Part shown: positions 1 through 64,000 of the stretch, piece by piece
How the letters are laid out: every line of letters begins with the position of its first letter
Position numbering within the stretch: the stretch's first letter is position 1
Assembly: GCF_018977255.1 (NCBI RefSeq)
Contig: NW_024704771.1
Span: 3,410,001 to 3,474,000 of the forward strand
Direction: 5' to 3'
Length of the DNA stretch: 64,000 bases
Origin: Callorhinchus milii
Taxonomy: Eukaryota
The notes under the pieces: model-generated
Seen by the model: only the letters and a program-made list of their open reading frames with translations
Databases searched by the model: none
What the model was told of the DNA's origin: nothing
Made by a program: the position numbers and the translations under genes

Positions 1-99
1 TATTATTATACACCTGAGTTGCGGTGAAGTGCATTGCGAGGTCCATCTGGTGTGAAGGTCGCTGTCTAATTTTAGCGCGTGTTGCTGTTTTTGTCTCAG

Positions 100-233
100 G
101 TCAAGGTAGACCTGAAGCACTATGAATACGTCCGGTTTTGGGTCCTGGGAAAGCGCTTCGATATTCTTCCTTTGCTCCTGACTCCTGAGACCACCGAATT
201 CTTTTTCAGGAGAAAAGAGGCTGAACGCAAGTG
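100..233 (+). CDS. TMEM143: TMEM143 internal exon (VKVDLKHYEYVRFWVLGKRF...EAERK, phase 0 to 2)
   Basis: ctcag| acceptor at 98-99, |gtaag donor at 234; open frame resembles human TMEM143 V.LD.Y.YI.FW.LG.R as recalled; phase joins the next exon (TG+G=W, then LYFKRVV). Confidence 0.9.
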
Positions 234-1033
234 GTAAGACGTTGCTCGAGTCGGTGTACAGATACGTGTGTGTGTGTGTGTGTGTGTGTGAGTTGAGGCC
301 AAGATAATGGGAAGCCTTAATTTTCAGGTCGTCTCTCCCTGTTGGTTATGGACCCCGGTAATTCAGTGGTTAGAGCACTCGCCTCGCAAGCAATGCGACC
401 CGGTTCAATTCCCGGGCGGGCAAAGCCGTTGGCAAGTCTCCTTACTCCACAAGCCTCTCGTTTCCCTGGCGTTAAGCAGGAACCCAATCGTTAGCAGACT
501 GCGGACCACTTTCTGAGTCACTCAATCCACGACTGCGTGTGGAAAACTCTGGGCACATTTGTCTGCTGTGTTCCGTCACGCAAAATACAGTCACTGCACC
601 TTAAGGCATATCGTGTGAAGCACTTTTGAGATATCTTGACAACTGTGAAGCGCTTTGGGACGTCCTCCCGACGTGAAAAGCGCTATATCAAATGCAAGGA
701 TTATTATTATTATTATTGCGATGAGGCACTACTATCGATCGCAAGGATTCCGTTGATCCTAACAACCTTTGGATTTGATACGACGACACCAACAACTTGG
801 ATTTACGCAGCGCCCTCTCTACGCCGGACGGCGTCTCAAAGAGCGCGTTACAGTTTAGGATCCCGGGCCCGAGCCGGGGGAGGGGTGGGGATCATTGAGA
901 CATCTCAAAGCGCTTCACGGAACATACTGCAAAGCAATTGTGTATTTTGTGGACAAAAATGATGACTATATTTCTAGCTTGGCGTGTTTTGATCCCCCCT
1001 CTCACTCTCTCTCTCTCTCTCTCTGTCTCTCAG

Positions 1034-1500
1034 GCTGTATTTCAAGCGTGTGGTGATGATCGCACGTCTGAAGGAGAGCCACATGGTCCTCAAGTGCTTC
1101 AAGGAGTTGCCTCTGGAGGCCTTGGAGCAGACTCTGCCCAGCGTCAGACCCCGATTCTCCATGGTGGACGCGACGCTCCTGAACCTCATGCTGGTGGGAG
1201 GTGGAATCATGCTCTTCATCAACGTGGGGACTGTGCTCCTCATGGACTTCAAACTCGAGCTCCCCCACATCCTCCTCCTCCTCCTGGTGGTCATGGGTTT
1301 CCGCTGGTGGAAGGCCTTCACTGAGAAGCGGGCTGGCTTGACCCTGCAGCTCACCCACATCCTCTACTACAAGAGCACCTCCAACAACCGGGACCTACTG
1401 GTGGCCCTGAGTGACCGAGCCTGCGAGGAGCAATTCAAGGAGCTCATCTTGGCCCAGACCTTCCTCCGTAAGCCCCTCCGCCAGGGGGAGAAGAGCCCAG
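1034..1500 (+). CDS. TMEM143: TMEM143 exon encoding the two TM helices and the LYY.STSNN motif
   Basis: Polypyrimidine/cag acceptor, |gtcag donor at 1501. YFKRVV..R.K..H.VLK.FK..PLE.LEQ.LP, LLNLMLV and LYYKSTSNN..LL.AL..RA.EE match the TMEM143 family. Confidence 0.93.
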
Positions 1501-1666
1501 GTCAGCCTCATCGCCGCTCCCTCATGCTCTCGGACCTTCTCCACACCCCCCACCCCCTCCACTACACACACACACACACACACGCTTAATATGATAACTA
1601 TAATAATCCTTGCATTTGATATCGCGCAGTATCGGAGTCCTAATGTAATCTAACATTAATATAATC

Positions 1667-1993
1667 GTGGAGTCCTGTAGCTCAGCGGTTAGAGCACTCG
1701 CTTTGCAAGTGAGAGACCTGAGTTCAATTCCAGGCAGAGGGCCAAACCTTGGGCAAGTTTCCTTACTCCACACAGAGCCTAATAATAATCCCTTCAAAAC
1801 CAAAAACAATAATAAATTGGTCATTTTCAATCCACGACTGATTGCGGGACATCGTTGTGCGCAATTGGCTGCCGCGTTCGCCCACAAATATACAGTCAAT
1901 TCACTTTACAGTCTATTCCGTGAAGCGCTTTGAGACGTCGAGAAGACGTGAAAAAGCGCTTTATCAAATGCGAGGAATATTATTATTATTATT
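1667..1993 (+). mobile_element. tRNA(Ala)-derived SINE, young-type body, L2-like tail
   Basis: A box tagctcagcgg, anticodon arm ctcgc-tttgcaa-gtgag, B box gttcaattcc, 3' hairpin, (ATT)n tail. Confidence 0.9.
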
Positions 1994-2127
1994 AGGTCTC
2001 AGAGCGCTTTGCAGAATACACGGCAAAGGGAATCGGGGGGGGGGGGGGGGGGGAGGGGTAAGAGGGAGCGGGGAGGGAAGAGAGGGGTGAGAGCGAGTGA
2101 CTGATGCCCTCCGTCTCCTCGCCGCAG

Positions 2128-2369
2128 ATCACTTTCACCGTGCGATCCAGCAGCAGCTCGAGGAAGAGGTGTCATCTTGGCTCCATCAGAAATCGGGGGT
2201 CAAAGTTCACTTCAATGCCCACCGTGCCTTAGCCAACCTCACCCACCTCCGAGGGGAATTAAAGAAGGCGCCCGTGGGGGGTCGGGGGGAAGGGGAGGTA
2301 GGCGGCGGGGGAGTAGGGGGAAAGGGGAATAGGGGATCAGAGGGAGGAGTAGGGGGTGCAGGCGAGTAG
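2128..2369 (+). CDS. TMEM143: TMEM143 terminal coding exon (DHFHRAIQQQLEEEVSSWLHQKSGVKVHFNAHRALANL...stop)
   Basis: ctcgccgcag| acceptor, phase 1 compatible; EV..WL...SG..V.FN..RALA.L matches the family C-terminus. The G-rich low-complexity tail makes the exact stop less certain. Confidence 0.85.
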
Positions 2370-3028
2370 AGGTGAAGGACAAGGGAAGTGGGCGGGGGTG
2401 GGGGGGGAGAGATAGGGGGTAAGGGGGGAAGGGGAGCGAGGGAGAAGGGGATTAGGGGGAGGAGTAGGTAGGAGTGAGAGTCGGGGAAGAGGGGGAGTAG
2501 GCAGGGAGGGGGGAGTAGAAGGGTGGAGGGGAGTCAGGGAGTGCACGAGAGAGAACCCTGGATTTCCATATTAAAATCTTCAATCCATCCGGTGTCCCTG
2601 TGGACCTGTAGCTCAGTGGTTAGAGCGCTCGCCTCACGAGCGAGAGGACCCGGGTGGGGCAAAACCTGCGGGTGGGTGATGGGGTGGGGTGGGGGGGCGG
2701 CGGGTGGGGCGGGGGGCGCGGAGTTCTGGATTAACTGGATATTGGGGCAAGAGGAACTGCGGAGATTCCGCGCCGGAACCAGTCGGTCTGAACCAAGAAA
2801 ATATTTAGTTGACCGAAGATAATACGGGGCAGCGTTCCAATAACTGGGAGGGAGAGAGGGCTTTGGGTCAGTGAGCGAGGAGTCCGAGGATCCCACTCTG
2901 TGATTTCCCTCACTCCCGGGGGCTGGGAATCTGATGCCAGGGACGAGGGACGTCAGTTGCGCGGAGAGGCCGGGATCGTTGTCCTGAGAGCAGAGAAGGT
3001 CGAGAGGAGATTTTTGTGGGTGTTCCAA

Positions 3029-3034
3029 AATAAA
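3029..3034 (+). promoter_or_regulatory. Candidate polyadenylation signal for TMEM143
   Basis: AATAAA about 660 bp after the stop codon; no transcript evidence. Confidence 0.3.
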
Positions 3035-3759
3035 GAGTAAACACGGAGAAACGGTTTCCCCCGGTGGGTGGGTGGGTCGGTCACCAGGGGACACCCGGTC
3101 GGTATAAGATAATCGGGAAAAGAACCAGAGCGGAGATGGGAATTATTATTATTATTTTTTTTTAAACGCAGAGAGTTGTTAACGGTCTGGAATTCACTGC
3201 CTGAAAAGGGTGGGGGAAACCGATTTGAGAGCAGCTTTCGAAAGGGAATTGGAGTGGGTACTGGAAAAGAAACACCGTGCCGGGCTAATGGGGGTAATGG
3301 TAATAAGAATAATCCTTGCATTCGGCAAAGCGGCTTATCACGTCATTGAGACGTCTCGAAAGCCCTTCGCAGAACACACTGCGAAGTGGATCGACTGTAT
3401 ATTTTGTGGGTGAAACGCGGCAGCCCACCTGCGCACAGCAGCGTCCCACAAACTGTCGCGGATTGAGCGACCAAGTTATTATTATTTATTTGGTGGCATT
3501 ATTACTTCCGGAAAAGCGATCCACCGGTTGACTTAACATTTAATACGACTTATGCAAAGTGTGAGTTATGTGAAACTTGCATAGAATATAAACTCTTCAA
3601 CGGGCGATTATACGATTTAATGCCCATCAGACTTACGTGAGGTTTACTGTAGTAAACTGCAATAATCCTGATCTGACTTTCCTTCACACACACATACAGA
3701 CACACACACAGACAACACACACACAGCGACACACACACACAGATAGACACATACACACA

Positions 3760-4091
3760 TAATAATAATAACAATAATAATCCTTCCATTTGATTTAGCG
3801 CTTTTCACGTCGGGAGAGGACGTCCCAAAGCGCTTCACAGAACACACTGTAAAGTGAATTGACTGTATATTTGTGGGCGAACGCGGCAGCCGATGGCGCA
3901 CAGCAATGTCCCACAAACAGTCGTGGATTGAAAATGACCCATTTATTATTGTTTTGGGTTTTGGAGGGATTATTATTAGGCTCTGTGTGGGGTAAGGAAA
4001 CTTGCCCGAGGTTTGGCCCTCTGCCTGGAATTGAACTCAGGTCTCTCACTTGCAAAGCGAGTGCTCTAACCACTGAGCTACAGGACTCCAC
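3760..4091 (-). mobile_element. tRNA-SINE, young subfamily, full length
   Basis: Reverse complement of the same consensus. Confidence 0.9.
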
Positions 4092-4469
4092 AGACAGACA
4101 GACACACACAGACAGACACACACACACAGACACTGGCCGTTTATCTAAACGAGGAAGCGATTTGCTGGAGGTTTCAGTTACGTTTATGCAATGGCATCAA
4201 CGCCAAGAGCTGAAGGAGGTGATGGGGAGCGTCTTGTACTCAGTCAGATGTGAGGTTGCTTCACTCCGGGTTCGAGAATACACTGTAAAGTGGATCGACC
4301 GTACGTTTTATGCTCGAAAGAGTGAGCGAGTGGGACTGGATGGGCCGCCCTGTCCCACAGCCAGGCCAGGCCAGGCACGATGGGCTGAATGGCCTCTTCA
4401 TGTGCTGTAGCTTGTGCACTGCTCTGGCCCTGGCCTTGGCCACCGGCTCTGGCCCTGGTCGGCACAGGC

Positions 4470-4772
4470 TCACACACTGATGGTCCTGAACACTGTGAAG
4501 CCGCTGTGAGCCGTGGTGACCAGGACCCCAGGATAGCGCGAGGCCCAATGCAGCTCCTTCAGGTCGTTGTCGCCCTCGTGTACGAACAGGAGCTGTGGGG
4601 GCAGCCTGGCCTCCTCCGCCCCCGCCTCGCCGTCCCGCTCCACCGCCAAATCCCACTGGGTGACTCGGTCGTCGGCTCCTGCAGCGGCAAAGACCCCCGG
4701 GTCGGAGGGATGCCATTGCACCGACGTGATGGGGGCCGTATGCTGCTTAAACGTAGCCACACTCTGCCCCGT
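4470..4772 (-). CDS. GRWD1: GRWD1 exon 7 (terminal), ends ...GFTVFRTISV*
   Basis: WD40 repeats VATFKQH.APITSV.WHP and QLLFVH.G...LKELHW; C-terminal FRTISV as in GRWD1/Rrb1; phase 0 acceptor. Confidence 0.96.
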   Translation of the reverse strand, partial: TGQSVATFKQHTAPITSVQWHPSDPGVFAAAGADDRVTQWDLAVERDGEAGAEEARLPPQLLFVHEGDNDLKELHWASRYPGVLVTTAHSGFTVFRTISV

Positions 4773-5594
4773 CTGCAACACAGAGATTCACAACTTTAAT
4801 AGTAATATTCCCTGCATCTGACACAGCGGCTCCTCCCCTCCCCCTTTCCATCTTCCCTTCCCTCTCCTCTCCCCTCCCTCTCTCCCCTCCTCCCTCTCCC
4901 AGCGTCTCCAAGCGCTTCACAGGAGTCACCGTAAAATAAATTCACTGAGTGTTTTGTGGGCGAAACACGGCAGCCAACTGCACAGCAGCGCCTGTCCCAC
5001 TAACAGTCATGGATCGGATTGACCAATTTATTATTGTTGTTGTTTTATCGACAACGTGATAAAGCTCTATATCAAATGCGAGGATTATTATTATTATTAT
5101 TAGATAAACAGAGCCATGTGGAGTAAGGAAACTTGCCAGAGGTTTCACCCCACGCGGGAATCGAACCCGGGTCCTCTCGCTTGCGAAGCGAGTGCTCTAA
5201 CCACTGCACTCCAGTGACTCACAGAACTCCAGTGAGCGGAGAGGAGGGGGGTTGACCTGAAGTGATGGTCCCGGAGTGAGATGGGGGTGGGGGTGGGGGG
5301 GGAGGAAGGAGGGAAGGATTGGAGTTCTGCAGCTCAGCGAGAGGACCTGGGTTTGTTTCCTGGGCCGGGGTGAAACCTTGGCCAAGTTTCCTTACTCCAC
5401 GCAGCGGTTCATATACGTTAGTCGCTTTTCCGGGGGTAATAATCCCTTCAAAATAAATAATAATACTGTGGTGGCTCAATCCCTGACCGTTTGTGGGACA
5501 GACGTTGCTGTGCGCAATTGGCTGCCGCAGCAATTCACTTTACAGTATATTCTGTAATATACTTCGAGACCTAGATATTTAAAGCCAGGAATAT

Positions 5595-5725
5595 TATTAT
5601 TGTTGTTGGTGGTGGTGGTTGTTATTGATGTTGTGGTGATGGTCGTGTTGGTGGTGTCGTTGGTTGTGGTGTTGTTGGTGTTGGTGGTGATGGTGTTGGT
5701 GGTGTTGGTGTTGGTGGTGGTTGGG
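5595..5725. repeat. (GGT/GTT)n microsatellite
   Basis: Direct reading. Confidence 0.95.
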
Positions 5726-5746
5726 GGAGGTCTGAGCTCCACTGAC

Positions 5747-5944
5747 CTGAAGCTGTCTCAGGTCCCAAACGGTTACAGCTCCGTCGTCCCCCCCTGACAC
5801 AAGAAAAGGTTCCATCCGGTTCCAGCTGATCACGTTAACGTCTGAGCTGTGGGCGTTGGGCACCGAGATCATACAGGCAGCCGAGGGGGGAGCCCTGATA
5901 TCCCACACCCTCAGAGAGGTGTCTACAGAGCACGAGGCAAATAC
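5747..5944 (-). CDS. GRWD1: GRWD1 exon 6 ([18 protein letters not shown]...WDLRQLQ)
   Basis: Canonical AG/GT, 198 nt, phase 0 to 0, WD40 repeats. Confidence 0.95.
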
Positions 5945-5949
5945 CTGCC

Positions 5950-6175
5950 AAGTGAGAGAGAGTGAGAGTGAGAGAGGGGGGGAGTGAAAGAGAGAGGGAG
6001 TGAGAGAGAGAGAGAGAGTGTGTGAGAGAGAGTGAGAGAGATGGAGTGTGTGTGAGAGACAGAGACAGTGTGTGAGAGAGAGTGAGTGAATGAGATGTTT
6101 GTGAGAGAGAGAGAAAGGGAGTGTGAGGGAGCGTGACAGAGAGAGAGGGGAGTGTGTGAGAGACACAGAGAGAGT

Positions 6176-6206
<31 letters not shown>

Positions 6207-6820
6207 GGAGCGTGTGAGAAAGAGAGTGAGAGAAAGCAAGCGTCACGTAGCGAGAGTGTCAGAGAGAGTCAGAGAGCGGGAGTGTGAGAGAGAGGGTGAG
6301 AGTGCGTGGGCAAGATGGTGTGTGAGTGAGTGTGCGAGTGAGAGAGTGCGAGCGGCAGTGTGCGCGAGCGAGAGAGTGCGAGAGTGTGTGAGCAAGAGTG
6401 TGTGTGAGCGAGCTTGTGTGCGAGCGAGAGTGCGTGCGAGCGAGAGTGCGTGCGAGCGAGAGTGTGAGCGAGCGCGAGTGTGAGCGAGTGAGTGTGTGTG
6501 AGCGAGAGTGCGAGTGAGTGTGTGAGCGAGAGTGCGAGTGAGTGTGTGTGAGCGAGAGTGCGAGTGAGAGAGTGTGTGAGCGAGTGAGTGTGTGTGAGCG
6601 AGAGTGCGAGTGAGTATGTGTGAGCGAGAGTGCGAGTGAGTATGTGTGAGTGAGAGTACGAGTGAGAGAGTGTGTGAGCGAGTGCGCGAGTGAGAGAGTG
6701 TGCGAGCGAGAGTGCGAGTGAGTGTGCGAGCGAGAGAGAGCACGAGAGAGAGGGAGGAGAGATGTGAAAGAGCCGGGGAGAGCGAGAGAGAGAGAGAGAG
6801 AAAGAGAAAGAGAGAGACTG
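5950..6820. repeat. Complex GA/GT/GC dinucleotide satellite filling GRWD1 intron 5
   Basis: Direct reading. Confidence 0.95.
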
Positions 6821-6822
6821 AC

Positions 6823-6965
6823 CGTGGGCTCGTTGGGTGACCACTGCACGTCCTCCGCTGACTGGCTGTGCCCGGTCAGGGGTCTCTGATCGACGGACCA
6901 GGTGCCATCCTCCCGGGGTTCCCAAACATGGAGTCTCCCCTTCACGTCCCCCGTGACCAGCCGTC
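6823..6965 (-). CDS. GRWD1: GRWD1 exon 5 (RLVTGDVKGRLHVWEP...QWSPNEPT)
   Basis: Canonical AG/GT, 143 nt, phase 1 to 0. Confidence 0.95.
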
Positions 6966-8231
6966 CTGCAACACAGAGACCCCCCCGGACCCCAGTGACC
7001 AGCCTGGAACACACTGACCCCATGACAGCACCACCACCACCAAAAAAAATGGCATGTGTAAAGCGCCTTTTTAACCGCGCCTTCACCTCCCCTCTCGCCT
7101 CTCTACCCCCTCCTCGCTCCCTCCCTTCCCTCCCCTCACCCTGACCATTTCCCCCCCCCCCCCCAATGCTCGGGTCCCGACCCTTATGTCCAGCGCCTTG
7201 GGGCGTCCTCCGGACATGAAAGGCACTCTATAAATGTAATGTTGTTGTTGCTGTTGTTAATGTCGAGAGGACGTCCCAAAGCCCTGGACAGTCGGGGATC
7301 AGGACTGGAGTGTGGGGGTGGGGGGTGGGAGCGGAGGGGGGGTTCGGGTTGGGATGAAGGAGGGCAGACAGGAGCAGCTGAAAGAAGTCGAAAAAAAGCG
7401 TCTTGAGTCGTGCCTTGAAGGAGGCACTGTGGTGGGTGTGGGGGGGGGGAACGAGGCGAAGGGACCGGGGGATGAAGTTATAAAGGATGGGGCCGAGGCT
7501 GGAGGTCGGGCAGGAGACACGGGAGCGGCCGGAGCCGCCCAAACGGAGGGAGGGAGCGGGCAGGCCGACGGGGGGGGGATCAGCAGTGCTGTCCCCTCTC
7601 AGCCTCGCGCGGGTCTGGCGGCGCTGGGGCCCGTGGTTCCCGCGCACTTGGCCATTCCGGCAGCCGGGAGCGGACTGCGACCCGGGATCCAGGAGGCGCT
7701 GGTGAAGAGGATCACAGAGAGAGAGAGAGAGAGTTACAGGAGACGGCCGGCGAGAGATCGGCCTTGTCCTGAGCCCGGAGGCGCGGAGGAGGTTGGAGCG
7801 GCCAAGAGCGGAGGCCGAGAGCGCGGGTGATCGGGCGAGGGGGGTGCCCGGCTCTGACCGGCGGGGTCGAGGGGGGGCGATTGAGGTCGGGGGTCAGGGA
7901 GAGGCGAGGCCGTGGTGGACCTTGAAGGTGAGAACCAGCCGGTAATCCGGAGACGACACCATGTTGCTCCGGTCTCTGCCCTGCGCAGGGAGCGCTGTGT
8001 AAATGCTTTCGGTCACACTCCTGCCCCCGCCCTCCCCCCCACACCCCCCCCCCAATCCCAACCGCCAGCTCCGGTCCAAATCCCTGACTGTCCAGCGCCT
8101 CGGGACGCCCTCCCAACGTGAAGGTCGCCGCGTGAATGTCCTTCTTGTTGTTGTCGAGAGACCTCCCGGGTCTCCTCAGCCCTCCCACCCCCCCCCCCCC
8201 GTCCCGTCTCCCTCCTCACCCCCTCACTCAC

Positions 8232-8445
8232 CGGCGACCAGAGGGTTCCAGTCCAGCGCGTATCCCTCCGCCATGTGGCCGGTGAAGGAGGTCAGTGGTC
8301 GCTGCTCCTTCTGTCTCTTCTGGAGGAAGTGCGCCATCGCCTCGGGCACCTCCACGGCCTTCACCAACTCCTGCAGCCGCCACAGGTCAACCTGTCCCCG
8401 CTCCGACCACACAGCGGCCACCGGGGAGTCTCCCACAGACTGCAC
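8232..8445 (-). CDS. GRWD1: GRWD1 exon 4 (VQSVGDSPVAAVWSERGQV...GYALDWNPLVA)
   Basis: Canonical AG/GTGAGT, 214 nt, phase 0 to 1. Confidence 0.95.
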
Positions 8446-8499
8446 CTGGGGGGGGGGGGGGGGGGGTGCGGCGGGGGGAGGGGGTGAAGATAGTGTGCG

Positions 8500-9175
8500 T
8501 GAGAGACAGATATATCAAATGCAAGGATTATTATTATTATTATTATGGAGATAGTGTGTGCGTGAGACTGTGTGTGTGTGAGAGAGAGACTATGTGTGNN
8601 NNNNNNNNNNNNNNNNNNNNNNNNNNNNNNNNNNNNNNNNNNNNNNNNNNNNNNNNNNNNNNNNNNNNNNNNNNNNNNNNNNNNNNNNNNNNNNNNNNNN
8701 NNNNNNNNNNNNNNNNNNNNNNNNNNNNNNNNNNNNNNNNNNNNNATGTGTGTACGTGTGCAAGACTGTGTGCGTGAGAGACTGTGTGTGATAGACAATG
8801 TGTGTGATAAAGACATACATGTGGGTGTGATAGAGATTGTGTGTGTGTGCGATAGAGCCTGTGCGTGTGACTGCGTATGAGAGACTCTGTTTGTGTGTGT
8901 GTGAGACTGCGTGTGCCTGAGACTGCATGTGTGTGTGTGTGTGTGTGAGAGACTGCATGTGTGTGTGTGTGTGAGGGACTGTGTGTGTGTGACTGCATGT
9001 GCCTGAGAGACTGTGTGTGCGCATGAGACTGTGTGTGCGTGCGTGTGTGTGAGAAACTGTGTGTGTGTGCGTGAGAGACTGTGTGTGTGTGTGAGCGTGA
9101 CAGACTGTGTGCGTGAGAGAACCTGTGTGTGCGCGTGAGAGAGACAGCAGCACACAGTACAGTGTGTGAGCGACA
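8500..9175. repeat. GT/GA-rich satellite in GRWD1 intron 3 (gap 8599-8745)
   Basis: Direct reading. Confidence 0.93.
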
Positions 9176-9180
9176 CTCAC

Positions 9181-9343
9181 CCTGACACGGTTGATGGTGC
9201 CGTGATATGGGATCATGGCGATCTCTAGCCTTGGCTGCTTCTCCTCATCCTCTTCATCATCATCATCACTGCTATCGGACTCCGAGTCTGAGCCCACCTT
9301 TGGCTCGGAGACCCGGACGTTGGACAGTTTCATCAGGATCAGC
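9181..9343 (-). CDS. GRWD1: GRWD1 exon 3 (acidic, glutamate-rich segment; ...IPYHGTINRVR)
   Basis: Canonical AG/GTGAGT, 163 nt, phase 2 to 0, D/E-rich run. Confidence 0.94.
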
Positions 9344-9349
9344 CTGAGA

Positions 9350-9625
9350 GACAACAACACATTACATTTCCGCAGCACCTTCACATCAGGAGGACGTCCC
9401 AAGGCGCCGGTGCAAGTGTTTTGGACCCGAGCTGTGGGGTCGGGATCGGGGAGGGTGGAGGGCGTGGGGGTGGGTGTGGTGAGGGAGGGTGACCGAAGGC
9501 ACGGCCGAAGAGGAAGGTCTTGAGACGGGTCTCGGAGGAGGCAAGGGAGGGGGGCGAGGCGGAGGGACTGTGGGATGGAGTTCCAGAGGGTGGGGGCAGA
9601 GTGGCGGAAGGCCCGCCCACCAATG
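9350..9625 (-). mobile_element. L2 LINE 3' fragment
   Basis: ccaccatcggtggc...gccttc...ctctggaactcc..ttcaaga.cc.tctcaagac motif block plus terminal hairpin. Confidence 0.8.
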
Positions 9626-10608
9626 GTGGGGTGGGCAGGGCACAAAACACACAGCCTCTGCACTCTACAGTATATCCTGTGAAGCGCTTTAAGACGTCTC
9701 GACGACGTGATGATGATGATGATAATAATAATAATAATCCCTGCATTTGATACAGCGCCTCCTGACTAGTCGGCCTGCAACTCACTCTCCGATGGTGGGG
9801 ACAGAGGCCGCTGAGCGGAGGGGGTGGACAGGTCGGTAAGGAGTTAGCAGATCACAGAGGTTGGGAGGAGCAAGGCCGCGGGGGGGGTGGGGCGGGCGGG
9901 CGGGGGCTTTGAAGGCAAGGACGAGGATTTTTGAACTCTATCCTCTGGGGGTGAGGGTGGGCGCGAGGGGGTGACGTAGCCTGGTGCGGGAGCTGCAGAT
10001 TTCCGGGAATATCTGCGGCTTCTAGTAATAACAACAACCCTTGCACTCGACGTAGCGCTTTTCACATCTTCCCGACCTCTCAAAGCGCTTCGCAGGATAG
10101 ACTGTAAAGTGAATTGGACCGTGTACTTGTGCGCGAAAAGCGGGGGCCAATCGCGCACAGCAGCGTCCCACAAACAGCCGTGGATTGAAGTGACCGATTT
10201 ATTATTTCTTTTCCTTGAGGGATTATTATCAGGCGCGAGCGCGCGCGCGCGTCTGCGTGTGTGTGTGTGGAGTAAGGAAACTTATCCAACGTTTCACCCT
10301 GACCTGCCGGGGGGGAATCGAACTCAGGTCCTCTCGCTCGCTCGCGAGGCGCGTGCTCTAACCGCTGAGCTACAGGACTCCCGGCTTGTGGAGGGAGGCG
10401 CCTGCGAGGCTGCTCATCGCCCAATTATTATCATTATTATTTCATATTATCACGATTAATGATAATAATAATAATAATAATAATGATAGTGTTCCTTATT
10501 GAACGGCGACGGCCGGTGTCAGCCCGGGACCAGCTGTGGCGGACGTCAAAGTGTTTCTCGTTATGGACCGTTTCTGGTCGAAGCTCGAGAGTCGGGGGTC
10601 GCCCTCAC

Positions 10609-10735
10609 CTGTTGGCTGCGGTGGTCTCGGCCTGCGTCCCCGCGCACAGGTACAGGCTGAGGGGGGCCGTGGACGCAGGTACCTCTGCGGCTGCCGCTCG
10701 GTCCTGCAGGATGTCGAAACTCAGACATGGCGCCC
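10609..10735 (-). CDS. GRWD1: GRWD1 exon 2 (APCLSFDIL...LYLCAGTQAE)
   Basis: Canonical AG/GTGAG, 127 nt, phase 1 to 2; PCLSFDI and LCAGTQA are GRWD1 hallmarks. Confidence 0.94.
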
Positions 10736-10749
10736 CTGGGGGGGGGGGG

Positions 10750-13224
10750 GAGAGAGAGTCACTCACTCACAGATACACACTGTCTCTCTCTCACTAACTC
10801 ACTCNNNNNNNNNNNNNNNNNNNNNNNNNNNNNNNNNNNNNNNNNNNNNNNNNNNNNNNNNNNNNNNNNNNNNNNNNNNNNNNNNNNNNNNNNNNNNNNN
10901 NNNNNNNNNNNNNNNNNNNNNNNNNNNNNNNNNNNNNNNNNNNNNNNNNNNNNNNNNNNNNNNNNNNNNNNNNNNNNNNNNNNNNNNNNNNNNNNNNNNN
11001 NNNNNNNNNNNNNNNNNNNNNNNNNNNNNNNNNNNNNNNNNNNNNNNNNNNNNNNNNNNNNNNNNNNNNNNNNNNNNNNNNNNNNNNNNNNNNNNNNNNN
11101 NNNNNNNNNNNNNNNNNNNNNNNNNNNNNNNNNNNNNNNNNNNNNNNNNNNNNNNNNNNNNNNNNNNNNNNNNNNNNNNNNNNNNNNNNNNNNNNNNNNN
11201 NNNNNNNNNNNNNNNNNNNNNNNNNNNNNNNNNNNNNNNNNNNNNNNNNNNNNNNNNNNNNNNNNNNNNNNNNNNNNNNNNNTGTCTCTCTCTCACTCAC
11301 TCTCTCACAGACACACACTGTCTCTCTTTCACACTCACTCTCNNNNNNNNNNNNNNNNNNNNNNNNNNNNNNNNNNNNNNNNNNNNNNNNNNNNNNNNNN
11401 NNNNNNNNNNNNNNNNNNNNNNNNNNNNNNNNNNNNNNNNNNNNNNNNNNNNNNNNNNNNNNNNNNNNNNNNNNNNNNNNNNNNNNNNNNNNNNNNNNNN
11501 NNNNNNTGTCTCTCTCTCACTCACTCTCTCACAGACACACACTGTCTCTCTTTCACACTCACTCTCTCAGACACACACTGTCTCTCTCTCACTCACTCTC
11601 TCACAGACACACTGTCTCTCTCTCACTCACTCACAGACACACACTGTCTCTCTCTCTCACACTCACTCTCTCAGACACACACTGTCTCTCTCTCTCACTC
11701 ACTCTCTCAGACACACACTGTCTCTCTTTCACACTCACTCTCTCAGACAGACACTGTCTCTCTCTCTCTCACTCACAGACACACACTGCCTCTCTCTCTC
11801 ACACTCTCACTCACAGACATACACTGTCTCTCTCTCTCTCTCACTCACAGACACACACTGTCTCTCTCTCTCTCACACTCACTCTTACAGACACACACTG
11901 TCTCTCTTTCACACTCACTCTCNNNNNNNNNNNNNNNNNNNNNNNNNNNNNNNNNNNNNNNNNNNNNNNNNNNNNNNNNNNNNNNNNNNNNNNNNNNNNN
12001 NNNNNNNNNNNNNNNNNNNNNNNNNNNNNNNNNNNNNNNNNNNNNNNNNNNNACACTCTCTCACTCACAGACATACACTGTCTCTCTCTCTCTCTCACTC
12101 ACAGACACACACTGTCTCTCTCTCTCTCACACTCACTCTTACAGACACACACTGTCTCTTTCACACTCACNNNNNNNNNNNNNNNNNNNNNNNNNNNNNN
12201 NNNNNNNNNNNNNNNNNNNNNNNNNNNNNNNNNNNNNNNNNNNNNNNNNNNNNNNNNNNNNNNNNNNNNNNNNNNNNNNNNNNNNNNNNNNNNNNNNNNN
12301 NNNNTCTCTTTCACACTCACTCTCTCAGACAGACACTGTCTCTCTCTCTCTCACTCACAGACACACACTGCCTCTCTCTCTCACACTCTCTCACTCACAG
12401 ACATACACTGTCTCTCTCTCTCTCTCACTCACAGACACACACTGTCTCTCTCTCTCACACACTCACTCACAGACACACACTGTCTCTCTCTCTCACACTC
12501 ACTCTCACAGACACACACTGTCTCTCTCTCACACTCACTCTCTCTCAGACACACACTGTCTCTCCCTCACACTCACTCTCTCTCAGACACACACTGTCTC
12601 TCTCTCTCTCTCTCAGACACACACTGTCTCTCTCTCTCTCACTCACATTCTCACAGACACACACTGTCTCTCTCTCACACTCACTCTCTCTCAGACACAC
12701 AGTCTCTCTCTCTCTCAGACACACACTGTCTCTCTCTCTCTCTCTCACTCTCTCACAGACACACACTGTCTCTCTCTCACACTCACTCTCTCACAGACAC
12801 ACACTGTCTCTCTCACACTCACTCTCTCACAGACACACNNNNNNNNNNNNNNNNNNNNNNNNNNNNNNNNNNNNNNNNNNNNNNNNNNNNNNNNNNNNNN
12901 NNNNNNNNNNNNNNNNNNNNNNNNNNNNNNNNNNNNNNNNNNNNNNNNNNNNNNNNNNNNNNNNNNNNNNNNNNNNNNNNNNNNNNNNNNNNNNNNNNNN
13001 NNNNNNNNNNNNNNNNNNNNNNNNNNNNNNNNNNNNNNNNNNNNNNNNNNNNNNNNNNNNNNNNNNNNNNNNNNNNNNNNNNNNNNNNNNNNNNNNNNNN
13101 NNNNNNNNNNNNNNNNNNNNNNNNNNNNNNNNNNNNNNNNNNNNNNNNNNNNNNNNNNNNNNNNNNNNNNNNNNNNNNNNNNNNNNNNNNNNNNNNNNNN
13201 NNNNNNNNNNNNNNNNNNNNNNNN
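10750..13224. repeat. CT/CA higher-order satellite (cagacacacactgtctctctctcacactcact units) in GRWD1 intron 1, with five N gaps
   Basis: Direct reading; gaps at 10805-11282, 11343-11506, 11923-12052, 12171-12304, 12839-13224. Confidence 0.93.
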
Positions 13225-13244
13225 GCCTCTGACTCAGTAGTTAC

Positions 13245-13413
13245 CGCTCTGGAGCTTCTCAAACACCAGATAAGCGCTGGGATCGCGCTCCATCTCCGCC
13301 TCCATCGCCCCCATCTCCGATTCCATCCCCATCCCCGGCCCCAGTGCGGCTTCAACCGGAACTTCCGGCGGCGGCGGCGGCGGCTCCTCCCCCGACACGT
13401 GACCCCGGTTCAT
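13245..13413 (-). CDS. GRWD1: GRWD1 exon 1 (MNRGH...RDPSAYLVFEKLQS)
   Basis: D.SAY motif, |gtaac donor, phase 1 joins exon 2. The seven exons total 1317 nt. The ATG is the most plausible one, but the frame stays open upstream into the VNTR. Confidence 0.85.
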
Positions 13414-13460
13414 CCCCGCGCGACATGTGGAGAAATGACGGTTTGTTTCCTCAGCGCCGG

Positions 13461-13961
13461 AAACCCGAACACCCGAGTCCCCGAACACCCGATACCCCGA
13501 ACACCAGAGCCCCCGAACACCAGAGCCCCCGAACACCCGAGTCCCCGAACACCCGATACCCCGAACACCAGAGCCCCCGAACACCAGAGCCCCCGAACAC
13601 CAGAGCCCCGAACACCCGAGTCCCCGAACACCAGAGCCCCCGAACACCCGAGTCCCCGAACACCAGAGCCCCCGAACACCCGAACACCCGAGTCCCCGAA
13701 CACCAGAGCCCCCGAACACCCGAACACCCGAGTCCCCGAACACCAGAGCCCCGAACACCCGAACACCAGAGCCCCCGAACACCAGAGCCCCCGAACACCA
13801 GAGCCCCCGAACACCCGAACACCAGAGCCCCCGAACACCCGAACACCAGAGCCCCGAACACCAGAGCCCCCGAACACCAGAGCCCCCGAACACCCGAACA
13901 CCAGAGCCCCCGAACACCCGAACACCAGAGCCCCGAACCCCTGAACCCCCGAACACCCGAA
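13461..13961. repeat. GC-rich minisatellite (ccccgaacaccagagc-type units) directly upstream of GRWD1
   Basis: Direct reading. Confidence 0.95.
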
Positions 13962-14375
13962 CAATAACAACAAGATTCCATTTATAAAGCGCCTTTCACG
14001 TCAGGAGGACGTCCTGAGGCGCTGTACAGTTGGGTCAGGACCCGAGCATTGGGGAGATGGTCAGGGGAGGGGAGGGAAGGGAGGGAGCGAGGAGGGGGGA
14101 AATGGTCAGGGTGAGGGGAGGGGAGGGAGGGAGCGAGGAGGGGGAATGGTCAGGGTGAGGGGAGGGAAGGGAGGGAGCGAGGAGGGGGTAGAGAGTCGAG
14201 AGCGGAGCTGAAGGCTGAAGGTCAAAGAGAAAGGTCTTGAGACCGGCCTTGAAGGAGGAAAGGGAGGAAGCGGTGAAGGCACTGGGGATGGGGTTCCAGA
14301 GCCTCGGGGCTGAGAGGCTGAAGGCCACCGATGGTCGGGCGGTTGGGGCGGGGGATGTGGAGCAGACCGGAGCCG
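13962..14375 (-). mobile_element. Young L2 LINE 3' end, inserted in the minisatellite
   Basis: Very similar by eye to 61880-62326; (GTT)n tail; internal unit of about 43 bp repeated three times. Confidence 0.88.
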
Positions 14376-15001
14376 AACCCAAACCCCCAAACCCCAGAAC
14401 CCCCGAACCCCCGAACATCAGAGCCCCCGAACACCCGAACCCCCGAATCCCACAACCCCCGAGCCCCCGAACCTCCGAGCCCCTGAACCCCCGAGCCCCT
14501 GAACCCCCGAGCCCCTGAACCCCCGAGCCCCTGAACCCCCAAGCCCCTGAACCCCCGAACCCCCGAATCCCAGTACACCCGAACCCCCGAACATCAGAGC
14601 CCCCGAACACCCGAACCCCCGAATCCCAGAACCCCTAAGCCCCCGAACCCCCGAGCCCCTGAACCCCCGAACACCCGAACCCCTGAATCCCAGTACCCCT
14701 AAGCCCCCGAACCCCAGAACACCCGAGCCACCGAACCCCCGAACATCAGAGCCCCCGAACACCCGAACCCCCGAAACCCCAAGCCCCGAACACCCGAGCC
14801 TGAGCCCCCGAACACCCGAGCCCCCGAACCCCCGAGCCCCCGAACCCCCGAACATCAGAGCCCCCGAACACCCGAACCCCCGAAACCCCAAGCCCCGAAC
14901 CCGAGCCTGAGCCCCCGAACCCCCAAGCCCCCGAACCCCCAAGCACCGAACACCCGAACCCCCGAACACCTGAGCCCCCGAACACCCAAACCCCCGAGCC
15001 C
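14376..15001. repeat. Second arm of the same minisatellite (ccccgaac-based units)
   Basis: Direct reading. Confidence 0.95.
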
Positions 15002-15042
15002 CGTCTCAACGACGTCACAAGGAGTTACATCAAATGCAATGA

Positions 15043-15079
<37 letters not shown>

Positions 15080-15454
15080 GGTAAGTTTAATCAACAGCGT
15101 GGAATTGATTACCAAAAAGCACGAGTTATTTGGACAGAACATATTTGTGTATCTAACTCAAAAGTACGAATGCTTCTTTTTAGTTTGCGAGCGCTGTAAG
15201 GCCAGCGGTTAGAGAGCCTCACAGGCACGAGGACCTGGGTTCGATTCTCGGCCACGGCAAAACCTCAGGCAAGTTTCCTTACTCCACACACAGACCTCTC
15301 TGTTTACGTACCAGTAAGTCGGGACCCGGTTGTCAGTCAGTTGGTGAATTGCTTTCGCGGGCGATAATAAAAAACATGGAGTGACTCGACCCACGAGTGT
15401 TTGTGGGACACTGCCGCGCACAGTTGGCTGCCGTGTCTCGCCCACAAAATACAC

Positions 15455-15945
15455 AAACAACAGCAACAACAACAAGATTCCATTTATAAAGCGCCTTTCA
15501 CGTCAGGAGGACGTCCCAAGGCGCTGCACAGTTGGGTCATGACCCGAGCATTGGGGGGGAAATGGTCAAGGGGAGGGAAGGGAGGGAGCGAGGAGGGGGG
15601 AAATGGTCAGGGTGAGGGGAAGGAAGGGAGGGAGCGAGGAGGGGGAAGAGAGTCGAGAGGGGAGCTGACATTTGTGAAGCCACTATCACGTCGGGAGCAC
15701 GTGACAACGCGCTGGACAGTCAGCGATCGGGACCCGAGCTGGGGGTTGGGATCAGGAGGGTTGGAGGGCACGGAGGGGGACCCTAAGGCGCAGTCGAAGA
15801 GGAGGGTCTTGAGATGGGTCTTAATGGAGGCAGGGGAGGGGACAAGGCGAAGGGAATGTGGGGTGGGGGCAGATACCTGACCGCCGATGGTGGAGCTGAC
15901 CGGGCGGGGGATGTGGATCAGGCCGCAGGGCGCTGAGAAGGAGCG
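15455..15945 (-). mobile_element. L2 LINE 3' fragment
   Basis: Same tail as 13962; L2 ORF2-end motifs. Confidence 0.82.
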
Positions 15946-16472
15946 GACAGGTAAAAAATGGTGAGCTTCCTGGTCAAAATAAAACCTTTTTTTTGTTGCA
16001 ACAGTTGTGAAAGTTCTGTCTTCCCGGCGTGTCCCACTCCTGCCAACACGAGCGGTTACAGGATGCAGGATCTTATCACGCCTTCGAGACGTCTCAACCA
16101 ATATACCGTGACGTGAATGGACCGTATACCTTGTGGGCGAATCGTGGGAGCCGATTGCGCACAGCAGCGTCCCCATAAACAGTCACGGATTGAGCGACCA
16201 AGTTGTTACTTTTTTAAGGAATTATTATCTCCGCCAAACGACTGACGATCCTACTTACTGCTGTGTAAACAGAGGTGTGCGTGGGTGTGTGTGTGTGTGT
16301 GGAGAGAGTAAACTTGCCTAAGGTTTCACGCTGCCTGGAGATCGAATCCCAGGTCTTCTTACTTTCGAGGCGCGTGCGCTAACGCCTGAGCTACAGGACT
16401 CCACCAAACGCAAGCTTTAGCCGTTGTAGATGGATATATTTAAGAATTGAACTTTCTTTTCCAATCGTTCAG

Positions 16473-16558
16473 CTTTCGCGATCCATTTTTCCATCCGCTA
16501 TCTTCCGTTCGGCAGATTCCTCAATCCATTTCTCAGCGTCAGGGGTGGTGTTCAAGAA
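16473..16558 (+). CDS. Candidate upstream exon of the unidentified + strand gene (LSRSIFPSAIFRSADSS..., phase 0 to 2)
   Basis: Very strong polypyrimidine acceptor (ctttcttttccaatcgttcag) and |gtgagc donor; phase fits exon 22180. It overlaps a competing - strand ORF. Confidence 0.25.
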
Positions 16559-17006
16559 GTGAGCCAGCTTGGGCTCCTCTTCTTTAGCGTAAGACAGCAT
16601 CATGTCAATCCAACGCACAAATTCATTCCAGCCCTTTACGAACATCAAAGAAAAAAACACTCGTCAGTAAATTAATAATAATAATCCTTACATTTGGTAC
16701 AGCGCCTTATCACGTCGTCGAGGCTTCTCAAAGCGCTTCATAGCGCATAGTGTAAAGTGAATCGACTATATTTTGTGGGTGACCCGCGGCAGCCAATTGC
16801 ACACAACAGCGTCCCACAAACAGTCGTGGATTGAGTCGCCCAATTTTTTATTATAAATTATTATTCCCCCCGCAAAAGCAACTCACCAATTGACTGACAA
16901 CTGGGTCCCCCTACTGACTGGTAAGCAAACAGAGGCCGGTGTGTGGAGTCAGGAAACTTGCCTAAGGTTTCGCCCTGGTTGGGAATTGAACCCGGGTCCT
17001 CTCGCT

Positions 17007-17781
17007 TGTTGGGAAAAAGGAAGCCCGGGTTCGGTCAAAAGACTCGACAAACACCAAGTATGGCGTGACACACCTTTGGATGCTTTACTTCGATACCCAA
17101 CAGGTAATAGCAATCATACAATACAAAGAAAGGTAAATGATCCAATAAGCAATACCAGAATGCAATGATTATATCAAAGCAGAATGATTATACTTGATTA
17201 TATTATATAAAAAAAACATTCTTCACACGCGGTTAAGAAGTACTCATACTACCAGTTTACAGGGGTCAACAGCAGCCGTTCTTCGTCTTCCCTCTCCTGA
17301 GCCCGAGCAGTTTAGTGATATACTCCCAAACTTATGGTGACCCTCTGATCTCTGCTCCCAGGCTGACTATCTCCCTTTTTACACAGGTTTTTGGGGTGGT
17401 TTTTCCCAATTTCTGCACGTCTCTCCTGACCTTTGGTCTGACCGGACAAGATAACTGATGTTTTTCTAAAACGTGTCCTCCTTTCAGTTACCTCCCTCGG
17501 TCCTGTTTGTGCAGGAGGCCCACAAGCTCGGCTTCAACCTTGATGTATCAAGGATACATCTGTCTCCTCATCTCTACTCTTCCAGCCTCATTAACTCATA
17601 CTAATTGGTCGAGTTATGATGAACAACCTCCCGACTATGACCAAAGTTACCTCGTTTTCTTTCGTTCGCCCTCCTTTTGCCAACATAAGTAGGTTTTCAG
17701 GGCGCATCCGTCCGTTACCCCAGCGAGTGTTTCTCTATTTCTTCTAAATTGTTTTATCATAACCCCAACATACATCTTACA
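17007..17781 (-). mobile_element. Probable solo LTR
   Basis: TGTAAG...CCCAACA termini on the - strand, TATATAA and AGTAAA near the 3' end; abuts a SINE head; no clear TSD. Confidence 0.5.
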
Positions 17782-18029
17782 TTGAGGCAATTTTCATACG
17801 TTTGACGTGTTCCTACTGACTGCAGGTAAACAGAGGCGGAACAGAGGAAACTTACCTCGTGTTTCGCGCCGCCCGGGAATCGAACCCGGCGGATTGGTGG
17901 ATTGCTTTCTGGGGATAACGATCGTTATCATCTCATATCATTATAACAGTAATCCCCTTCAACAAAAAAATGTTTTAAAGGAAAATATACGACAATACTG
18001 TCATTCGGACAAATTTACCATCACTGTTT

Positions 18030-18440
18030 CAGACCCGAGCTGGGGTTCGGAATCTGGGAAGGAGGGCGGGTGGGGGTTGTGGGAGGGAAAGGAGGGTGAT
18101 CAAAGTTCAAGAGGAGGGTCTTGAGTTGGGTCTTGAAGGAGGCGAGGGAGGGGGCGAGACGGGATGAAGTTTCAAAGGGTGGGGGCAGAGTGGCTGAGGT
18201 TCCCACCTGCCAATGGTGGGGCGGGTGAGGCAGGGGCCGGAGCCCGCTGAGCGGAGGGAGCGAACAGGATGGTAGGGGGTTAGGAGGTCGCAGAGGCAGG
18301 GTGGGGAGCAAAGCCATGAAGGGCTTTGAAGGTGAGGACCAGGATCTTGAACTGTATCTCCTGTGTGATGGGAAGCCGGTGGATGGGGTGACAGGGTGGT
18401 GGAGCCTCGGGCGGGATAGGACACGGGCTGCAGATGACGT
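18030..18440 (-). mobile_element. L2 LINE fragment
   Basis: Translates to HRLPITQEIQFKILVLTFKALHGFAP, the L2 ORF2 C-terminus. Confidence 0.8.
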
Positions 18441-20237
18441 ATTGCGGAGAAAAAATGCAGCGGCCGATTGTGTCTGACAAACGATCGTGGATCGAGTGAC
18501 CAATTTATTATTACTTTAGTTATTTACGCGTTTATTTTGAAGGGATTATTACTCCCGGAAAAGTGATCCGCTAATCGACTAACAGCCGGGTACCTACTTC
18601 CCGCGAGGTAAAGAGAGGGGTGCGTGTGGAGTGAGAAGACTTGCCTAAGGTTTCGCTCTGCCGGGGATTGAACTTGGGTCCTCTCGCTTGCCAGGCGAGC
18701 GCCCTGAGCTACAGGACACAGCATACAGTATCCTGCATTCTGCACACACTTGTGCAGCACTAATCACAGTGTAGCGTTGGTGGTCTGCGAGCGATAGAGG
18801 CACAAGCTTGTGTGTGACCGTCCAAGACAATAATAATAATTAATAATAATAATATCATTATATTAATGATGTAATCAAGAATTAAGTGATGCAATTTTTT
18901 TTTTAATGGCACATTCCCCCCCAGATAGCACTGTCGGGATAGCAATCCACCCCAAAATTTGATCACTCAGTCCACAACAGGATCACTTTCCGGGGGTAAT
19001 AGTCCCTTAAAAAAATACAAACAAAATGATAATAATTTGGCCACTGAATCCACGACTGTTCGTGGGACATTGCTGTGCGCAATTTGCCCACAAAATATGC
19101 AGTTAATTATCCCTACGAAACGCTTTGAGACATTTCTAAGACGTGATGAGGCGCGATATCAAATGCAAGTGGGGTGGGGGGTGGGGGGGGGAGCTGTTTG
19201 CTTCGCCGGTTGACAGTAAAAAGATTATTTTTGCTGATCGCTGACGGGAAATTGAGTCAACGTGGACTTCACAGAAATCGTGCGACCCAATGCTATTCCT
19301 AGTCTGACTCCGATCATTATCTGGAAAGTGACTGTAACAGACGTGGAGTCCTGGGGCTCAGTGGTTAGAGCGCTCGCCTCGCAAGCGAGACACCTGGGTT
19401 TGACTTCCGGCCGGGCGTAAATTTTTTGACAAGTTTCTGTTCTCCACCCGTGTGCCTCAGCGGCGAATAGGAACCCGGTTGTTAGTTGGTTCGCGGATGT
19501 TTTTTTCCCCCCACGGGTGAAAAAGGCGTTAAAAAAAATAAACTGGTGGCTTCGATCCACGAAGTGGATTTGGGCCGCAACTGTTGGCCGCTGTGTTTCG
19601 CCCACAAAATGCAGTCACTACACTTTACAGTATGTTCGGCGAAACGTGTGATGAGGTGCTGTATCAAATGCAAGGGTTGTTGTTATTATTATTATTATTA
19701 TTATTATAGCTATTGCAATTCCTCCGAAGTGAAATAGCCAATAGTTAATGATAAAGGATCTGACAAGAGGAGACCCCACCACTCACCCCCCGCCTCCTCC
19801 CATCCAGCGCCTCCCCTTCCCCACCCTCCGCACTTTCATCCCCATCTCCCCCTCCTCTCTCAGCATCTGTGCCGCGATCTGTTCTGCCTTTCCCCCCAAC
19901 TTCTGCCACGTTGCCCGCCTCCCCCACGAATAACAGTGATGTTGCGCCCGATCAAGTCGTTGAGACGTCGCAAAGTGCTTCACGGCAAAGGCAAACACTG
20001 TAAAGCAGAGTGACTGTGCATTTTGTGGGCGAAACGCAGCAGCCAATCCCGACATTGCTCCTGATGTTTGCTCTGAATCCTGCACAATGTTTTGGTGAAG
20101 CCAAGACAGGGAATTGGTTTGGACATGTGGGATTTTTTTTTTCTGCCTTGGCAGGAGAAACACTGAACCGACTTGTCTCCAGCGATTGCCCACGTCCACT
20201 GGAATGGAGCCAATGCGGCTTTTTCTTTGGCTTTTAG

Positions 20238-20353
20238 CGGAAATCAACTGACCAAATGCTATTGATATTGACTGGAAACACCCGCAGTGAAAAGACATTC
20301 AATTTGTTCATGAAAGGCGACGCACACAGACTGTGTACCATTCGCAAAGTCAG
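20238..20353 (+). CDS. Alternative candidate upstream exon (RKSTDQMLLILTGNTRSEKTFNLFMKG..., phase 0 to 2)
   Basis: Strong acceptor ttttctttggcttttag, only one open frame, weak donor cag|gtcttg; phase fits exon 22180. Confidence 0.25.
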
Positions 20354-21221
20354 GTCTTGTGGAGTCCTGTAGCTCAGCGGTTAGAGCGCTCACCTCACAA
20401 GCGCGAGACCTGGGTTCAATTCCTGGCCGGATGAAACGTGGAGCAAGTTTCCTGACTTTATTATTTCCTTATTATTATTATCTAACAGCTCTGAAATATG
20501 TGGAGTTGTTGTTTCAAGTAAGTCGTGGTTTGTTGAGTAAGAAGATGTACCTCCTTGGGTTGGGCGGTGGGGTGGGGAGCGGGGGGGGGGGTTGTGGTGG
20601 GGTGGGGGGATGCGGAGGTAAATGGGGTCTCCTCGAGCTGAAGTGGCCCCGAGGTGACATGTTTGTGGAACATGTGGAGTGTGGGAATCGAGCGAGGCCT
20701 CTGTGACGGTCTCCAGTCCGGTTCCTGAGCCAGAAGGGTCCGCAGGATTAGCCTCCAGCAGTTACCCCAACGCACACTCCGGGGTCCCCAAGCCTTGTTT
20801 GACGCCCCGGATGGTGCCGCAGTTCCTCTGCTCACCAGGAGACGGCAGCGATGCTCCACCCGCACAGCAGACTCACCCCCCACCCCTACCCCCACCCCCA
20901 CCCCCACGCGTTAAATTGCATTGATAATAATAATAATAAAAATAATAATAAAGCTAATAATCCTCGCGTTTGACATTGCGCTTTATCGGGTAATTAAGAC
21001 GTCTCCACGACTATACCGTCACGTGAGTTTACTGTATACTTTGTGGGCGAAACGCGGCAGCCAACTGCGCGCAGCGGCGTCCCGGGGACCGTCATGGATT
21101 GAGTGGCCAAATGATTATGATTTTTATTGAGGGGATCATTATCGCCGGAAAGCGCTCCCGAAATAGGTAAGCAGAGGGCGTCCCTCCAGTGGGAGAGAGA
21201 GAGAGACAGAGACAGATAGAG

Positions 21222-21252
<31 letters not shown>

Positions 21253-22179
21253 TATTCCAACACACAGGAATTTCCAGGTGTGGGTGGGAGGCAAGGAGTT
21301 CTCGGCTTGGTTCGGAGGCTCCTTAAGCGACGGTGATGGGTTTCCGCGGGCGTCAGGACACCCAAAAAATATACAATGACACATTTCCCTTGTTAACTGC
21401 CAGTTTTGTTCTGAGAGAAACGCGAGCGCACACCGCTCCGTTGGTGAGCTGACAGCACGCAGCAGCGTCCAGTCCCAGGTCGGTGAGACCGTGTACTTCA
21501 TTAATAAGAGCGATAATCCTCGCGCCTTATCGTGTCCTCAAGACGTCCCAAAGCGCTTCGCAGGATACCCTGTAAAGCGAATTGTCTGTATGTTTTTGCG
21601 GGCGAAACTCGGCAACCACACGCATACCGCGGCGTCCCAACACACACACACAGTCACGGACTGAAATGAAATCATTTGTTATTATTACTCATTTCTCCTG
21701 AAGGAATTATTGCCCCCCGGAAAAGCGATCCGTCAATCGACCAACTACTGCTGCTTACTGCTGGGTAGAGACAGAGAGAGACGTATGGATTAAGGAGATG
21801 CGCCCGACGTTTGGCCCTCGCAAGTGAGAGACCTGGGTTCGATTCCCGAAACGTTCCCCAAACCAAACGTTGGGCAAGTTTCCTTACTCCTCTGTTTACT
21901 CGGCAGTAAGTAGGAACCCGGTTGTCCGTCGATCGGCGGATCTCTTTCCCGGGAATAAAACCCCCTATCAATTTTTAAAGAAAAAATAAAACCAAGTAAA
22001 TAATAATAATAATTTGGCCACTTAATCGCGACTGTTTGTGCGCAGTTGGCTGCCGTGTTTTTTTTTGCCCGCAAAGTACGCAGTCAACTCACTTTACAGT
22101 GTGTCTGTCTTGCGAAGTGCTTTGGGACGTCTCAAAGACGCGTCGAGGGATTGTCATTGTTATGTTCTTACGTTAACAG

Positions 22180-22340
22180 ATACGGCCACGACCGCAAACG
22201 AAGACCTGCGGAACGCGTTTCTGAGGTACAATCCGTCCGGCCGACATCTTACTCGCTCAGCGACGACGTCTACATTGCGGACAATCGAGGCCCGAAAGAC
22301 CCGAACTCAGAGGAGATCCACGAGGTCACCGCGCAGATGG
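22180..22340 (+). CDS. Exon of an unidentified gene (YGHDRKRR...DDVYIADNRGPKDPNSEEIHEVTAQM, phase 2 to 1)
   Basis: Non-repeat CpG-rich island among SINEs, ttcttacgttaacag| acceptor, |gtattt donor, in frame with the next exon. Confidence 0.5.
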
Positions 22341-22844
22341 GTATTTGATTTAACCGTTTGTTTCGCAGTTTCTTTCTGGGAACCGAACTGGAGTCCTGTC
22401 GTAGCAGTGGGTTAGTGCACTCGTCTCACAAGCGAAACAGACTTGGGTTGCGTTTACTCCAACAGTTATTAGGAATTGTTAGTCGATTGGCGGATCACTT
22501 TCCGAGGGGAATTTAGTTGCAGTTCAGGGATGAGGTTTAGAGGGAGAAAAGGCTGCTTTTCTTATTATAATTATATAATAATCCACTTTACAGTATATAC
22601 TTCACTTCACTTTGCGAATCACTTCACTTTGCGGTATATTCGGTGAAGCGCTTCGAGATGTCTCAATGACATAAGGCGCGATTATTATGGTTACTACATT
22701 ATCATTATTATTGAAGTCCTGAAGCGTATGAGTTAGAGAGCTCGCCTGACAAGCGAGAGGACCTGGGTTCAAATCCTTAGGCGAGTTTCCTTACTCCACA
22801 CACCTCTGTCAGTAGGAACCCCCAATTATCCTTCCTCCCCCACA

Positions 22845-23305
22845 ACCGGTCCCTCACCAGCACCGCTTTCTTCCACACCTCCGACGCACCGCCCGTCTCC
22901 GCCAATACCTCACTCCAAAAGCCGCTGAAACCCTGGTCCATGCCTTTGTCAGCTCTCGGCTGGACTACTCTAACGCCCTCCGCGCCGGTCTCCCATCCAC
23001 TACCATCCATAAAATTCAGATTATTCAAAACTCTGCCGCCCACATTCTCACCCGCACCAAACCCCGCTCCCCGGTCCCCCCAGTCCTTGCCAGACTGTAC
23101 TGACTGCCTATCCCAGAGAGGATTGACTTAAGATCCGCACTCTTGTCTTCAAATCCCTCCACTCCTCTGCACCCCCCGACCTCTCGGACCTCCTCTCTCC
23201 TCACAACAGTACCCGTTGCCTTCGTTCCACCGGGTCTGGCCTCCTCCTCGTCCCCCAAGTCCTCTGGTCCACCCTCGGTGGCCGTGCCTTCAGCCACTAC
23301 AGCCC
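22845..23305 (+). mobile_element. L2 LINE fragment
   Basis: LDY.N...L......KFRLFK.L.. and KI..LVFKSLH motifs, degenerate. Confidence 0.8.
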
Positions 23306-23963
23306 GAGGCTCCGTTGTGGAGGGCGCTATACAAATCCAAGCTGTTGTTGTTGTTGTTGAACCTGGTTGTTAGTTGATTGGCTTTCTGATAGTCATAACT
23401 GTTTGTGGGACACTGCTGTATGCAATTGACTGTTGCCTTTCGCCCACAAAATACACAGAAACCATTGCTTAAGAGTCTCCAAATCAAAGCGAGAATTCCA
23501 TACATCCCACCTCCACACGGAAATCCCAGAGGCAGATTGTTGGAATGAAGTGTGTCCTGGACACGCTTCTGCTGCCCTAATTCCAGAGAGTATTAGGGGC
23601 AGGTTAGCACGATCCAAGGCTTGTGGGGACGCCAGAGTGCGTTGGGGTAATTGCTGGAGTCTAACCAGCTAAACCCGGATAGCTTGCCATTGATATCACT
23701 GTCTGGCAAGCTTTCCCACTGCCTTGGGATGTCCTCCTGATGCGAAAAGTGCTCTATAAATTTACATTTGTTGCTGCTGTTCAGCTCGGACCACCCTACC
23801 CGTTAGGGCTTTGGTTGCAGGGTTAACAGGAGCTGAGTGGGAGGGTTCCTGTTCCTAATGAACCAGAGGATGGGAGTAAATTAGAGGGGAATGTATTATA
23901 GCTGTCCCAACGGGAGCCCGAAATAACACTTGTTATTTAATATTTAATGTTTAACATTTACAG

Positions 23964-24193
23964 GAAAAGAGAATCTCATCACTGCTATCGATGACGTTGA
24001 GGACTCCCACACAACCAGGTCGCTGCTGGAGAAGGAACAGCCCACTTTAGTAGAATGCTGCGCTGGGATTTACGTGTTTAAACGCAGACCTGTCGGTGTG
24101 GAGCAGGGGGACGATGGGAACCGAGAGGAAAAGAAACGACTCCAGGAATTTTTGAACAAATATTTAAATTTGTCAGGAGAGGGAGTGAACTAA
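23964..24193 (+). CDS. Terminal exon of the same gene (GKENLITAIDDVEDS...QPTLVECCAGIYVF...NREEKKRLQEFL...*)
   Basis: tttaacatttacag| acceptor, phase 1, 76 codons open to TAA; alternating beta/alpha pattern. Confidence 0.55.
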
Positions 24194-24199
24194 AAATTC

Positions 24200-24545
24200 A
24201 CTCAGTGGTTAGAGCACTCGCCTCGCAAGCGAGAGGACCTGGGTTGGATTCCCAGGCAGGGCAAAACCTTAAGTAAGTTTCTTTACCCCACACGCCACTG
24301 ATTACCCAACAGTAAGTAGGAACCCGGTTGTTATTCGATCGGTGGATGGCTTTTCCAGGGGGAATAATTCCTTGAAAAAAAAAATTGGTCACTCAATCCC
24401 CGACTGTTTGTGGGACGCTGCTGTGTGCAATTAGCTGCCTTGTTTCACTCACAAATTATACAGTCAATTCACTTTACAGTATATTCTGTGAAATGTTTCA
24501 ATGTCGTGATAAGGCGCTATATGACATTCAAGAGTTTTTATTATA
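24200..24545 (+). mobile_element. tRNA-SINE, older long subfamily (keeps the central cagtaagtaggaacccgg segment)
   Basis: Head, central segment and tail are all present; one example of dozens of such copies and fragments across the window. Confidence 0.85.
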
Positions 24546-25022
24546 ATTATTAAAAATGAACACAACGATATTGGATTGAGCGAGTTTGTTAAATCAGCTC
24601 ACAGTTGTAAGCCGTCCCTAATGAATGGAGATTCGTACAATCAAAAGTAAAAATGTTCTCACCAGAAAGTCATTTTGTTTGCAATCATTTCAACGGTCCA
24701 CTCCTGATAACAAGACACTGTCTTAACTACTCATTACTGTATCACTTACATAACCTATCCTTCAGATGAGATGTTAAACCTGTCCTGTCCTCCTGTACGG
24801 GTTAAAGATCTTCTGCGGAGCTATTTGAAAAGAGAAGGGAGTTTCTCTCTCCCAATGCCCTGCCGACAATCCCCCAAATAACACTGGTCACTCAATCCAC
24901 AGCTGTTCGTGGACACCGCTGTGTGCAACTGGCTGCACTTTGCAGTGCACAGTCACTATTCTTTACGGTATATCCTGTGAAGCACTTTGAGACGTCTCAA
25001 TGACGTGATAAGGTAAGAATTA

Positions 25023-25103
25023 TTATTTGAATCTAATTGAGGCGTACTCGATGGCTGGATATGATGACCTCCTTCCTGCTCTGCGATTGGCTTCTCTTGC
25101 ATC
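25023..25103 (-). CDS. Receptor A (- copy) terminal exon homolog: DAREANRRAGRRSSYPAIEYASIRFK*
   Basis: ttgttatttctag| acceptor; clear paralog of 43765-43899 with a 54-nt deletion. Whether it is translated in frame depends on splicing. Confidence 0.6.
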   Translation of the reverse strand, partial: DAREANRRAGRRSSYPAIEYASIRFK

Positions 25104-25124
25104 CTAGAAATAACAACAACCACA

Positions 25125-25860
25125 CATTACACTTACACACATTACATTTACGTCTGTCATGTTGGGAGGATGTCCCAAGGCACTGACAGTCAGGCATTTG
25201 GACCTGAGCTAGGGGTTGGGATCAGGAGACGTGGACGGGGAGGGTAGGGGTAGGAGAGTGGCGTAATAAGTGGTCGAAGAGGAGAGTCTTGAGTTGGGCT
25301 TTATATAAATGTAATTTTATTGTTGTTTGTTGTTGAAGGAGGCGACGGAGGGGCCGAGGAGAAGGGACTGTGGGATGGGGTGGAGAGGCTGAAGGCCCGA
25401 CTGCCGATGGTGGGGTGGGCCGGGTGGGGAATGTGGAACGGGCCAGAGCCTGGTGAGCAGAGGGACCAGACAGGTCTATAAGGGGTTAGCAGGTCACTGA
25501 GGTAGGGAGGAACAAGGTTGTGGAGGGATTTGAAGGCAAGGATGAGGATTTTGAATTGTATCCCCTGTGTGATGGGAAGCCAGTGGAGTTGGGCGAGGGT
25601 TGGGGTAATGGGGTCACGGAGCCTAGCGCGGCAGAGGACACAAACTACAGAGTTCTGGATGATCTGCAGTTTGTGGAGGGAAGAGTTGGGAAGGCCAACA
25701 AGCAGCGAGTTGGGTAGTCGAGCCTAGATGTAATAAATGCGCGGGTGAGGGTTTCGGTGGCCTGAGGGGAGAGACAGTGGCGGAGCCGACCGACGTTGCG
25801 GAGGTGGGTCATGGCACAGATGTACGGTAGAAAAGGCAGTTTGAGGGTCAAACAAGTCAA
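25125..25860 (-). mobile_element. L2 LINE 3' fragment
   Basis: RLRHCLSPQATETLTRAFITSRLDY through to the 3' tail. Confidence 0.82.
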
Positions 25861-25879
25861 AGTAGACAGTTGTTTAAAC

Positions 25880-26609
25880 CAGAGGGTCTAACCTGCTGGC
25901 TGCTGAGGTCGGATCCCTATTTGAGAAATGTCCTGTTTGACATGTTTGGCAATGGAACGTGGGAATCGAGTCAGGATTCTGTGACGGTCTCTAGTCTGGT
26001 TCCTGAGCCAGGAGGGTCTGCAGGATTCCAGGGCACTCACTGCTGATGGCCTCCCAGCCCGGCCTGGCGCATCAGCAGGACCTGGAAGGGCCGACCAGTC
26101 ACTGGAGGCAGGGAGTCATCCCACTCAGCTCCTGTTAACCTGCAGCCAAAGCCCTAACTATCGGGTGGTCCTGGCTGGACAAGCAGCGAGAAAGCTGGTC
26201 AGACAGTGATATCAATGACAAGCTGTGTGGTTTTAGCCGGTTAGCCTCCAGCAGTTACCCCAACGCACACTCTGGGGTCCCAAAGCCTTGGCTCTTACGA
26301 CGCCTAATATTTTCCAGAATTTGGTCAGCAGGATGTGTCCCTCCGGGGAGAGAGTGTGGATTCCATTCCAACAATCTGTCTCTGGGATTTCCAGGTGTAG
26401 GTGGGATGTGTGGAAATCTCAGCTTGGTTTGGAGGCTCTTAAGCAACGACGATGGGTTTCCGTGTGTGTCGGATACCCGGCTGACCCCAAACTAATGGAT
26501 TGTCCAGTCCAGATTGGCTCTCCTGATTGGCTTGGGACCTGCGTGTCCTCTGTATTGGAATCCTCCTGCGGGCCTGATGTGGCCCACGGGCCGCCAGTGG
26601 ACTCACCTG
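25880..26609. mobile_element. Non-autonomous hAT/Charlie-like DNA element
   Basis: Degenerate CAG-initiated ends with a ggcccgtgggccacatcaggcccgc subterminal motif; internal pieces recur at about 20680-20840, 21250-21360, 23460-23850, 46220-46320 and 53280-53400. Confidence 0.5.
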
Positions 26610-26639
26610 ACGTAAGCCATCATGCTGTCAGTGTCCCGG
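26607..26639 (-). CDS. Receptor A cytoplasmic exon remnant; would end the protein at AGTLTA* (TGA 26620-26622)
   Basis: Similar to the 3' half of exon 43036-43097 (gcagc..gacactg...tggc...cag|gt); good donor gtgagt, weak A-rich acceptor. Confidence 0.4.
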
Positions 26640-26659
26640 CTGCATGTATGTATCTATGT

Positions 26660-26930
26660 ATTTATATTATTTTCAGTCGTGATCTAAACGCGGGGAAGGA
26701 GCGGGTGAGGTGGAGGGATTGGCGGGAGAGAGATCCAAAGCTTCCGGGCGCAGGGGCTAAACGTACGGCCACCGATGGTGGAGCGGAGGGAACGAGGGTC
26801 AAGCAGGAGGCCGGAGCCAGTCGAGTGAAGGCAGCGGGCTGTGGGGTAAACAGGTCGGAGAGGTGGGGAGGTGCCAGGCCATGAAGGGATTTGAAGACGA
26901 GCGAGAAGATCTTGAAAACGCTAAACCTTG
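26660..26930 (-). mobile_element. Old L2 fragment immediately after the TM exon; orthologous copy at about 42670-42925 (+)
   Basis: Same position in both receptor genes, diverged, so it predates the duplication. Confidence 0.78.
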
Positions 26931-26942
26931 AGACGCACTCAC

Positions 26943-27089
26943 CAGTTTTCCTTCGAGCGAGGCAGTGCAGGCCCAAGACTATAGATATGGAGCCGGCAAT
27001 GACAAGCAGGGCAACTTTACCGTAAAAGATGATCTTGTGAACCTGAACCTCTGTGCTCACAGGAGGCAAACACCCTGCACTGAGGTCAA
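26943..27089 (-). CDS. Receptor A stalk/TM exon: VDLSAGCLPPVSTEVQVHKIIFYGKVALLVIAGSISIVLGLHCLARRKT
   Basis: cttgtctgcag| acceptor, |gtgagt donor, phase 1 to 1, hydrophobic helix with Lys (AAA at 27016-27018), RRK stop-transfer; paralog of 42526-42654. Confidence 0.85.
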
Positions 27090-27594
27090 CTGCAGACAAG
27101 AAAACACGTCATCAAACACTGATAATGCAGTTGTTATAATATGCAACCATAATGATCCTTGCCTTTGACATAACGGTGCTGACAGTCCTCGAATTTAGTA
27201 TCGCGCCGCACCGCGTTGTTGAGACGTTTCAAAGCGCTTCACAGAATATACCGTAAAATGGAGTGACTGTACATTTAGTCGGCAAAACATGGCAGCCAGT
27301 TTGCACAAACAGTCATGCAGAGAGTGACCAATGTTATCCAGGGGAGAGAGAGAAAAAAAAAACACCCTTCTCTTTTCCAATGGTGCCGTGGGAGATCTTT
27401 AAACAAATAAATGGCACATTTAAAACCGAGGATACCTGTGGTCGGGGGCGCGTCACAAAGCGCTTCACGGGATTCGCCGTAACATGTAGTAATTGTAATT
27501 ATATCGAATATCAAATGCAAGGTTTAATTTTATTATCTCTTCGTGATGATCCAACCTTTGGCTGAGGACCTGCTCTTTTCCAATAGCGCTGCAG

Positions 27595-28826
27595 GATCTT
27601 TAACATCCACCTGAACAGGCAGACGGGACCTCGGTTTAACGTCTAATCCAAAGGACAGCGTCTCCAACAATGCAATCTCTCCCCCAGCGCTGCATCAGCT
27701 TAGACTGTGATGATTCCAAGTCCCGAGTTGGGGCTTGAACCCACACAGAGGCCAGAGCGCTACCACTGAGCCAACACAGCCACAAAAGTCTGTTAGCTCT
27801 TATTTCATGAGTTGTTGCATTCAGCAAGCGTGTGCGCGGGGGACAGTGGTTAACCTCCTCTCGCTCTCTCTCCCAGTATCAGCAGGCGTCTGTGTAACCT
27901 GTCTGTGTCTACGAGTCCGCACATGTCTGTGTAAGGAGGTTATGTGATTAACAGTCAGAATCAGCAGAAAGGCATTGCTGCTTTTCCACCATTGTACATT
28001 TTCAGTTTCCCAATTTGTCATTTGACTTAAGACATATTCATTTTTAGTATCTTCCTCATCGCTGGTGCCTCCCCATCCATCGGTCTGTCTGCCCTTGGGA
28101 CGTCCTCCCAAAATGAAAGGCACTCTACAAATCCAATTGGTGGTTGTTGTTGCCTGTCCGTCCATCCCTCCTTCCCTCCCTCCATCCACCCGTCCGTTTT
28201 ATTATTAAATAAATCATATTTTTTTTAAATTTGGTCGCTCGAACCACGGCTGTTCGTGGCCACTGCTGCGCACAATTGGCTGCCACGTTTCAACGACAAA
28301 TTACACGAGCAATTCACTTCACAGGTTATTCTGTGAAGCGCTTTGAGACGTCTCAACGACGTGATAAGGCGCTATAATCAAATGCAAGGATGATTATCAT
28401 TATTACTATCATTATTGTCAGCTTGAACGTACCTGTTTCTGTGATAACTGTTAGGTTGATTTCTTTCGCTTGTGAAAATCCTGCAGTTTCAACTTTAACT
28501 GTGTAGGTGCCGGTGTCATTCAATTCCAAGTTGTCAAGTAGTAGTGAGGCATTCTCGGGAAAGATGGTTGTTCGACTCTCGTAGGATTCCATGGTGTCTC
28601 CTGTCCCAGAACAATTTAATGTAGATGCCTGGAAGCTCAACAATGTACACCACCTCGTATACACATGGATTGGTTTCAGTGAATGTTGGCAAGTCCAGGT
28701 AATTTTCACGTGATCACTGCGTGGGGTTCTGTATGAAACTGGCAGGAGAACTGAGCCATGCAATGTGCCGTTCACCGTCTGCTGCACAGTCAGTTCAAGG
28801 GCCTCAGCAGAGCCTGCGATAAAATA
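27595..28826. repeat. Inverted duplication arm, near-identical to 39921-41154
   Basis: Base-by-base reading: 1232 vs 1234 bp with about ten differences seen. Confidence 0.95.
28433..28813 (-). CDS. Receptor A IgV exon, CD2/SLAM/CEACAM-type N-domain (no B-F disulfide)
   Basis: ttttatcgcag| acceptor, |gtacgt donor, phase 1 to 1; G.SVLLPV, ITW, NASLLL.NL...DTGTYTV.V, EINLTV motifs. Confidence 0.9.
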
Positions 28827-28904
28827 ATAATTAAAATAATAATAATCCCTTCATTTAATACAGCGGATTATCACATTGTTGAGACGTCTCAAAGTGCTTT
28901 GCGG

Positions 28905-29336
28905 TGTTAGTATAAGAAAAGGTTTAATGGCTCATACGCAGCGGCCTATGAGTTGGGCGCCTGACTGGAGACCACGGGAATGCAAACATACTGATTGAGG
29001 AAGAACAGGGAGTGCGGACAAGGAGCTAAGTAAGGAGGACAACTGGTCTCAGCAAGCAAGAGGGACCTACACGAGCGCACATAGACTAGTGGAAAAGTAC
29101 CATCACGAGCAGATCACAAATACACCAAGTAGTTGGGTACAAATGCAACTAACCCACCAAAGAAAAGTTGAGCTGCACAGAATAAGAATTACAGGTCGCT
29201 GAGCCGCGAGCTGGTCATCAGACAAGACTGCTTATCTGCTAATATATTTCTGTTGCATGTGTCGTTGTCGCCTTGTTGTTGAATAAACTGTCTTGATTGT
29301 GCAACTCTGTGTTCAGACCTTTATTGGTTAATGGCA
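28905..29336 (+). mobile_element. Probable solo LTR
   Basis: TG...CA termini, AATAAA at 29282-29287 about 50 bp from the end, flanked by SINE pieces; no clear TSD. Confidence 0.45.
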
Positions 29337-29807
29337 AGGATCCAATTATAATAATCCTTGCATTTGATATAGCGCTTGTTCTGTGAAGCGATTCACAGAA
29401 CACACCGTGAAGTGAATTGACTGTATATTTGTGGGCGAACGCGGCAGCCAATGGCGCACAGCAATGTCCCACAAACAGTCGTAGATTGAAAATGACCAAT
29501 TTATTATTGTTTTTGGTTTCGGAGGGATTATTATTAGGCTCTGTGTGCAGTAAGGAAACTTGCCCGAGGTTTGGCCCTCTGCTTAATTATTTAATATTTA
29601 AAAAATATTAAATTAAAAAAGCAATAATTTGGACACTCAACCCACGACTGTTTGTGGGACGCTGCTGTGTGCAAATTGGCTGCAACATTTCGCCCACAAA
29701 ATACACAGTATACTCTGTGAAGAATTTTGAGATGCCTTAACGGTGCCATAAGGTGCTTTATGAAAGCAAGGATTAGTATTATTATGAGAGTGATAGTAAT
29801 AATCCTT

Positions 29808-30105
29808 GCATATAATAATAATAATAATCTTCTAGATGTCTCAAAGCGCTTCCCTGAATATACTGTGAAGTGAATTGATCGTATATTTGTGGGCGAACGC
29901 GGCAGCCAATTGCGCACAGCAGCGTCCCATAAACAGTCGTGGATTGAAAATGACCAATTTATTATTGTTTTTGGTTTTGAAGGGATTATTATTAGGCTCT
30001 GTGTGGAGTAAGGAAACTTGCCCAAGGTTTCGCCCTGCCTGGAATTGAACTCAGGTCTCTCGCTTGCAAAGCGAGTGCTCTAACCACTGAGCTACAGGAC
30101 TCCAC
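29808..30105 (-). mobile_element. tRNA-SINE, young subfamily
   Basis: Near-consensus copy in intron 1 of receptor A. Confidence 0.88.
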
Positions 30106-30740
30106 TATGAGGTGCTTTGTCTATATATTATAGGTGCAATGCCATAAACAATCATTGTTCACTATATTTATTTTTATTAATAATAATCCTTGCATTTGAT
30201 AAGGTGCCTTATCACATTCTGGATTCCCCCACCAGAAGAAATCGTAGCTACCCTATCGAATCCCTTTATCATTTTAAACACCTCCGATGACCCCTCAACT
30301 TTCTAAAAAATCAAGGGAATACACGACAGGTTTCTAGGTATGATAGACAAAATAGTTACATGAATTGTTAAGTCAAAATATAATAAAAAGCAATTGTTAA
30401 AAATTATAAAATTACAGGCGGTTTGAATGTCTAGTGTTATAGTTACGACGCCGTCTACAAGTATTGTGACATTTATTTGGATAAACTAACTCAAAAGTAT
30501 TAGCTTAGGCAAGTTTCCTTACTCGACACGTCTCTGTTTGTCTAGCGGCAAGTAAGAACCCGGTTGTTAGTCGATTGGCGGATCGCTTTCTGGGGGCATT
30601 AATCCCTTCACAAAAAAAACGAACTGAATGAATAATAATTTGTTCACTCAATCCACTACTGTTTGTGGGACACTGTTGTGCACAATTGGCTGCTGCATTT
30701 CGCCCACAAAATACAAAGTGGATTCACTTTACAGTATATT

Positions 30741-31059
30741 GTGGAGTCCTGTAGCTCAGTAGTTAGAGCACTCGCTTTGCAAGCGAGAGACCTGAGTTCA
30801 ATTCCAGGCAGAGGGCCAAACCTCGGGCAAGTTTCCTTACTCCACACAGAGCCTAATAATAATCCCTCCAAAACCCAAAACAATAATAAATTGGTCATTT
30901 TCAACTACGACTGTCTGCGGGACATCGCTGTGCGCAATTGGCTGCCGCGTTCGCCCACAAATATACAGTCAATTCACTTTACAGTGTGTTCTGTGAAGCG
31001 CTTTGGGACGTCCTCCCGACGTGAAAAGCGCTATATCAAATGCAAGGATTATTATTATA
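30741..31059 (+). mobile_element. tRNA-SINE, young subfamily, nested in an older SINE
   Basis: The host SINE breaks at cagtatatt and resumes at ctgtgagg. Confidence 0.9.
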
Positions 31060-31195
31060 TTCTGTGAGGTGCTTTGAGCCGTCTCAATGACATGATAAGG
31101 CGCTGTATCAAACACAAGGATTATTATATGTTATTATACTATTATATACGTTTGTCTGTAAAATACAGTCAATACATTTCAAATGCTTTATTCTT

Positions 31196-31790
31196 GTTCA
31201 GAGTTAACGGATCTTAAGGTCGGTTTAAATCCCTGTCCCGTTTGCTCCGAATTCTGCAACCCGTTTGTGAAGCCAAGACAAGGTAAGACGAGGGGAATCG
31301 AGAACCCGTGTAACTTAACAACAAAGCAAAGAGGAAAACATGAGACTTACAGGCGACGACGGTAAGGAAGACACAGGCAACCTGCTGGAAGGAGGTGAGG
31401 GACTCGGGTGGCTGGTACATGCTGTTCAGTGGAGAGACACGCACGAGGGGTGAGGATGACGTTAGAGATCAGAGAGGTGCTGCCACACACTGCTCGCCTC
31501 ACCTGCTCTGTGGTTTCACAAGCACCCGACGCACGCCACACACAAACAAGCCACACGACACACACACGACACACACAAACAAGCCCACCCGACACACGCA
31601 CAGTCACACGACACACACACGACACACACACACACACCCACCCACGCACACAAACACTCCCACACAGAGGGGAACGGATGTGACCCTAACTCACACCTCA
31701 CCCCAACAGCCCTCCCCCGCCACCCACTCACTCATTTCACGGGGACCTGGCCACCTGACTTTGTTTAAAGAGAGCAAATAATAATAATAA
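31196..31790. repeat. Inverted duplication arm (promoter/leader) pairing with about 33250-33826
   Basis: Near-identical over about 31196-31615, patchier towards the promoter. Confidence 0.93.
31351..31420 (-). CDS. Receptor A leader exon: MYQPPESLTSFQQVACVFLTVVA
   Basis: ATG after an acceptor, hydrophobic signal core, |gtaagt donor in phase 1 joining the V exon (T+GC=C, SAEA then LELTV). Confidence 0.85.
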
Positions 31791-32159
31791 TAATAGCCCA
31801 CAAAATACAGTCACTTCACTTGACAGTATATCCTGTGAAGCGCTTCGAGACGTCTCAATGAGGTGACGAGACGCTATATTCTGTGAAGCGCTTTGAGCTG
31901 TCTAGAAGACGTGAAAAGCGCTATATCAAATGCAAGTATTATTATTATATCAAATGATGTTTCAATAATATATTATAGATTATTGCGATAATGCTTTATT
32001 AGTATAGAAAATAATATAACAGTTATTGCCTTTTATAATAATGTAATAATTATATCAGATTATATGTATAATTGTATGTATAATTGGTCACCGTTTGTGG
32101 GACACTGCTGTTTCACCCACAAAATGTACAGTCAATTCACTGTGGCGTATATTCTGTAA

Positions 32160-32488
32160 ATAATAATAATAATAATAATAATCCTTGCATTTGATATAGC
32201 GCTTTTCACGTCGGGAGGACGTCCCAAAGCGCTTCACAGAACACACTGTAAAGTGAATTGACTGTATATTTGTGGGCGAACGCGGCGGCCAATTGCGCAC
32301 AGCAATGTCCCACAGACGGTCGTAGATTGAAAATAACCAATTTATTATTGTTTTGGGTTTTGGAGGGATTATTATTAGGCTCTGTGTGGAGTAAGGAAAC
32401 TTGCCCGAGGTTTGGCCCTCTGCCTGGGATTGAACTCAGGTCTCTCACTTGCAAAGCGAGTGCTCTAACCACTGAGCTACAGGACTCC
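32160..32488 (-). mobile_element. tRNA-SINE, young subfamily, between the two receptor promoters
   Basis: Near-consensus copy. Confidence 0.9.
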
Positions 32489-33601
32489 AAAAGCGCTTTG
32501 AGACGTCTCGAAGACGTGATACGGCGCGATATCAAGCGCAAGGATTATTATTATAGAAACATACAGTCTGTGTTACACAAATAGGAATCGCCATCGTCAG
32601 GGCCTGCAAGGGCTCCAATCGCAATGCGACTCCTCCCATCTCCATCAGTGAGTGAGTGAGTAGCCACAGCATTTTGACGGGCTTTATGTCTGAATTAACA
32701 GATATTTAAAGCGGATGAGAATACAAATGAATCAGGGTGGAGAGGTTCGGCCAATTTACCGGGGTCTGTGTGCCTCGTTGGACGAAAGGCGGAGAGAGGG
32801 AGAGAGAGAAAGCGAAAGAGAGGCAGTGCGAGAATTTGTACTATATGCAACATATTTGATATATAATCTAATTATTATAATAACAGGCAATAACTATTGT
32901 TGTATTGTTATTTTCTATACTAATAATAATTGATAACATATCATTTGATATAGGTCCTTATCATGTCAGTGAGACGTCTTGAAGCGCCTCACAGAATCTA
33001 GTGTATTTTGCGTGCAATAACTATAAATAATTATTAAGTGGGTAATAATCCCTCCAAAAAAAATTATAATTTGGTCTCTGAATCCTTGACTGTTTATGGG
33101 ACACTGCTGTGAGCAATTGGAAGCCGTGTTTCACCCACAAAATATACAGTCAATTTGCTTTATAGTGTTTCCGTGAAACGCTTTGAGACGTCTCGATAAC
33201 GTGATAAGGCGCTGTATCAAATGCAAGGATTATTAATACATATTATATACTATAATTATTATTGTCTCTCTTTAAACAAAGCGGTGTGATTGGGGTGAGG
33301 TGTGAGTTGGGGTAATTCTGAGTCACATCCTTTCCGTCGTGCGTGTGTGTGTGTCGTGCGTGTGTGCCGTGTGGCGGTGCGTGTGTCGGGTGGGCTTGTT
33401 TGTGTGTGTGTCGTGTGGCTGTGCGTGTGTCGGGTGGGCTTGTTTGTGTGCGTCGTGTGTGTGTCGTGTGGCTTGTTTGTGTGTGCCGTGCGTCGGGTGC
33501 TTGTGAAACCACAGAGCAGGTGAGGCGAGCAGTGTGTGGCAGCACCTCTCTGATCTCTAACGTCATCCTCACCCCTCGTGCGTGTCTCTCCACTGAACAG
33601 C

Positions 33602-33671
33602 ATGTACCAGCCACCCGAGTCCCTCACCTCCTTCCAGCAGGTTGCCTGTGTCTTCCTTACCGTCGTCGCCT
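33602..33671 (+). CDS. Receptor B (+ copy) leader exon, identical to receptor A leader
   Basis: Same 70 nt, |gtaagt donor; preceded by an 81-nt 5' UTR intron (33520-33600) mirrored at 31422-31502. Confidence 0.87.
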
Positions 33672-34086
33672 GTAAGTCTCATGTTTTCCTCTTTGCTTTG
33701 TTGTTAAGTTACACGGGTTCTCGATTCCCCTCGTCTTACCTTGTCTTGGCTTCACAAACGGGTTGCAGAATTCGGAGCAAACGGGACAGGGATTTAAACC
33801 GACCTTAAGACCCGTTAACTCTGAACCCTTTCGAATCAATTTATCCAATTCTTTAAGTGTTCAAATAATAATTGAGTCGCTCAATCCATGACTGTTTGTG
33901 GGACACCTCTGTGCGCCTATAGCTGCAAAGGTTCGCCCACAAAATACAGTCAATTCACTTACAATATACAGTATTCTGTGAAGTTCGTTGAGAGATCGCA
34001 ACAACGTGATAAGGCGCTATATCAAATGCAAGGCTTATTATTATGATTAACTGGAAGATAGCGGTTCCTTGATGCTTCATTCAAAG

Positions 34087-34155
34087 AGCACGTACCAGCC
34101 ACCCAAGTTTCTCACCTCCTTCCAGCAGACTGCTGGTATCCTCCTTACCATCGCG
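34087..34155 (+). pseudogene. Degenerate third copy of the receptor leader exon
   Basis: ACG tac cag cca ccc aag ttt ctc acc tcc ttc cag cag act gct ggt atc ctc ctt acc atc gcg: clear paralog of the leader with ATG to ACG and no gtaagt donor. Confidence 0.75.
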
Positions 34156-34664
34156 CAGCACTTCGCTTCAATTCACTTTGTAGGATATTCTTTTGACATC
34201 TCAATGGCACCCTATCAAACGCAAGGATTATTATAATTCATATTATTTCTGACTCTTTTAGGGTTTGAAATTTTGTATGGTGTGCTGTGAAGTTAGATTG
34301 GTCGTGTAGTTTGAGGTTGTTAATAATAACCCTTGCACATATACACGCACTGACTGTATACTTGCGGGAGAAGCATGGCAGCCGATTGCACACCGCAAAC
34401 AGTCATAGATTGAGTGGCCACATTATTATTTAATAATTTCTTTTTTGAGTGATTATTATCCCCGGAACCAATCCACCAATCCAGTAAGAATCGGGTTCCT
34501 ACTTACTGCTGAGTAAACGGGCGCGTGTGTGGAGTAAGGAAACTTGCCCAATGTTTCTCCCTGCCCGGGAATCGTACCCAAGTCCTCTCGCTTGCGAGGC
34601 GAGTGCTCTAACCACTGAGCTACAGGACTCCATAATAATAATAATCCTTGCATTTGATAGAGTC

Positions 34665-35025
34665 CTGTAGCTCAGTGGTTAAGAGCATTCACCTCGCCAG
34701 CGAGATACCTGGGTTCGATTCCCACCGCGGCAAAATGTTGGCCAAGTTTCCTTACTCCACACGCTACCGTTTACCGAGCAACAAGTAGGACCTGGTTGTT
34801 TGTTAATCGATTTACAGATTGCTTTTCCGGGGGTAATAATTCCTTCAAAAATAATAATAATTTCTTCACGCAATCCACGACTCTCTGTGGGACGCTGCTG
34901 TGCGCAATTGGCTACCACATTTCGCCCACAAAATGTACAGTCAATTCACTTTGCAGCATATCCTGTGAAGCGCTTTCAGACGTCTCGAAGACGTGATAAG
35001 ACGCTATATTAAATACAAGGATTAA
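34665..35025 (+). mobile_element. tRNA-SINE, older long subfamily
   Basis: Head, central segment and tail present; sits head-to-head with a - strand copy ending at about 34631. Confidence 0.85.
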
Positions 35026-36049
35026 CATTAATATATAGCGCCTTATCGTGTTGTTGAGATATCTCAAAGCGCTTCACAATATACTGTAAAGTAAACTGAC
35101 TGTATTTTTTGGGTGATAATGCTCCTTTTCAGACATCTGTCTGCGTTCCCTTTGAAAGAATCGATGGATTCTGCCTCAACTGCATTTGTGTCAGAAAATT
35201 CCACAATGCCACAACCTATCGTGTAAAATATTGTTTTCGAACCAACACTTTAATTATTTTTTTAGGAGTAACTTAAATTTCTGGCCTCTCAATCCTGACT
35301 CACAGACATATGGATGCAATTATTTCTCGTGATGTTTTTTGACCGTTTGTGGGGCAGACGCTGCTGTGCGCAATTAGCCGCCGTGTTTCGCTCACAAAAT
35401 ACAGATTCAGTTCACTTTACAGTACATCCTGCAAAGCGCTTCGAAACGTCTCAACAACATGATAATGAACCATATCAAATGCAAAGCTTACTATTAGTAT
35501 TATTATTGACTAAATAGGATTTGCCTGTAACTCACACGGTCAGATTAAGTGTTATGGTCCCGACTGATATGACTTAGGTGAGTGAGTTTTATAGTAGATT
35601 CTGTGAAGCTGGATCAAGTGCAAGGATTATTATTATTATTAGAATTTTACAGCACAGAAGGCCACCGTGCCTGCTCTCTGGGGAGAGCTCTGTGTACGAC
35701 ATTCCTCTCCTGCCTTTTCCCCAAATACTTCCATGTTTTTCCTTCGAAATTTGTCAAATTCCCTTGTGAAAGCTCTGAAATGCTACAAAAAAAATCTTAA
35801 GCCCACACACCGGTGGCATTTCATTCCCCGTTCTATATATAACAGATCTTTTATTTACCAAGAGTAAATAGTAAAGTTTATTTATTGATTGCTAATAATA
35901 AATAAATTTATCTCTGGGGGTAAAAAAAAAAAGAATTTGGTCACTCAATCCACGACTGTTTTTTCCACAAAAAATATATACGCTCAATCCACTTTACAGT
36001 ATATTCTGTGAAGCGCATTGAGACATCTCAATGATGTGATAAGAGGCCC

Positions 36050-36351
36050 GTGGAGTCCTGTAGCTCAGTGGTTAGAGCACTCGCTTTGCAAGTGAGAGAC
36101 CTGAGTTCAATTCCAGGCAGAGGGCCAAACCTTGGGCAAGTTTCCTTACTCCACACAGAGCCTAATAATAATCCCTCCAAAACCAAAACCAATAATAAAT
36201 TGGTCATTTTCAATCCACGACTGTTTGTGGGACATCGCTGTCACAATTGGCTGCCGCGTTCGCCCACAAATATACAATCAATTCACTTTACAGTCTATTC
36301 GAGAAGATGTGAAAAGCCCTGTATCAAATGCAAGGATTATTATTATTATTA
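36050..36351 (+). mobile_element. tRNA-SINE, young subfamily, inserted in an older SINE tail
   Basis: Near-consensus copy with a partly deleted tail. Confidence 0.88.
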
Positions 36352-36719
36352 TGCTATTATTATATCAAATGCAAGGTTTATTACTATTATTTGGCCACAA
36401 GTCTCTTCACTCTACGATTAAGTATTTGTTGATTTCAGCGATTTAATTGAGTTTCTCTCTCTACTATGTTTTCAGTCTTCAATTGTAATTTCAGTGCATA
36501 AAGATTATTAATATATATATTACATAAGATCTCATACAATAATTTATTTTATAACCAGCTATTATTGTCAAAAGCGGTAACTATGTTTTATAGACATTTT
36601 ATAGACCACAGGCATTTTGCAGACTTCAAGCTCCGTAATAAAAGAAATAATAAAATAATAATTTAGTCACTCAATCCACCACTGTGTGTGGGACACTGCT
36701 GTGTGAAATTGGCTGCCGC

Positions 36720-37030
36720 ATTTCGCCAACAACAACAACACGACATTTTATAGAGCGCCTTTCATGTCGGGAGGACGTCCCAAAAGCGCTGAACAGTCGG
36801 GTGTCGGGGCCCGAGCGTGGGGGGGAGCGGTGGTGTAGGGGTGAGGGGAGGCAGAGAGGTGGGAGGGCGACCAAAGGCACGATCGAAGAGAAAGGTCTCG
36901 AGACCGGCCTTGCAGGAGGCGAGGGAGGAAGTGAGGCGAAGGGACTGTGGGATGGAGTTCCAGAGTGTGGGGGCAGAGAGGCTGAAAGCCCGGCCACCGA
37001 TGGTAGGGCGGGTCGGGCGGGAGACATGGA
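36720..37030 (-). mobile_element. L2 LINE 3' fragment
   Basis: L2 3' motifs and tail. Confidence 0.8.
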
Positions 37031-37811
37031 GTCACTACTCTCTGCCGTGTATCTTGTGAAGCACTTTTGAGACGCCTCGACAGCGTGAAGGCGCTACAGC
37101 AAATGTCAAATAGGAGATTTCCCCCAAAAAAATATGCCCATGATTTTCTGTCGCCACTTTAGTACAGATATCTCTCTCTGGAACGGTGTGTGATTTCCTC
37201 AGTGGCTGCTTTGTGGCATGCGCACCTCATATTTTGGGGCTTAAATATTAAAACATTCTTTAAATATAAAAAAAAATCGAAGACGTGAAAAGCGCTTCAT
37301 GAAATGCAAGGATTACGATATTTTTTTTTATTAAAAAAAATGTCCACGACACTCGCGCCTGCCAGAGCTTTATATCATGTCTTTACGTCAATCAATCATT
37401 GATCTTGACTGATACACACACAGACATTGTTTTACTAGTACAGTAATAATCTAATATAAAGTATAATATAAAATATATTAATATAATATAATGTAAAGTA
37501 TAATAATCATCCTTGTATATTTGATATAGCGCTTTTCACGTCTTCCAGTCGTCTCAAAGCGCTTCACAGAACAGACTGTAAAATGAATTGACTGCATATT
37601 TGTGGGCGAAACGCGGCCTTCAAACAGCCGCGGATTGAGGTGAACAAATCATTATTGGGTTTTTTGAGGGATTATCATCAGGCGTGTGGAGTAAGGAAAC
37701 TCGTCGAAGGTTTTATCCTGCCGGGAAATGAACCCAGGTCTCTCACTTGCGAGGCGAGTGATCTAATTACTGAGCTACAGGACTCCACAATTATATTAAT
37801 ATTATATTACA

Positions 37812-37993
37812 TTAATAATCTAATATAAAGTGTAATAATCTAATATAAAGTATAATAATCTAATATGATGTACAATAATCTAATATAAAGTATAATAATC
37901 TAATATAAAGTATAATAATCTAATATAAAGTATAATAATCTAATATAAAGTATGATAATCTAATATAAAGTATGATAATCTAATATAAAGTGT
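37812..37993. repeat. 20-bp AT-rich tandem repeat (taatctaatataaagtataa), about 9 units
   Basis: Direct reading. Confidence 0.93.
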
Positions 37994-38348
37994 TATAACA
38001 CTGAAATCTACAATCCATATTCGATTGTTTGGTTGCAAGCGTAACAGCAACGGGTACAACTAGTAACTATATAAGATGTTTATATAATCACGCAGGACAT
38101 CAATTTAACGTCTCATACAAGCGACAGCACCTCCAACAACACAACCCACCACAATATTTCACTGGGGTGTCAGGATTCTCACTCAGAGACGCGAGCCAGG
38201 CTCCAAGCCGAGCCGGGCTGACATATCTTGAGACTTAATGTAGAACGTGAAAAAGGAGACACAGACGTGTCTGTGCATTTCCAAGCTCACACGTGTAACA
38301 AATACTGCTTGGTGCAATCACACATTGGATGCCACGTATTTGTTTTTT

Positions 38349-38645
38349 TGCAAGTGAGAGACCTGAGTTCAATTCCAGGCAGAGGGTGAAACCTCGGGCA
38401 AGTTTCCTTACTCCACACAGAGCCTAATAATAATCCCTCCAAAACCAAAAACAATAATAAATTGGTCATTTTCAATCCACGACTGTTTGTGGGACATTGC
38501 TGTGCGCAATTGGCTGCCGCGTTCGCCCACAAATATACAGTCAATTCACTTTACAGTGTGTTCTGTGAAGCGCTTTGGGACGTCCTCCCGACGTGAAAAG
38601 CGCTATATCAAATGCAAGGATTATTATTATTATTATTATTATTGT
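38349..38645 (+). mobile_element. tRNA-SINE, young subfamily, 5' truncated
   Basis: Starts at ttgcaagtgagagacc; full 3' part. Confidence 0.88.
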
Positions 38646-39404
38646 TGTATAACAGATACAATGATCGGCCAGTGCATGCAATGTTATAACTAATAAATCA
38701 TAATTTAACCTTCGCCTTCGATATAGCGGCTCATCCCATTGTCGAGATGTCCCAAAGCGCTTCGCAGAATATACAGCCAAGCGAAGTTGGCCCACAAAAT
38801 ATACAGTCAATACACTTTTCAGTAAAATAATAATAATCCTTGCATTCGATTATCGTGCCTTGTCACGTGTTCGAGACTCTCAAAGCGCTTCACAGAATAT
38901 ACTGTAAAGTGAATTGACTGCATATTTTGTGGGCAAAACACGGCAGCCAATTACGCACAGCAGCGTCGTGGATTGAGTGACCAACTTAGTATTCTTATTA
39001 TTCTGAAGGAATTATTACCCCCGGAAACGCGATCCGCCAATCGACTGAACAACCGGGTTCGTACTTACTGCTCTAACCACTGAATGACAGGACTCTTTTG
39101 TGAATCCGTGAAGTGTTGTGAGATGTCGCCATGATGCGGTAAGGCGCTAGAGCAAATGCAAGGATTATTATTATTTTATGGACGCAACACGGCAGCCAAT
39201 TGCACACAGCAGGGTCCCACAAACACGTGGATTAAGTGACCAAATCATTATTTACTTTTATTTTTTTATTCTCGTCGATGAGGTCTGGGACCCAGGGTTT
39301 GGAAAGCCAAAGCTTATTTACTCCACACGTAAATTGCCACACATGGCAGTAAATTGGAAACCAGTTGTTAATTGATTGGCGGATCGCTTTCTGGGAGTAA
39401 TAAC

Positions 39405-39709
39405 AATAATAATCCTTGCATTTGATATAGCGCTTCTAGACGTCCCAAAGTGCATCACAGAACACACTGTAAAGTGAATTGAATGTATATTTGTGGGCGA
39501 ACGCGGCAGCCGATGGCGCACAGCAATGTCCCACAAACAGTCGTGGATTGAAAATGACCAATTTATTATTGTTTTTGGTTTTGGAGGGATTATTATTAGG
39601 CTCTGTGTGGAGTAAGGAAACTTGCCCGAGGTTTGGCCCTCTGCCTGGAATTGAACTCAGGTCTCTCGCTCGCAAAGCGAGTGCTCTAACCACTGAGCTA
39701 CAGGACTCC
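39405..39709 (-). mobile_element. tRNA-SINE, young subfamily, nested in an older SINE
   Basis: Near-consensus copy. Confidence 0.88.
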
Positions 39710-39933
39710 AAAAATTATCCCTAAAAAAATAAGTTGGTCACTCAGTCCGCGACAGTTTATGGGACCTTGCTGTGCGCAATTGGCTGCCACGTTTTGCCAA
39801 AATATATAGTCAAATCACTTTACAGTATATTCTGTGAAGCACTTTGAGACGTCCCAATGACATGACAAAGCGCTACATCAAATGTAAGGTTCATTATTAT
39901 TATTCTGATTATTATTATACTATTTTATCGCAG

Positions 39934-40317
39934 GCTCTGCTGAGGCCCTTGAACTGACTGTGCAGCAGACAGCGGTGAACGGCACATTGCATGGCTCAGT
40001 TCTCCTGCCAGTTTCATACAGAACCCCACGCAGTGATCACGTGAAAATTACCTGGACTTGCCAACATTCACTGAAACCAATCCTTGTGTATACGAGGTGG
40101 TGTACATTGTTGAGCTTCCAGGCATCTACATTAAATTGTTCTGGGACAGGAGACACCGCAAAATCCTACGAGAGTCGAACAACCATCTTTCCCGAGAATG
40201 CCTCACTACTACTTGACAACTTGGAATTGAATGACACCGGCACCTACACAGTTAAAGTTGAAACTGCAGGATTTTCACAAGCGAAAGAAATCAACCTAAC
40301 AGTTATCACAGAAACAG
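39934..40317 (+). CDS. Receptor B IgV exon, CD2/SLAM/CEACAM-type
   Basis: Same splice sites as the - copy, 384 nt, phase 1 to 1; five N-glycosylation sequons (NGT, NCS, NAS, NDT, NLT). Confidence 0.9.
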
Positions 40318-40966
40318 GTACGTTCAAGCTGACAATAATGATAGTAATAATGATAATCATCCTTGCATTTGATTATAGCGCCTTATCACGTCGTTGAGAC
40401 GTCTCAAAGCGCTTCACAGAATAACCTGTGAAGTGAATTGCTCGTGTAATTTGTCGTTGAAACGTGGCAGCCAATTGTGCGCAGCAGTGGCCACGAACAG
40501 CCGTGGTTCGAGCGACCAAATTTAAAAAAAATATGATTTATTTAATAATAAAACGGACGGGTGGATGGAGGGAGGGAAGGAGGGATGGACGGACAGGCAA
40601 CAACAACCACCAATTGGATTTGTAGAGTGCCTTTCATTTTGGGAGGACGTCCCAAGGGCAGACAGACCGATGGATGGGGAGGCACCAGCGATGAGGAAGA
40701 TACTAAAAATGAATATGTCCTAAGTCAAATGACAAATTGGGAAACTGAAAATGTACAATGGTGGAAAAGCAGCAATGCCTTTCTGCTGATTCTGACTGTT
40801 AATCACATAACCTCCTTACACAGACATGTGCGGACTCGTAGACACAGACAGGTTACACAGACGCCTGCTGATACTGGGAGAGAGAGCGAGAGGAGGTTAA
40901 CCACTGTCCCCCGCGCACACGCTTGCTGAATGCAACAACTCATGAAATAAGAGCTAACAGACTTTT

Positions 40967-41225
40967 GTGGCTGTGTTGGCTCAGTGGTAGCGCTCTGGCC
41001 TCTGTGTGGGTTCAAGCCCCAACTCGGGACTTGGAATCATCACAGTCTAAGCTGATGCAGCGCTGGGGAGAGATTGCATTGCTGGAGACGCTGTCCTTTG
41101 GATGAGACGTTAAACCGAGGTCCCGTCTGCCTGTTCAGGTGGATGTTAAAGATCTCCTGCGGCGCTGTTTGAAAAGAGAGGGGAGTTCCTCTCTCTCCGG
41201 GTGTCCTGGCCAACAATCCCCCAAA
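40967..41225 (+). mobile_element. DeuSINE-type SINE (tRNA head plus Deu domain)
   Basis: gctgtcctttggatgagacgttaaaccgaggtcc...gttaaagatc...gaaaagagaggg...gtgtcctggccaac resembles the Deu domain as recalled. Mirror copy at about 27560-27780 (-); fragments at about 24755-24880 and 46345-46460. Confidence 0.75.
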
Positions 41226-41693
41226 TAAGATTGATCACTCACTCCATGGCTGTTGTGGGCCACTTCTGTGTGCAAATTGGTTGCCGCGTTTCACAGTCAC
41301 GACACTGTACATCACGACACAGTATATCCTGTGAAGCATATAGCAGTGAGCCACAAAGAGTCGTGAATTGAGTGACCAAATTATTGTTGCCATTATTTTG
41401 GGAGGAGGAGGCATTATTCGCCCCGAAAGCAAACCGCCAATCAACTATCAACTTGCTGCTCGTAAACAGAGGCGCGTGGAGTAATGAAATGCATCCTCTG
41501 GTAATTGGACCCAGGTCCCATCACTTGCGAGGTGAGCGCTCTAACCAATATGCAACGGGACACTGCTGTGCGCAAGTGGCTGCTACGTTTTGCCGAGAAA
41601 ATGTCCAGGCAATCCACTTCACCGTATATCCTGTAAAGCGCTGTGAGGCGCGATAAGGCGCGATATCGATTGCAAGGATTATTATTATTTTTA

Positions 41694-42237
41694 TGAAGCA
41701 GATTTCTATGGTTTTGATGTGACCGACAAGCCCAGTAAAGTGTTAGAGTTTGGGCAGATGGTAATATGGTTTCCTCTGCTTCAGAGTTTTGAAGTCACGG
41801 TCAGACTGATGAGGTCATGGAAATAATGCTGTAAACGTAGCCGGGCTGTACTTTATAAGCTTACGCTAATCTCTGAATGAGAGGATATGAAGCCATCGAT
41901 TCTTATCGCGATTCTCTGCTCTTTCGACCCACATTGGTATTGAAGCGAAGTGCTTAGTGCATTTGCCTCGCAAGCGAGAGGACCTGGTTTGATTTCCGGG
42001 CAGGGCAAAACCTTAGCCTATGTCGACCTAGCAGCAGGTAGGAACCCAGTTGTTAAACGATTAGCAGATCGCTTTTCCATGGGTAATAATTCCTCAGAAA
42101 AAAATTCCTCATCTTCGTGTCAGTCCAGACTGACCCCGACTTCAAAACTCTGAACCAGAGGAAACCACATTACCATCTGCCCAAACTAACACTCACTGGG
42201 CTTGTAGGCCACTTAGAAACCATAGAAATCGACTTCA
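41694..42237. mobile_element. Foldback/MITE-like element with terminal inverted repeats of about 110 bp
   Basis: 41694-41809 is the reverse complement of about 42126-42237 with scattered mismatches; a SINE head lies inside. Confidence 0.7.
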
Positions 42238-42525
42238 CTCAATCCACGACTGTTTGTGGGACGCTGCTGTGCACAATTGGCAGCCGTGTTTCACCTACAA
42301 AATTCACAAGTCAATCCACTTTACAGTATATTCTGTGAAGCACTTTGAGACGTCTCAACCTGATAAGGCGCTATAACAATTGCAAGGATTATTACTATCA
42401 TATCATGTCATAAACACCGCATTATCAATGTTATATATGTCATAAACACCGCATTATCAATGTTATATATAATCAGCTTTATATATTACCAGTATCTGAT
42501 AACATGTGGACTTACTTGCCTTCAG

Positions 42526-42654
42526 TAAACAACAGCACCGGTTTGCTTCCGAACAACACAACGGATGCGGGTGGCAGTATAATTCCCATGGTTGTTGTTC
42601 CTGGCTCCATATGTACAGTCTTGGTTCTGTACTGCCTCGCTCGAAAGCGAACCG
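42526..42654 (+). CDS. Receptor B stalk/TM exon: VNNSTGLLPNNTTDAGGSIIPMVVVPGSICTVLVLYCLARKRT
   Basis: cttgccttcag| acceptor, |gtgagt donor, phase 1 to 1, uncharged 21-aa TM, RKR stop-transfer. Confidence 0.87.
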
Positions 42655-43035
42655 GTGAGTGCATCTTAATGTTTGCGTTTTCAAGGTCCTCTCACTCCTC
42701 TTCAAATACCTCATGCCCTGTTACCACCCTACCTCTCTGACCTGATTTCTCCTCAACCCACTACCCACCGCCTCCGTTTGACTTGCTCCGGCCTCCTGCT
42801 TGTCCCTCGTGCTCCACCATCGGCAGCCGCACTTTCAGCCCGAAGCTTTGCGACTCTCTCCCTCAATCACTCCACCTCGCCCCCTCCCTCCCCTCTTTTA
42901 GATCATGACCGAAGACCTTCCTCTTCAACCGTGATCAAGTGCTCTGGAGTGCCACCCTGCGTGAGCTATCAATGCAAACGTGTTGTTCAGATCGCTCTGT
43001 GTATTAATGCCTTTGGTTAACTGTTTTTAATTTAG

Positions 43036-43097
43036 CTGCAGGACGAAGGAGCAAGGGATTGGATGTGGCAGCAGACACTGGCGAGGCAGTGGCCCAG
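43036..43097 (+). CDS. Receptor B cytoplasmic exon 1 (AAGRRSKGLDVAADTGEAVAQ)
   Basis: tttttaatttag| acceptor (second in-frame AG 6 nt downstream), |gtaagc donor, phase 1 to 0. Confidence 0.8.
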
Positions 43098-43764
43098 GTA
43101 AGCACTGCTTCCATTATTGCAGCTCAAAACCAGTTACTTATAATAATAATAATAATAATAAACCTTGCATTTGATATAGCGCCTTATCAAGTCATTGAGA
43201 TGTCTCAAAGCACTTCACAGAATATACTGTAAAGTGTAGTGACAAAATACAGTAGCCAATTGCACACAGCAGTGTCCCACAGTCATCGATTGAGTGACCA
43301 AATTATTACTATTATTATTTTTGGAGGGATCATTACCCCCGGAAAGCGATCTGCCAATCGACTAACAACTGGGTAAGTACTTGGTAAGTACTGGGTAAAC
43401 AGAGGCGTGTGAAATAAGGAAATACGCCGAAGGTTTCACCCAACCCAGGAATCTAACCACGGTCCTCTCAATATATACTGTAAACTCCTGATAAATCGTC
43501 ACTCCAGGGGGATATGCAGCCAGGATTTTGACAGCACGGTAACTTAAGTTGTAGTGACCAAGTTAAACCAGGGTCAAATTATCAGGAATCTACCCAAAAT
43601 ACTCGGTCACTACACTTCACAGTATATTCTGTGAAGCACTTTGAGACATCTCAAATGTTCCGATAAGGCTCTGCCCGATAACGGGTCTGGCCGATCAGAA
43701 TAAAATCTTGTTTATGTGGTAGCTAGGAGGTTGGTAAACTCTAAACTCTGCTGTTTGTGTCCAG

Positions 43765-43899
43765 GATGCTGATGGCCACACACCTTCTGAGACCATTGTC
43801 TACGCAATGATCAGCAACTTCCCAAGTGAACCCCGTCACGGAGCAGGAAGTAGGACATCAGATCTAGCCATGGAGTACGCTTCAATTAGATTCAAATAA
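43765..43899 (+). CDS. Receptor B terminal exon with two ITIM-type motifs (IVYAMI, MEYASI)
   Basis: ctgtttgtgtccag| acceptor, phase 0, DADGHTPSETIVYAMISNFPSEPRHGAGSRTSDLAMEYASIRFK*. Confidence 0.87.
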   Translation, partial: DADGHTPSETIVYAMISNFPSEPRHGAGSRTSDLAMEYASIRFK

Positions 43900-44759
43900 T
43901 AATAATAATAATCCTTATGTTCGACATAGCGCCTTATCACGCTGTTGAGACGTTTCAAAGCACTTCAGAGAAAACACGGTAAAGTGACTGTATTTTGTGA
44001 CAGCCAATTGCGCACAGCAGCGTCCCACAAACACACACGGTCGTGGGTTGAGTGACCACATTATTTTTTTCGACTAACAACTTTTTTGACTACTTACTGC
44101 TCGGTAAACGGAGGCGTGTGCGTGGAGTAAGGAAACTAGACTATGGTTTCACCCCTCCCGGGAATCAAACCCGGGTCCTCTCGCTTGCACTAACCACTAC
44201 ACTACACGATGCAACCTAAGCAGTGCAGAGGATTGGCATTTCTCCTGGTATCAGCTTGAAGACTGTTATACCCTCAACATTCAAGACTGCGACAAATTGT
44301 TGGAAAAAAAGTCTTCGTTTCAGTCTTTTAATCAATTTTAAGCAAAACAGCTTTCAAATTCGGCTGATTTTAAGAACTTTTCATGATAGATTTTATATTG
44401 TAGGGGCGAAACCTTAGGCAAGTTTCCTTACTCCGCATGCCTCTGTTCACCTCGCAGTAAGTAGGAACCTGGTTGTTAGTGGATTGGTTTTTTTTTGTGC
44501 TGTGTAAATGTTATCTGCTGTTGTTATTTTAACTTTTTTTGACCCATGAAAAGAGGGTGGACAAAAGGAATTCAAAGATCTGCCACGATATAATAAACTG
44601 GCAGAACAGGCTCAATGTGCTGAATAGTGCTCCTCCTGTTCCTTATCTGAAACTCACTCCAAAGTCGGTCCATTAGTAATGCTGGCACTGAATTTTTGCT
44701 TCTCACTAACCTCTCCTTGTTACATTTCCAAGCTTCTCACTGAGCATGTTTAACGGATA

Positions 44760-44765
44760 AATAAA
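44760..44765 (+). promoter_or_regulatory. Candidate polyadenylation signal for receptor B
   Basis: AATAAA in non-repeat sequence about 860 bp after the stop. Confidence 0.3.
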
Positions 44766-45794
44766 TCAAATGCAACAAAGTTCTTGGGTCTCTAAGATTT
44801 ATCTGTATATTTCACATCTGAATCATGTAGTGTTTTGGTTAGAGAGCTCGCCTCGCAGGCCAGATGACCTGGTTTCAATTCCCGGGCGGGGCGAAACCTT
44901 AGGCCACTTACCAGTGGTAAATAGGAACATGGTCATTAACTGATTGGCTTATTTCTTTTCAGGGTTAATAATCCCTTCCAAAAATATATATATACAACTT
45001 GGACACTCGATGGTTGTTTGTGGGACACTGCTGTGTGCAATTGGCTGCTGCGTTTTGCCCATAAAATACACAGTCACTGCACTTTACAATATATCCTGTG
45101 GAGCGATACAATATATCCTAACAACGTGATAAAGCGCTATATCAAATGCAAGGATTATTATTATTATTATTATTGTTGATGTAGGTCAGGGTCTTAGAGA
45201 GGATGCAGAGGAGCAACGTGGACTTTAGTTATGTAGAGAGGCAAGAGAGGCTGAGATTCGTCTTATAGCAGAGAAGGTTAAGGAGAGATGTAATAGAGGT
45301 ATTCAAAATGATGAGGGGTTTTGATAAGAGTAGATAGGGAGCAACTGTTTCCTCTGGTGGGTGGGTGACGGTAAATAAAAAAATGATATCAAGCGCTCGA
45401 AAAATTATATAACAGCTTTCTGAGCCAGGGCTAAGGAGAGAAAAGCTATAATATCACACTTTGGAAAACCCTGACATTTAGCAGATTTGCATGACTTCAG
45501 CTTGCAACCATTTAATAAGAGGGAGAGAGAGAAAAGAGAGAAAAGATTACGCGAGTGTCGGTTTAACACCAGCAACTCTCCTCGTGAAAGGGAGAAAAAA
45601 AAATTAAACTGCACCAGGCAGCTATTTAACAGGGGTGAAAGAAATTGTGTTAAACGAGCATTTGTCACAGTGGCGACCGATTTTCGTGCTTGACGTGTGT
45701 GGGCACGTTAAACCATCAAAAATACCGTTGCACATTAACTGAGCTGCAACACATCTTGAAACTGGAAGCATTTGCTAATGTAAGGTGTGAGAGA

Positions 45795-46095
45795 CAATGT
45801 CAACAACAAATTACACTTACACCGCGCCTTTCACGTCGGGAGCACGTCCCAAAGCTGACGAGACAGTCGGGGATTTGCACCCGAGCTGGGGTTTGAGATC
45901 AGGAGGGGTGGAGGGTAGGGGTAGGAGGGTTACCGAATGCGCGGGCGAAGAGGAGGGTCTCAAGAACAGGCTGAAGGAAGTAAGGAAGGGAACGAGTTGA
46001 AGGGACTGCGGGATGGAGTTCAACGGGTGGAGGCAGAGGCTGAAGACCCGACCAATGGTGGAGCGGGCAGGGGACACGGAGCAGGCCGGAGATCA
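45795..46095 (-). mobile_element. L2 LINE 3' fragment
   Basis: L2 3' motifs and tail. Confidence 0.8.
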
Positions 46096-46844
46096 CTGAA
46101 TGGAGGGAATGGACAGGTCTATACGGACTTCAATCTCATGGCTCAATTGGCAGATTAACCGTATTAACGGTATATTAATGATAGCCTTTATCCAGAGGCC
46201 TCAGTTGAGGATTTGTTTGCTCAGCCGGGTGTCTGACACATGTGGAAACCCATCACCGTGCTTAAGAGTCTCCAAACCAAGCTGAAAATTCCATGCATCC
46301 ACCTTCACGTGGGACGTGGAATCACATCATCTAAGATGAAGCTCCAACGCAGTGCTGGGGGAATGCTGCATTGCTGGAGGTGCCGTCCTTCAGGTGAGAC
46401 ATTAAATCGAGATCCCCATCTCATGAATCGACAACGTGATCAAATTCCAGGATTATTGTTTAGGTTTGGGTACTCAGTTATCAAAGGATATAAAACCAAT
46501 AATAATAATAATCCTTGCATTTGATACAGAGCCTTATCACATCTCAAAGCGCTTCACAGGATATACTGTCAAGTGAACCGATTGTGTATTACGTGGATGA
46601 AACTCGGCAGCTAATTGATCACAGCAGCCAGTCGTGGTTGTGGACCAAATTATTTATTTATTGTTGGGATTATTACCCCCAGAAAGCAAACTGCCGATCG
46701 ATTAAAAACTGGGTTCCTACTTACTGCTACAAACAGAGGTGTGTGAGTGTGGATAACGAGTAAGGAAAGTTGCCTAAGGTTTCACCCCGGCTGGGAATCG
46801 AACCTGGGTCCTCTCGCTTGTGGGGTGAGCGCAGTAACCACTAC

Positions 46845-47520
46845 ACAAATAACAACAACAACAAAATTACATTTATAGAGCGCCTTTCACATCGGGAGGA
46901 CATCCCAAAGCGCTGAACAGTCAGATGTCGGGGCCCGAGCATGGGGGAGGGGTGGGGGAAGGCAGAGGGGTGGGAGGGTGACCAAAGGCATGATCGAAGA
47001 GGAGGATCTTGAAGGAGGCAAGGGAGGAAGCGAAGGGAGTTCCAGAGTGTGGGGGCAGAGGGGCTGAAAGCCCGGCCACCAATGGTAGGGCGGGTCGGGC
47101 GGGAGACATGGAGCAAGCCGGAGCCCGCTAAACGGAATGAGTGGGCAGATTGGTAGTGAGGCAGCAGGTCAGAGAGTACGAGGGGGCAACAACAAGATTA
47201 CATTTGTATAGCGCCTTTCACATCGGGAGAATGTCCCAAGGGGCATGGACGGCTTTGAAAGTAAGGACGAGGATCTTGAATTCGATCTTCTGGGGGGATG
47301 GGCAGCCAGTGGAGTCGGGCGAGGGTGGGGGTGATGGGGTCACGGAGCCTGGTGCGTGAGAGTACATGAGCTGCAGAGTTTTGGATGATCTACAGCTTGT
47401 GAAGGAAAGAGTTGGGGAGCCGATGAGGGGGGAGTTCCCGTAATCGAGACTTGACGTGACTAATGCGTGGGTGAGGGTTTCGGCAGCCTGAGGGACTGGC
47501 GGCGTCTGGCAATGTTGCGG
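46845..47520 (-). mobile_element. Two adjacent L2 fragments
   Basis: Tail at 46845; ETLTHALVTSSLDY and IEFKILVLTFKA motifs in the second fragment. Confidence 0.8.
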
Positions 47521-48472
47521 AGGACATCGAACCCCTACACTACAGGAATCAACATACGATAAGCATGTAGATTGTGTGCAGACTGGCACAGACTACAAAG
47601 GTTGCCTGTGTACAACTCGGCACTGAGATGTGTCTGCCCAAAACCACTCTCTTTGCCCAAGTCTAAGGCTGTCTGCAAAAATCTCAATGCTATGAAAAGC
47701 AGAAAGCCTTTCACTTGCTCTTTCCGTTGCCCAGAGGTGGCGGGTGGGGAGAGGGTGGGGAGGAGAGGAAACCACAAACAATTCAAATGATGCTGAACAG
47801 GATGTTTGAACATTGTTTTGCTTTTATATCTTCTGCACAAAGCCAACATTTGCACACTTTCAGTTCATTTCCAACTCGGGTCTAAAGATGGTCAACACAA
47901 ACTCCAGCCCTGTATTAATATTACAATACAATATAAAATTACATTTGTACAGCTCCTTTAATATTAATATTCATAATTATAATACTCCGCCTTTGATATA
48001 GCGCCTTATCATGGTATCGACATGTCTCAAAGCGTTTCACGGGATATACTGTATACTGTAAAGTGTAGTGACTGTATTTGTGGGCGAAACATGGCAGCTA
48101 ATTGCGCACAGCAGTGACCAACAAAGTTGAGGATTAATGAACAAATTATTATTTTATTTATTTATTAATGGATTATTACCCCCAAAAAACAATCCACCAA
48201 TCGATTAACAACCGGGTTCCTACTTACTCCTGGGTAAACAGAGGTGTGTGTGTGTGTGTGTGTGGAGTAAGGAAACTTGCCTAAGGTTTCGCCATGACTC
48301 TGCAAGGTGAAAACGAGCACCGCTAATTATTGAACTACAGGTCAAGAGAGCTCGTCCGCACCCACCTTCCCGACCCACACACCCACAGCTCACACAACCC
48401 TCAAAAACCAGAACAGAATGTGGTCCTATTCATCTGAGCTGCACCTGAACTTCCTGCAGCAGCTCCTCCTCA

Positions 48473-48577
48473 TCACCACCGAGCTCGGTGTGTAGACTTC
48501 ACTGTCCTAAAGGTGTCCATGATGTGGAACATCATCTGCAAGAACCATCTCTTCATCATCCTGTTCATCCCAGGCAT
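48473..48577 (-). CDS. Candidate terminal exon of an unidentified - strand gene
   Basis: ggattccactacag| acceptor; phase 0 gives MPGMNRMMKRWFLQMMFHIMDTFRTVKSTHRARW*. The phase 1 frame is acidic (DAWDEQDDEE), so the true frame is uncertain. Confidence 0.35.
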   Translation of the reverse strand: MPGMNRMMKRWFLQMMFHIMDTFRTVKSTHRARW

Positions 48578-48609
48578 CTGTAGTGGAATCCCAGTAATGT
48601 TAGAGGCCC

Positions 48610-49020
48610 AGTAATGTAATAATAATAATAATAATAATCCTTGCATTCAATATCGCGCCTTATCATGTTGTGGAAATGGCTTAAAGCGCTTCACAGGATA
48701 TACTGTGTAGTGACTGTCTACTTTTGTGGGTGAAACGAGGAAGCTAATTGCACACAGGAGTGTCCCACAAACAATTGTGGTTCGAGTGTGCAAATCATTA
48801 GTATTTTTATTGAGTTTTAAAAAATTATTATTTTGAAGGGATTATTACCCCCGGAAAAGTGATTTGCCAATCAACTGACAACTGGGTTGCTACTTACTGC
48901 TGGGTAAACAGAGGTGTGTGGAGTAAGGAAACTTGACTATGGTGTCACCCCACCCTGGAATCAAACCCGGGTTCTCTCGCTTGCGAGGTGAGCGCTCTGA
49001 CCACTACACTACAAGACTCC
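48610..49020 (-). mobile_element. tRNA-SINE, older long subfamily
   Basis: Complete head-to-tail copy in the last intron of the unidentified - strand gene. Confidence 0.85.
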
Positions 49021-49072
49021 AAAGCGATGAAAATCACATCGGAGCCAAAGGTGCTTTAGGAAAGGCACTTAC

Positions 49073-49188
49073 ATGTGTATCACTGAGACCTCCTCCTGTC
49101 AGGATGTCACAGTCAGTTTCAAGCGAGTTGCCATTGGTGTCCAACATGCCAATGACAAGGAAATCCCTCAGATCCACGACATGATCTC
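49073..49188 (-). CDS. Exon of the unidentified - strand gene (DHVVDLRDFLVIGMLDTNGNSLETDCDILTGGGLSDTH)
   Basis: ctttgtaacctctttgtgcag| acceptor, |gtaagt donor; only the phase 1 frame is open, matching the preceding exon. Confidence 0.6.
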
Positions 49189-50253
49189 CTGCACAAAGAG
49201 GTTACAAAGCCACAAGCAATTACACAAACAATTACGTCAGCCATTCGTTGCACTTGGATTCTTCTATCAAGCACGATCTTTCACTCCTACAAGAACAGTC
49301 ATTACACTTGACGGTACTGATAATTTATAATTAATAATGCCTGCATTTGATGTAATGCGGTATCACATCGTTGCAACATCTCAAAGCGCTTCATAGGCTA
49401 TTGTAAAGTTGGACTCACTGTATTTTATTGGCAAAGCATGGCAGACAATTGCGTACAGCAGTGCCCCACAAACAGGTATGGATTGAGCAATTACAATTTT
49501 TTTTGTAGACCAAATTATCATTATTTTATTTCATAGATTTATTTAATTTTCTTGGGAGGGATTATTATTAACCCCAGAAAGCGATCCACCAATCGACTTA
49601 ACAACCAGGTTCCAACTCACTGCTAGGTAAGCAGAGGTGTGTGTGTGTGTGTGTGGATTAAGTAAACTTGCTTAAGGTTCGCCCACAAATATACAGTCAA
49701 TTCACTTGTGTGTTCTGTGAAGCGCTTTGGGACGTCCTCCCGACGTGAAAAGCGCTATATCAAATGCAAGGATTATTATTATTATTATTATTAAGGTTTC
49801 GCTCCACCTGGGAATCTAACCCAGGTCCTCTCGCTTGCGAGGCGAGTGCGCTAACCGATACGTTGAATGAGGACACGTTGAGGCATGTGGAGTAAGGAAA
49901 CTTGCCTACGGTTTTGCCTGCCTGGGAATCAAACCTGGGTCCCATGCCAACTACCGAGCTACGAGACTCCAAATTGCTTTCTATGGGACACTGCCATGTT
50001 CACCTACAAAATGCAGTCACTACATTTTACGACGAATCCCTGCAAGCTCTTCGAGACATGCGATAAGGCACTATATCAAATATAATATGTATATTACTGT
50101 TGTTATGCACATTTAGGTCACTGCCTTGTTTCAGGGTCATGGAGTCCTGTAGCATAGCAGTAATAAATTCAAGGATTATTATTTTTATTACTACCTTCCT
50201 TGACCTGATATTTCCATGCTACTGGGTGTAAAACAGAACAGAGAATCACTCAC

Positions 50254-50353
50254 CATTTGCTGGAGGGACAGAGTTCTCCTCATTGTGTGGCCTCACCATG
50301 ATGATGGCACTGGACTCAATATCAAAATGTATTTCCATCCGACAGTTCCCCAC
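50254..50353 (-). CDS. Exon of the unidentified - strand gene (VGNCRMEIHFDIESSAIIMVRPHNEENSVPPAN)
   Basis: ttgttgtag| acceptor, |gtgagt donor; only the phase 0 frame is open, ends in phase 1. Confidence 0.6.
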
Positions 50354-50439
50354 CTACAACAACAACAACAACTTGCATTGATATATTTCACACAGGGCAG
50401 CATCTCAGAGCCCTTAATGGTGGAGTAACCTAACACCGA

Positions 50440-51030
50440 GCCAGGGGGAGAGGGAGTTGACCAAAGAGAAAGATCTACGGGCCCGACGATGGGAAAGGAT
50501 GGGACAAGATGGAGGGATAGAGTTTCAGGGTGCAATGGCTGAAAGTGCGGCCACCGATGGTGGGGCGGAGGAACAAAAACAACAACTTGCACTTACATAG
50601 CGCCCTCCACTCAGAGGGCTTAACAGTGGCGGAGCCTAACTCAGAGCTGGGCGGGTGGTGGTGGGGGCAGGGGTGGAGGTGACCATAAGCACGGTCGAAA
50701 AGGGAGATGGGACTTGAAAAAGGGGAGAGGTGGGGGGTAAGGTGGAGGGGATTGACTGAGAGTGTTCTGGAGTTTGCGGGCAAAGTGGCTAAAAGCGCGA
50801 CCTCCAATGGTAGAGCAGAGGACGCGAGTAACAAGAAGGAGACTGGTGCCAGTCGAGCGGAGGCAGCGGGTGATGGACAGGGGAGTGAGGAGGTCGGAGA
50901 GGGAGGGAGGTGACAAACAGGAGGGTATGAGGGACAGGCAAAAGGCCGGAGCCATTTGAGCGGAGGCAATGGGTAGTGGATTGGAGAGGAAACAGGTCAG
51001 AGAGGAAGGGAGGTGCCAGGGTGAGAAGGG
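50440..51030 (-). mobile_element. Old L2 fragments
   Basis: STIGGRAFS motif twice, tail at about 50580. Confidence 0.75.
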
Positions 51031-51118
51031 ATTAATACAAATAAAGCATATCAGGCCACCCGAACAACACTGTTGAAATAACACACTTGTTTAAATGCCC
51101 CACAATATGCATACTTAC

Positions 51119-51176
51119 TTCCTTGTCCCCTGATCTTGCACGCTCAATGCCTGCCTCGCACACTCTCGTTGCTTGC
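51119..51176 (-). CDS. Candidate exon (QATRVCEAGIERARSGDKE, phase 2 to 0)
   Basis: Strong |gtaagt donor, weak acceptor; phase links 53151 to 50353. Confidence 0.35.
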
Positions 51177-51604
51177 CTGGAACTCACTGCTCACCTCGTA
51201 TGCTCACTGCCTGCCTTGACTGCCAGCATGTTGAACAGCGAGATACTTATCCTCAGTGAAATGCCAGTGTGGGCTCGGCCTCACTTTGCTCAGAGGTGTG
51301 TTAATGGGGGTCATTTACAGCAGCTAAACAGCAAATACTCAGCCTGTTGTGTGAAGCCGTTTGAGGCAATGTTTATTACAATCACTCAGCCTCTCTTGAT
51401 CAGCATCTGAAGAACTCCTTTTTGTTGCCACTGTTGCATAGCAGGTTCAGGCCTGTCTCAGGTATCTGAGTTCAACAACGCTCAAATATTCTGGGGCGAA
51501 ATATTTACAATAGTAATCCTTGCATTTGATATAACACCTTATCACGTCTTCATGGCAACAACAACAACTTGCGCCCTCCACCCAAGGTAGCGTCTCAGAC
51601 CGCT

Positions 51605-51922
51605 GTGGAGTCCTGTAGCTCAGTGGTTAGAGCACTCGCTTTGCAAGCGAGAGACCTGAGTTCAATTCCCGGCAGAGCGAAACCTTGGGCAACTTTCCTT
51701 ACTCCATACGCCTGATAATAATCCCTCCAAAACCAAAAACAATAATAAATTGGTCACTTCAATCCACGACTGTTTGTGGGACGCTGCTGTGCGCAATTGG
51801 TTGCCGCGTTTCGCCCACAAATATGCAGTCAATTCACTTTACAGGATATTCTGTGAAGCGCTTTGAGACGTCGAAAGACGTGAAAAGCACTATATCAAAT
51901 GCAAGGATTATTATTATTATTA
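51605..51922 (+). mobile_element. tRNA-SINE, intermediate type
   Basis: Young-type head and central deletion with an older-type tail. Confidence 0.85.
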
Positions 51923-53150
51923 ATAGTGGTGGAGCCTGACTCTGAGCTGGGGGAGGGAGGAGGTAAGCACGGTCGAAGAGGAAAGTTTTCAGGTGGGCTT
52001 CAAAGAGGGAAGAGAGGGGGCAAGGGGGAGGGATTGCGGGAGAGTATTCCAGAGTTTTGGGGCTTGGTGGCCGAAAGCACGAGCTCCAATGGAGGAGTGG
52101 AGGCACCAGGTGGTGGATTGGAGAGTGAGCAGGCCGGAGACGTAGGAAGGTGCCAGGGAGTGAATGGATTTGAACACGAGTGTGAGGATCTTGAAGTTGA
52201 AGTGACATCTCAAAACGCTTCACAGAATATACTATGAAGTGTATGAAACTATGACTGTATTTTGTGGGTGAAACACGGCAGACAATTGCACACAGCAGTG
52301 AACCACGAATAGTCTTGGATTGAGTGACCCCATTATTATTATTTTGTTGATTTATTTTGTAGGGATTATTACCCCCGAAAAGCAATCCACCAATTGACAA
52401 ACAACCAGGTTCCTGCTTACTGCCAGGTAAACAGTAAGGAGAAAGGAAACTTTAGGGTTTTGCCCTGCCTGGGAATCGAACCCGGGTCCTCTCACTTGCA
52501 AGGTGAGTGCTCTATCCATTACGCTACAAGACTCCACTATTTGCCAACCTCTTCTTAAATCTGTGCCTGCCTCTGGCTCCAGGACCGAAAGTCATGAGAC
52601 CACATTTATATAGAGCTCTTCACGCAGGAAAGCATTGGGAACGTTTAACAGTGGTGGAAGTTGACGACAAGCCAGGGAAGAGGGGAGAGATGACCATGGC
52701 TCACAACCAGAGTCCTGCAGCGTAGTGGTTAGAGCGGTCAGCTCACAAGCGAGAGAACTCGGTTCGATTCACGTGCAGGGCGAAGCCTTAGGCCAGTTTC
52801 CTTACTCCACACGCCTGTTTACCTAGCAGTAAGTAGGAACCCTGTTGTTAGTCAATTCGGGGATCATTTCTGGGTGTAATAATCCCTTTTAAAAAAACGT
52901 TTGGTCAATCAACGACTGCTGTGCGCTACTGGCGGCCGTGTTCCGCCCACAAAACATTCAGTCAATTCACTTTACAGCATATTCTGTGAAGCACTTTGAG
53001 ACGTGATAAGGTGCTAAATCTAGTGCAAGGATTATCATTATATTAAACAGCTTTTTCAATGAAGCACACAGACTAAATGAGGAATCTGAGCAAAGGAATA
53101 TGAAGCCAAGAGATGGGTTATTCATCTATACTGCTCTCCCTTCCACTCAC

Positions 53151-53210
53151 ATTTTCAATTGCCAATTGGACAAGTTAACAAAGAGCTGAGATGCGAAGAG
53201 ATTAACATCT
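53151..53210 (-). CDS. Candidate exon (DVNLFASQLFVNLSNWQLK, phase 2 to 2)
   Basis: ctcctcaattgtgggtccag| acceptor, |gtgagt donor, single open frame. Confidence 0.4.
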
Positions 53211-53934
53211 CTGGACCCACAATTGAGGAGATTAACACTAGATTTACACCCAATTTAACTGGGCATCAATTTTTCTTTTGGTCAGCTGGGTGCCTGACAC
53301 ATGCTTAACAGTCTCCAAACCAAACTGAGAATTCCATACATCCCACCTGCACCTGGAAATCCCAGCGACAGGTTGTTGGAATGGAATCCGCACTCTGTTC
53401 ACCTGATTCTGGAGAGTATCAGGCGCAGGTGTCACAAAGCCCAACAACACCCTCTATTGGCGGACATTGGTGCCAAAAAAAGAGAGCATTTGTTTCTCTT
53501 CCTTCATGTAGATTCAGGTCTCAGAGTTCTTTATAGCGGTGGGAACAGACAGCAAGCAGGGGGAGGGGAGAGGGGGTGACCATAGTCACGGTCGCGAAGC
53601 ATGTATTCAGGCAGGACTTGAAGAGAGAGAGAGGGGGAGCGAGTAGGGCCTCGAGGGAGGAATTTCCAAAAGTTTAATAGCAACAATCCTTGTATTTGAT
53701 ATAGCGCCGTATCGGGTCACTGAGACATTTCAAAACATTTCACAGTTAAAGTGAAGTAAATCGTAAGTGAAACACGGCAGCCAATTGTCGTGGATTCAGT
53801 GACCCAATTATTATTTTTTAAAAGGGAATCTTACCACTGGAAAGCAATGCCACTTGAATAACAACCTGGTTCCTATTTAATGCTAGGTAAACAGAGGCGT
53901 GTGGAGTAAGGAAACTTCCACTGTTTCCCTGGCG

Positions 53935-54425
53935 GGTCGCTCGGTAACCGGAGGACACAGATTTGGCAAAAAAAAAAGCAACCCAGCCAGACTAAGGATT
54001 TTGATAGAATAAATGTGGAGAAACTGTTCTACTGGCAGGTGGAAACACAGATTCCAGAGGTCACAGATTTAAGTTAATTGGCAAAGGAACAGCTCCTCTA
54101 ATGGTACCACTGCTCCTGCAGAGTAAATACAGAGTGAATCGGTACGTATGCATTGGTTTTATGCTTCAATTTATTCAACAGAAAATAAATCATAACAATG
54201 ATATCTATTTGGCAGAACTGCATTTTACAGTGGAATGCACTGCCTGAAAGGGTAGAAGCAGATTCGTCAGTATTCACAAAGGAATTGAATAGGTACTTCA
54301 AAGGGAAAAAAATGTGCAGGACTATGGGGTAAGAGTGGGGGAGTAGCTCTTTCAAAGAGCCGGCACAAGCACAATGGGCCGAATGGCCTCCTTTGGTGCT
54401 GCAAAATTCTATGACTATATGATAC
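53935..54425 (+). mobile_element. CR1 LINE 3' fragments
   Basis: TRGH.FK and VWNALP-like remnants; ggccgaatggcctcc...ttctatga tail. Confidence 0.75.
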
Positions 54426-54702
54426 AGACGAGCCCTCCAATCCTATTGAAATTAGTCCTTTCTTTATAATATGAACAATTTTCTTTTGCTCACATGTTTT
54501 GGATGAAATTATTTTAAGAATACAACATAGATCTTCATATCCTACCAGTCTAAGCATTTGTAGGTCCTTCACAATAGATGTTGGTCAGAATCTTCAATCC
54601 TAACAGTCACAGCAAAAGAATAAGAAAGGTGCTGCCTTGTGGAAGTGCCATGGGCTTTAAATGAAAGGTTGACACAAACAAACACACACACAAACCAAGG
54701 TA

Positions 54703-55025
54703 ATAATAATACTAATAATCCTTGTATTTGATATAGCGCTTTTCACGTCGGGAGGACGTCCCAAAGTGCTTCACAGAACACACTGTAAAGTGAATTGACT
54801 GTATATTTGTGGGCGAACGCGGCAGCCAATTGCGCACAGCAATGTCCCACAGACAGTCGTAGATTGAAAATGACCAATTTATTATTGTTTTTGGTTTTGG
54901 AGGGATTATTATTAGGCTCTGTGTGGAGTAAGGAAACTTGCCCGAGGTTTGACCCTCTGCCTGGAATTGAACTCAGGTCTCTCACTTGCAAAGCGAGTGC
55001 TCTGACCACTGAGCTACAGGACTCC
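54703..55025 (-). mobile_element. tRNA-SINE, young subfamily
   Basis: Near-consensus copy. Confidence 0.9.
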
Positions 55026-55939
55026 AAAGATGGCTCCACTCTGATATCAGTCCTCCTAAAGAAAAAACACAAGGCAATCAGTGCATCTGCAACAATTTGT
55101 GTTCCAGATTATTATAATAATCCTTCCATTTAATATAGCGTTTTATCACATCATTGAGACTTCGCAAAATATATTGTAAAGTGAATTGATTGTATATTTT
55201 GTGGGCGAGACTCTGTATTTTGTGGGCAAAGTTTAATAGGACCAAACTGTACAAGAATCACCAAATTGTGATTAAAAATCACTTTCACCTTAATGGGAAT
55301 GCTAGGTGCAAACCACCTGCCACCTGCTGGGGTTTCTTGAAGTGTTCTTTAAATATGGTAAGCAGCACTTTAAGGTATAATGCAAATTTTAAGTGCATTT
55401 ATTGAATAATTAACCTTGCATTGCATATAGTGCTTTATCAGGTCGTTGAGACGTCTCAAAGCAGAATATACTGTACAGTCTACAGAATATACTGTAAAGC
55501 ATATTGACTGTGTATTTTGTGGGTGAAACCCGGCAGCCAATTGCGCACAGCGGGGTCCCCCAAACAGTTGTGGATTGAGTGACCAATTTTTTTTGAGGGA
55601 TTATTACACTCGGAAAAGCAATCCGTCAATCACCTAATAACTGGGTTCAAACTTATTGCTAGATAAACAGAGGCCTGTTTGTGGAGTAAGGAAACTTGCC
55701 TAAGGTTTCGTCCCACCCAGGAATCTAACCCAGATCCTCTCGCTTGCGAAGAGAGTGCACTAACCAATACGTACAGGGCTCCACATATGTATAAATACAT
55801 AACTAAACATGTCCGGGATGCTATCAGGGTGTTGACTTAACTGGTAGTGACAAGCTGAGCCATAGTCGAGTTATCAGGAGTTTATTGCAATGGATTTTAG
55901 AGTCAAAATAGATCAGTTTCAGTCAAAATGAATCGCTTT

Positions 55940-56867
55940 CAGTTTTGACTGAAGCAAACACAAGGTTAGGGAGGGTAGTAAACAGTGAGAAGGATAGGAG
56001 CCAACTGCAGGAAGACACAGACAGAATGGTAAAATGGGCAGACACATGGCAGATGAATTTCAATGTGGAGAAATGCAAAGTAATGCATTTTGGTAGAAAG
56101 AATGAGGGGAGCAATAGAGGCTGGTAATACAATCATAAGGGGGGGTAAAAGAACAGAGAGACCTGGGGGTGCAGGTGAATGAATCCTTGAAGGTGGCAGG
56201 ACAGGGAGATAAAGCTGTAAAAAGGGCATATGGATACTTGGCTTTATAAATAGAGGCATAGAGTACAAGAGTCAGGAGGTTATGATTAACCTATATAAAC
56301 ACTGGTTAGGCCTCAGATAGAATACTTCGCCCAGTTCTGGGCACCGCACTATAGGAAGGATGTTAAGGCATTGGAAAGGGCGCAGAGGAGATTTACGAGG
56401 ATGGTACCAGGAATGAGGGACTGTGATGATGAGGAAAGGCTGGAGAGGTTAGGATTATTCTCATTGGAGCAGAGAAGGTTACGAGGACCTAATAGAGGTC
56501 TTCAAAATCATGAGGGGATTTGATAGGTTAGAAAGGGAAAAACTGTTCCCACTGGTGGGTGTGTCGGTGACTCGAGGTCACAGATTCAGAATAGTCTCTA
56601 AAAGAAGCCGAGGGGAGGTGAGAAGGAATTTTTTCACGCAGCGAGTTGTTCCAATCTGGAATGCATTGCCTGAAAGGGCGGTCGAGGCCGATTCGATAAC
56701 AACTTTTAAAAACGCGGTGGACGGGTATTTGAGGAGGACGGGTTTGCAGGGTTACGGGGAAAGGGCTGGGGAGTGGGATTGACATTACACTGCTCTATTC
56801 AAAGGCCGGCACAGACTCGATGGGCCGAATGGCCTCTTTTTGTGCTGTACGATTCTATGATTCTATG
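55940..56867 (+). mobile_element. CR1 LINE, 5' truncated (RT C-terminus and 3' UTR)
   Basis: W...WQMNFNVEKCKVMHFG, LVRP..EY..QFWAPHY.KD, TRGHRF, RVVPIWNALP; (ATTCTATG)2 tail. Confidence 0.92.
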
Positions 56868-57250
56868 TAACAACAACAAATTCCATTTGTAAAGTGCCTT
56901 TCACATCAGGAAGATGCCACAAGGCGCTGAACTGTCAGGAATTTGGATCTGAGCCGGAGGTTGGGATCAGTGGGAGTGGAGGGCAAGGAGGGTAGGGGTG
57001 GGAGGGTGGCCAGACCCACGGTCGATGAGGCCTAACTGCCTTGAGATGTGCTTTGAATGAGGCGAGGGAGGGAGTGAGGCAAAGGGACTAGGGGATGGAG
57101 TTCCAAAGGGTGGGAGCAGAGAAGCTGAAGGCCCAAAGGCCGATGTTGGGGTGGGCCGGGCGGGAGACGGGGAGCAGGCTTGAGCCAGCTGAGCGCAGGG
57201 TGTGGGATCAGCAGGTCACAGAGGTAGGAAGGAGCAAGACTGTGGAATAA
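56868..57250 (-). mobile_element. L2 LINE 3' fragment, tail-to-tail with CR1
   Basis: L2 tail directly follows the CR1 (ATTCTATG)n tail. Confidence 0.78.
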
Positions 57251-57516
57251 CCTCCCCTCCCAGCTCACAAAGGAAACCATCCATTGTTCGTTACCTGAGA
57301 ACGCCCCACTAGGCACTGCTAAATACTAGGAATCATCGTCGTCTCAGCCCTCTAATACCCCTTGGGGGGTGAAGTTCCACGTGCCATTTCTGCACTATAA
57401 TTCAAATAGACAAACAAGCGTGCAAATAATTCATGTGTGTTGCAGGCAGATATAAGAATTTGCTGGACAAAAGAAAACCAAGGTCAATCCAGTTTACCTT
57501 CCACCATCCTGGCGGT

Positions 57517-60500
57517 CATAACATAACATGTAGGAGCAGGAGTAGGCCATTCGGCCCTTCGAGCCTGGCCCGCCATTCAATCATTGCTGATCTTCTAATC
57601 TAACTCCAGCTAATAACCTGACGCTGCCTTATCCCCATCTCCCTTAATATCTTTTGCAATTAGAAATCTATCTATCTCAGTCTTGAATATGTTCAAGGAC
57701 TGAGTGTCAACAGCCCTTTGGGGTAGTGAGTTCCATACATTCACTGCCCTTTGAGTGAAGAAGTTCTTCCTCAACTCAGTGCAAAAGGGCTGCCTCTGAT
57801 TTTAAGGTTGTGACCCCTGGTTTTAGTATCTCCAACCAGGGGAAACAATCTCCCACTATCTACTCTATTATGCCCTTTGATGATCTTATAGGTTTCTATA
57901 AGATCCCCTCTAATTCTTCTATATTCTAGAGAATATTGGCCCAAATTGGTCAGCCTATCCTCGTAACTCATCCCCTTCATCCCTGGCACTAACCTAGTAA
58001 ATCTACGCTGCACCCCCTCCAAGGCAAGTACATCCTTCCTTAAATGAGGAGACCAAAACTGCACACAGTATTCCAGGTGTGGTCTCACCAGGGCCCTATA
58101 CAGTTGCAGCAAGACTTCCCTACTCTTATACTCTAATCCTTTCATAATGAATGCTAACATACCGTTCGCCTTCCTAATTGCTGCTGCACCTGCAGACTAA
58201 CTTTCTGTGATTGGTGTACAAGGACACCCAAGTCCCTCTGGACGCTAACACATTCCAATCTCTCCCCTTCTAAAAAATAACCCGCTCTACTATTTTTGCT
58301 ACTTAGGTGGATGACTTCGCACTTCCCTACATTATACTTCATCTGCCACCTACCTGCCCAATCACCTAACCTATCTATGTCTCGCTGCATTTTTTTAACG
58401 TCGTCCTCTGTGTTGACACTTCCTCCTAGTTTTGTGACATCCACGAACTTAGATATATTAACTTCAATGTCCACATCAGATCGTTGATGTAGATGATAAA
58501 TAGCTGAGGCCGAAGGACTGATCCTTGTGGTACTCCACTAGTCACATCCCGCCAATCTGAAAAGGACCCGTTTATCCCTACTCTTTGTTTCCTACCCGTT
58601 AACCATTCCCCAATCCACGTTAATATGCTCCCCCAATTCCATGGGCCCTTATCTTTTGGACTAACCTTTTATGCGGCACCTTATCGAATGCCTTCTGGAA
58701 GTCCAAATAGACCACATCCACTGATTCATCCTTATCCAGTTTACTGGAAATATCCTCAAAAAACTCATGTTTGACAAATGAGATTTGTCAAACATGACTT
58801 CCCTTTTGTAAAGCCGTGTTGACTCGGCCTAATTATATTGTGCCCTAAATACCGCACTACCACATCCTTAATCAATGATTCTAAAAATTTTCCTATCACT
58901 GATGTGAGACTAACTGGTCTATAGTTTCCCATCTTCTCCTTTCCACCTTTTTTAAATAGTGGTGTGACATTTGCGATCTTCCAATCCATACTGTTCCAGA
59001 ATCCAAGGAATTTTGGAAGATCAGACATAAGGCCTCCACTATCTCATAAGCTCCTCTTTTAAAACCCTGGGATGCAAGCCATCCGGACCAGGGATTTGTC
59101 ACTTTTTAGTGCTTATTTCCCAGCACCAATTCTCTACTAATGAAAACTTCCCTAAGTTGCTCCCTGTCCTTATCCCTTTGGTGCATCTCTAGTGTTGGTA
59201 GACTTGTTGTGTCTTCTCGGGTGAAGACAGAGGCAAAGTACCCATTTAGGGACTCTGCCATTTCCTTGTCCCCCATTACAACTTCTCCCGTCTCTGACTG
59301 AAGTGGACCTACATTTACCCTCACTCGCCTATTCCTCTTAATGTATGTGTAAAAGCTTTTACAATCAGACGTAATGTTCCTAGCTCGCTTACCCTCATAC
59401 TCTCTTTTCTCGCTCTTAATGAGTCTTTTTAGTTTTATTTTGCTGGTTTCTAAAACTCTCCCAATCTTCAGATTTGCCGCTTTACTTGACAGTTTTTTAT
59501 AAGCCTTTTCTTTTAATTTGATGCTTTCCCTAACTGCTCTAGTTAGCCACGGATGAATTGCTTTCCCTGTGGTACTCTTATTCCGCAAGGGAATATGCGA
59601 CCACTGAGAATTTTGCACTACATCCTTAAATATTTGCCACTGTTCGTCTACATTTTTACCTCTTAATCTTATTCTACAGTCTATTTTACCTAAATCTTTC
59701 CTCATACCTACAAAATTAGCCTTATTTAAATTCAGAATAATTGCCTCGGATTTAACTATATCCCTCTCTAAGTTAATGCAGAATTCAATCATATTGTGAT
59801 CACTCTGCCCTAGAGGAGTCTTAATACCTACACTGCCAACTCGCCCTGTTTGGTTACACAAAACAACCCCCCCCCCCCCACCACCTCATTTCCCACAGAA
59901 TTTTCTTCAAATTACCTTCTCAAGTCATCTTGGCCTACTCTGCCGATGTCATTGGTACCTATGTGAAGTACTACCAAGGGATCCTTTCCTGTAAACTGGG
60001 AACCCTGGAATATTTAACTTCAGATCTCCTTGTAACCATGTTTCAGTGATGGCTACTAGATCGTACCCATGTGTGTCTATCTGTGCCTTTAGTTCATCAG
60101 TTTTATTTTGAATGCGTCGCGCATTCAGATATAACATTTTTAATTTCCTACCATTTCCTCTACTCTCTTGATTCCTTATCTACTTTGCCAAGCTTCTTAC
60201 CCCTAGTTAACATATTCCTATTATCTGGCATGCTATTCTGCACTGTCATCTTTACTTTTTCAAATGCAAAGCGTATGGTTTCTCTTACCTATATATTCCC
60301 TCCCCTTTACTAGTTTAAATTCCTATTTATTTCCCTGTTAATCCGTTTAGCTAGGACATTTGTCCCAGCACGATTTAAATGCAGCCCTTTTCTCCAAAAG
60401 AGCTCTCTTTTCCCCCAATATTCGGGCCAATGGCCCATAAAAAGAAACCCCTGAGTTCCGCACCACTCTATTAGCCAAGTGTTCAAGTCCTTAATTTTTT

Positions 60501-61620
60501 TTTCCCTATACCAATTGTAGTATGGTACAGGCAGTAGAACCGATATTACTACCTTCGATAATCTCGACTTCAATTTGGACCCCAGCTCTTCGAATTCCCT
60601 TCTCAAGTCATCTTGGCCTACTCTACCGATGTCATTGGTACCTATGTGAAGTACCACCAACTTGCCCTCATATTTTAAATTGTCCTCTAGCCCTGCCGAG
60701 ACATCCTTCACCCCGGCCCCAGGGAGGCAACAAAGCCTTCTGGTCTTCTGGTTGGTGTTGCAGATGATTGTGTCTGTCTGCCTAATAGTCTCGTCCCCAA
60801 TGACGACAACCTCTTTTGCCCCAGTGTTAGAGGTAGTTTTTCCTTCCACTTCACCGGCTTCCTTGTCAATACAAGTTCCAAGGATCTCATATCTGTTGTT
60901 CAAGGTTAATGCTGGATTTACTACTACTCTTTCCGTTGTCCTCCTGACTGTCCATTGACCTATCCTGACCATAATCAATGTTGAGTGTATGTTCCCTCAG
61001 GGGAGTGACTGGCTCCAGGATGTAGTCATTGTCTCTGATACTCCGCAGTGTCTGCACCTCAGATTCTGCCTCAGTTGCAGACATCTTCTGCAGATGTGAT
61101 CACCCGGGGTCAGACTGCCCTCCATCAGCTCCCACATGTCACACTCCTCACATAACACTTGCCAGGCCATTGTCACCTCTTCCAACCTGAGTAGGCCAAT
61201 CAACTTAAGTTAATTAGATTAAGTTAATTAAGTTTTAAGTCAATCAAGTTGATCCAATTAAGTTGATCAAGTTAACTTAACCCAATCAAGGTAAGTTGAT
61301 CAAGTCCGTGGTGTGTGCTGTGTTGATAGTTGTAAGTTTACAGTTGATACTGACGTCGCTCTGACGTCACTTTTTAAGTTTCTCGCTTTTTTTCCTCTGA
61401 CACGGCCTGACTGCTGCTCTCCTCGCTCTCGTGACGCTAACTGACTGCTGCTCTCCTCGCCCCTCGCTCTCGTGCCGCTGACTGACTGCTGCTCTCCTCG
61501 CCCCTCACCCCTCACTCTCGTGACGCTGACTGACTGCTGCTCTCCTCGCTGTGGCTTTATCCCCACTGCTCGGTCTGGGCTCCGTCCCTCGCTCTCGTGC
61601 CGCTGACTGGCTCTCGCGTG
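57517..61620 (-). mobile_element. Near full-length, decayed CR1 LINE (zinc-knuckle/esterase ORF1, frameshifted EN-RT ORF2)
   Basis: ORF1 C..C.MW...C..C and SGNH esterase (VVIGD, HIGTNDI, DGLHLN-like) at about 60310-61165; ORF2 pieces YLNARRI.NK..EL, SDHNMIEF, NYRPVSLTS, QHGFTKGKSCLTNL, HLEYCVQFWSP; (GTTAT)n tail. Confidence 0.93.
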
Positions 61621-61639
61621 ACATGTCGTGTCCGAAACT

Positions 61640-61870
61640 ATATACTGTATCCCCAAGATATCATTTCCTTTCAGGAATCTATCTAATTTGTTCTTGACAG
61701 AATCGACACTTTCTGCTTCCAGCATCTCCCTAGGGAGCCTGCTCCACAAGTTTACTATTCGCTCACTGAAGTAGTGTTTCCGCAGATCTGTTCTGAATTT
61801 ACCCCCTTCAATCGCAGACCGTGTCCTCTGGTTCTACTGTTCTGGACAAGATTAAACAGCTTATTATCAT
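61640..61870 (-). mobile_element. Older CR1 3' fragment; further small CR1 pieces at about 30215-30330, 35120-35260, 35645-35800, 45185-45365, 62335-62480
   Basis: WSRLPREMLEAESVDSVKNKLDRFL motif. Confidence 0.75.
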
Positions 61871-61879
61871 CTAGTCCCC

Positions 61880-62326
61880 CAGAGGATTGATTTCAAGATC
61901 CTCGTCCTCACCTACAAGGCCATTCACGGCCTTGCTCCCTCCTACCTCTCCAACCTACTATCCCCCTACCTACCTGCCCGTACCCTCCGTTCCTCTGGCT
62001 CCGGTCTGCTCCACGTCCCCCGCCCCAACCGCCCTACCATCGGTGGCCGGGCCTTCAGCCTCTCAGCCCCGAGGCTCTGGAACTCTATCCCCAGTGCCTT
62101 CGCCGCTTCCTCCCTTTCCTCCTTCAAGGCCGGTCTCAAGACCTTTCTCTTTGACCTTCAGCCTTCAGCTCCCCTCTCGACTCTCTTCCCCCTTCTCGCT
62201 CCCTCCCATCCCTCCCCTCACCCTGACCATTTCCCCCCTGCTCGGGTCATGACCCAACTGTGCAGCGTCTTGGGACGTCCTCCTGACGTGAAAGGCGCTT
62301 TATAAATGGAATCTTGTTGTTGTTGT
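61880..62326 (+). mobile_element. Young L2 LINE 3' end
   Basis: IDFKILVLTYKAIHGLAPSYLS...PTIGGRAFS...LWN; hairpin and (GTT)n tail. Confidence 0.9.
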
Positions 62327-62921
62327 AGTCCCTTCAGAATCTTAAAAACCAAAATCGTATTGCCCCTCAACCTTCTCTTCTCCAATGTGAACATACCTAA
62401 TCGCTCCTCATAGTCCAGTCACTCCATCCCTTGAATTATTCTGGTTGCCCTCCTCTGTATTCTCTCAATTGCTGCAATATCCGTTTTACAGCTGTCAATT
62501 TGCACAAACCAGTGGTCTACAAACATCCATGAAGTCCATGACCATTTTTAGCTGAATGTTTGTTGGTCAGTAAACAGGGAAAAGCTACTATTTTTGAAAA
62601 GTGCCTTGATTATAATAATATAATAATCCTTGTATTTCGTTTTGTGCGTTATCACGACATCGGGACATGTGGATTAAGGAAACTTGCCTAATAATAATAA
62701 TAATCCTTGATATAGCGCCTTATCATATCTTTTAGATGTCTCAAAGTGCTTCACAGAACATACTGTAAAGTGAATTGGCTGTATATTTTGTGGGCTAAGG
62801 TTTCGCCCCAACCCGGGTCCTCTCACTTGCGAGGCAAGCGTGCTAACCGCTACGCTAATACGACTCCACCATTTCTACACCTATTATAATCTAAAAGTAC
62901 GTCGGATTAATTATTACTTAC

Positions 62922-63008
62922 TGAGCTTTCCAAAGAAGAGCGAGAAAAGTCCTGCGATACACAGATAGACCATCACCACAACAGTGCTTTTGAATGTTAC
63001 CTCAGCAC
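62922..63008 (-). CDS. Candidate transmembrane exon (AEVTFKSTVVVMVYLCIAGLFSLFFGKL, phase 1 to 1)
   Basis: gttccag| acceptor, |gtaagt donor, only one open frame, which gives a clean TM helix. Confidence 0.5.
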
Positions 63009-63531
63009 CTGGAACATTACACTCGTTGACTGTGGACAGAATTATTATTGTCGGAATTAGACTCCAGAGATTTGTAGGTATTTACCTTGGGTTAAAGATA
63101 CAGAAATGGTGTTTCCAATGCATATCGTTTCATTTTAAATAATAAAATCAGGCAGATATCATTTTGAGTCGAGATCTGTCTGAAGGATTACTTTGTAATG
63201 GTCTTAATAATAATAATCCTTGAATTTGATACAGTGGCTTATCATGTTGTCGAGACATTTCAAAACACTTCACAGAATATACTGCAAAGTGTGGTGACTG
63301 TGTATTTTGAAGGCAAATGTAGCAGCCAACTGTGCACAACAGAGTCCAAAAACAGTCGTGGATTGAGTGACCAAATTAAAAATAAAATTTTGAAAAGCAT
63401 TTCAGAGCGCTTAACAATGGTGGAACCCACGGGGGCCACTGAAGTGGCTTTTTAGTCCCAAGAAACAGTATGGAGGACAGTGATGAGGATAATTCTCAGT
63501 ATTAATGGGATGATGGGAGGAAAATGCTTAC

Positions 63532-63658
63532 CATTTTGTCTTGCTTCGTAAATTGGAATACACGAAACCCCAGCAGCCAAGAGTCCATACACAAGGAAAA
63601 TATTGCGATGCACTGTTCAGTGAATATAATTTGAATAAAGGAATAACAATTAGTATAC
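63532..63658 (-). CDS. Candidate hydrophobic exon, frame unresolved
   Basis: ttcccccag| acceptor, |gtaagc donor, two open frames; neither joins 63008 directly. Confidence 0.35.
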
Positions 63659-64000
63659 CTGGGGGAATGCCTGTGAGGCATATAAACTGATGTTTTTGTC
63701 AATCTGTCAATCTATTCCTTATTTAATATAGTTTGTGGGACGCTGCTGTGCGCAATTGGCTGCCGCGTTTCGCCCACAAATATACGGTCAATTCACTTTA
63801 CAGCATATTCTGTGAAGCGCTTTGAGACTTCTAGAAGATGTGCAAAGCACTATATCAAATGCAAGGATTATTATTACTATTATAGTGCCTTATCACATCT
63901 TCGAGAAGTCTCAAAGTCTGTGTGCGAAACATGGAAAACAATTGCGCACACCCTAATCGTGGATGGAGTGACCAATTTTTTATTTAAATTCAATTAAAAT

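Follow-up and report, generated by a model that had tools for sequence, protein, structure and literature searches.

In a cartilaginous fish, the elephant shark Callorhinchus milii, a divergent pair of single-V IgSF receptor genes was identified on scaffold MU249860.1, in a window of 64,000 nucleotides, and the pair is real. Such an arrangement has been described before for paired immune receptors, and the two genes, here called gene A and gene B, add a member to a known kind. Only the inhibitory-looking copy, gene B, has demonstrated expression. The reading favoured, by a modest preference over the others, is that an old inverted duplication evolved as a paired set, with a conversion-homogenised V domain, an ITIM-bearing gene B and an ITIM-less gene A.

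The divergent locus and its two copies

The start codons lie at 31420 (minus strand) for gene A and at 33602 (plus strand) for gene B, which gives a spacing of 2,182 bp, as the estimate of about 2.2 kb in the initial annotation had it. Besides the pair, the window contains a TMEM143-like gene (DUF3754) and a WD40 gene; TMEM143 and GRWD1 lie on human 19q13.33, on the same arm as the CEACAM neighbourhood but at another place. The intergenic region and the putative conversion tracts are as follows.

31421..33601, unstranded: divergent intergenic region of 2.2 kb with both putative promoters and a SINE copy (~32160-32490)
31196..31684, unstranded: putative conversion tract 1, arm A, with promoter, leader exon and start of intron 1; 99-100% identity over ~340 nt
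33322..33826, unstranded: putative conversion tract 1, arm B, partner of 31196..31684
27573..28899, unstranded: putative conversion tract 2, arm A, with the V exon and 860 nt of intron 2; partner 39837-41178
39837..41178, unstranded: putative conversion tract 2, arm B, partner of 27573..28899

The claim of an identical leader and a nearly identical V exon was borne out. The leader exons agree at 70/70 nt, and this identity reaches into the 5' flank, where it drops away upstream in a GT-rich repeat, and into the first 155 nt of intron 1, with one difference there. The V exons are identical in 376/384 columns; their differences are a 3-nt indel, a SNP and a block of 4 nt, all three of which alter the protein and which are too few for a selection test. 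Identity is 76% over the final 100 nt of intron 1, leaps to 98-99% at the V exon and stays at 99% over the first 860 nt of intron 2. Divergence has two tiers, with the leader, the V exon and intron 2 at 98-100% and the remainder lower (intron 3 84.5%, end of the last exon 89%, TM exon ~70%). The TM exon is more diverged than the adjoining intron (38/129 versus 39/251 mismatches, Fisher p=0.002), an excess that plain neutral decay, judged from these counts, does not predict. The inverted repeats measure 1.3 kb and 0.45 kb, and their identity of 97-99% is far above chance. Gene conversion is the probable homogenising process. In the favoured reading, a single-V, ITIM-bearing immunoreceptor gene would have been duplicated in inverted orientation long ago in C. 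milii; intrachromosomal conversion between the opposed copies would recently have re-homogenised promoter and leader as well as the V exon with 860 nt of intron, and the remaining parts of both genes would have drifted or been reshaped.

A single gene falsely duplicated in inverted orientation was considered, since long-read assembly can produce inverted arms with 97-99% identity, which lie here on an unplaced scaffold of 4.1 Mb. However, the first introns of the two genes are unlike both in SINE content and in length (2.5 versus 6.3 kb), identity between the TM exons is just 70%, and the tails differ. Furthermore, short-read contigs of other individuals include the TM exon specific to gene A as well as the exons specific to gene B: contigs of the DNA runs X13 and X4 match the gene A TM exon with 0-2 differences, and this exon was found in four DNA runs from different samples. 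Contig depth is 15-21 in the shared tracts versus 5-10 in the copy-specific parts, a ratio of ~2:1. Because the introns differ, both copies occur in contigs of other individuals and the shared depth is about twofold, both copies are real and not an assembly artefact. The misassembly of a single copy that had been named as a refutation is largely refuted itself and is now hardly credible.

Gene B and its V-set family

Gene B is NCBI LOC103189486, which is annotated but uncharacterised and encodes 259 aa; XP_007908094.1 is the same model. The pair had been called undescribed. This is half right: gene A is unannotated, but the gene B model has these accessions, and the mechanism is published for CEACAMs (PMC5112662, PMC13278318). 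The exons of gene B join to exactly 259 aa, with GT..AG at all junctions.

33602..33671, plus strand: gene B exon 1, ATG and signal peptide MYQPPESLTSFQQVACVFLTVVA, phase 1; donor gtaagt after an exonic T; leader same as in XP_007908094.1
39934..40317, plus strand: gene B exon 2, V-set domain, scoring above the Pfam V-set cut-off (E=1.9e-10); 100% match to protein P0001
42526..42654, plus strand: gene B exon 3, N-glycosylated stalk and uncharged TM IIPMVVVPGSICTVLVLYCLA, then RKRT; GT..AG; joint in X1 RNA
43036..43097, plus strand: gene B exon 4, 62-nt cytoplasmic exon AAGRRSKGLDVAADTGEAVAQ; RNA joint; identical in P0001 and P0003 (P0003 being XP_007908094.1)
43765..43899, plus strand: gene B exon 5, IVYAMI (ITIM consensus) and MEYASI, stop TAA; X1 RNA contig

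As initially described, the TM of gene B contains zero charged residues, and its tail carries Y228 in IVYAMI and Y253 in MEYASI, 25 residues apart. IVYAMI fits the ITIM consensus (I/V/L/S)xYxx(I/V/L), and TIYARI and similar motifs are found in relatives. MEYASI is off consensus for both ITIM and ITSM and aligns with TEYASI of relatives. In a turtle homologue the two motifs line up with TIYARI and TEYASI; the gene B tail aligns with the ITIM and ITSM tails of turtle and bird relatives, and the whole product is collinear over its full length with the turtle protein P0013. Gene B is presumably the inhibitory-type member, and its tail, conserved from the chimaera to turtles and birds, would presumably recruit SH2 phosphatases.

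Gene B is transcribed, and it is spliced from the V exon through the last exon. One RNA contig of run X1 covers 40041-40317 with the B-type V-exon variants and continues 16 nt beyond the donor, another joins 42523-42653 to 43035-43097 and includes 27 nt further upstream (TM exon to exon 4), and a third spans 43761-43854 of the last exon with 26 nt from an upstream exon. The depth of these contigs is just 4-7, and the splice from leader to V exon is predicted from gene models. RNA confirmed the proposed splice model of gene B from the V exon onward.

Neither the B strand (VLLPVSY) nor the F strand (GTYTVKV) of the V domain has the Cys of the canonical pair, and the family consensus is alike; the family has a conserved Cys pair of its own, NCS...CSG. 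A family alignment shows invariant and near-invariant columns; the V pattern, VLLPVSY...W...NCS-x(9-11)-CS...FPENASLLL.NLQL.DSG.Y followed by a TM, is found in LOC103189486. A search for the family found 146 representatives at E<=1e-3, of which 38 reached E<=1e-10, with Gallus gallus LOC771657 and other galliform proteins as strong relatives. The bird relatives are placed in other genomic contexts, and automatic annotation has named relatives HEPACAM2-like or CEACAM-like. Members of the LOC103189486 / LOC771657 type often carry an ITIM and an ITSM 20-25 residues apart. ITIM forms occur together with short-tail forms bearing an NxIR-type TM Arg in sawfish, houndshark, turtles, lizard, gar and lungfish, and in a gull adjoining ITIM and non-ITIM genes have V domains that are 92% identical. 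In the V-domain tree, pairs cluster by species.

By sequence similarity, the pair falls into an unnamed V-set family that is widespread among jawed vertebrates other than mammals and is kin to CEACAM and HEPACAM. A more far-reaching and rather doubtful proposal is that the chimaera pair could be the earliest-branching case of an ancient, mammal-lost family of single-V paired receptors, related to and distinct from CEACAMs, in which V-exon conversion would have held inhibitory and ITIM-less or activating partners alike ever since jawed vertebrates arose. If this were true, gene A would record the stepwise birth of an activating, disulfide-linked receptor with a TM Lys from an inhibitory gene.

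Gene A: exons, decay and possible fates

In gene A, the leader, V and TM exons are open and have intact splice sites.

31351..31420, minus strand: gene A exon 1, leader, 100% identical to the gene B leader by sequence comparison
28433..28813, minus strand: gene A exon 2, V-set domain, open frame with intact acceptor and donor; Pfam V-set E=6e-11; 97% aa identity to gene B
26943..27089, minus strand: gene A exon 3, encoding a Cys-containing stalk, the Lys-containing hydrophobic segment IIFYGKVALLVIAGSISIVLGLHCLA and then RRKT; consensus donor gtgagt after an exonic G
25023..25210, minus strand: gene A last-exon relic; the former acceptor is gone, an insertion has taken the place of the ITIM-coding stretch, and the 3' part reads AIEYASIRFK and stop

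The TM Lys, the stalk Cys and the broken tail of the earlier description can all be read in exon 3 and the relic of the last exon. The TM exon (27089-26943) codes for ...SAGCLPP...HKIIFYGKVALLVIAGSISIVLGLHCLARRKT, which includes Lys and stalk Cys; it is open over 49 codons, and its 15-nt and 3-nt indels are both in frame. The Lys lies at the outer TM edge and, because 20 hydrophobic residues come after it, may be interfacial, at the membrane surface and outside the bilayer. In the relic the old acceptor has changed from CAG to CAA and ...AIEYASIRFK is retained, ending with its stop at 25023, while the insertion makes a new pyrimidine-rich acceptor at 25104/25103. A splice from the TM exon to 25103 would cause a frameshift and lead to a 23-residue Tyr-free end, GCKRSQSQSRKEVIISSHRVRLN and stop, which belongs to the ORF 25033-25197; if another exon restores the frame, the tail would keep IEYASI. 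A search of gene A for a homologue of the 62-nt exon 4 found none.

The gene A TM exon and tail had zero depth in the two RNA runs compared, and sampled words of the TM exon were absent from all eight listed RNA runs. The sole RNA contig over a V exon is B-type. These RNA data are small (84-270 Mb of contigs), and the absence of gene A RNA may reflect thin sampling. Among 5.8 billion sequences no protein shared three 5-residue words with the gene A TM exon, and no gene is called at gene A in the annotation of GCA_018977255.1.

The claim of a paired inhibitory and activating system therefore stands in part: the shared V domain and the transcribed, ITIM-tailed gene B fit it, whereas activation by gene A, a gene with neither an RNA nor a protein record, does not have the same standing. 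In the favoured reading, gene A derives from the same ITIM-bearing ancestor as gene B and would have lost the ITIM and the 62-nt exon and gained an in-frame hydrophobic insertion, the Lys at the outer TM edge and the stalk Cys. Most likely it would encode a counterpart that lacks the ITIM and shares the ligand specificity of gene B, and that either activates through a charged-TM adaptor or is a signalling-dead decoy. An activating role is hypothetical, as a pseudogene or a tail-less decoy fits equally, and any expression or function of gene A is putative.

The strongest competing reading, which has a substantial though lesser probability, is that gene A is an unprocessed pseudogene, that its 5' half is intact merely through recent overwriting by gene B and that the locus has one functional receptor. 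Pseudogenes are commonly converted by functional neighbours, and the broken ITIM exon with its lost acceptor, the missing exon 4 and the lack of RNA contigs over the TM exon or tail, of a candidate protein in the public collection and of a gene model in the annotation all agree with decay. However, the gene A TM exon lies outside the recent conversion tracts (70% identity) and is nonetheless open with consensus acceptor and donor; its indels have kept the frame, and it diverged faster than the adjoining intron. The tract of promoter and leader has also been held identical, relatives have intact ITIM-less partners, and the RNA was sampled very thinly. In another reading, both genes encode adhesion molecules of the HEPACAM/CEACAM type, with Tyr motifs for endocytosis or adhesion signalling and no activating/inhibitory logic. 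The automatic names of relatives and the presence of HEPACAM2, HEPACAM, MPZL1 and P0 among the best Foldseek matches in Swiss-Prot point in this direction; against it stand the conserved tandem ITIM/ITSM spacing of 20-25 residues, the many relatives that combine the NxIR-type TM Arg with very short tails, and V domains homogenised species by species, all of them hallmarks of immunoregulatory paired receptors. This reading is improbable, and since CEACAM1 itself serves in adhesion and also acts as an inhibitory receptor, it is compatible with a paired set.

Comparison with known receptor systems

In charged-TM paired receptors (KIR-S/L, SIRP-beta/alpha, PILR-beta/alpha, SIGLEC14/5 and 16/11, CD300) a shared ectodomain is combined with an ITIM in one member and a basic TM and short tail in the other; the activating form arose from the inhibitory form, and adaptor pairing is proven. 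These classical pairs are Ig lineages unrelated to the family described here, and the gene A Lys lies at the TM edge. In fold and architecture, with one N-terminal V-set domain and then a TM, the products resemble HEPACAM2, HEPACAM, VSTM5 and TIGIT. The V domains of HEPACAM and HEPACAM2 have 24-29% identity to the V domain here in Foldseek alignments; these proteins have an extra C2 domain, long proline-rich tails without this ITIM/ITSM pair, and no paired genes.

The assignment to a CEACAM-type V class would agree with the missing canonical Cys pair and with CEACAM N domains as the best sequence matches among solved structures, although these matches are local and weak. With phmmer the top PDB matches are the N domains of CEACAM6, CEACAM1 and CEACAM8, over ~35 residues of the E-F strands at E=1e-5. 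The family profile, when compared with solved structures, gave CD276 first, then CEACAM6 and JAML; Foldseek on the V domain gave generic V-set matches. A primate protein with the tail VTYSSL...VIYSEV, read as CEACAM1-like, matched at only E=4e-5.

In CEACAM families, oppositely oriented paired genes are published in which conversion is confined to the N exon and non-synonymous changes came afterwards (PMC5112662, PMC13278318). Like CEACAM pairs (human CEACAM1/CEACAM3; Xenopus ceacam301/303; crocodilian and turtle CEACAM1 with CEACAM1L decoys), the chimaera pair has a V-like domain at the N terminus that lacks the canonical disulfide, a presumably inhibitory member with an ITIM and, in the position of the ITSM, a second Tyr motif, a partner in the opposite transcriptional orientation, probable conversion that spans the ligand-binding exon and the sequence close by, and few remaining differences, which are non-synonymous (PMC5112662, PMC13278318). 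Unlike CEACAM N domains, its family has the conserved NCS...CSG pair; in contrast to CEACAMs, there are no IgC domains and both Tyr motifs of gene B lie in one exon, and the partner, gene A, has a TM Lys without an ITAM. CEACAM genes are flanked by LIPE, TOMM40/APOE, BCL3, CNFN and PAFAH1B3 (PMC3628338, PMC13278318). The pair lies outside this conserved CEACAM locus, as its neighbours are the TMEM143-like and WD40 genes and not LIPE, TOMM40 or BCL3. CEACAM genes are reported to be absent in fowl and songbirds (PMC13278318), yet chicken has relatives of this family. Because galliform relatives are strong where CEACAM is reported absent, the family is not the CEACAM1 lineage of PMC13278318.

Terrapins have CEACAM1-like genes with only N and TM exons, which have lost the ITIM/ITSM part and were proposed as a new decoy type, with expression data lacking (PMC13278318). 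Gene A is similar in that it comes from an ITIM-bearing gene, has kept V and TM and has lost the ITIM through 3' changes. The terrapin loss is ascribed to a mutated splice donor of the TM exon (PMC13278318), whereas the gene A donor is a perfect consensus and its loss lies downstream, in the missing 62-nt exon and the broken last exon.

Layout of the inverted pair and gene B

Comparison of the window with itself revealed two inverted blocks of high identity, 27573-28899 versus 39837-41178 and 31196-31684 versus 33322-33826, with a spacer of unrelated sequence and many ~320-bp SINE copies between them. The ATG of gene A, the minus-strand copy, lies at 31420 and that of gene B, the plus-strand gene LOC103189486, at 33602, at a distance of 2,182 bp. 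Their leader exons, 70 nt each, are identical. Between the V exons there are three differences, a 3-nt indel, an SNP and a block of 4 nt, and each of them alters the protein. Over the first 860 nt of intron 2 the copies share 99% identity, over the last 100 nt of intron 1 just 76%. The head-to-head genes described in the initial annotation, with ATGs about 2.2 kb apart, an identical leader and a nearly identical V exon, were recovered, and all its other sequence claims were reproduced, including the 25-residue spacing of the tail tyrosines in gene B and, in gene A, the Lys of the TM, the Cys of the stalk and the broken tail.

At least 10 copies of the SINE-like repeat (~320 bp, 88-98% alike, in both orientations) are present in the window; several lie within introns of the receptor pair and in the intergenic spacer, and the difference in intron 1 length between gene A and gene B is mostly due to them. 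Just upstream of both leader exons (33340-33500 and 31530-31680) lies a GT-rich imperfect repeat, with units such as GTGTGTCGGGTGGGCTTGTTTGTGTG, which differs in copy number between gene A and gene B and in which the leader/promoter conversion tract fades out.

Copies of the SINE-like repeat
1667-1994
3759-4090
29835-30105
30740-31061
32164-32491
36050-36306
38347-38638
39398-39712
51605-51925
54701-55028

In its V domain, gene B matches XP_042200694.1 at 100% identity; this is the uncharacterized protein LOC103189486 of the elephant shark Callorhinchus milii, a holocephalan, and its gene spans 12,560 nt on scaffold MU249860.1 (GCA_018977255.1), corresponding to 31340-43899 in the window. Its five exons, with GT..AG borders, encode 259 aa.

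Exons of gene B
33602-33671, plus strand
39934-40317, plus strand
42526-42654, plus strand
43036-43097, plus strand
43765-43899, plus strand

Three Logan contigs of the RNA-type run X1 cover this gene. In one, the TM exon is spliced to 43035-43097, with 27 nt further upstream; a second, with B-type variants, covers the V exon up to the final base of that exon and extends beyond; the third starts in an upstream exon and spans the last exon. An older RefSeq model, XP_007908094.1, carries a proper leader and, apart from three V-domain substitutions, equals the 259-aa product. The first exon of the current model XP_042200694.1 (MRLTGDDGKEDTGNLLEG) is antisense to the leader region, at 31340-31396 (plus strand) or 33682-33626 (minus strand), and this model is without a signal peptide. 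The first exon is very likely a prediction error, and the inverted duplicate is the likely cause.

Over its full length the chimaera gene B protein can be aligned with a protein from a turtle, in which TIYARI stands opposite IVYAMI and TEYASI opposite MEYASI, and two such Tyr motifs, 20-25 residues apart, are found in most long-tailed relatives. The gene B tail is conserved, and gene B itself is a transcribed, conserved gene for an inhibitory-type receptor. The system had been called undescribed, which holds for the unannotated gene A; gene B was already annotated as LOC103189486, though uncharacterised.

Several other features were observed around the pair. The exon-sized ORF at 1050-1586, for which the nearest chordate cluster with a name is 'transmembrane protein 143', belongs to a flanking gene that could serve as a synteny aid; human TMEM143 is located at 19q13.33. 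The WD40 neighbour resembles GRWD1 by eye, and searches for its identity as GRWD1 returned generic WD40 matches only.

Other features in the window
1050-1586, plus strand: DUF3754 domain (E=1e-11)
5600-7086 and ~9150-9660, minus strand: RBBP4/GRWD1-like WD40-repeat exons and an acidic Ser/Asp/Glu-rich exon
8599-15000: N-masked gap block inside long arrays of TC/AC-rich microsatellites and 36-nt-type minisatellites (arrays at 11507-12838 and 13450-15003); GC of the block varies from 34% to 60%
57771-60978, minus strand: ORFs of 129-251 aa resembling retrotransposon fragments (reverse-transcriptase- or endonuclease-like)

Structure and divergence of gene A

Exons of gene A (all open, with consensus splice sites)
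31420-31351, minus strand: leader
28813-28433, minus strand: V exon
27089-26943, minus strand: stalk/TM exon, encoding VDLSAGCLPPVSTEVQVHKIIFYGKVALLVIAGSISIVLGLHCLARRKT

Compared with gene B, the TM exon of gene A carries a 15-nt and a 3-nt indel, both in frame. A counterpart of the 62-nt exon 4 of gene B was found neither by blastn-short nor by tblastn. In the last-exon relic (25023-25210) the old acceptor reads CAA, not CAG, and the ITIM-coding stretch has given way to an insertion, at the end of which a good pyrimidine tract is followed by AG at 25104; the distal part is still readable as AIEYASIRFK followed by a stop. If the TM exon (phase 1) were spliced directly to 25103, a frameshift would result and the protein would stop after GCKRSQSQSRKEVIISSHRVRLN, an ending predicted from the ORF in the window.

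All words sampled from the gene A TM exon occur in four DNA-type runs from different samples, and contigs of two of these runs cover this exon with 0-2 differences. Contig depth was 15-21 on the shared intron versus 5-10 on copy-specific parts, and a ratio of ~2:1 was also obtained on the gene B side. Based on the copy-specific DNA contigs and this depth ratio, it is concluded that gene A and gene B both exist as DNA. An assembly artefact was rejected on the same two grounds and because the introns differ. The inverted copy, gene A, is real; it is half intact and has no annotation.

The two genes differ by ~0-2% in the leader/promoter and V/intron-2 tracts; in the other parts the difference is ~15% for intron 3, ~11% for the last-exon end and ~30% for the TM exon. 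This two-tier divergence fits a scheme in which an old inverted duplication of the whole gene would have been followed by recent conversion of the two tracts. In studies of CEACAM genes, opposite orientation is considered necessary for intrachromosomal conversion (PMC5112662; PMC13278318).

The V exon (40026-40211, 28539-28672) varies among individuals. One RNA contig of run X1 carries two synonymous V-exon changes (40208, 40211) that are absent from both gene A and gene B, and in one DNA contig of run X3 the intron flank and the CAG insertion of gene B occur together with bases of the gene A type at 40084 and 40158-40161. The latter could be a chimeric k-mer contig; otherwise it is a conversion allele that segregates.

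Family assignment and pairs in relatives

A V-set domain was recognized by Pfam (E ~1e-10); it is without the canonical Cys pair. Among solved structures, sequence search gave the N domains of CEACAM6, CEACAM1 and CEACAM8 as best matches, over the E-F strands only, and with the family profile CD276, CEACAM6 and JAML scored about equally. The V domain was confidently modelled by AlphaFold; in fold searches the PDB matches were generic V-set domains and those in Swiss-Prot models included VSTM5, TIGIT, MPZL1 and HEPACAM2, and a protein atlas search gave generic V-set neighbours only. An exhaustive HMMER search returned 146 cluster representatives (E<=1e-3), with named relatives in ducks, chicken, gulls, raptors, turtles, frogs, newt, gar, lungfish, lizard and several sharks and rays, nearly all called "uncharacterized" or automatically HEPACAM2-like or CEACAM-like. 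A primate protein with the tail VTYSSL...VIYSEV, which we read as probably CEACAM1-like, matched at E=4e-5 only.

In the LOC103189486-type family a Cys pair of its own is conserved within the C'-D region, and the family is present in chicken; fowl are reported to be without CEACAM genes (PMC13278318). CEACAM proper was rejected on the locus, the Cys pair, the presence in chicken and the weak, local similarity, and the family is treated as a separate, unnamed, CEACAM/HEPACAM-related one. Literature searches on the locus names and on paired receptors in sharks gave nothing specific.

Many relatives combine a very short tail with a TM that starts with an Arg-bearing motif of the NxIR type. The sawfish sequence is NIIRLALGSLL, and similar ones are found in houndshark, turtles, Pogona, gar and lungfish. 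The yellow-legged gull has an ITIM gene of 331 aa and, 2.3 kb upstream and with the same orientation, an ITIM-less gene of 238 aa; the two share 92% identity in the V domain.

Tandem pair in gull
Larus michahellis NC_133904.1, 50.47 Mb: ITIM-less gene and ITIM gene

In a tree built from V domains, each of the pairs from chimaera, gull and auk clusters by species, not by tail type, a grouping that is the signature of concerted evolution or repeated duplication. The chimaera pair is one instance of a general family pattern. A search for inverted partners near the Pristis, Heterodontus and Heptranchias homologues, within 10 kb at the loci with sequence, was uninformative.

Kittiwake (Rissa tridactyla) models of the gull-type gene bear the name 'trimethyllysine dioxygenase', probably because the prediction was fused with a neighbouring TMLHE gene. 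The sawfish Arg-TM relative (Pristis pectinata CM019888.1, 11.53 Mb) has a RING/B-box/PRY-SPRY (TRIM) gene on one side and a gene of the ribosomal S13/RPS18 type on the other, and a Pogona relative is fused with 'TRIM10-like' in one gene model. These neighbours may hint that the Arg-TM subgroup is linked to the MHC region.

Status of gene A and comparison with known paired receptors

Gene A could be a working ITIM-less partner, activating or decoy, or a pseudogene the sequence of which is kept fresh by conversion. Splice models had been proposed for both genes; that of gene B is backed by RNA contigs from the V exon to the last exon, and the gene A TM exon is without an RNA contig. Words of this exon occurred in 0 of the 8 RNA-type runs listed, all matches being DNA-type runs, and in two RNA runs compared both the exon and the tail relic had zero depth. 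No protein sharing words with the exon was found in a collection of 5.8 billion sequences, and the annotation (GCA_018977255.1) has no gene call at the locus. Given the small size of the RNA data sets, in which even gene B reaches a depth of only 4-7, this absence is weak negative evidence.

The TM exon as a whole is more diverged than the flanking intron (Fisher p=0.002), the TM core alone not significantly so, and this excess together with the in-frame indels hints at directed remodelling over plain decay. The dN/dS values of the TM exon (0.47/0.73 over 42 codons) are too noisy for use, as is that of the V exon, with three events only. The recurring pairs in relatives raise the prior that ITIM-less partners in this family are functional. 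We lean slightly towards a working ITIM-less partner and regard the converted pseudogene as possible, with a lower probability.

The structural reading of the receptor pair is solid. Should gene A be functional, a counter-receptor device of the mammalian type would have been in use in cartilaginous fishes already, and the arms-race architecture would date to the base of jawed vertebrates. Attention is also drawn to a large receptor family, present in birds, turtles, amphibians, gar, lungfish and elasmobranchs, for which the only names are 'uncharacterized' or automatic ones that mislead. As to annotation, the current first exon of gene B at NCBI is very likely wrong, and gene A is missing.

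In mammalian CEACAM, KIR, SIRP and Siglec receptors, an inhibitory receptor is shadowed by a counter-receptor, their binding domains being matched via conversion, and this device is usually read as an answer to pathogens that exploit the inhibitory receptor. Both the architecture and the mechanism of the pair are already published for CEACAM and other paired receptors; the interest of the chimaera pair rests on its phylogenetic position and on the unnamed family to which it belongs.

Follow-up and report, generated by a model that had tools for sequence, protein, structure and literature searches.

Two separate, recently homogenised tracts in an old inverted pair of single-V-domain receptor genes of Callorhinchus milii

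How can two inverted receptor genes be almost identical over two short stretches and clearly diverged elsewhere? This question is raised by a locus of Callorhinchus milii that holds two single-V-domain receptor genes, an old inverted pair arranged head to head with 2.2 kb from ATG to ATG. The whole locus is compact (19 kb) and lies on an unplaced scaffold of 4.1 Mb (MU249860.1); the window analysed here is a 64-kb stretch of DNA, and all coordinates refer to it. Gene B (LOC103189486) is on the + strand and has a tail with an ITIM, while gene A is on the − strand, is unannotated and carries a Lys within its transmembrane (TM) segment. No flanking genes were called within 10 kb of the pair and no second annotated gene within the locus, and a homology search with the 259-aa older RefSeq protein as query returned no annotated protein for gene A. 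Runs of N are absent in and near the homogenised tracts, the sole ones in the window being at 8599–13224.

The gene B model comprises five exons:

33602..33671, + strand: exon 1, coding part, MYQPPESLTSFQQVACVFLTVVA, ending in phase 1
39934..40317, + strand: exon 2, V-set Ig domain (Pfam V-set, E = 2e-10)
42526..42654, + strand: exon 3, stalk plus a TM segment free of charged residues, with AG/GT splice sites, matching the older RefSeq protein
43036..43097, + strand: exon 4, cytoplasmic, 62 nt (exon model)
43765..43899, + strand: exon 5, tail with the ITIM IVYAMI and the ITIM-like MEYASI

Once spliced, this model equals the 259-aa older RefSeq protein except for three V-domain residues, and its exon 2 is a 100% match to XP_042200694.1. 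Judged from sequence only, the tail has one canonical ITIM (IVYAMI), with MEYASI being ITIM-like; the stop codon falls within the (TAA)n tail of a SINE. In the current RefSeq annotation of LOC103189486, the inverted repeat has probably led to a wrong first exon.

On the opposite strand, the following parts of gene A could be recognised:

31351..31420, − strand: exon 1, leader, with the same sequence as the gene B leader
28433..28813, − strand: exon 2, V domain, from the alignment with gene B
26943..27089, − strand: exon 3, stalk with Cys and TM segment with Lys, KIIFYGKVALLVIAGSISIVLGLHCLARRKT
25023..25103, − strand: homologue of the tail exon, in phase 0 reading DAREANRRAGRRSSYPAIEYASIRFK followed by a stop

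Exons 1–3 of gene A are open and have AG/GT splice sites, and a counterpart of the 62-nt exon 4 of gene B was not found in gene A. Gene A has probably lost this cytoplasmic exon, so that the old tail exon would be read out of frame: if exon 3 (phase 1) splices to it directly, the predicted tail is Tyr-free (GCKRSQSQSRKEVIISSHRVRLN, then a stop). Because of the TM Lys, the lost 62-nt exon and a tail that is probably out of frame, gene A would have the appearance of an activating-type partner; it could also be a pseudogene and a mere conversion partner.

What kind of receptor the two genes encode is best explained, from the predicted protein, as a single-V-domain, CEACAM-like membrane protein. 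The V domain of gene B is predicted to adopt a confident V-type fold (AlphaFold pLDDT 91), with the canonical B–F disulfide absent, there being no Cys in the B strand (SVLLPVSY) or the F strand (GTYTVKV). Its best PDB sequence matches are CEACAM6, CEACAM1 and CEACAM8, extending over only ~35 residues (E = 6.5e-6), and the V-domain motif F/YP-x-NASLL...NDTG-Y is one that we take to be common to CEACAM sequences. The nearest relatives found were elasmobranch proteins, with 46–47% identity in the V domain; bird and amphibian homologues bear the automatic name CEACAM3/5-like, and others are called HEPACAM-like or uncharacterised. A fold search gave generic IgV matches (e.g. VCBP3, PD-L1 and CAR), and language-model features likewise gave V-set results that were generic only. 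The gene layout, with a phase-1 split between leader and N domain followed by TM and cytoplasmic ITIM exons, is CEACAM-like but non-discriminating; a phase-1 leader split with such TM and cytoplasmic exons is common to many Ig receptors.

Alignment of the two arms delimited two tracts of near-identity, hereafter T1 and T2:

27597..28826, − strand: T1, gene A copy, the V exon with 13 nt of intron 1 before it and 835 nt of intron 2 after it
39921..41152, + strand: T1, gene B copy, inverted relative to the gene A copy
31196..31620, − strand: T2, gene A copy, upstream region, leader exon and start of intron 1
33402..33826, + strand: T2, gene B copy, inverted relative to the gene A copy

Both had been described as almost identical in an earlier note on this DNA, with limits a few nucleotides away from ours (27595–28826 vs 39921–41154 for T1, about 31196–31615 vs 33405–33826 for T2), and this description was borne out. 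T1 is 99.3% identical over 1229 aligned nt, with 8 substitutions (K2P 0.007) plus two indels, one of 3 bp (in frame) and the other of 1 bp. It begins 13 nt 5' of the V-exon acceptor (39934 in gene B, 28813 in gene A), the same distance as noted earlier, within the (ATT)n tail of a SINE or where that tail ends; its 3' end in gene B lies within a dispersed repeat with other copies at 24755–24851, 46311–46416 and 38095–38144. The further claim that T1 is confined to the ligand-binding exon did not hold: next to a V exon of 384/381 nt (gene B/gene A), the TE-rich 835 nt of intron 2 account for 68% of the tract, and this part, largely SINE and other repeat sequence, is 99.6% identical. T2 is an ungapped alignment of 425 nt with 4 mismatches (99.1% identity, K2P 0.009), which covers the 70-nt leader coding exon, flanked by 200 nt before the ATG and by 153 nt of intron 1. 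A good splice acceptor sits directly 5' of the ATG within T2, and the earlier note's term promoter for the sequence in front of the ATG is an assumption. The upstream end of T2 in gene B falls inside a GT-rich minisatellite (repeat unit 44 bp), the arrays of which align poorly between the arms, and the intron-side end in gene A adjoins A/T-rich sequence that by eye resembles a SINE 3' tail, BLAST placing SINE-tail homology nearby at 31059–31160.

The V exons themselves are 98.7% identical. Relative to gene B, gene A has lost one codon (Ala) and shows the changes L>H and AK>ME, the latter as a 4-nt cluster; synonymous differences between the two V exons were not found. All three V-exon differences thus change the protein, counts too small for a claim of selection. 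Neither version of the 4-nt cluster (GCAA/ATGG) occurs elsewhere in the window, where a donor was sought. Differences within T1 were not distributed significantly differently between exon and intron (p = 0.12 per nucleotide, 0.68 per event).

Outside the tracts, homology between the arms is of another order, as illustrated by two stretches:

39837..39920, + strand: 3' end of a SINE directly 5' of T1 in gene B; gene A counterpart at 28827–28899
42268..42913, + strand: old collinear block at the gene B TM exon, with a shared SINE, the TM exon and a repeat fragment; gene A counterpart at 26672–27307

The SINE end aligns over 73 nt at 84% identity, interrupted by 5 gap events, after which identity rises to 99.3% at once, and the TM-exon block is 76% identical over 611 nt (K2P 0.29). 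Collinear homology beyond the tracts stays at 70–85% throughout, with 82% in the flank upstream of T2, 70.5% nucleotide identity in the TM exon (the 3' half of which is conserved), 83% in the repeat fragment downstream of it, and 85% in the tail exon end and 3' flank. Pooled mismatch amounts to 0.73% in the tracts vs 21% in the other collinear homology (Fisher p = 4e-77), and the longest perfect run in the tracts, 556 nt, would have a probability of ~1e-57 at the identity seen outside. Uniform divergence along the paralogues, named earlier as the pattern that would speak against patchy conversion, was not what we found, as identity steps from ~99% to 70–85%. The divergence reported for the TM exons, the tail exons and a shared L2 element was likewise confirmed, while the L2 label was not: the element is a dispersed repeat, and a Pfam search with three translated pieces of the shared fragment 3' of the TM exon returned nothing. 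Rfam matches were restricted to the tRNA-like heads of SINEs.

We consider it likely that these genes are an old head-to-head CEACAM-like pair in which T1 and T2 were later subject to interlocus gene conversion. The results above support an old inverted duplication and a recent, non-reciprocal homogenisation of two separate tracts that left the TM and tail exons diverged, in agreement with the earlier note's proposal of an old inverted duplication with patchy recent conversion. Under this explanation, sequence would have been copied non-reciprocally between inverted copies on the same chromosome, long after the duplication, in two events close in time or in one discontinuous event; the number is ambiguous because the divergences of 0.7% and 0.9% are indistinguishable. 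At all but one of the four tract edges, old-level homology carries on beyond the edge, into the SINE end on the 5' side of T1, into the dispersed repeat on its 3' side and into the upstream flank of T2, which argues that the tracts replaced homologous sequence. All four tract ends lie in or beside repeats (SINE tails, a dispersed repeat and the GT-rich minisatellite), and conversion may have stopped where copy-specific SINE insertions, SINE tails or the minisatellite break homology; since the ends coincide with such breaks, the tract limits look mechanical rather than set by selection. As a result, both genes encode an identical signal peptide and a near-identical ligand-binding domain and have the same 200 nt before the ATG, with differing membrane and signalling parts, which at the level of sequence is the make-up of a paired inhibitory/activating receptor. 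By analogy only, conversion may keep the ectodomains matched. A cDNA-mediated form of conversion was ruled out by the presence of intron sequence in both tracts.

Could the same pattern have arisen without copying between the genes? The step from ~99% to 70–85%, with intron and synonymous sites included, sets aside both selection alone and a single recent duplication. Purifying selection on an old duplicate would suit tracts that hold the signal-peptide and ligand-binding exons, yet 1201 of the 1654 tract bases are non-coding, the SINE-derived intron at 99.6% among them, and a V exon devoid of synonymous differences adjoins a TM exon of just 70.5%; its probability is negligible, as the near-identity of the non-coding bases already refutes a selection-only reading. 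One recent inverted duplication that placed a gene's 5' half (upstream region through intron 2) beside an older paralogue, with intron 1 later remodelled by insertions and deletions until nothing in common remained, draws some support from the indistinguishable divergences of T1 and T2 (8/1229 vs 4/425, p = 0.52). We nevertheless find it very improbable, given the old-level homology directly beyond three tract edges and the state of intron 1. As noted earlier (unrelated, 2.5 vs 6.3 kb), this intron differs in length between the genes (2537 bp in A, 6262 bp in B) and a comparison at word size 7 revealed nothing collinear, and the rest of it (2.4 kb in A, 6.1 kb in B) contains no 99% patch. The two introns hold differing SINE copies that are 2.8–5.9% from their subfamily consensus, far older than tracts at 0.7–0.9% (~0.4% per copy), and many older fragments too. 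As most of these copy-specific SINEs predate the tracts, the introns were already distinct when the tracts formed, which together with their lack of collinearity argues against one recent duplication. Misplacement or duplication of tract copies during scaffold building is, in our view, highly improbable, even though the scaffold is unplaced and the inverted repeat has visibly upset the current RefSeq gene B model: the 12 substitutions and 2 indels that distinguish the copies imply that they were assembled separately, every tract sits within its own diverged, homologous flanks, and the gene B protein of the older assembly has the same leader–V–TM–tail chain. Moreover, artefactual palindromes are usually contiguous and perfect, not two patches 2.4–6.1 kb apart.

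A closer rival concerns T2 only and leaves T1 as ordinary conversion. It arises from one further feature:

34084..34156, + strand: decayed third copy of the leader in gene B intron 1, flanked by SINE fragments

This relic of the leader coding sequence, found in intron 1 of gene B only and 420 bp past the working leader, is 82% identical to the leader, lacks a donor site and has ACG in place of the ATG. Because of it, T2 may be an addition in front of gene B's old leader and not a substitute for it. On this reading, which we regard as possible though somewhat unlikely, T2 would be a one-sided repair or duplicative copy rather than a homologous replacement: a break upstream of gene B's original leader would have been repaired from the upstream region of gene A, synthesis would have run through the gene A leader and 153 nt of intron, and the end would have been joined without homology, placing a new working leader before the old one, which then decayed. 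Besides the relic itself, the presence of old homology past the upstream end and of unrelated sequence past the intron-side end fits such an event, as does the similarity of the relic's 82% to the pooled old identity of 79% between A and B. At the same time, the relic may equally go back to a tandem leader duplication of greater age, since lost in gene A, its SINE-fragment flanks leave its origin untraceable, and the central segment could have changed sides through inversion between the T1 arms, so that what is now gene B's intron 1 was perhaps once gene A's. The relic fits poorly with a simple homologous replacement for T2, and the sequence past the intron-side end of T2, unrelated between the arms with no old homology, counts against the gene-conversion explanation.

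Returning to conversion of both tracts, the process is of a known kind, described in mammals and frogs (SIGLEC11/16 and CEACAM pairs), and the elephant shark pair is a new member. The locus extends the mammal and frog picture of conversion-matched paired receptors to a holocephalan and to a simple one-domain receptor, and it brings to light a gene missing from the annotation, gene A, which is predicted from its sequence to be a probable activating partner. More speculatively, and in our opinion rather doubtfully as a whole, the regulatory-plus-leader and the ligand-binding modules of the chimaera pair may have been homogenised as separate cassettes, the leader tract being a transplant. Holocephalans are the earliest-branching living jawed-vertebrate lineage. 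If the separate-cassette reading were true, the principle of decoy or paired receptors, and its maintenance through conversion, would already have been present at the base of jawed vertebrates. If the leader was transplanted, gene B would have gained a new first coding exon, its old one being left as a fossil in the intron, and conversion-type repair would have rewired the 5' end of a gene.

Among known systems, SIGLEC11 and SIGLEC16 of primates are head to head, 9 kb apart, and bear converted fragments in the upstream region and the V-set exon (PMC5701461). Shared with the chimaera pair, where gene A is the putative activating partner, are the head-to-head placement of inhibitory and activating genes at a distance of a few kb, their distinct signalling ends, and the fragmented conversion of upstream and V-set sequence, which in SIGLEC11/16 was repeated. 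Unlike the chimaera receptors, the SIGLECs are sialic-acid lectins of mammals with several C2 domains, and their conversion spans a ~3-kb block with several exons, whereas ours affects two short patches with an unconverted intron between them; moreover, the functions of the SIGLEC partners have been shown experimentally (PMC5701461), while those of the chimaera pair are predicted. In Xenopus, ceacam pairs such as ceacam301/303 stand in opposite orientation and show recent conversion of the N exon (PMC5112662). They resemble our pair in their CEACAM-like V domain, oppositely oriented putative ITIM and activating partners, very dissimilar flanking introns and non-synonymous post-conversion differences. 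In the frog, however, conversion is reported to cover exactly the exon and its splice signals and leaves the leader unconverted, and the genes form clusters of dozens (PMC5112662), whereas in the chimaera one tract runs 835 nt into intron 2, a second covers the leader and upstream region, and only a single pair was seen. Concerted evolution by gene conversion is also described for mammalian CEACAM1-related paired receptors (PMC2832619), SIGLEC5/14 (PMC4042635) and CD300A/C (PMC12447643); these systems combine similar ligand-binding ectodomains with opposite signalling, in other species, families and gene arrangements.

A repeat search of the window returned two inverted pairs, 27682-28777 / 39973-41068 (1096 nt, 99%) and 31196-31620 / 33402-33826 (425 nt, 99%), whose bounds were extended and refined by BLAST and global alignments. 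The first tract (T1), comprising the V exon and part of intron 2, extends over 27597-28826 in gene A and 39921-41152 in gene B and shows 8 substitutions, one in-frame 3-bp indel and one 1-bp indel across 1229 aligned nt. The second (T2), comprising the stretch before the ATG, the leader and part of intron 1, has 4 mismatches and no gaps over 425 nt, so that both inverted near-identical tracts proposed in the earlier note were recovered. They belong to a head-to-head gene pair: LOC103189486 (gene B), and a partner with a transmembrane (TM) Lys (gene A), with the following exons:

33602-33671, plus strand: gene B exon 1, leader
39934-40317, plus strand: gene B exon 2, V domain
42526-42654, plus strand: gene B exon 3, stalk and TM segment
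43036-43097, plus strand: gene B exon 4, cytoplasmic, 62 nt
43765-43899, plus strand: gene B exon 5, tail
31420-31351, minus strand: gene A exon 1, leader, identical to that of B
28813-28433, minus strand: gene A exon 2, V domain
27089-26943, minus strand: gene A exon 3, stalk with Cys and TM segment with Lys
25103-25023, minus strand: gene A homologue of the last B exon, ending ...AIEYASIRFK*

Translation of the gene B V exon (39936-40316) gave a 100% match to the 254-aa XP_042200694.1 (P0002), "uncharacterized protein LOC103189486" of Callorhinchus milii, encoded on scaffold MU249860.1 of GCA_018977255.1, where the window begins at base 3,410,001. AG/GT splice sites flank every gene B intron, and the 259-aa product equals the older RefSeq protein XP_007908094.1 (P0151) apart from three V-domain residues; its tail carries one canonical ITIM (IVYAMI) and one ITIM-like motif (MEYASI). 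The three differences between P0151 and gene B (39934-40317), an L>V change close to the signal cleavage site, an E>K change within FPENAS and an L>R change within SLLLDN, have no match in gene A; they suggest either that V-exon alleles vary strongly or that the old assembly contains errors. P0002 begins with MRLTGDDGKEDTGNLLEGG, coded at 31340-31396 (plus strand) inside the leader copy of gene A, antisense to that leader and spliced across 8.5 kb to the gene B V exon; it is without a signal peptide, while P0151 has the expected leader start at 33602. The P0002 start is probably an annotation artefact due to the inverted repeat.

Gene A is unannotated, with no annotated gene other than LOC103189486 within 10 kb either side, and a protein homology search found no second C. 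milii protein for it. Compared with B, its V domain has one Ala codon lost, L>H and AK>ME. A homologue of the 62-nt exon 4 of B was looked for in gene A and not found; exon 3 (phase 1) spliced directly to the tail exon would shift the frame and yield a Tyr-free tail of 23 aa. With the TM Lys, the missing exon 4 homologue and this predicted tail, gene A has the look, on sequence, of an activating-type gene derived from an inhibitory ancestor. In both genes an antisense SINE lies directly 3' of the last exon, the stop TAA being the first unit of its (TAA)n tail (43895-43910; 25008-25030). Because the stop falls inside the SINE tail in both, the insertion appears to predate the duplication, and the SINE may supply the stop codon of both genes.

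Outside the tracts, the paralogues are far more diverged. The stretch that surrounds the TM exon (B 42268-42913 / A 27307-26672) has 76% identity (K2P 0.29), the repeat fragment 3' of that exon 83%, the flank upstream of T2 82%, and the SINE end immediately 5' of T1 84%; the TM exon (70.5%) and the end of the tail exon (85%) are diverged, as the earlier note had proposed. Pooled mismatch amounts to 0.73% in the tracts vs 21% in all other collinear blocks (Fisher p = 4e-77), and a perfect run of 556 nt would have a probability of ~1e-57 at the identity seen outside them. The TM exon (42526-42654 vs 26943-27089; K2P 0.375) is more diverged than flanking non-coding sequence (75-83%), mostly in its 5' (stalk) half, where the two copies differ in length by 18 nt; conservation is good in the 3' half.

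Selection as the keeper of tract identity is ruled out by the extent of T1, which is not confined to the ligand-binding exon, contrary to the original proposal: its high identity takes in 835 nt of intron 2, mostly SINE or other repeat, and every synonymous site. The two intron 1 sequences differ in size (2537 vs 6262 bp), as had been claimed, and a comparison at word size 7 found nothing collinear between them. Each holds many older fragments and its own SINE copies, 2.8-5.9% off the local subfamily consensus (one copy 0.7%), while a tract copy has diverged by only ~0.4% from the ancestor of its partner; the introns were therefore already unlike at the time of tract formation, and one recent continuous duplication is thereby ruled out. 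Homology runs on at the old level beyond three of the four tract edges, indicating that the tracts replaced homologous DNA. Judged from these sequence comparisons, the identity of T1 and T2 is very probably the product of conversion between A and B.

K2P values of 0.007-0.009 vs 0.17-0.38 suggest, as a rough estimate only, that the duplication is 20-50 times as old as the tracts. The divergence of T1 and T2 is indistinguishable (p = 0.52), so they may represent two events near in time or a single discontinuous event. The central segment, 11 kb long and enclosed by the T1 arms, could have been exchanged between A and B through inversions, so either gene may have been the donor. The tract ends lie as follows:

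T1 5' end, both genes: in or at the end of a SINE (ATT)n tail, by alignment 13 nt before the acceptor (a distance given in the earlier note)
T1 3' end: within another dispersed repeat, with other copies elsewhere in the window
T2 upstream end: GT-rich minisatellite with a 44-bp unit (33339-33493 and 31537-31666), upstream of both leaders
T2 intron-side end: in A, adjoining A/T-rich sequence (SINE tail by eye), then unrelated sequence

The imperfect minisatellite, with ~2.2 copies of its unit in B, aligns poorly between the arms, and BLAST placed SINE-tail homology near the intron-side end of T2 in A at 31059-31160. Breaks in homology, rather than exon borders, look to set the tract limits, unlike the exon-exact conversions reported for Xenopus ceacam genes (PMC5112662).

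A third leader copy, now decayed, lies within intron 1 of gene B:

34084-34156, plus strand: relic leader (coding sequence)

It retains 82% identity to the leader, has ACG for ATG, is without a donor site and is bordered on both sides by SINE fragments; gene A has no mirror copy. Either T2 was inserted ahead of the old B leader through one-sided repair, or the relic is the leftover of an older tandem duplication. A good acceptor (ctctccactgaacag) sits directly upstream of the ATG, so the preceding 200 nt, initially taken as a putative "promoter", could be intron.

The window is dense in a tRNA-derived SINE of ~330 bp ending in an (ATT)n tail, and in related fragments; Rfam called the SINE heads tRNA. 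The family includes (ATT)n-tailed copies (e.g. 38347-38643, 32150-32492, 54701-55028 and 3759-4090) that are only 0.7-2.8% off the local consensus, indicating recent activity. Six N runs (130-478 nt) occur at 8599-13224, well away from the T1/T2 locus.

The V domain is V-set according to Pfam, is without the canonical B-F cysteines and carries the motif FPENASLLL..L.LNDTGTY, which we take to resemble CEACAM N domains in their E-F strand region. Its best PDB sequence matches were CEACAM6/1/8, over only ~35 residues, and its AlphaFold model is confident (pLDDT 91), with fold and Atlas searches returning generic IgV matches only; given such short and generic matches, membership of the CEACAM family proper is unproven. 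Homologues with 29-47% identity in the V domain, named CEACAM3/5-like, HEPACAM-like or uncharacterised, were found in rays, sharks, amphibians, turtles and birds. Elasmobranch members vary, and the closest, among them P0013 (Pristis pectinata), P0163 (Mustelus asterias), P0022 and P0035, include short proteins with a TM Arg and no tail and others with ITIM- or ITSM-like tails; an activating-type vs inhibitory-type split thus seems widespread among the homologues. Placed on the model, the A/B differences sit where A meets A', where C' begins and where C'' ends. Two of these three sites are on the C-C'-C'' side, which we regard as weak evidence.

A literature search found no published account of the A/B pair in C. 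milii. The pair would be a new example of conversion in paired receptors, already known from SIGLEC11/16 and CEACAM pairs. The closest parallels are SIGLEC11/16, a head-to-head pair 9 kb apart in which conversion is fragmented and reaches both the V-set exon and the sequence upstream (PMC5701461), and the CEACAM pairs of Xenopus (PMC5112662) and mammals.
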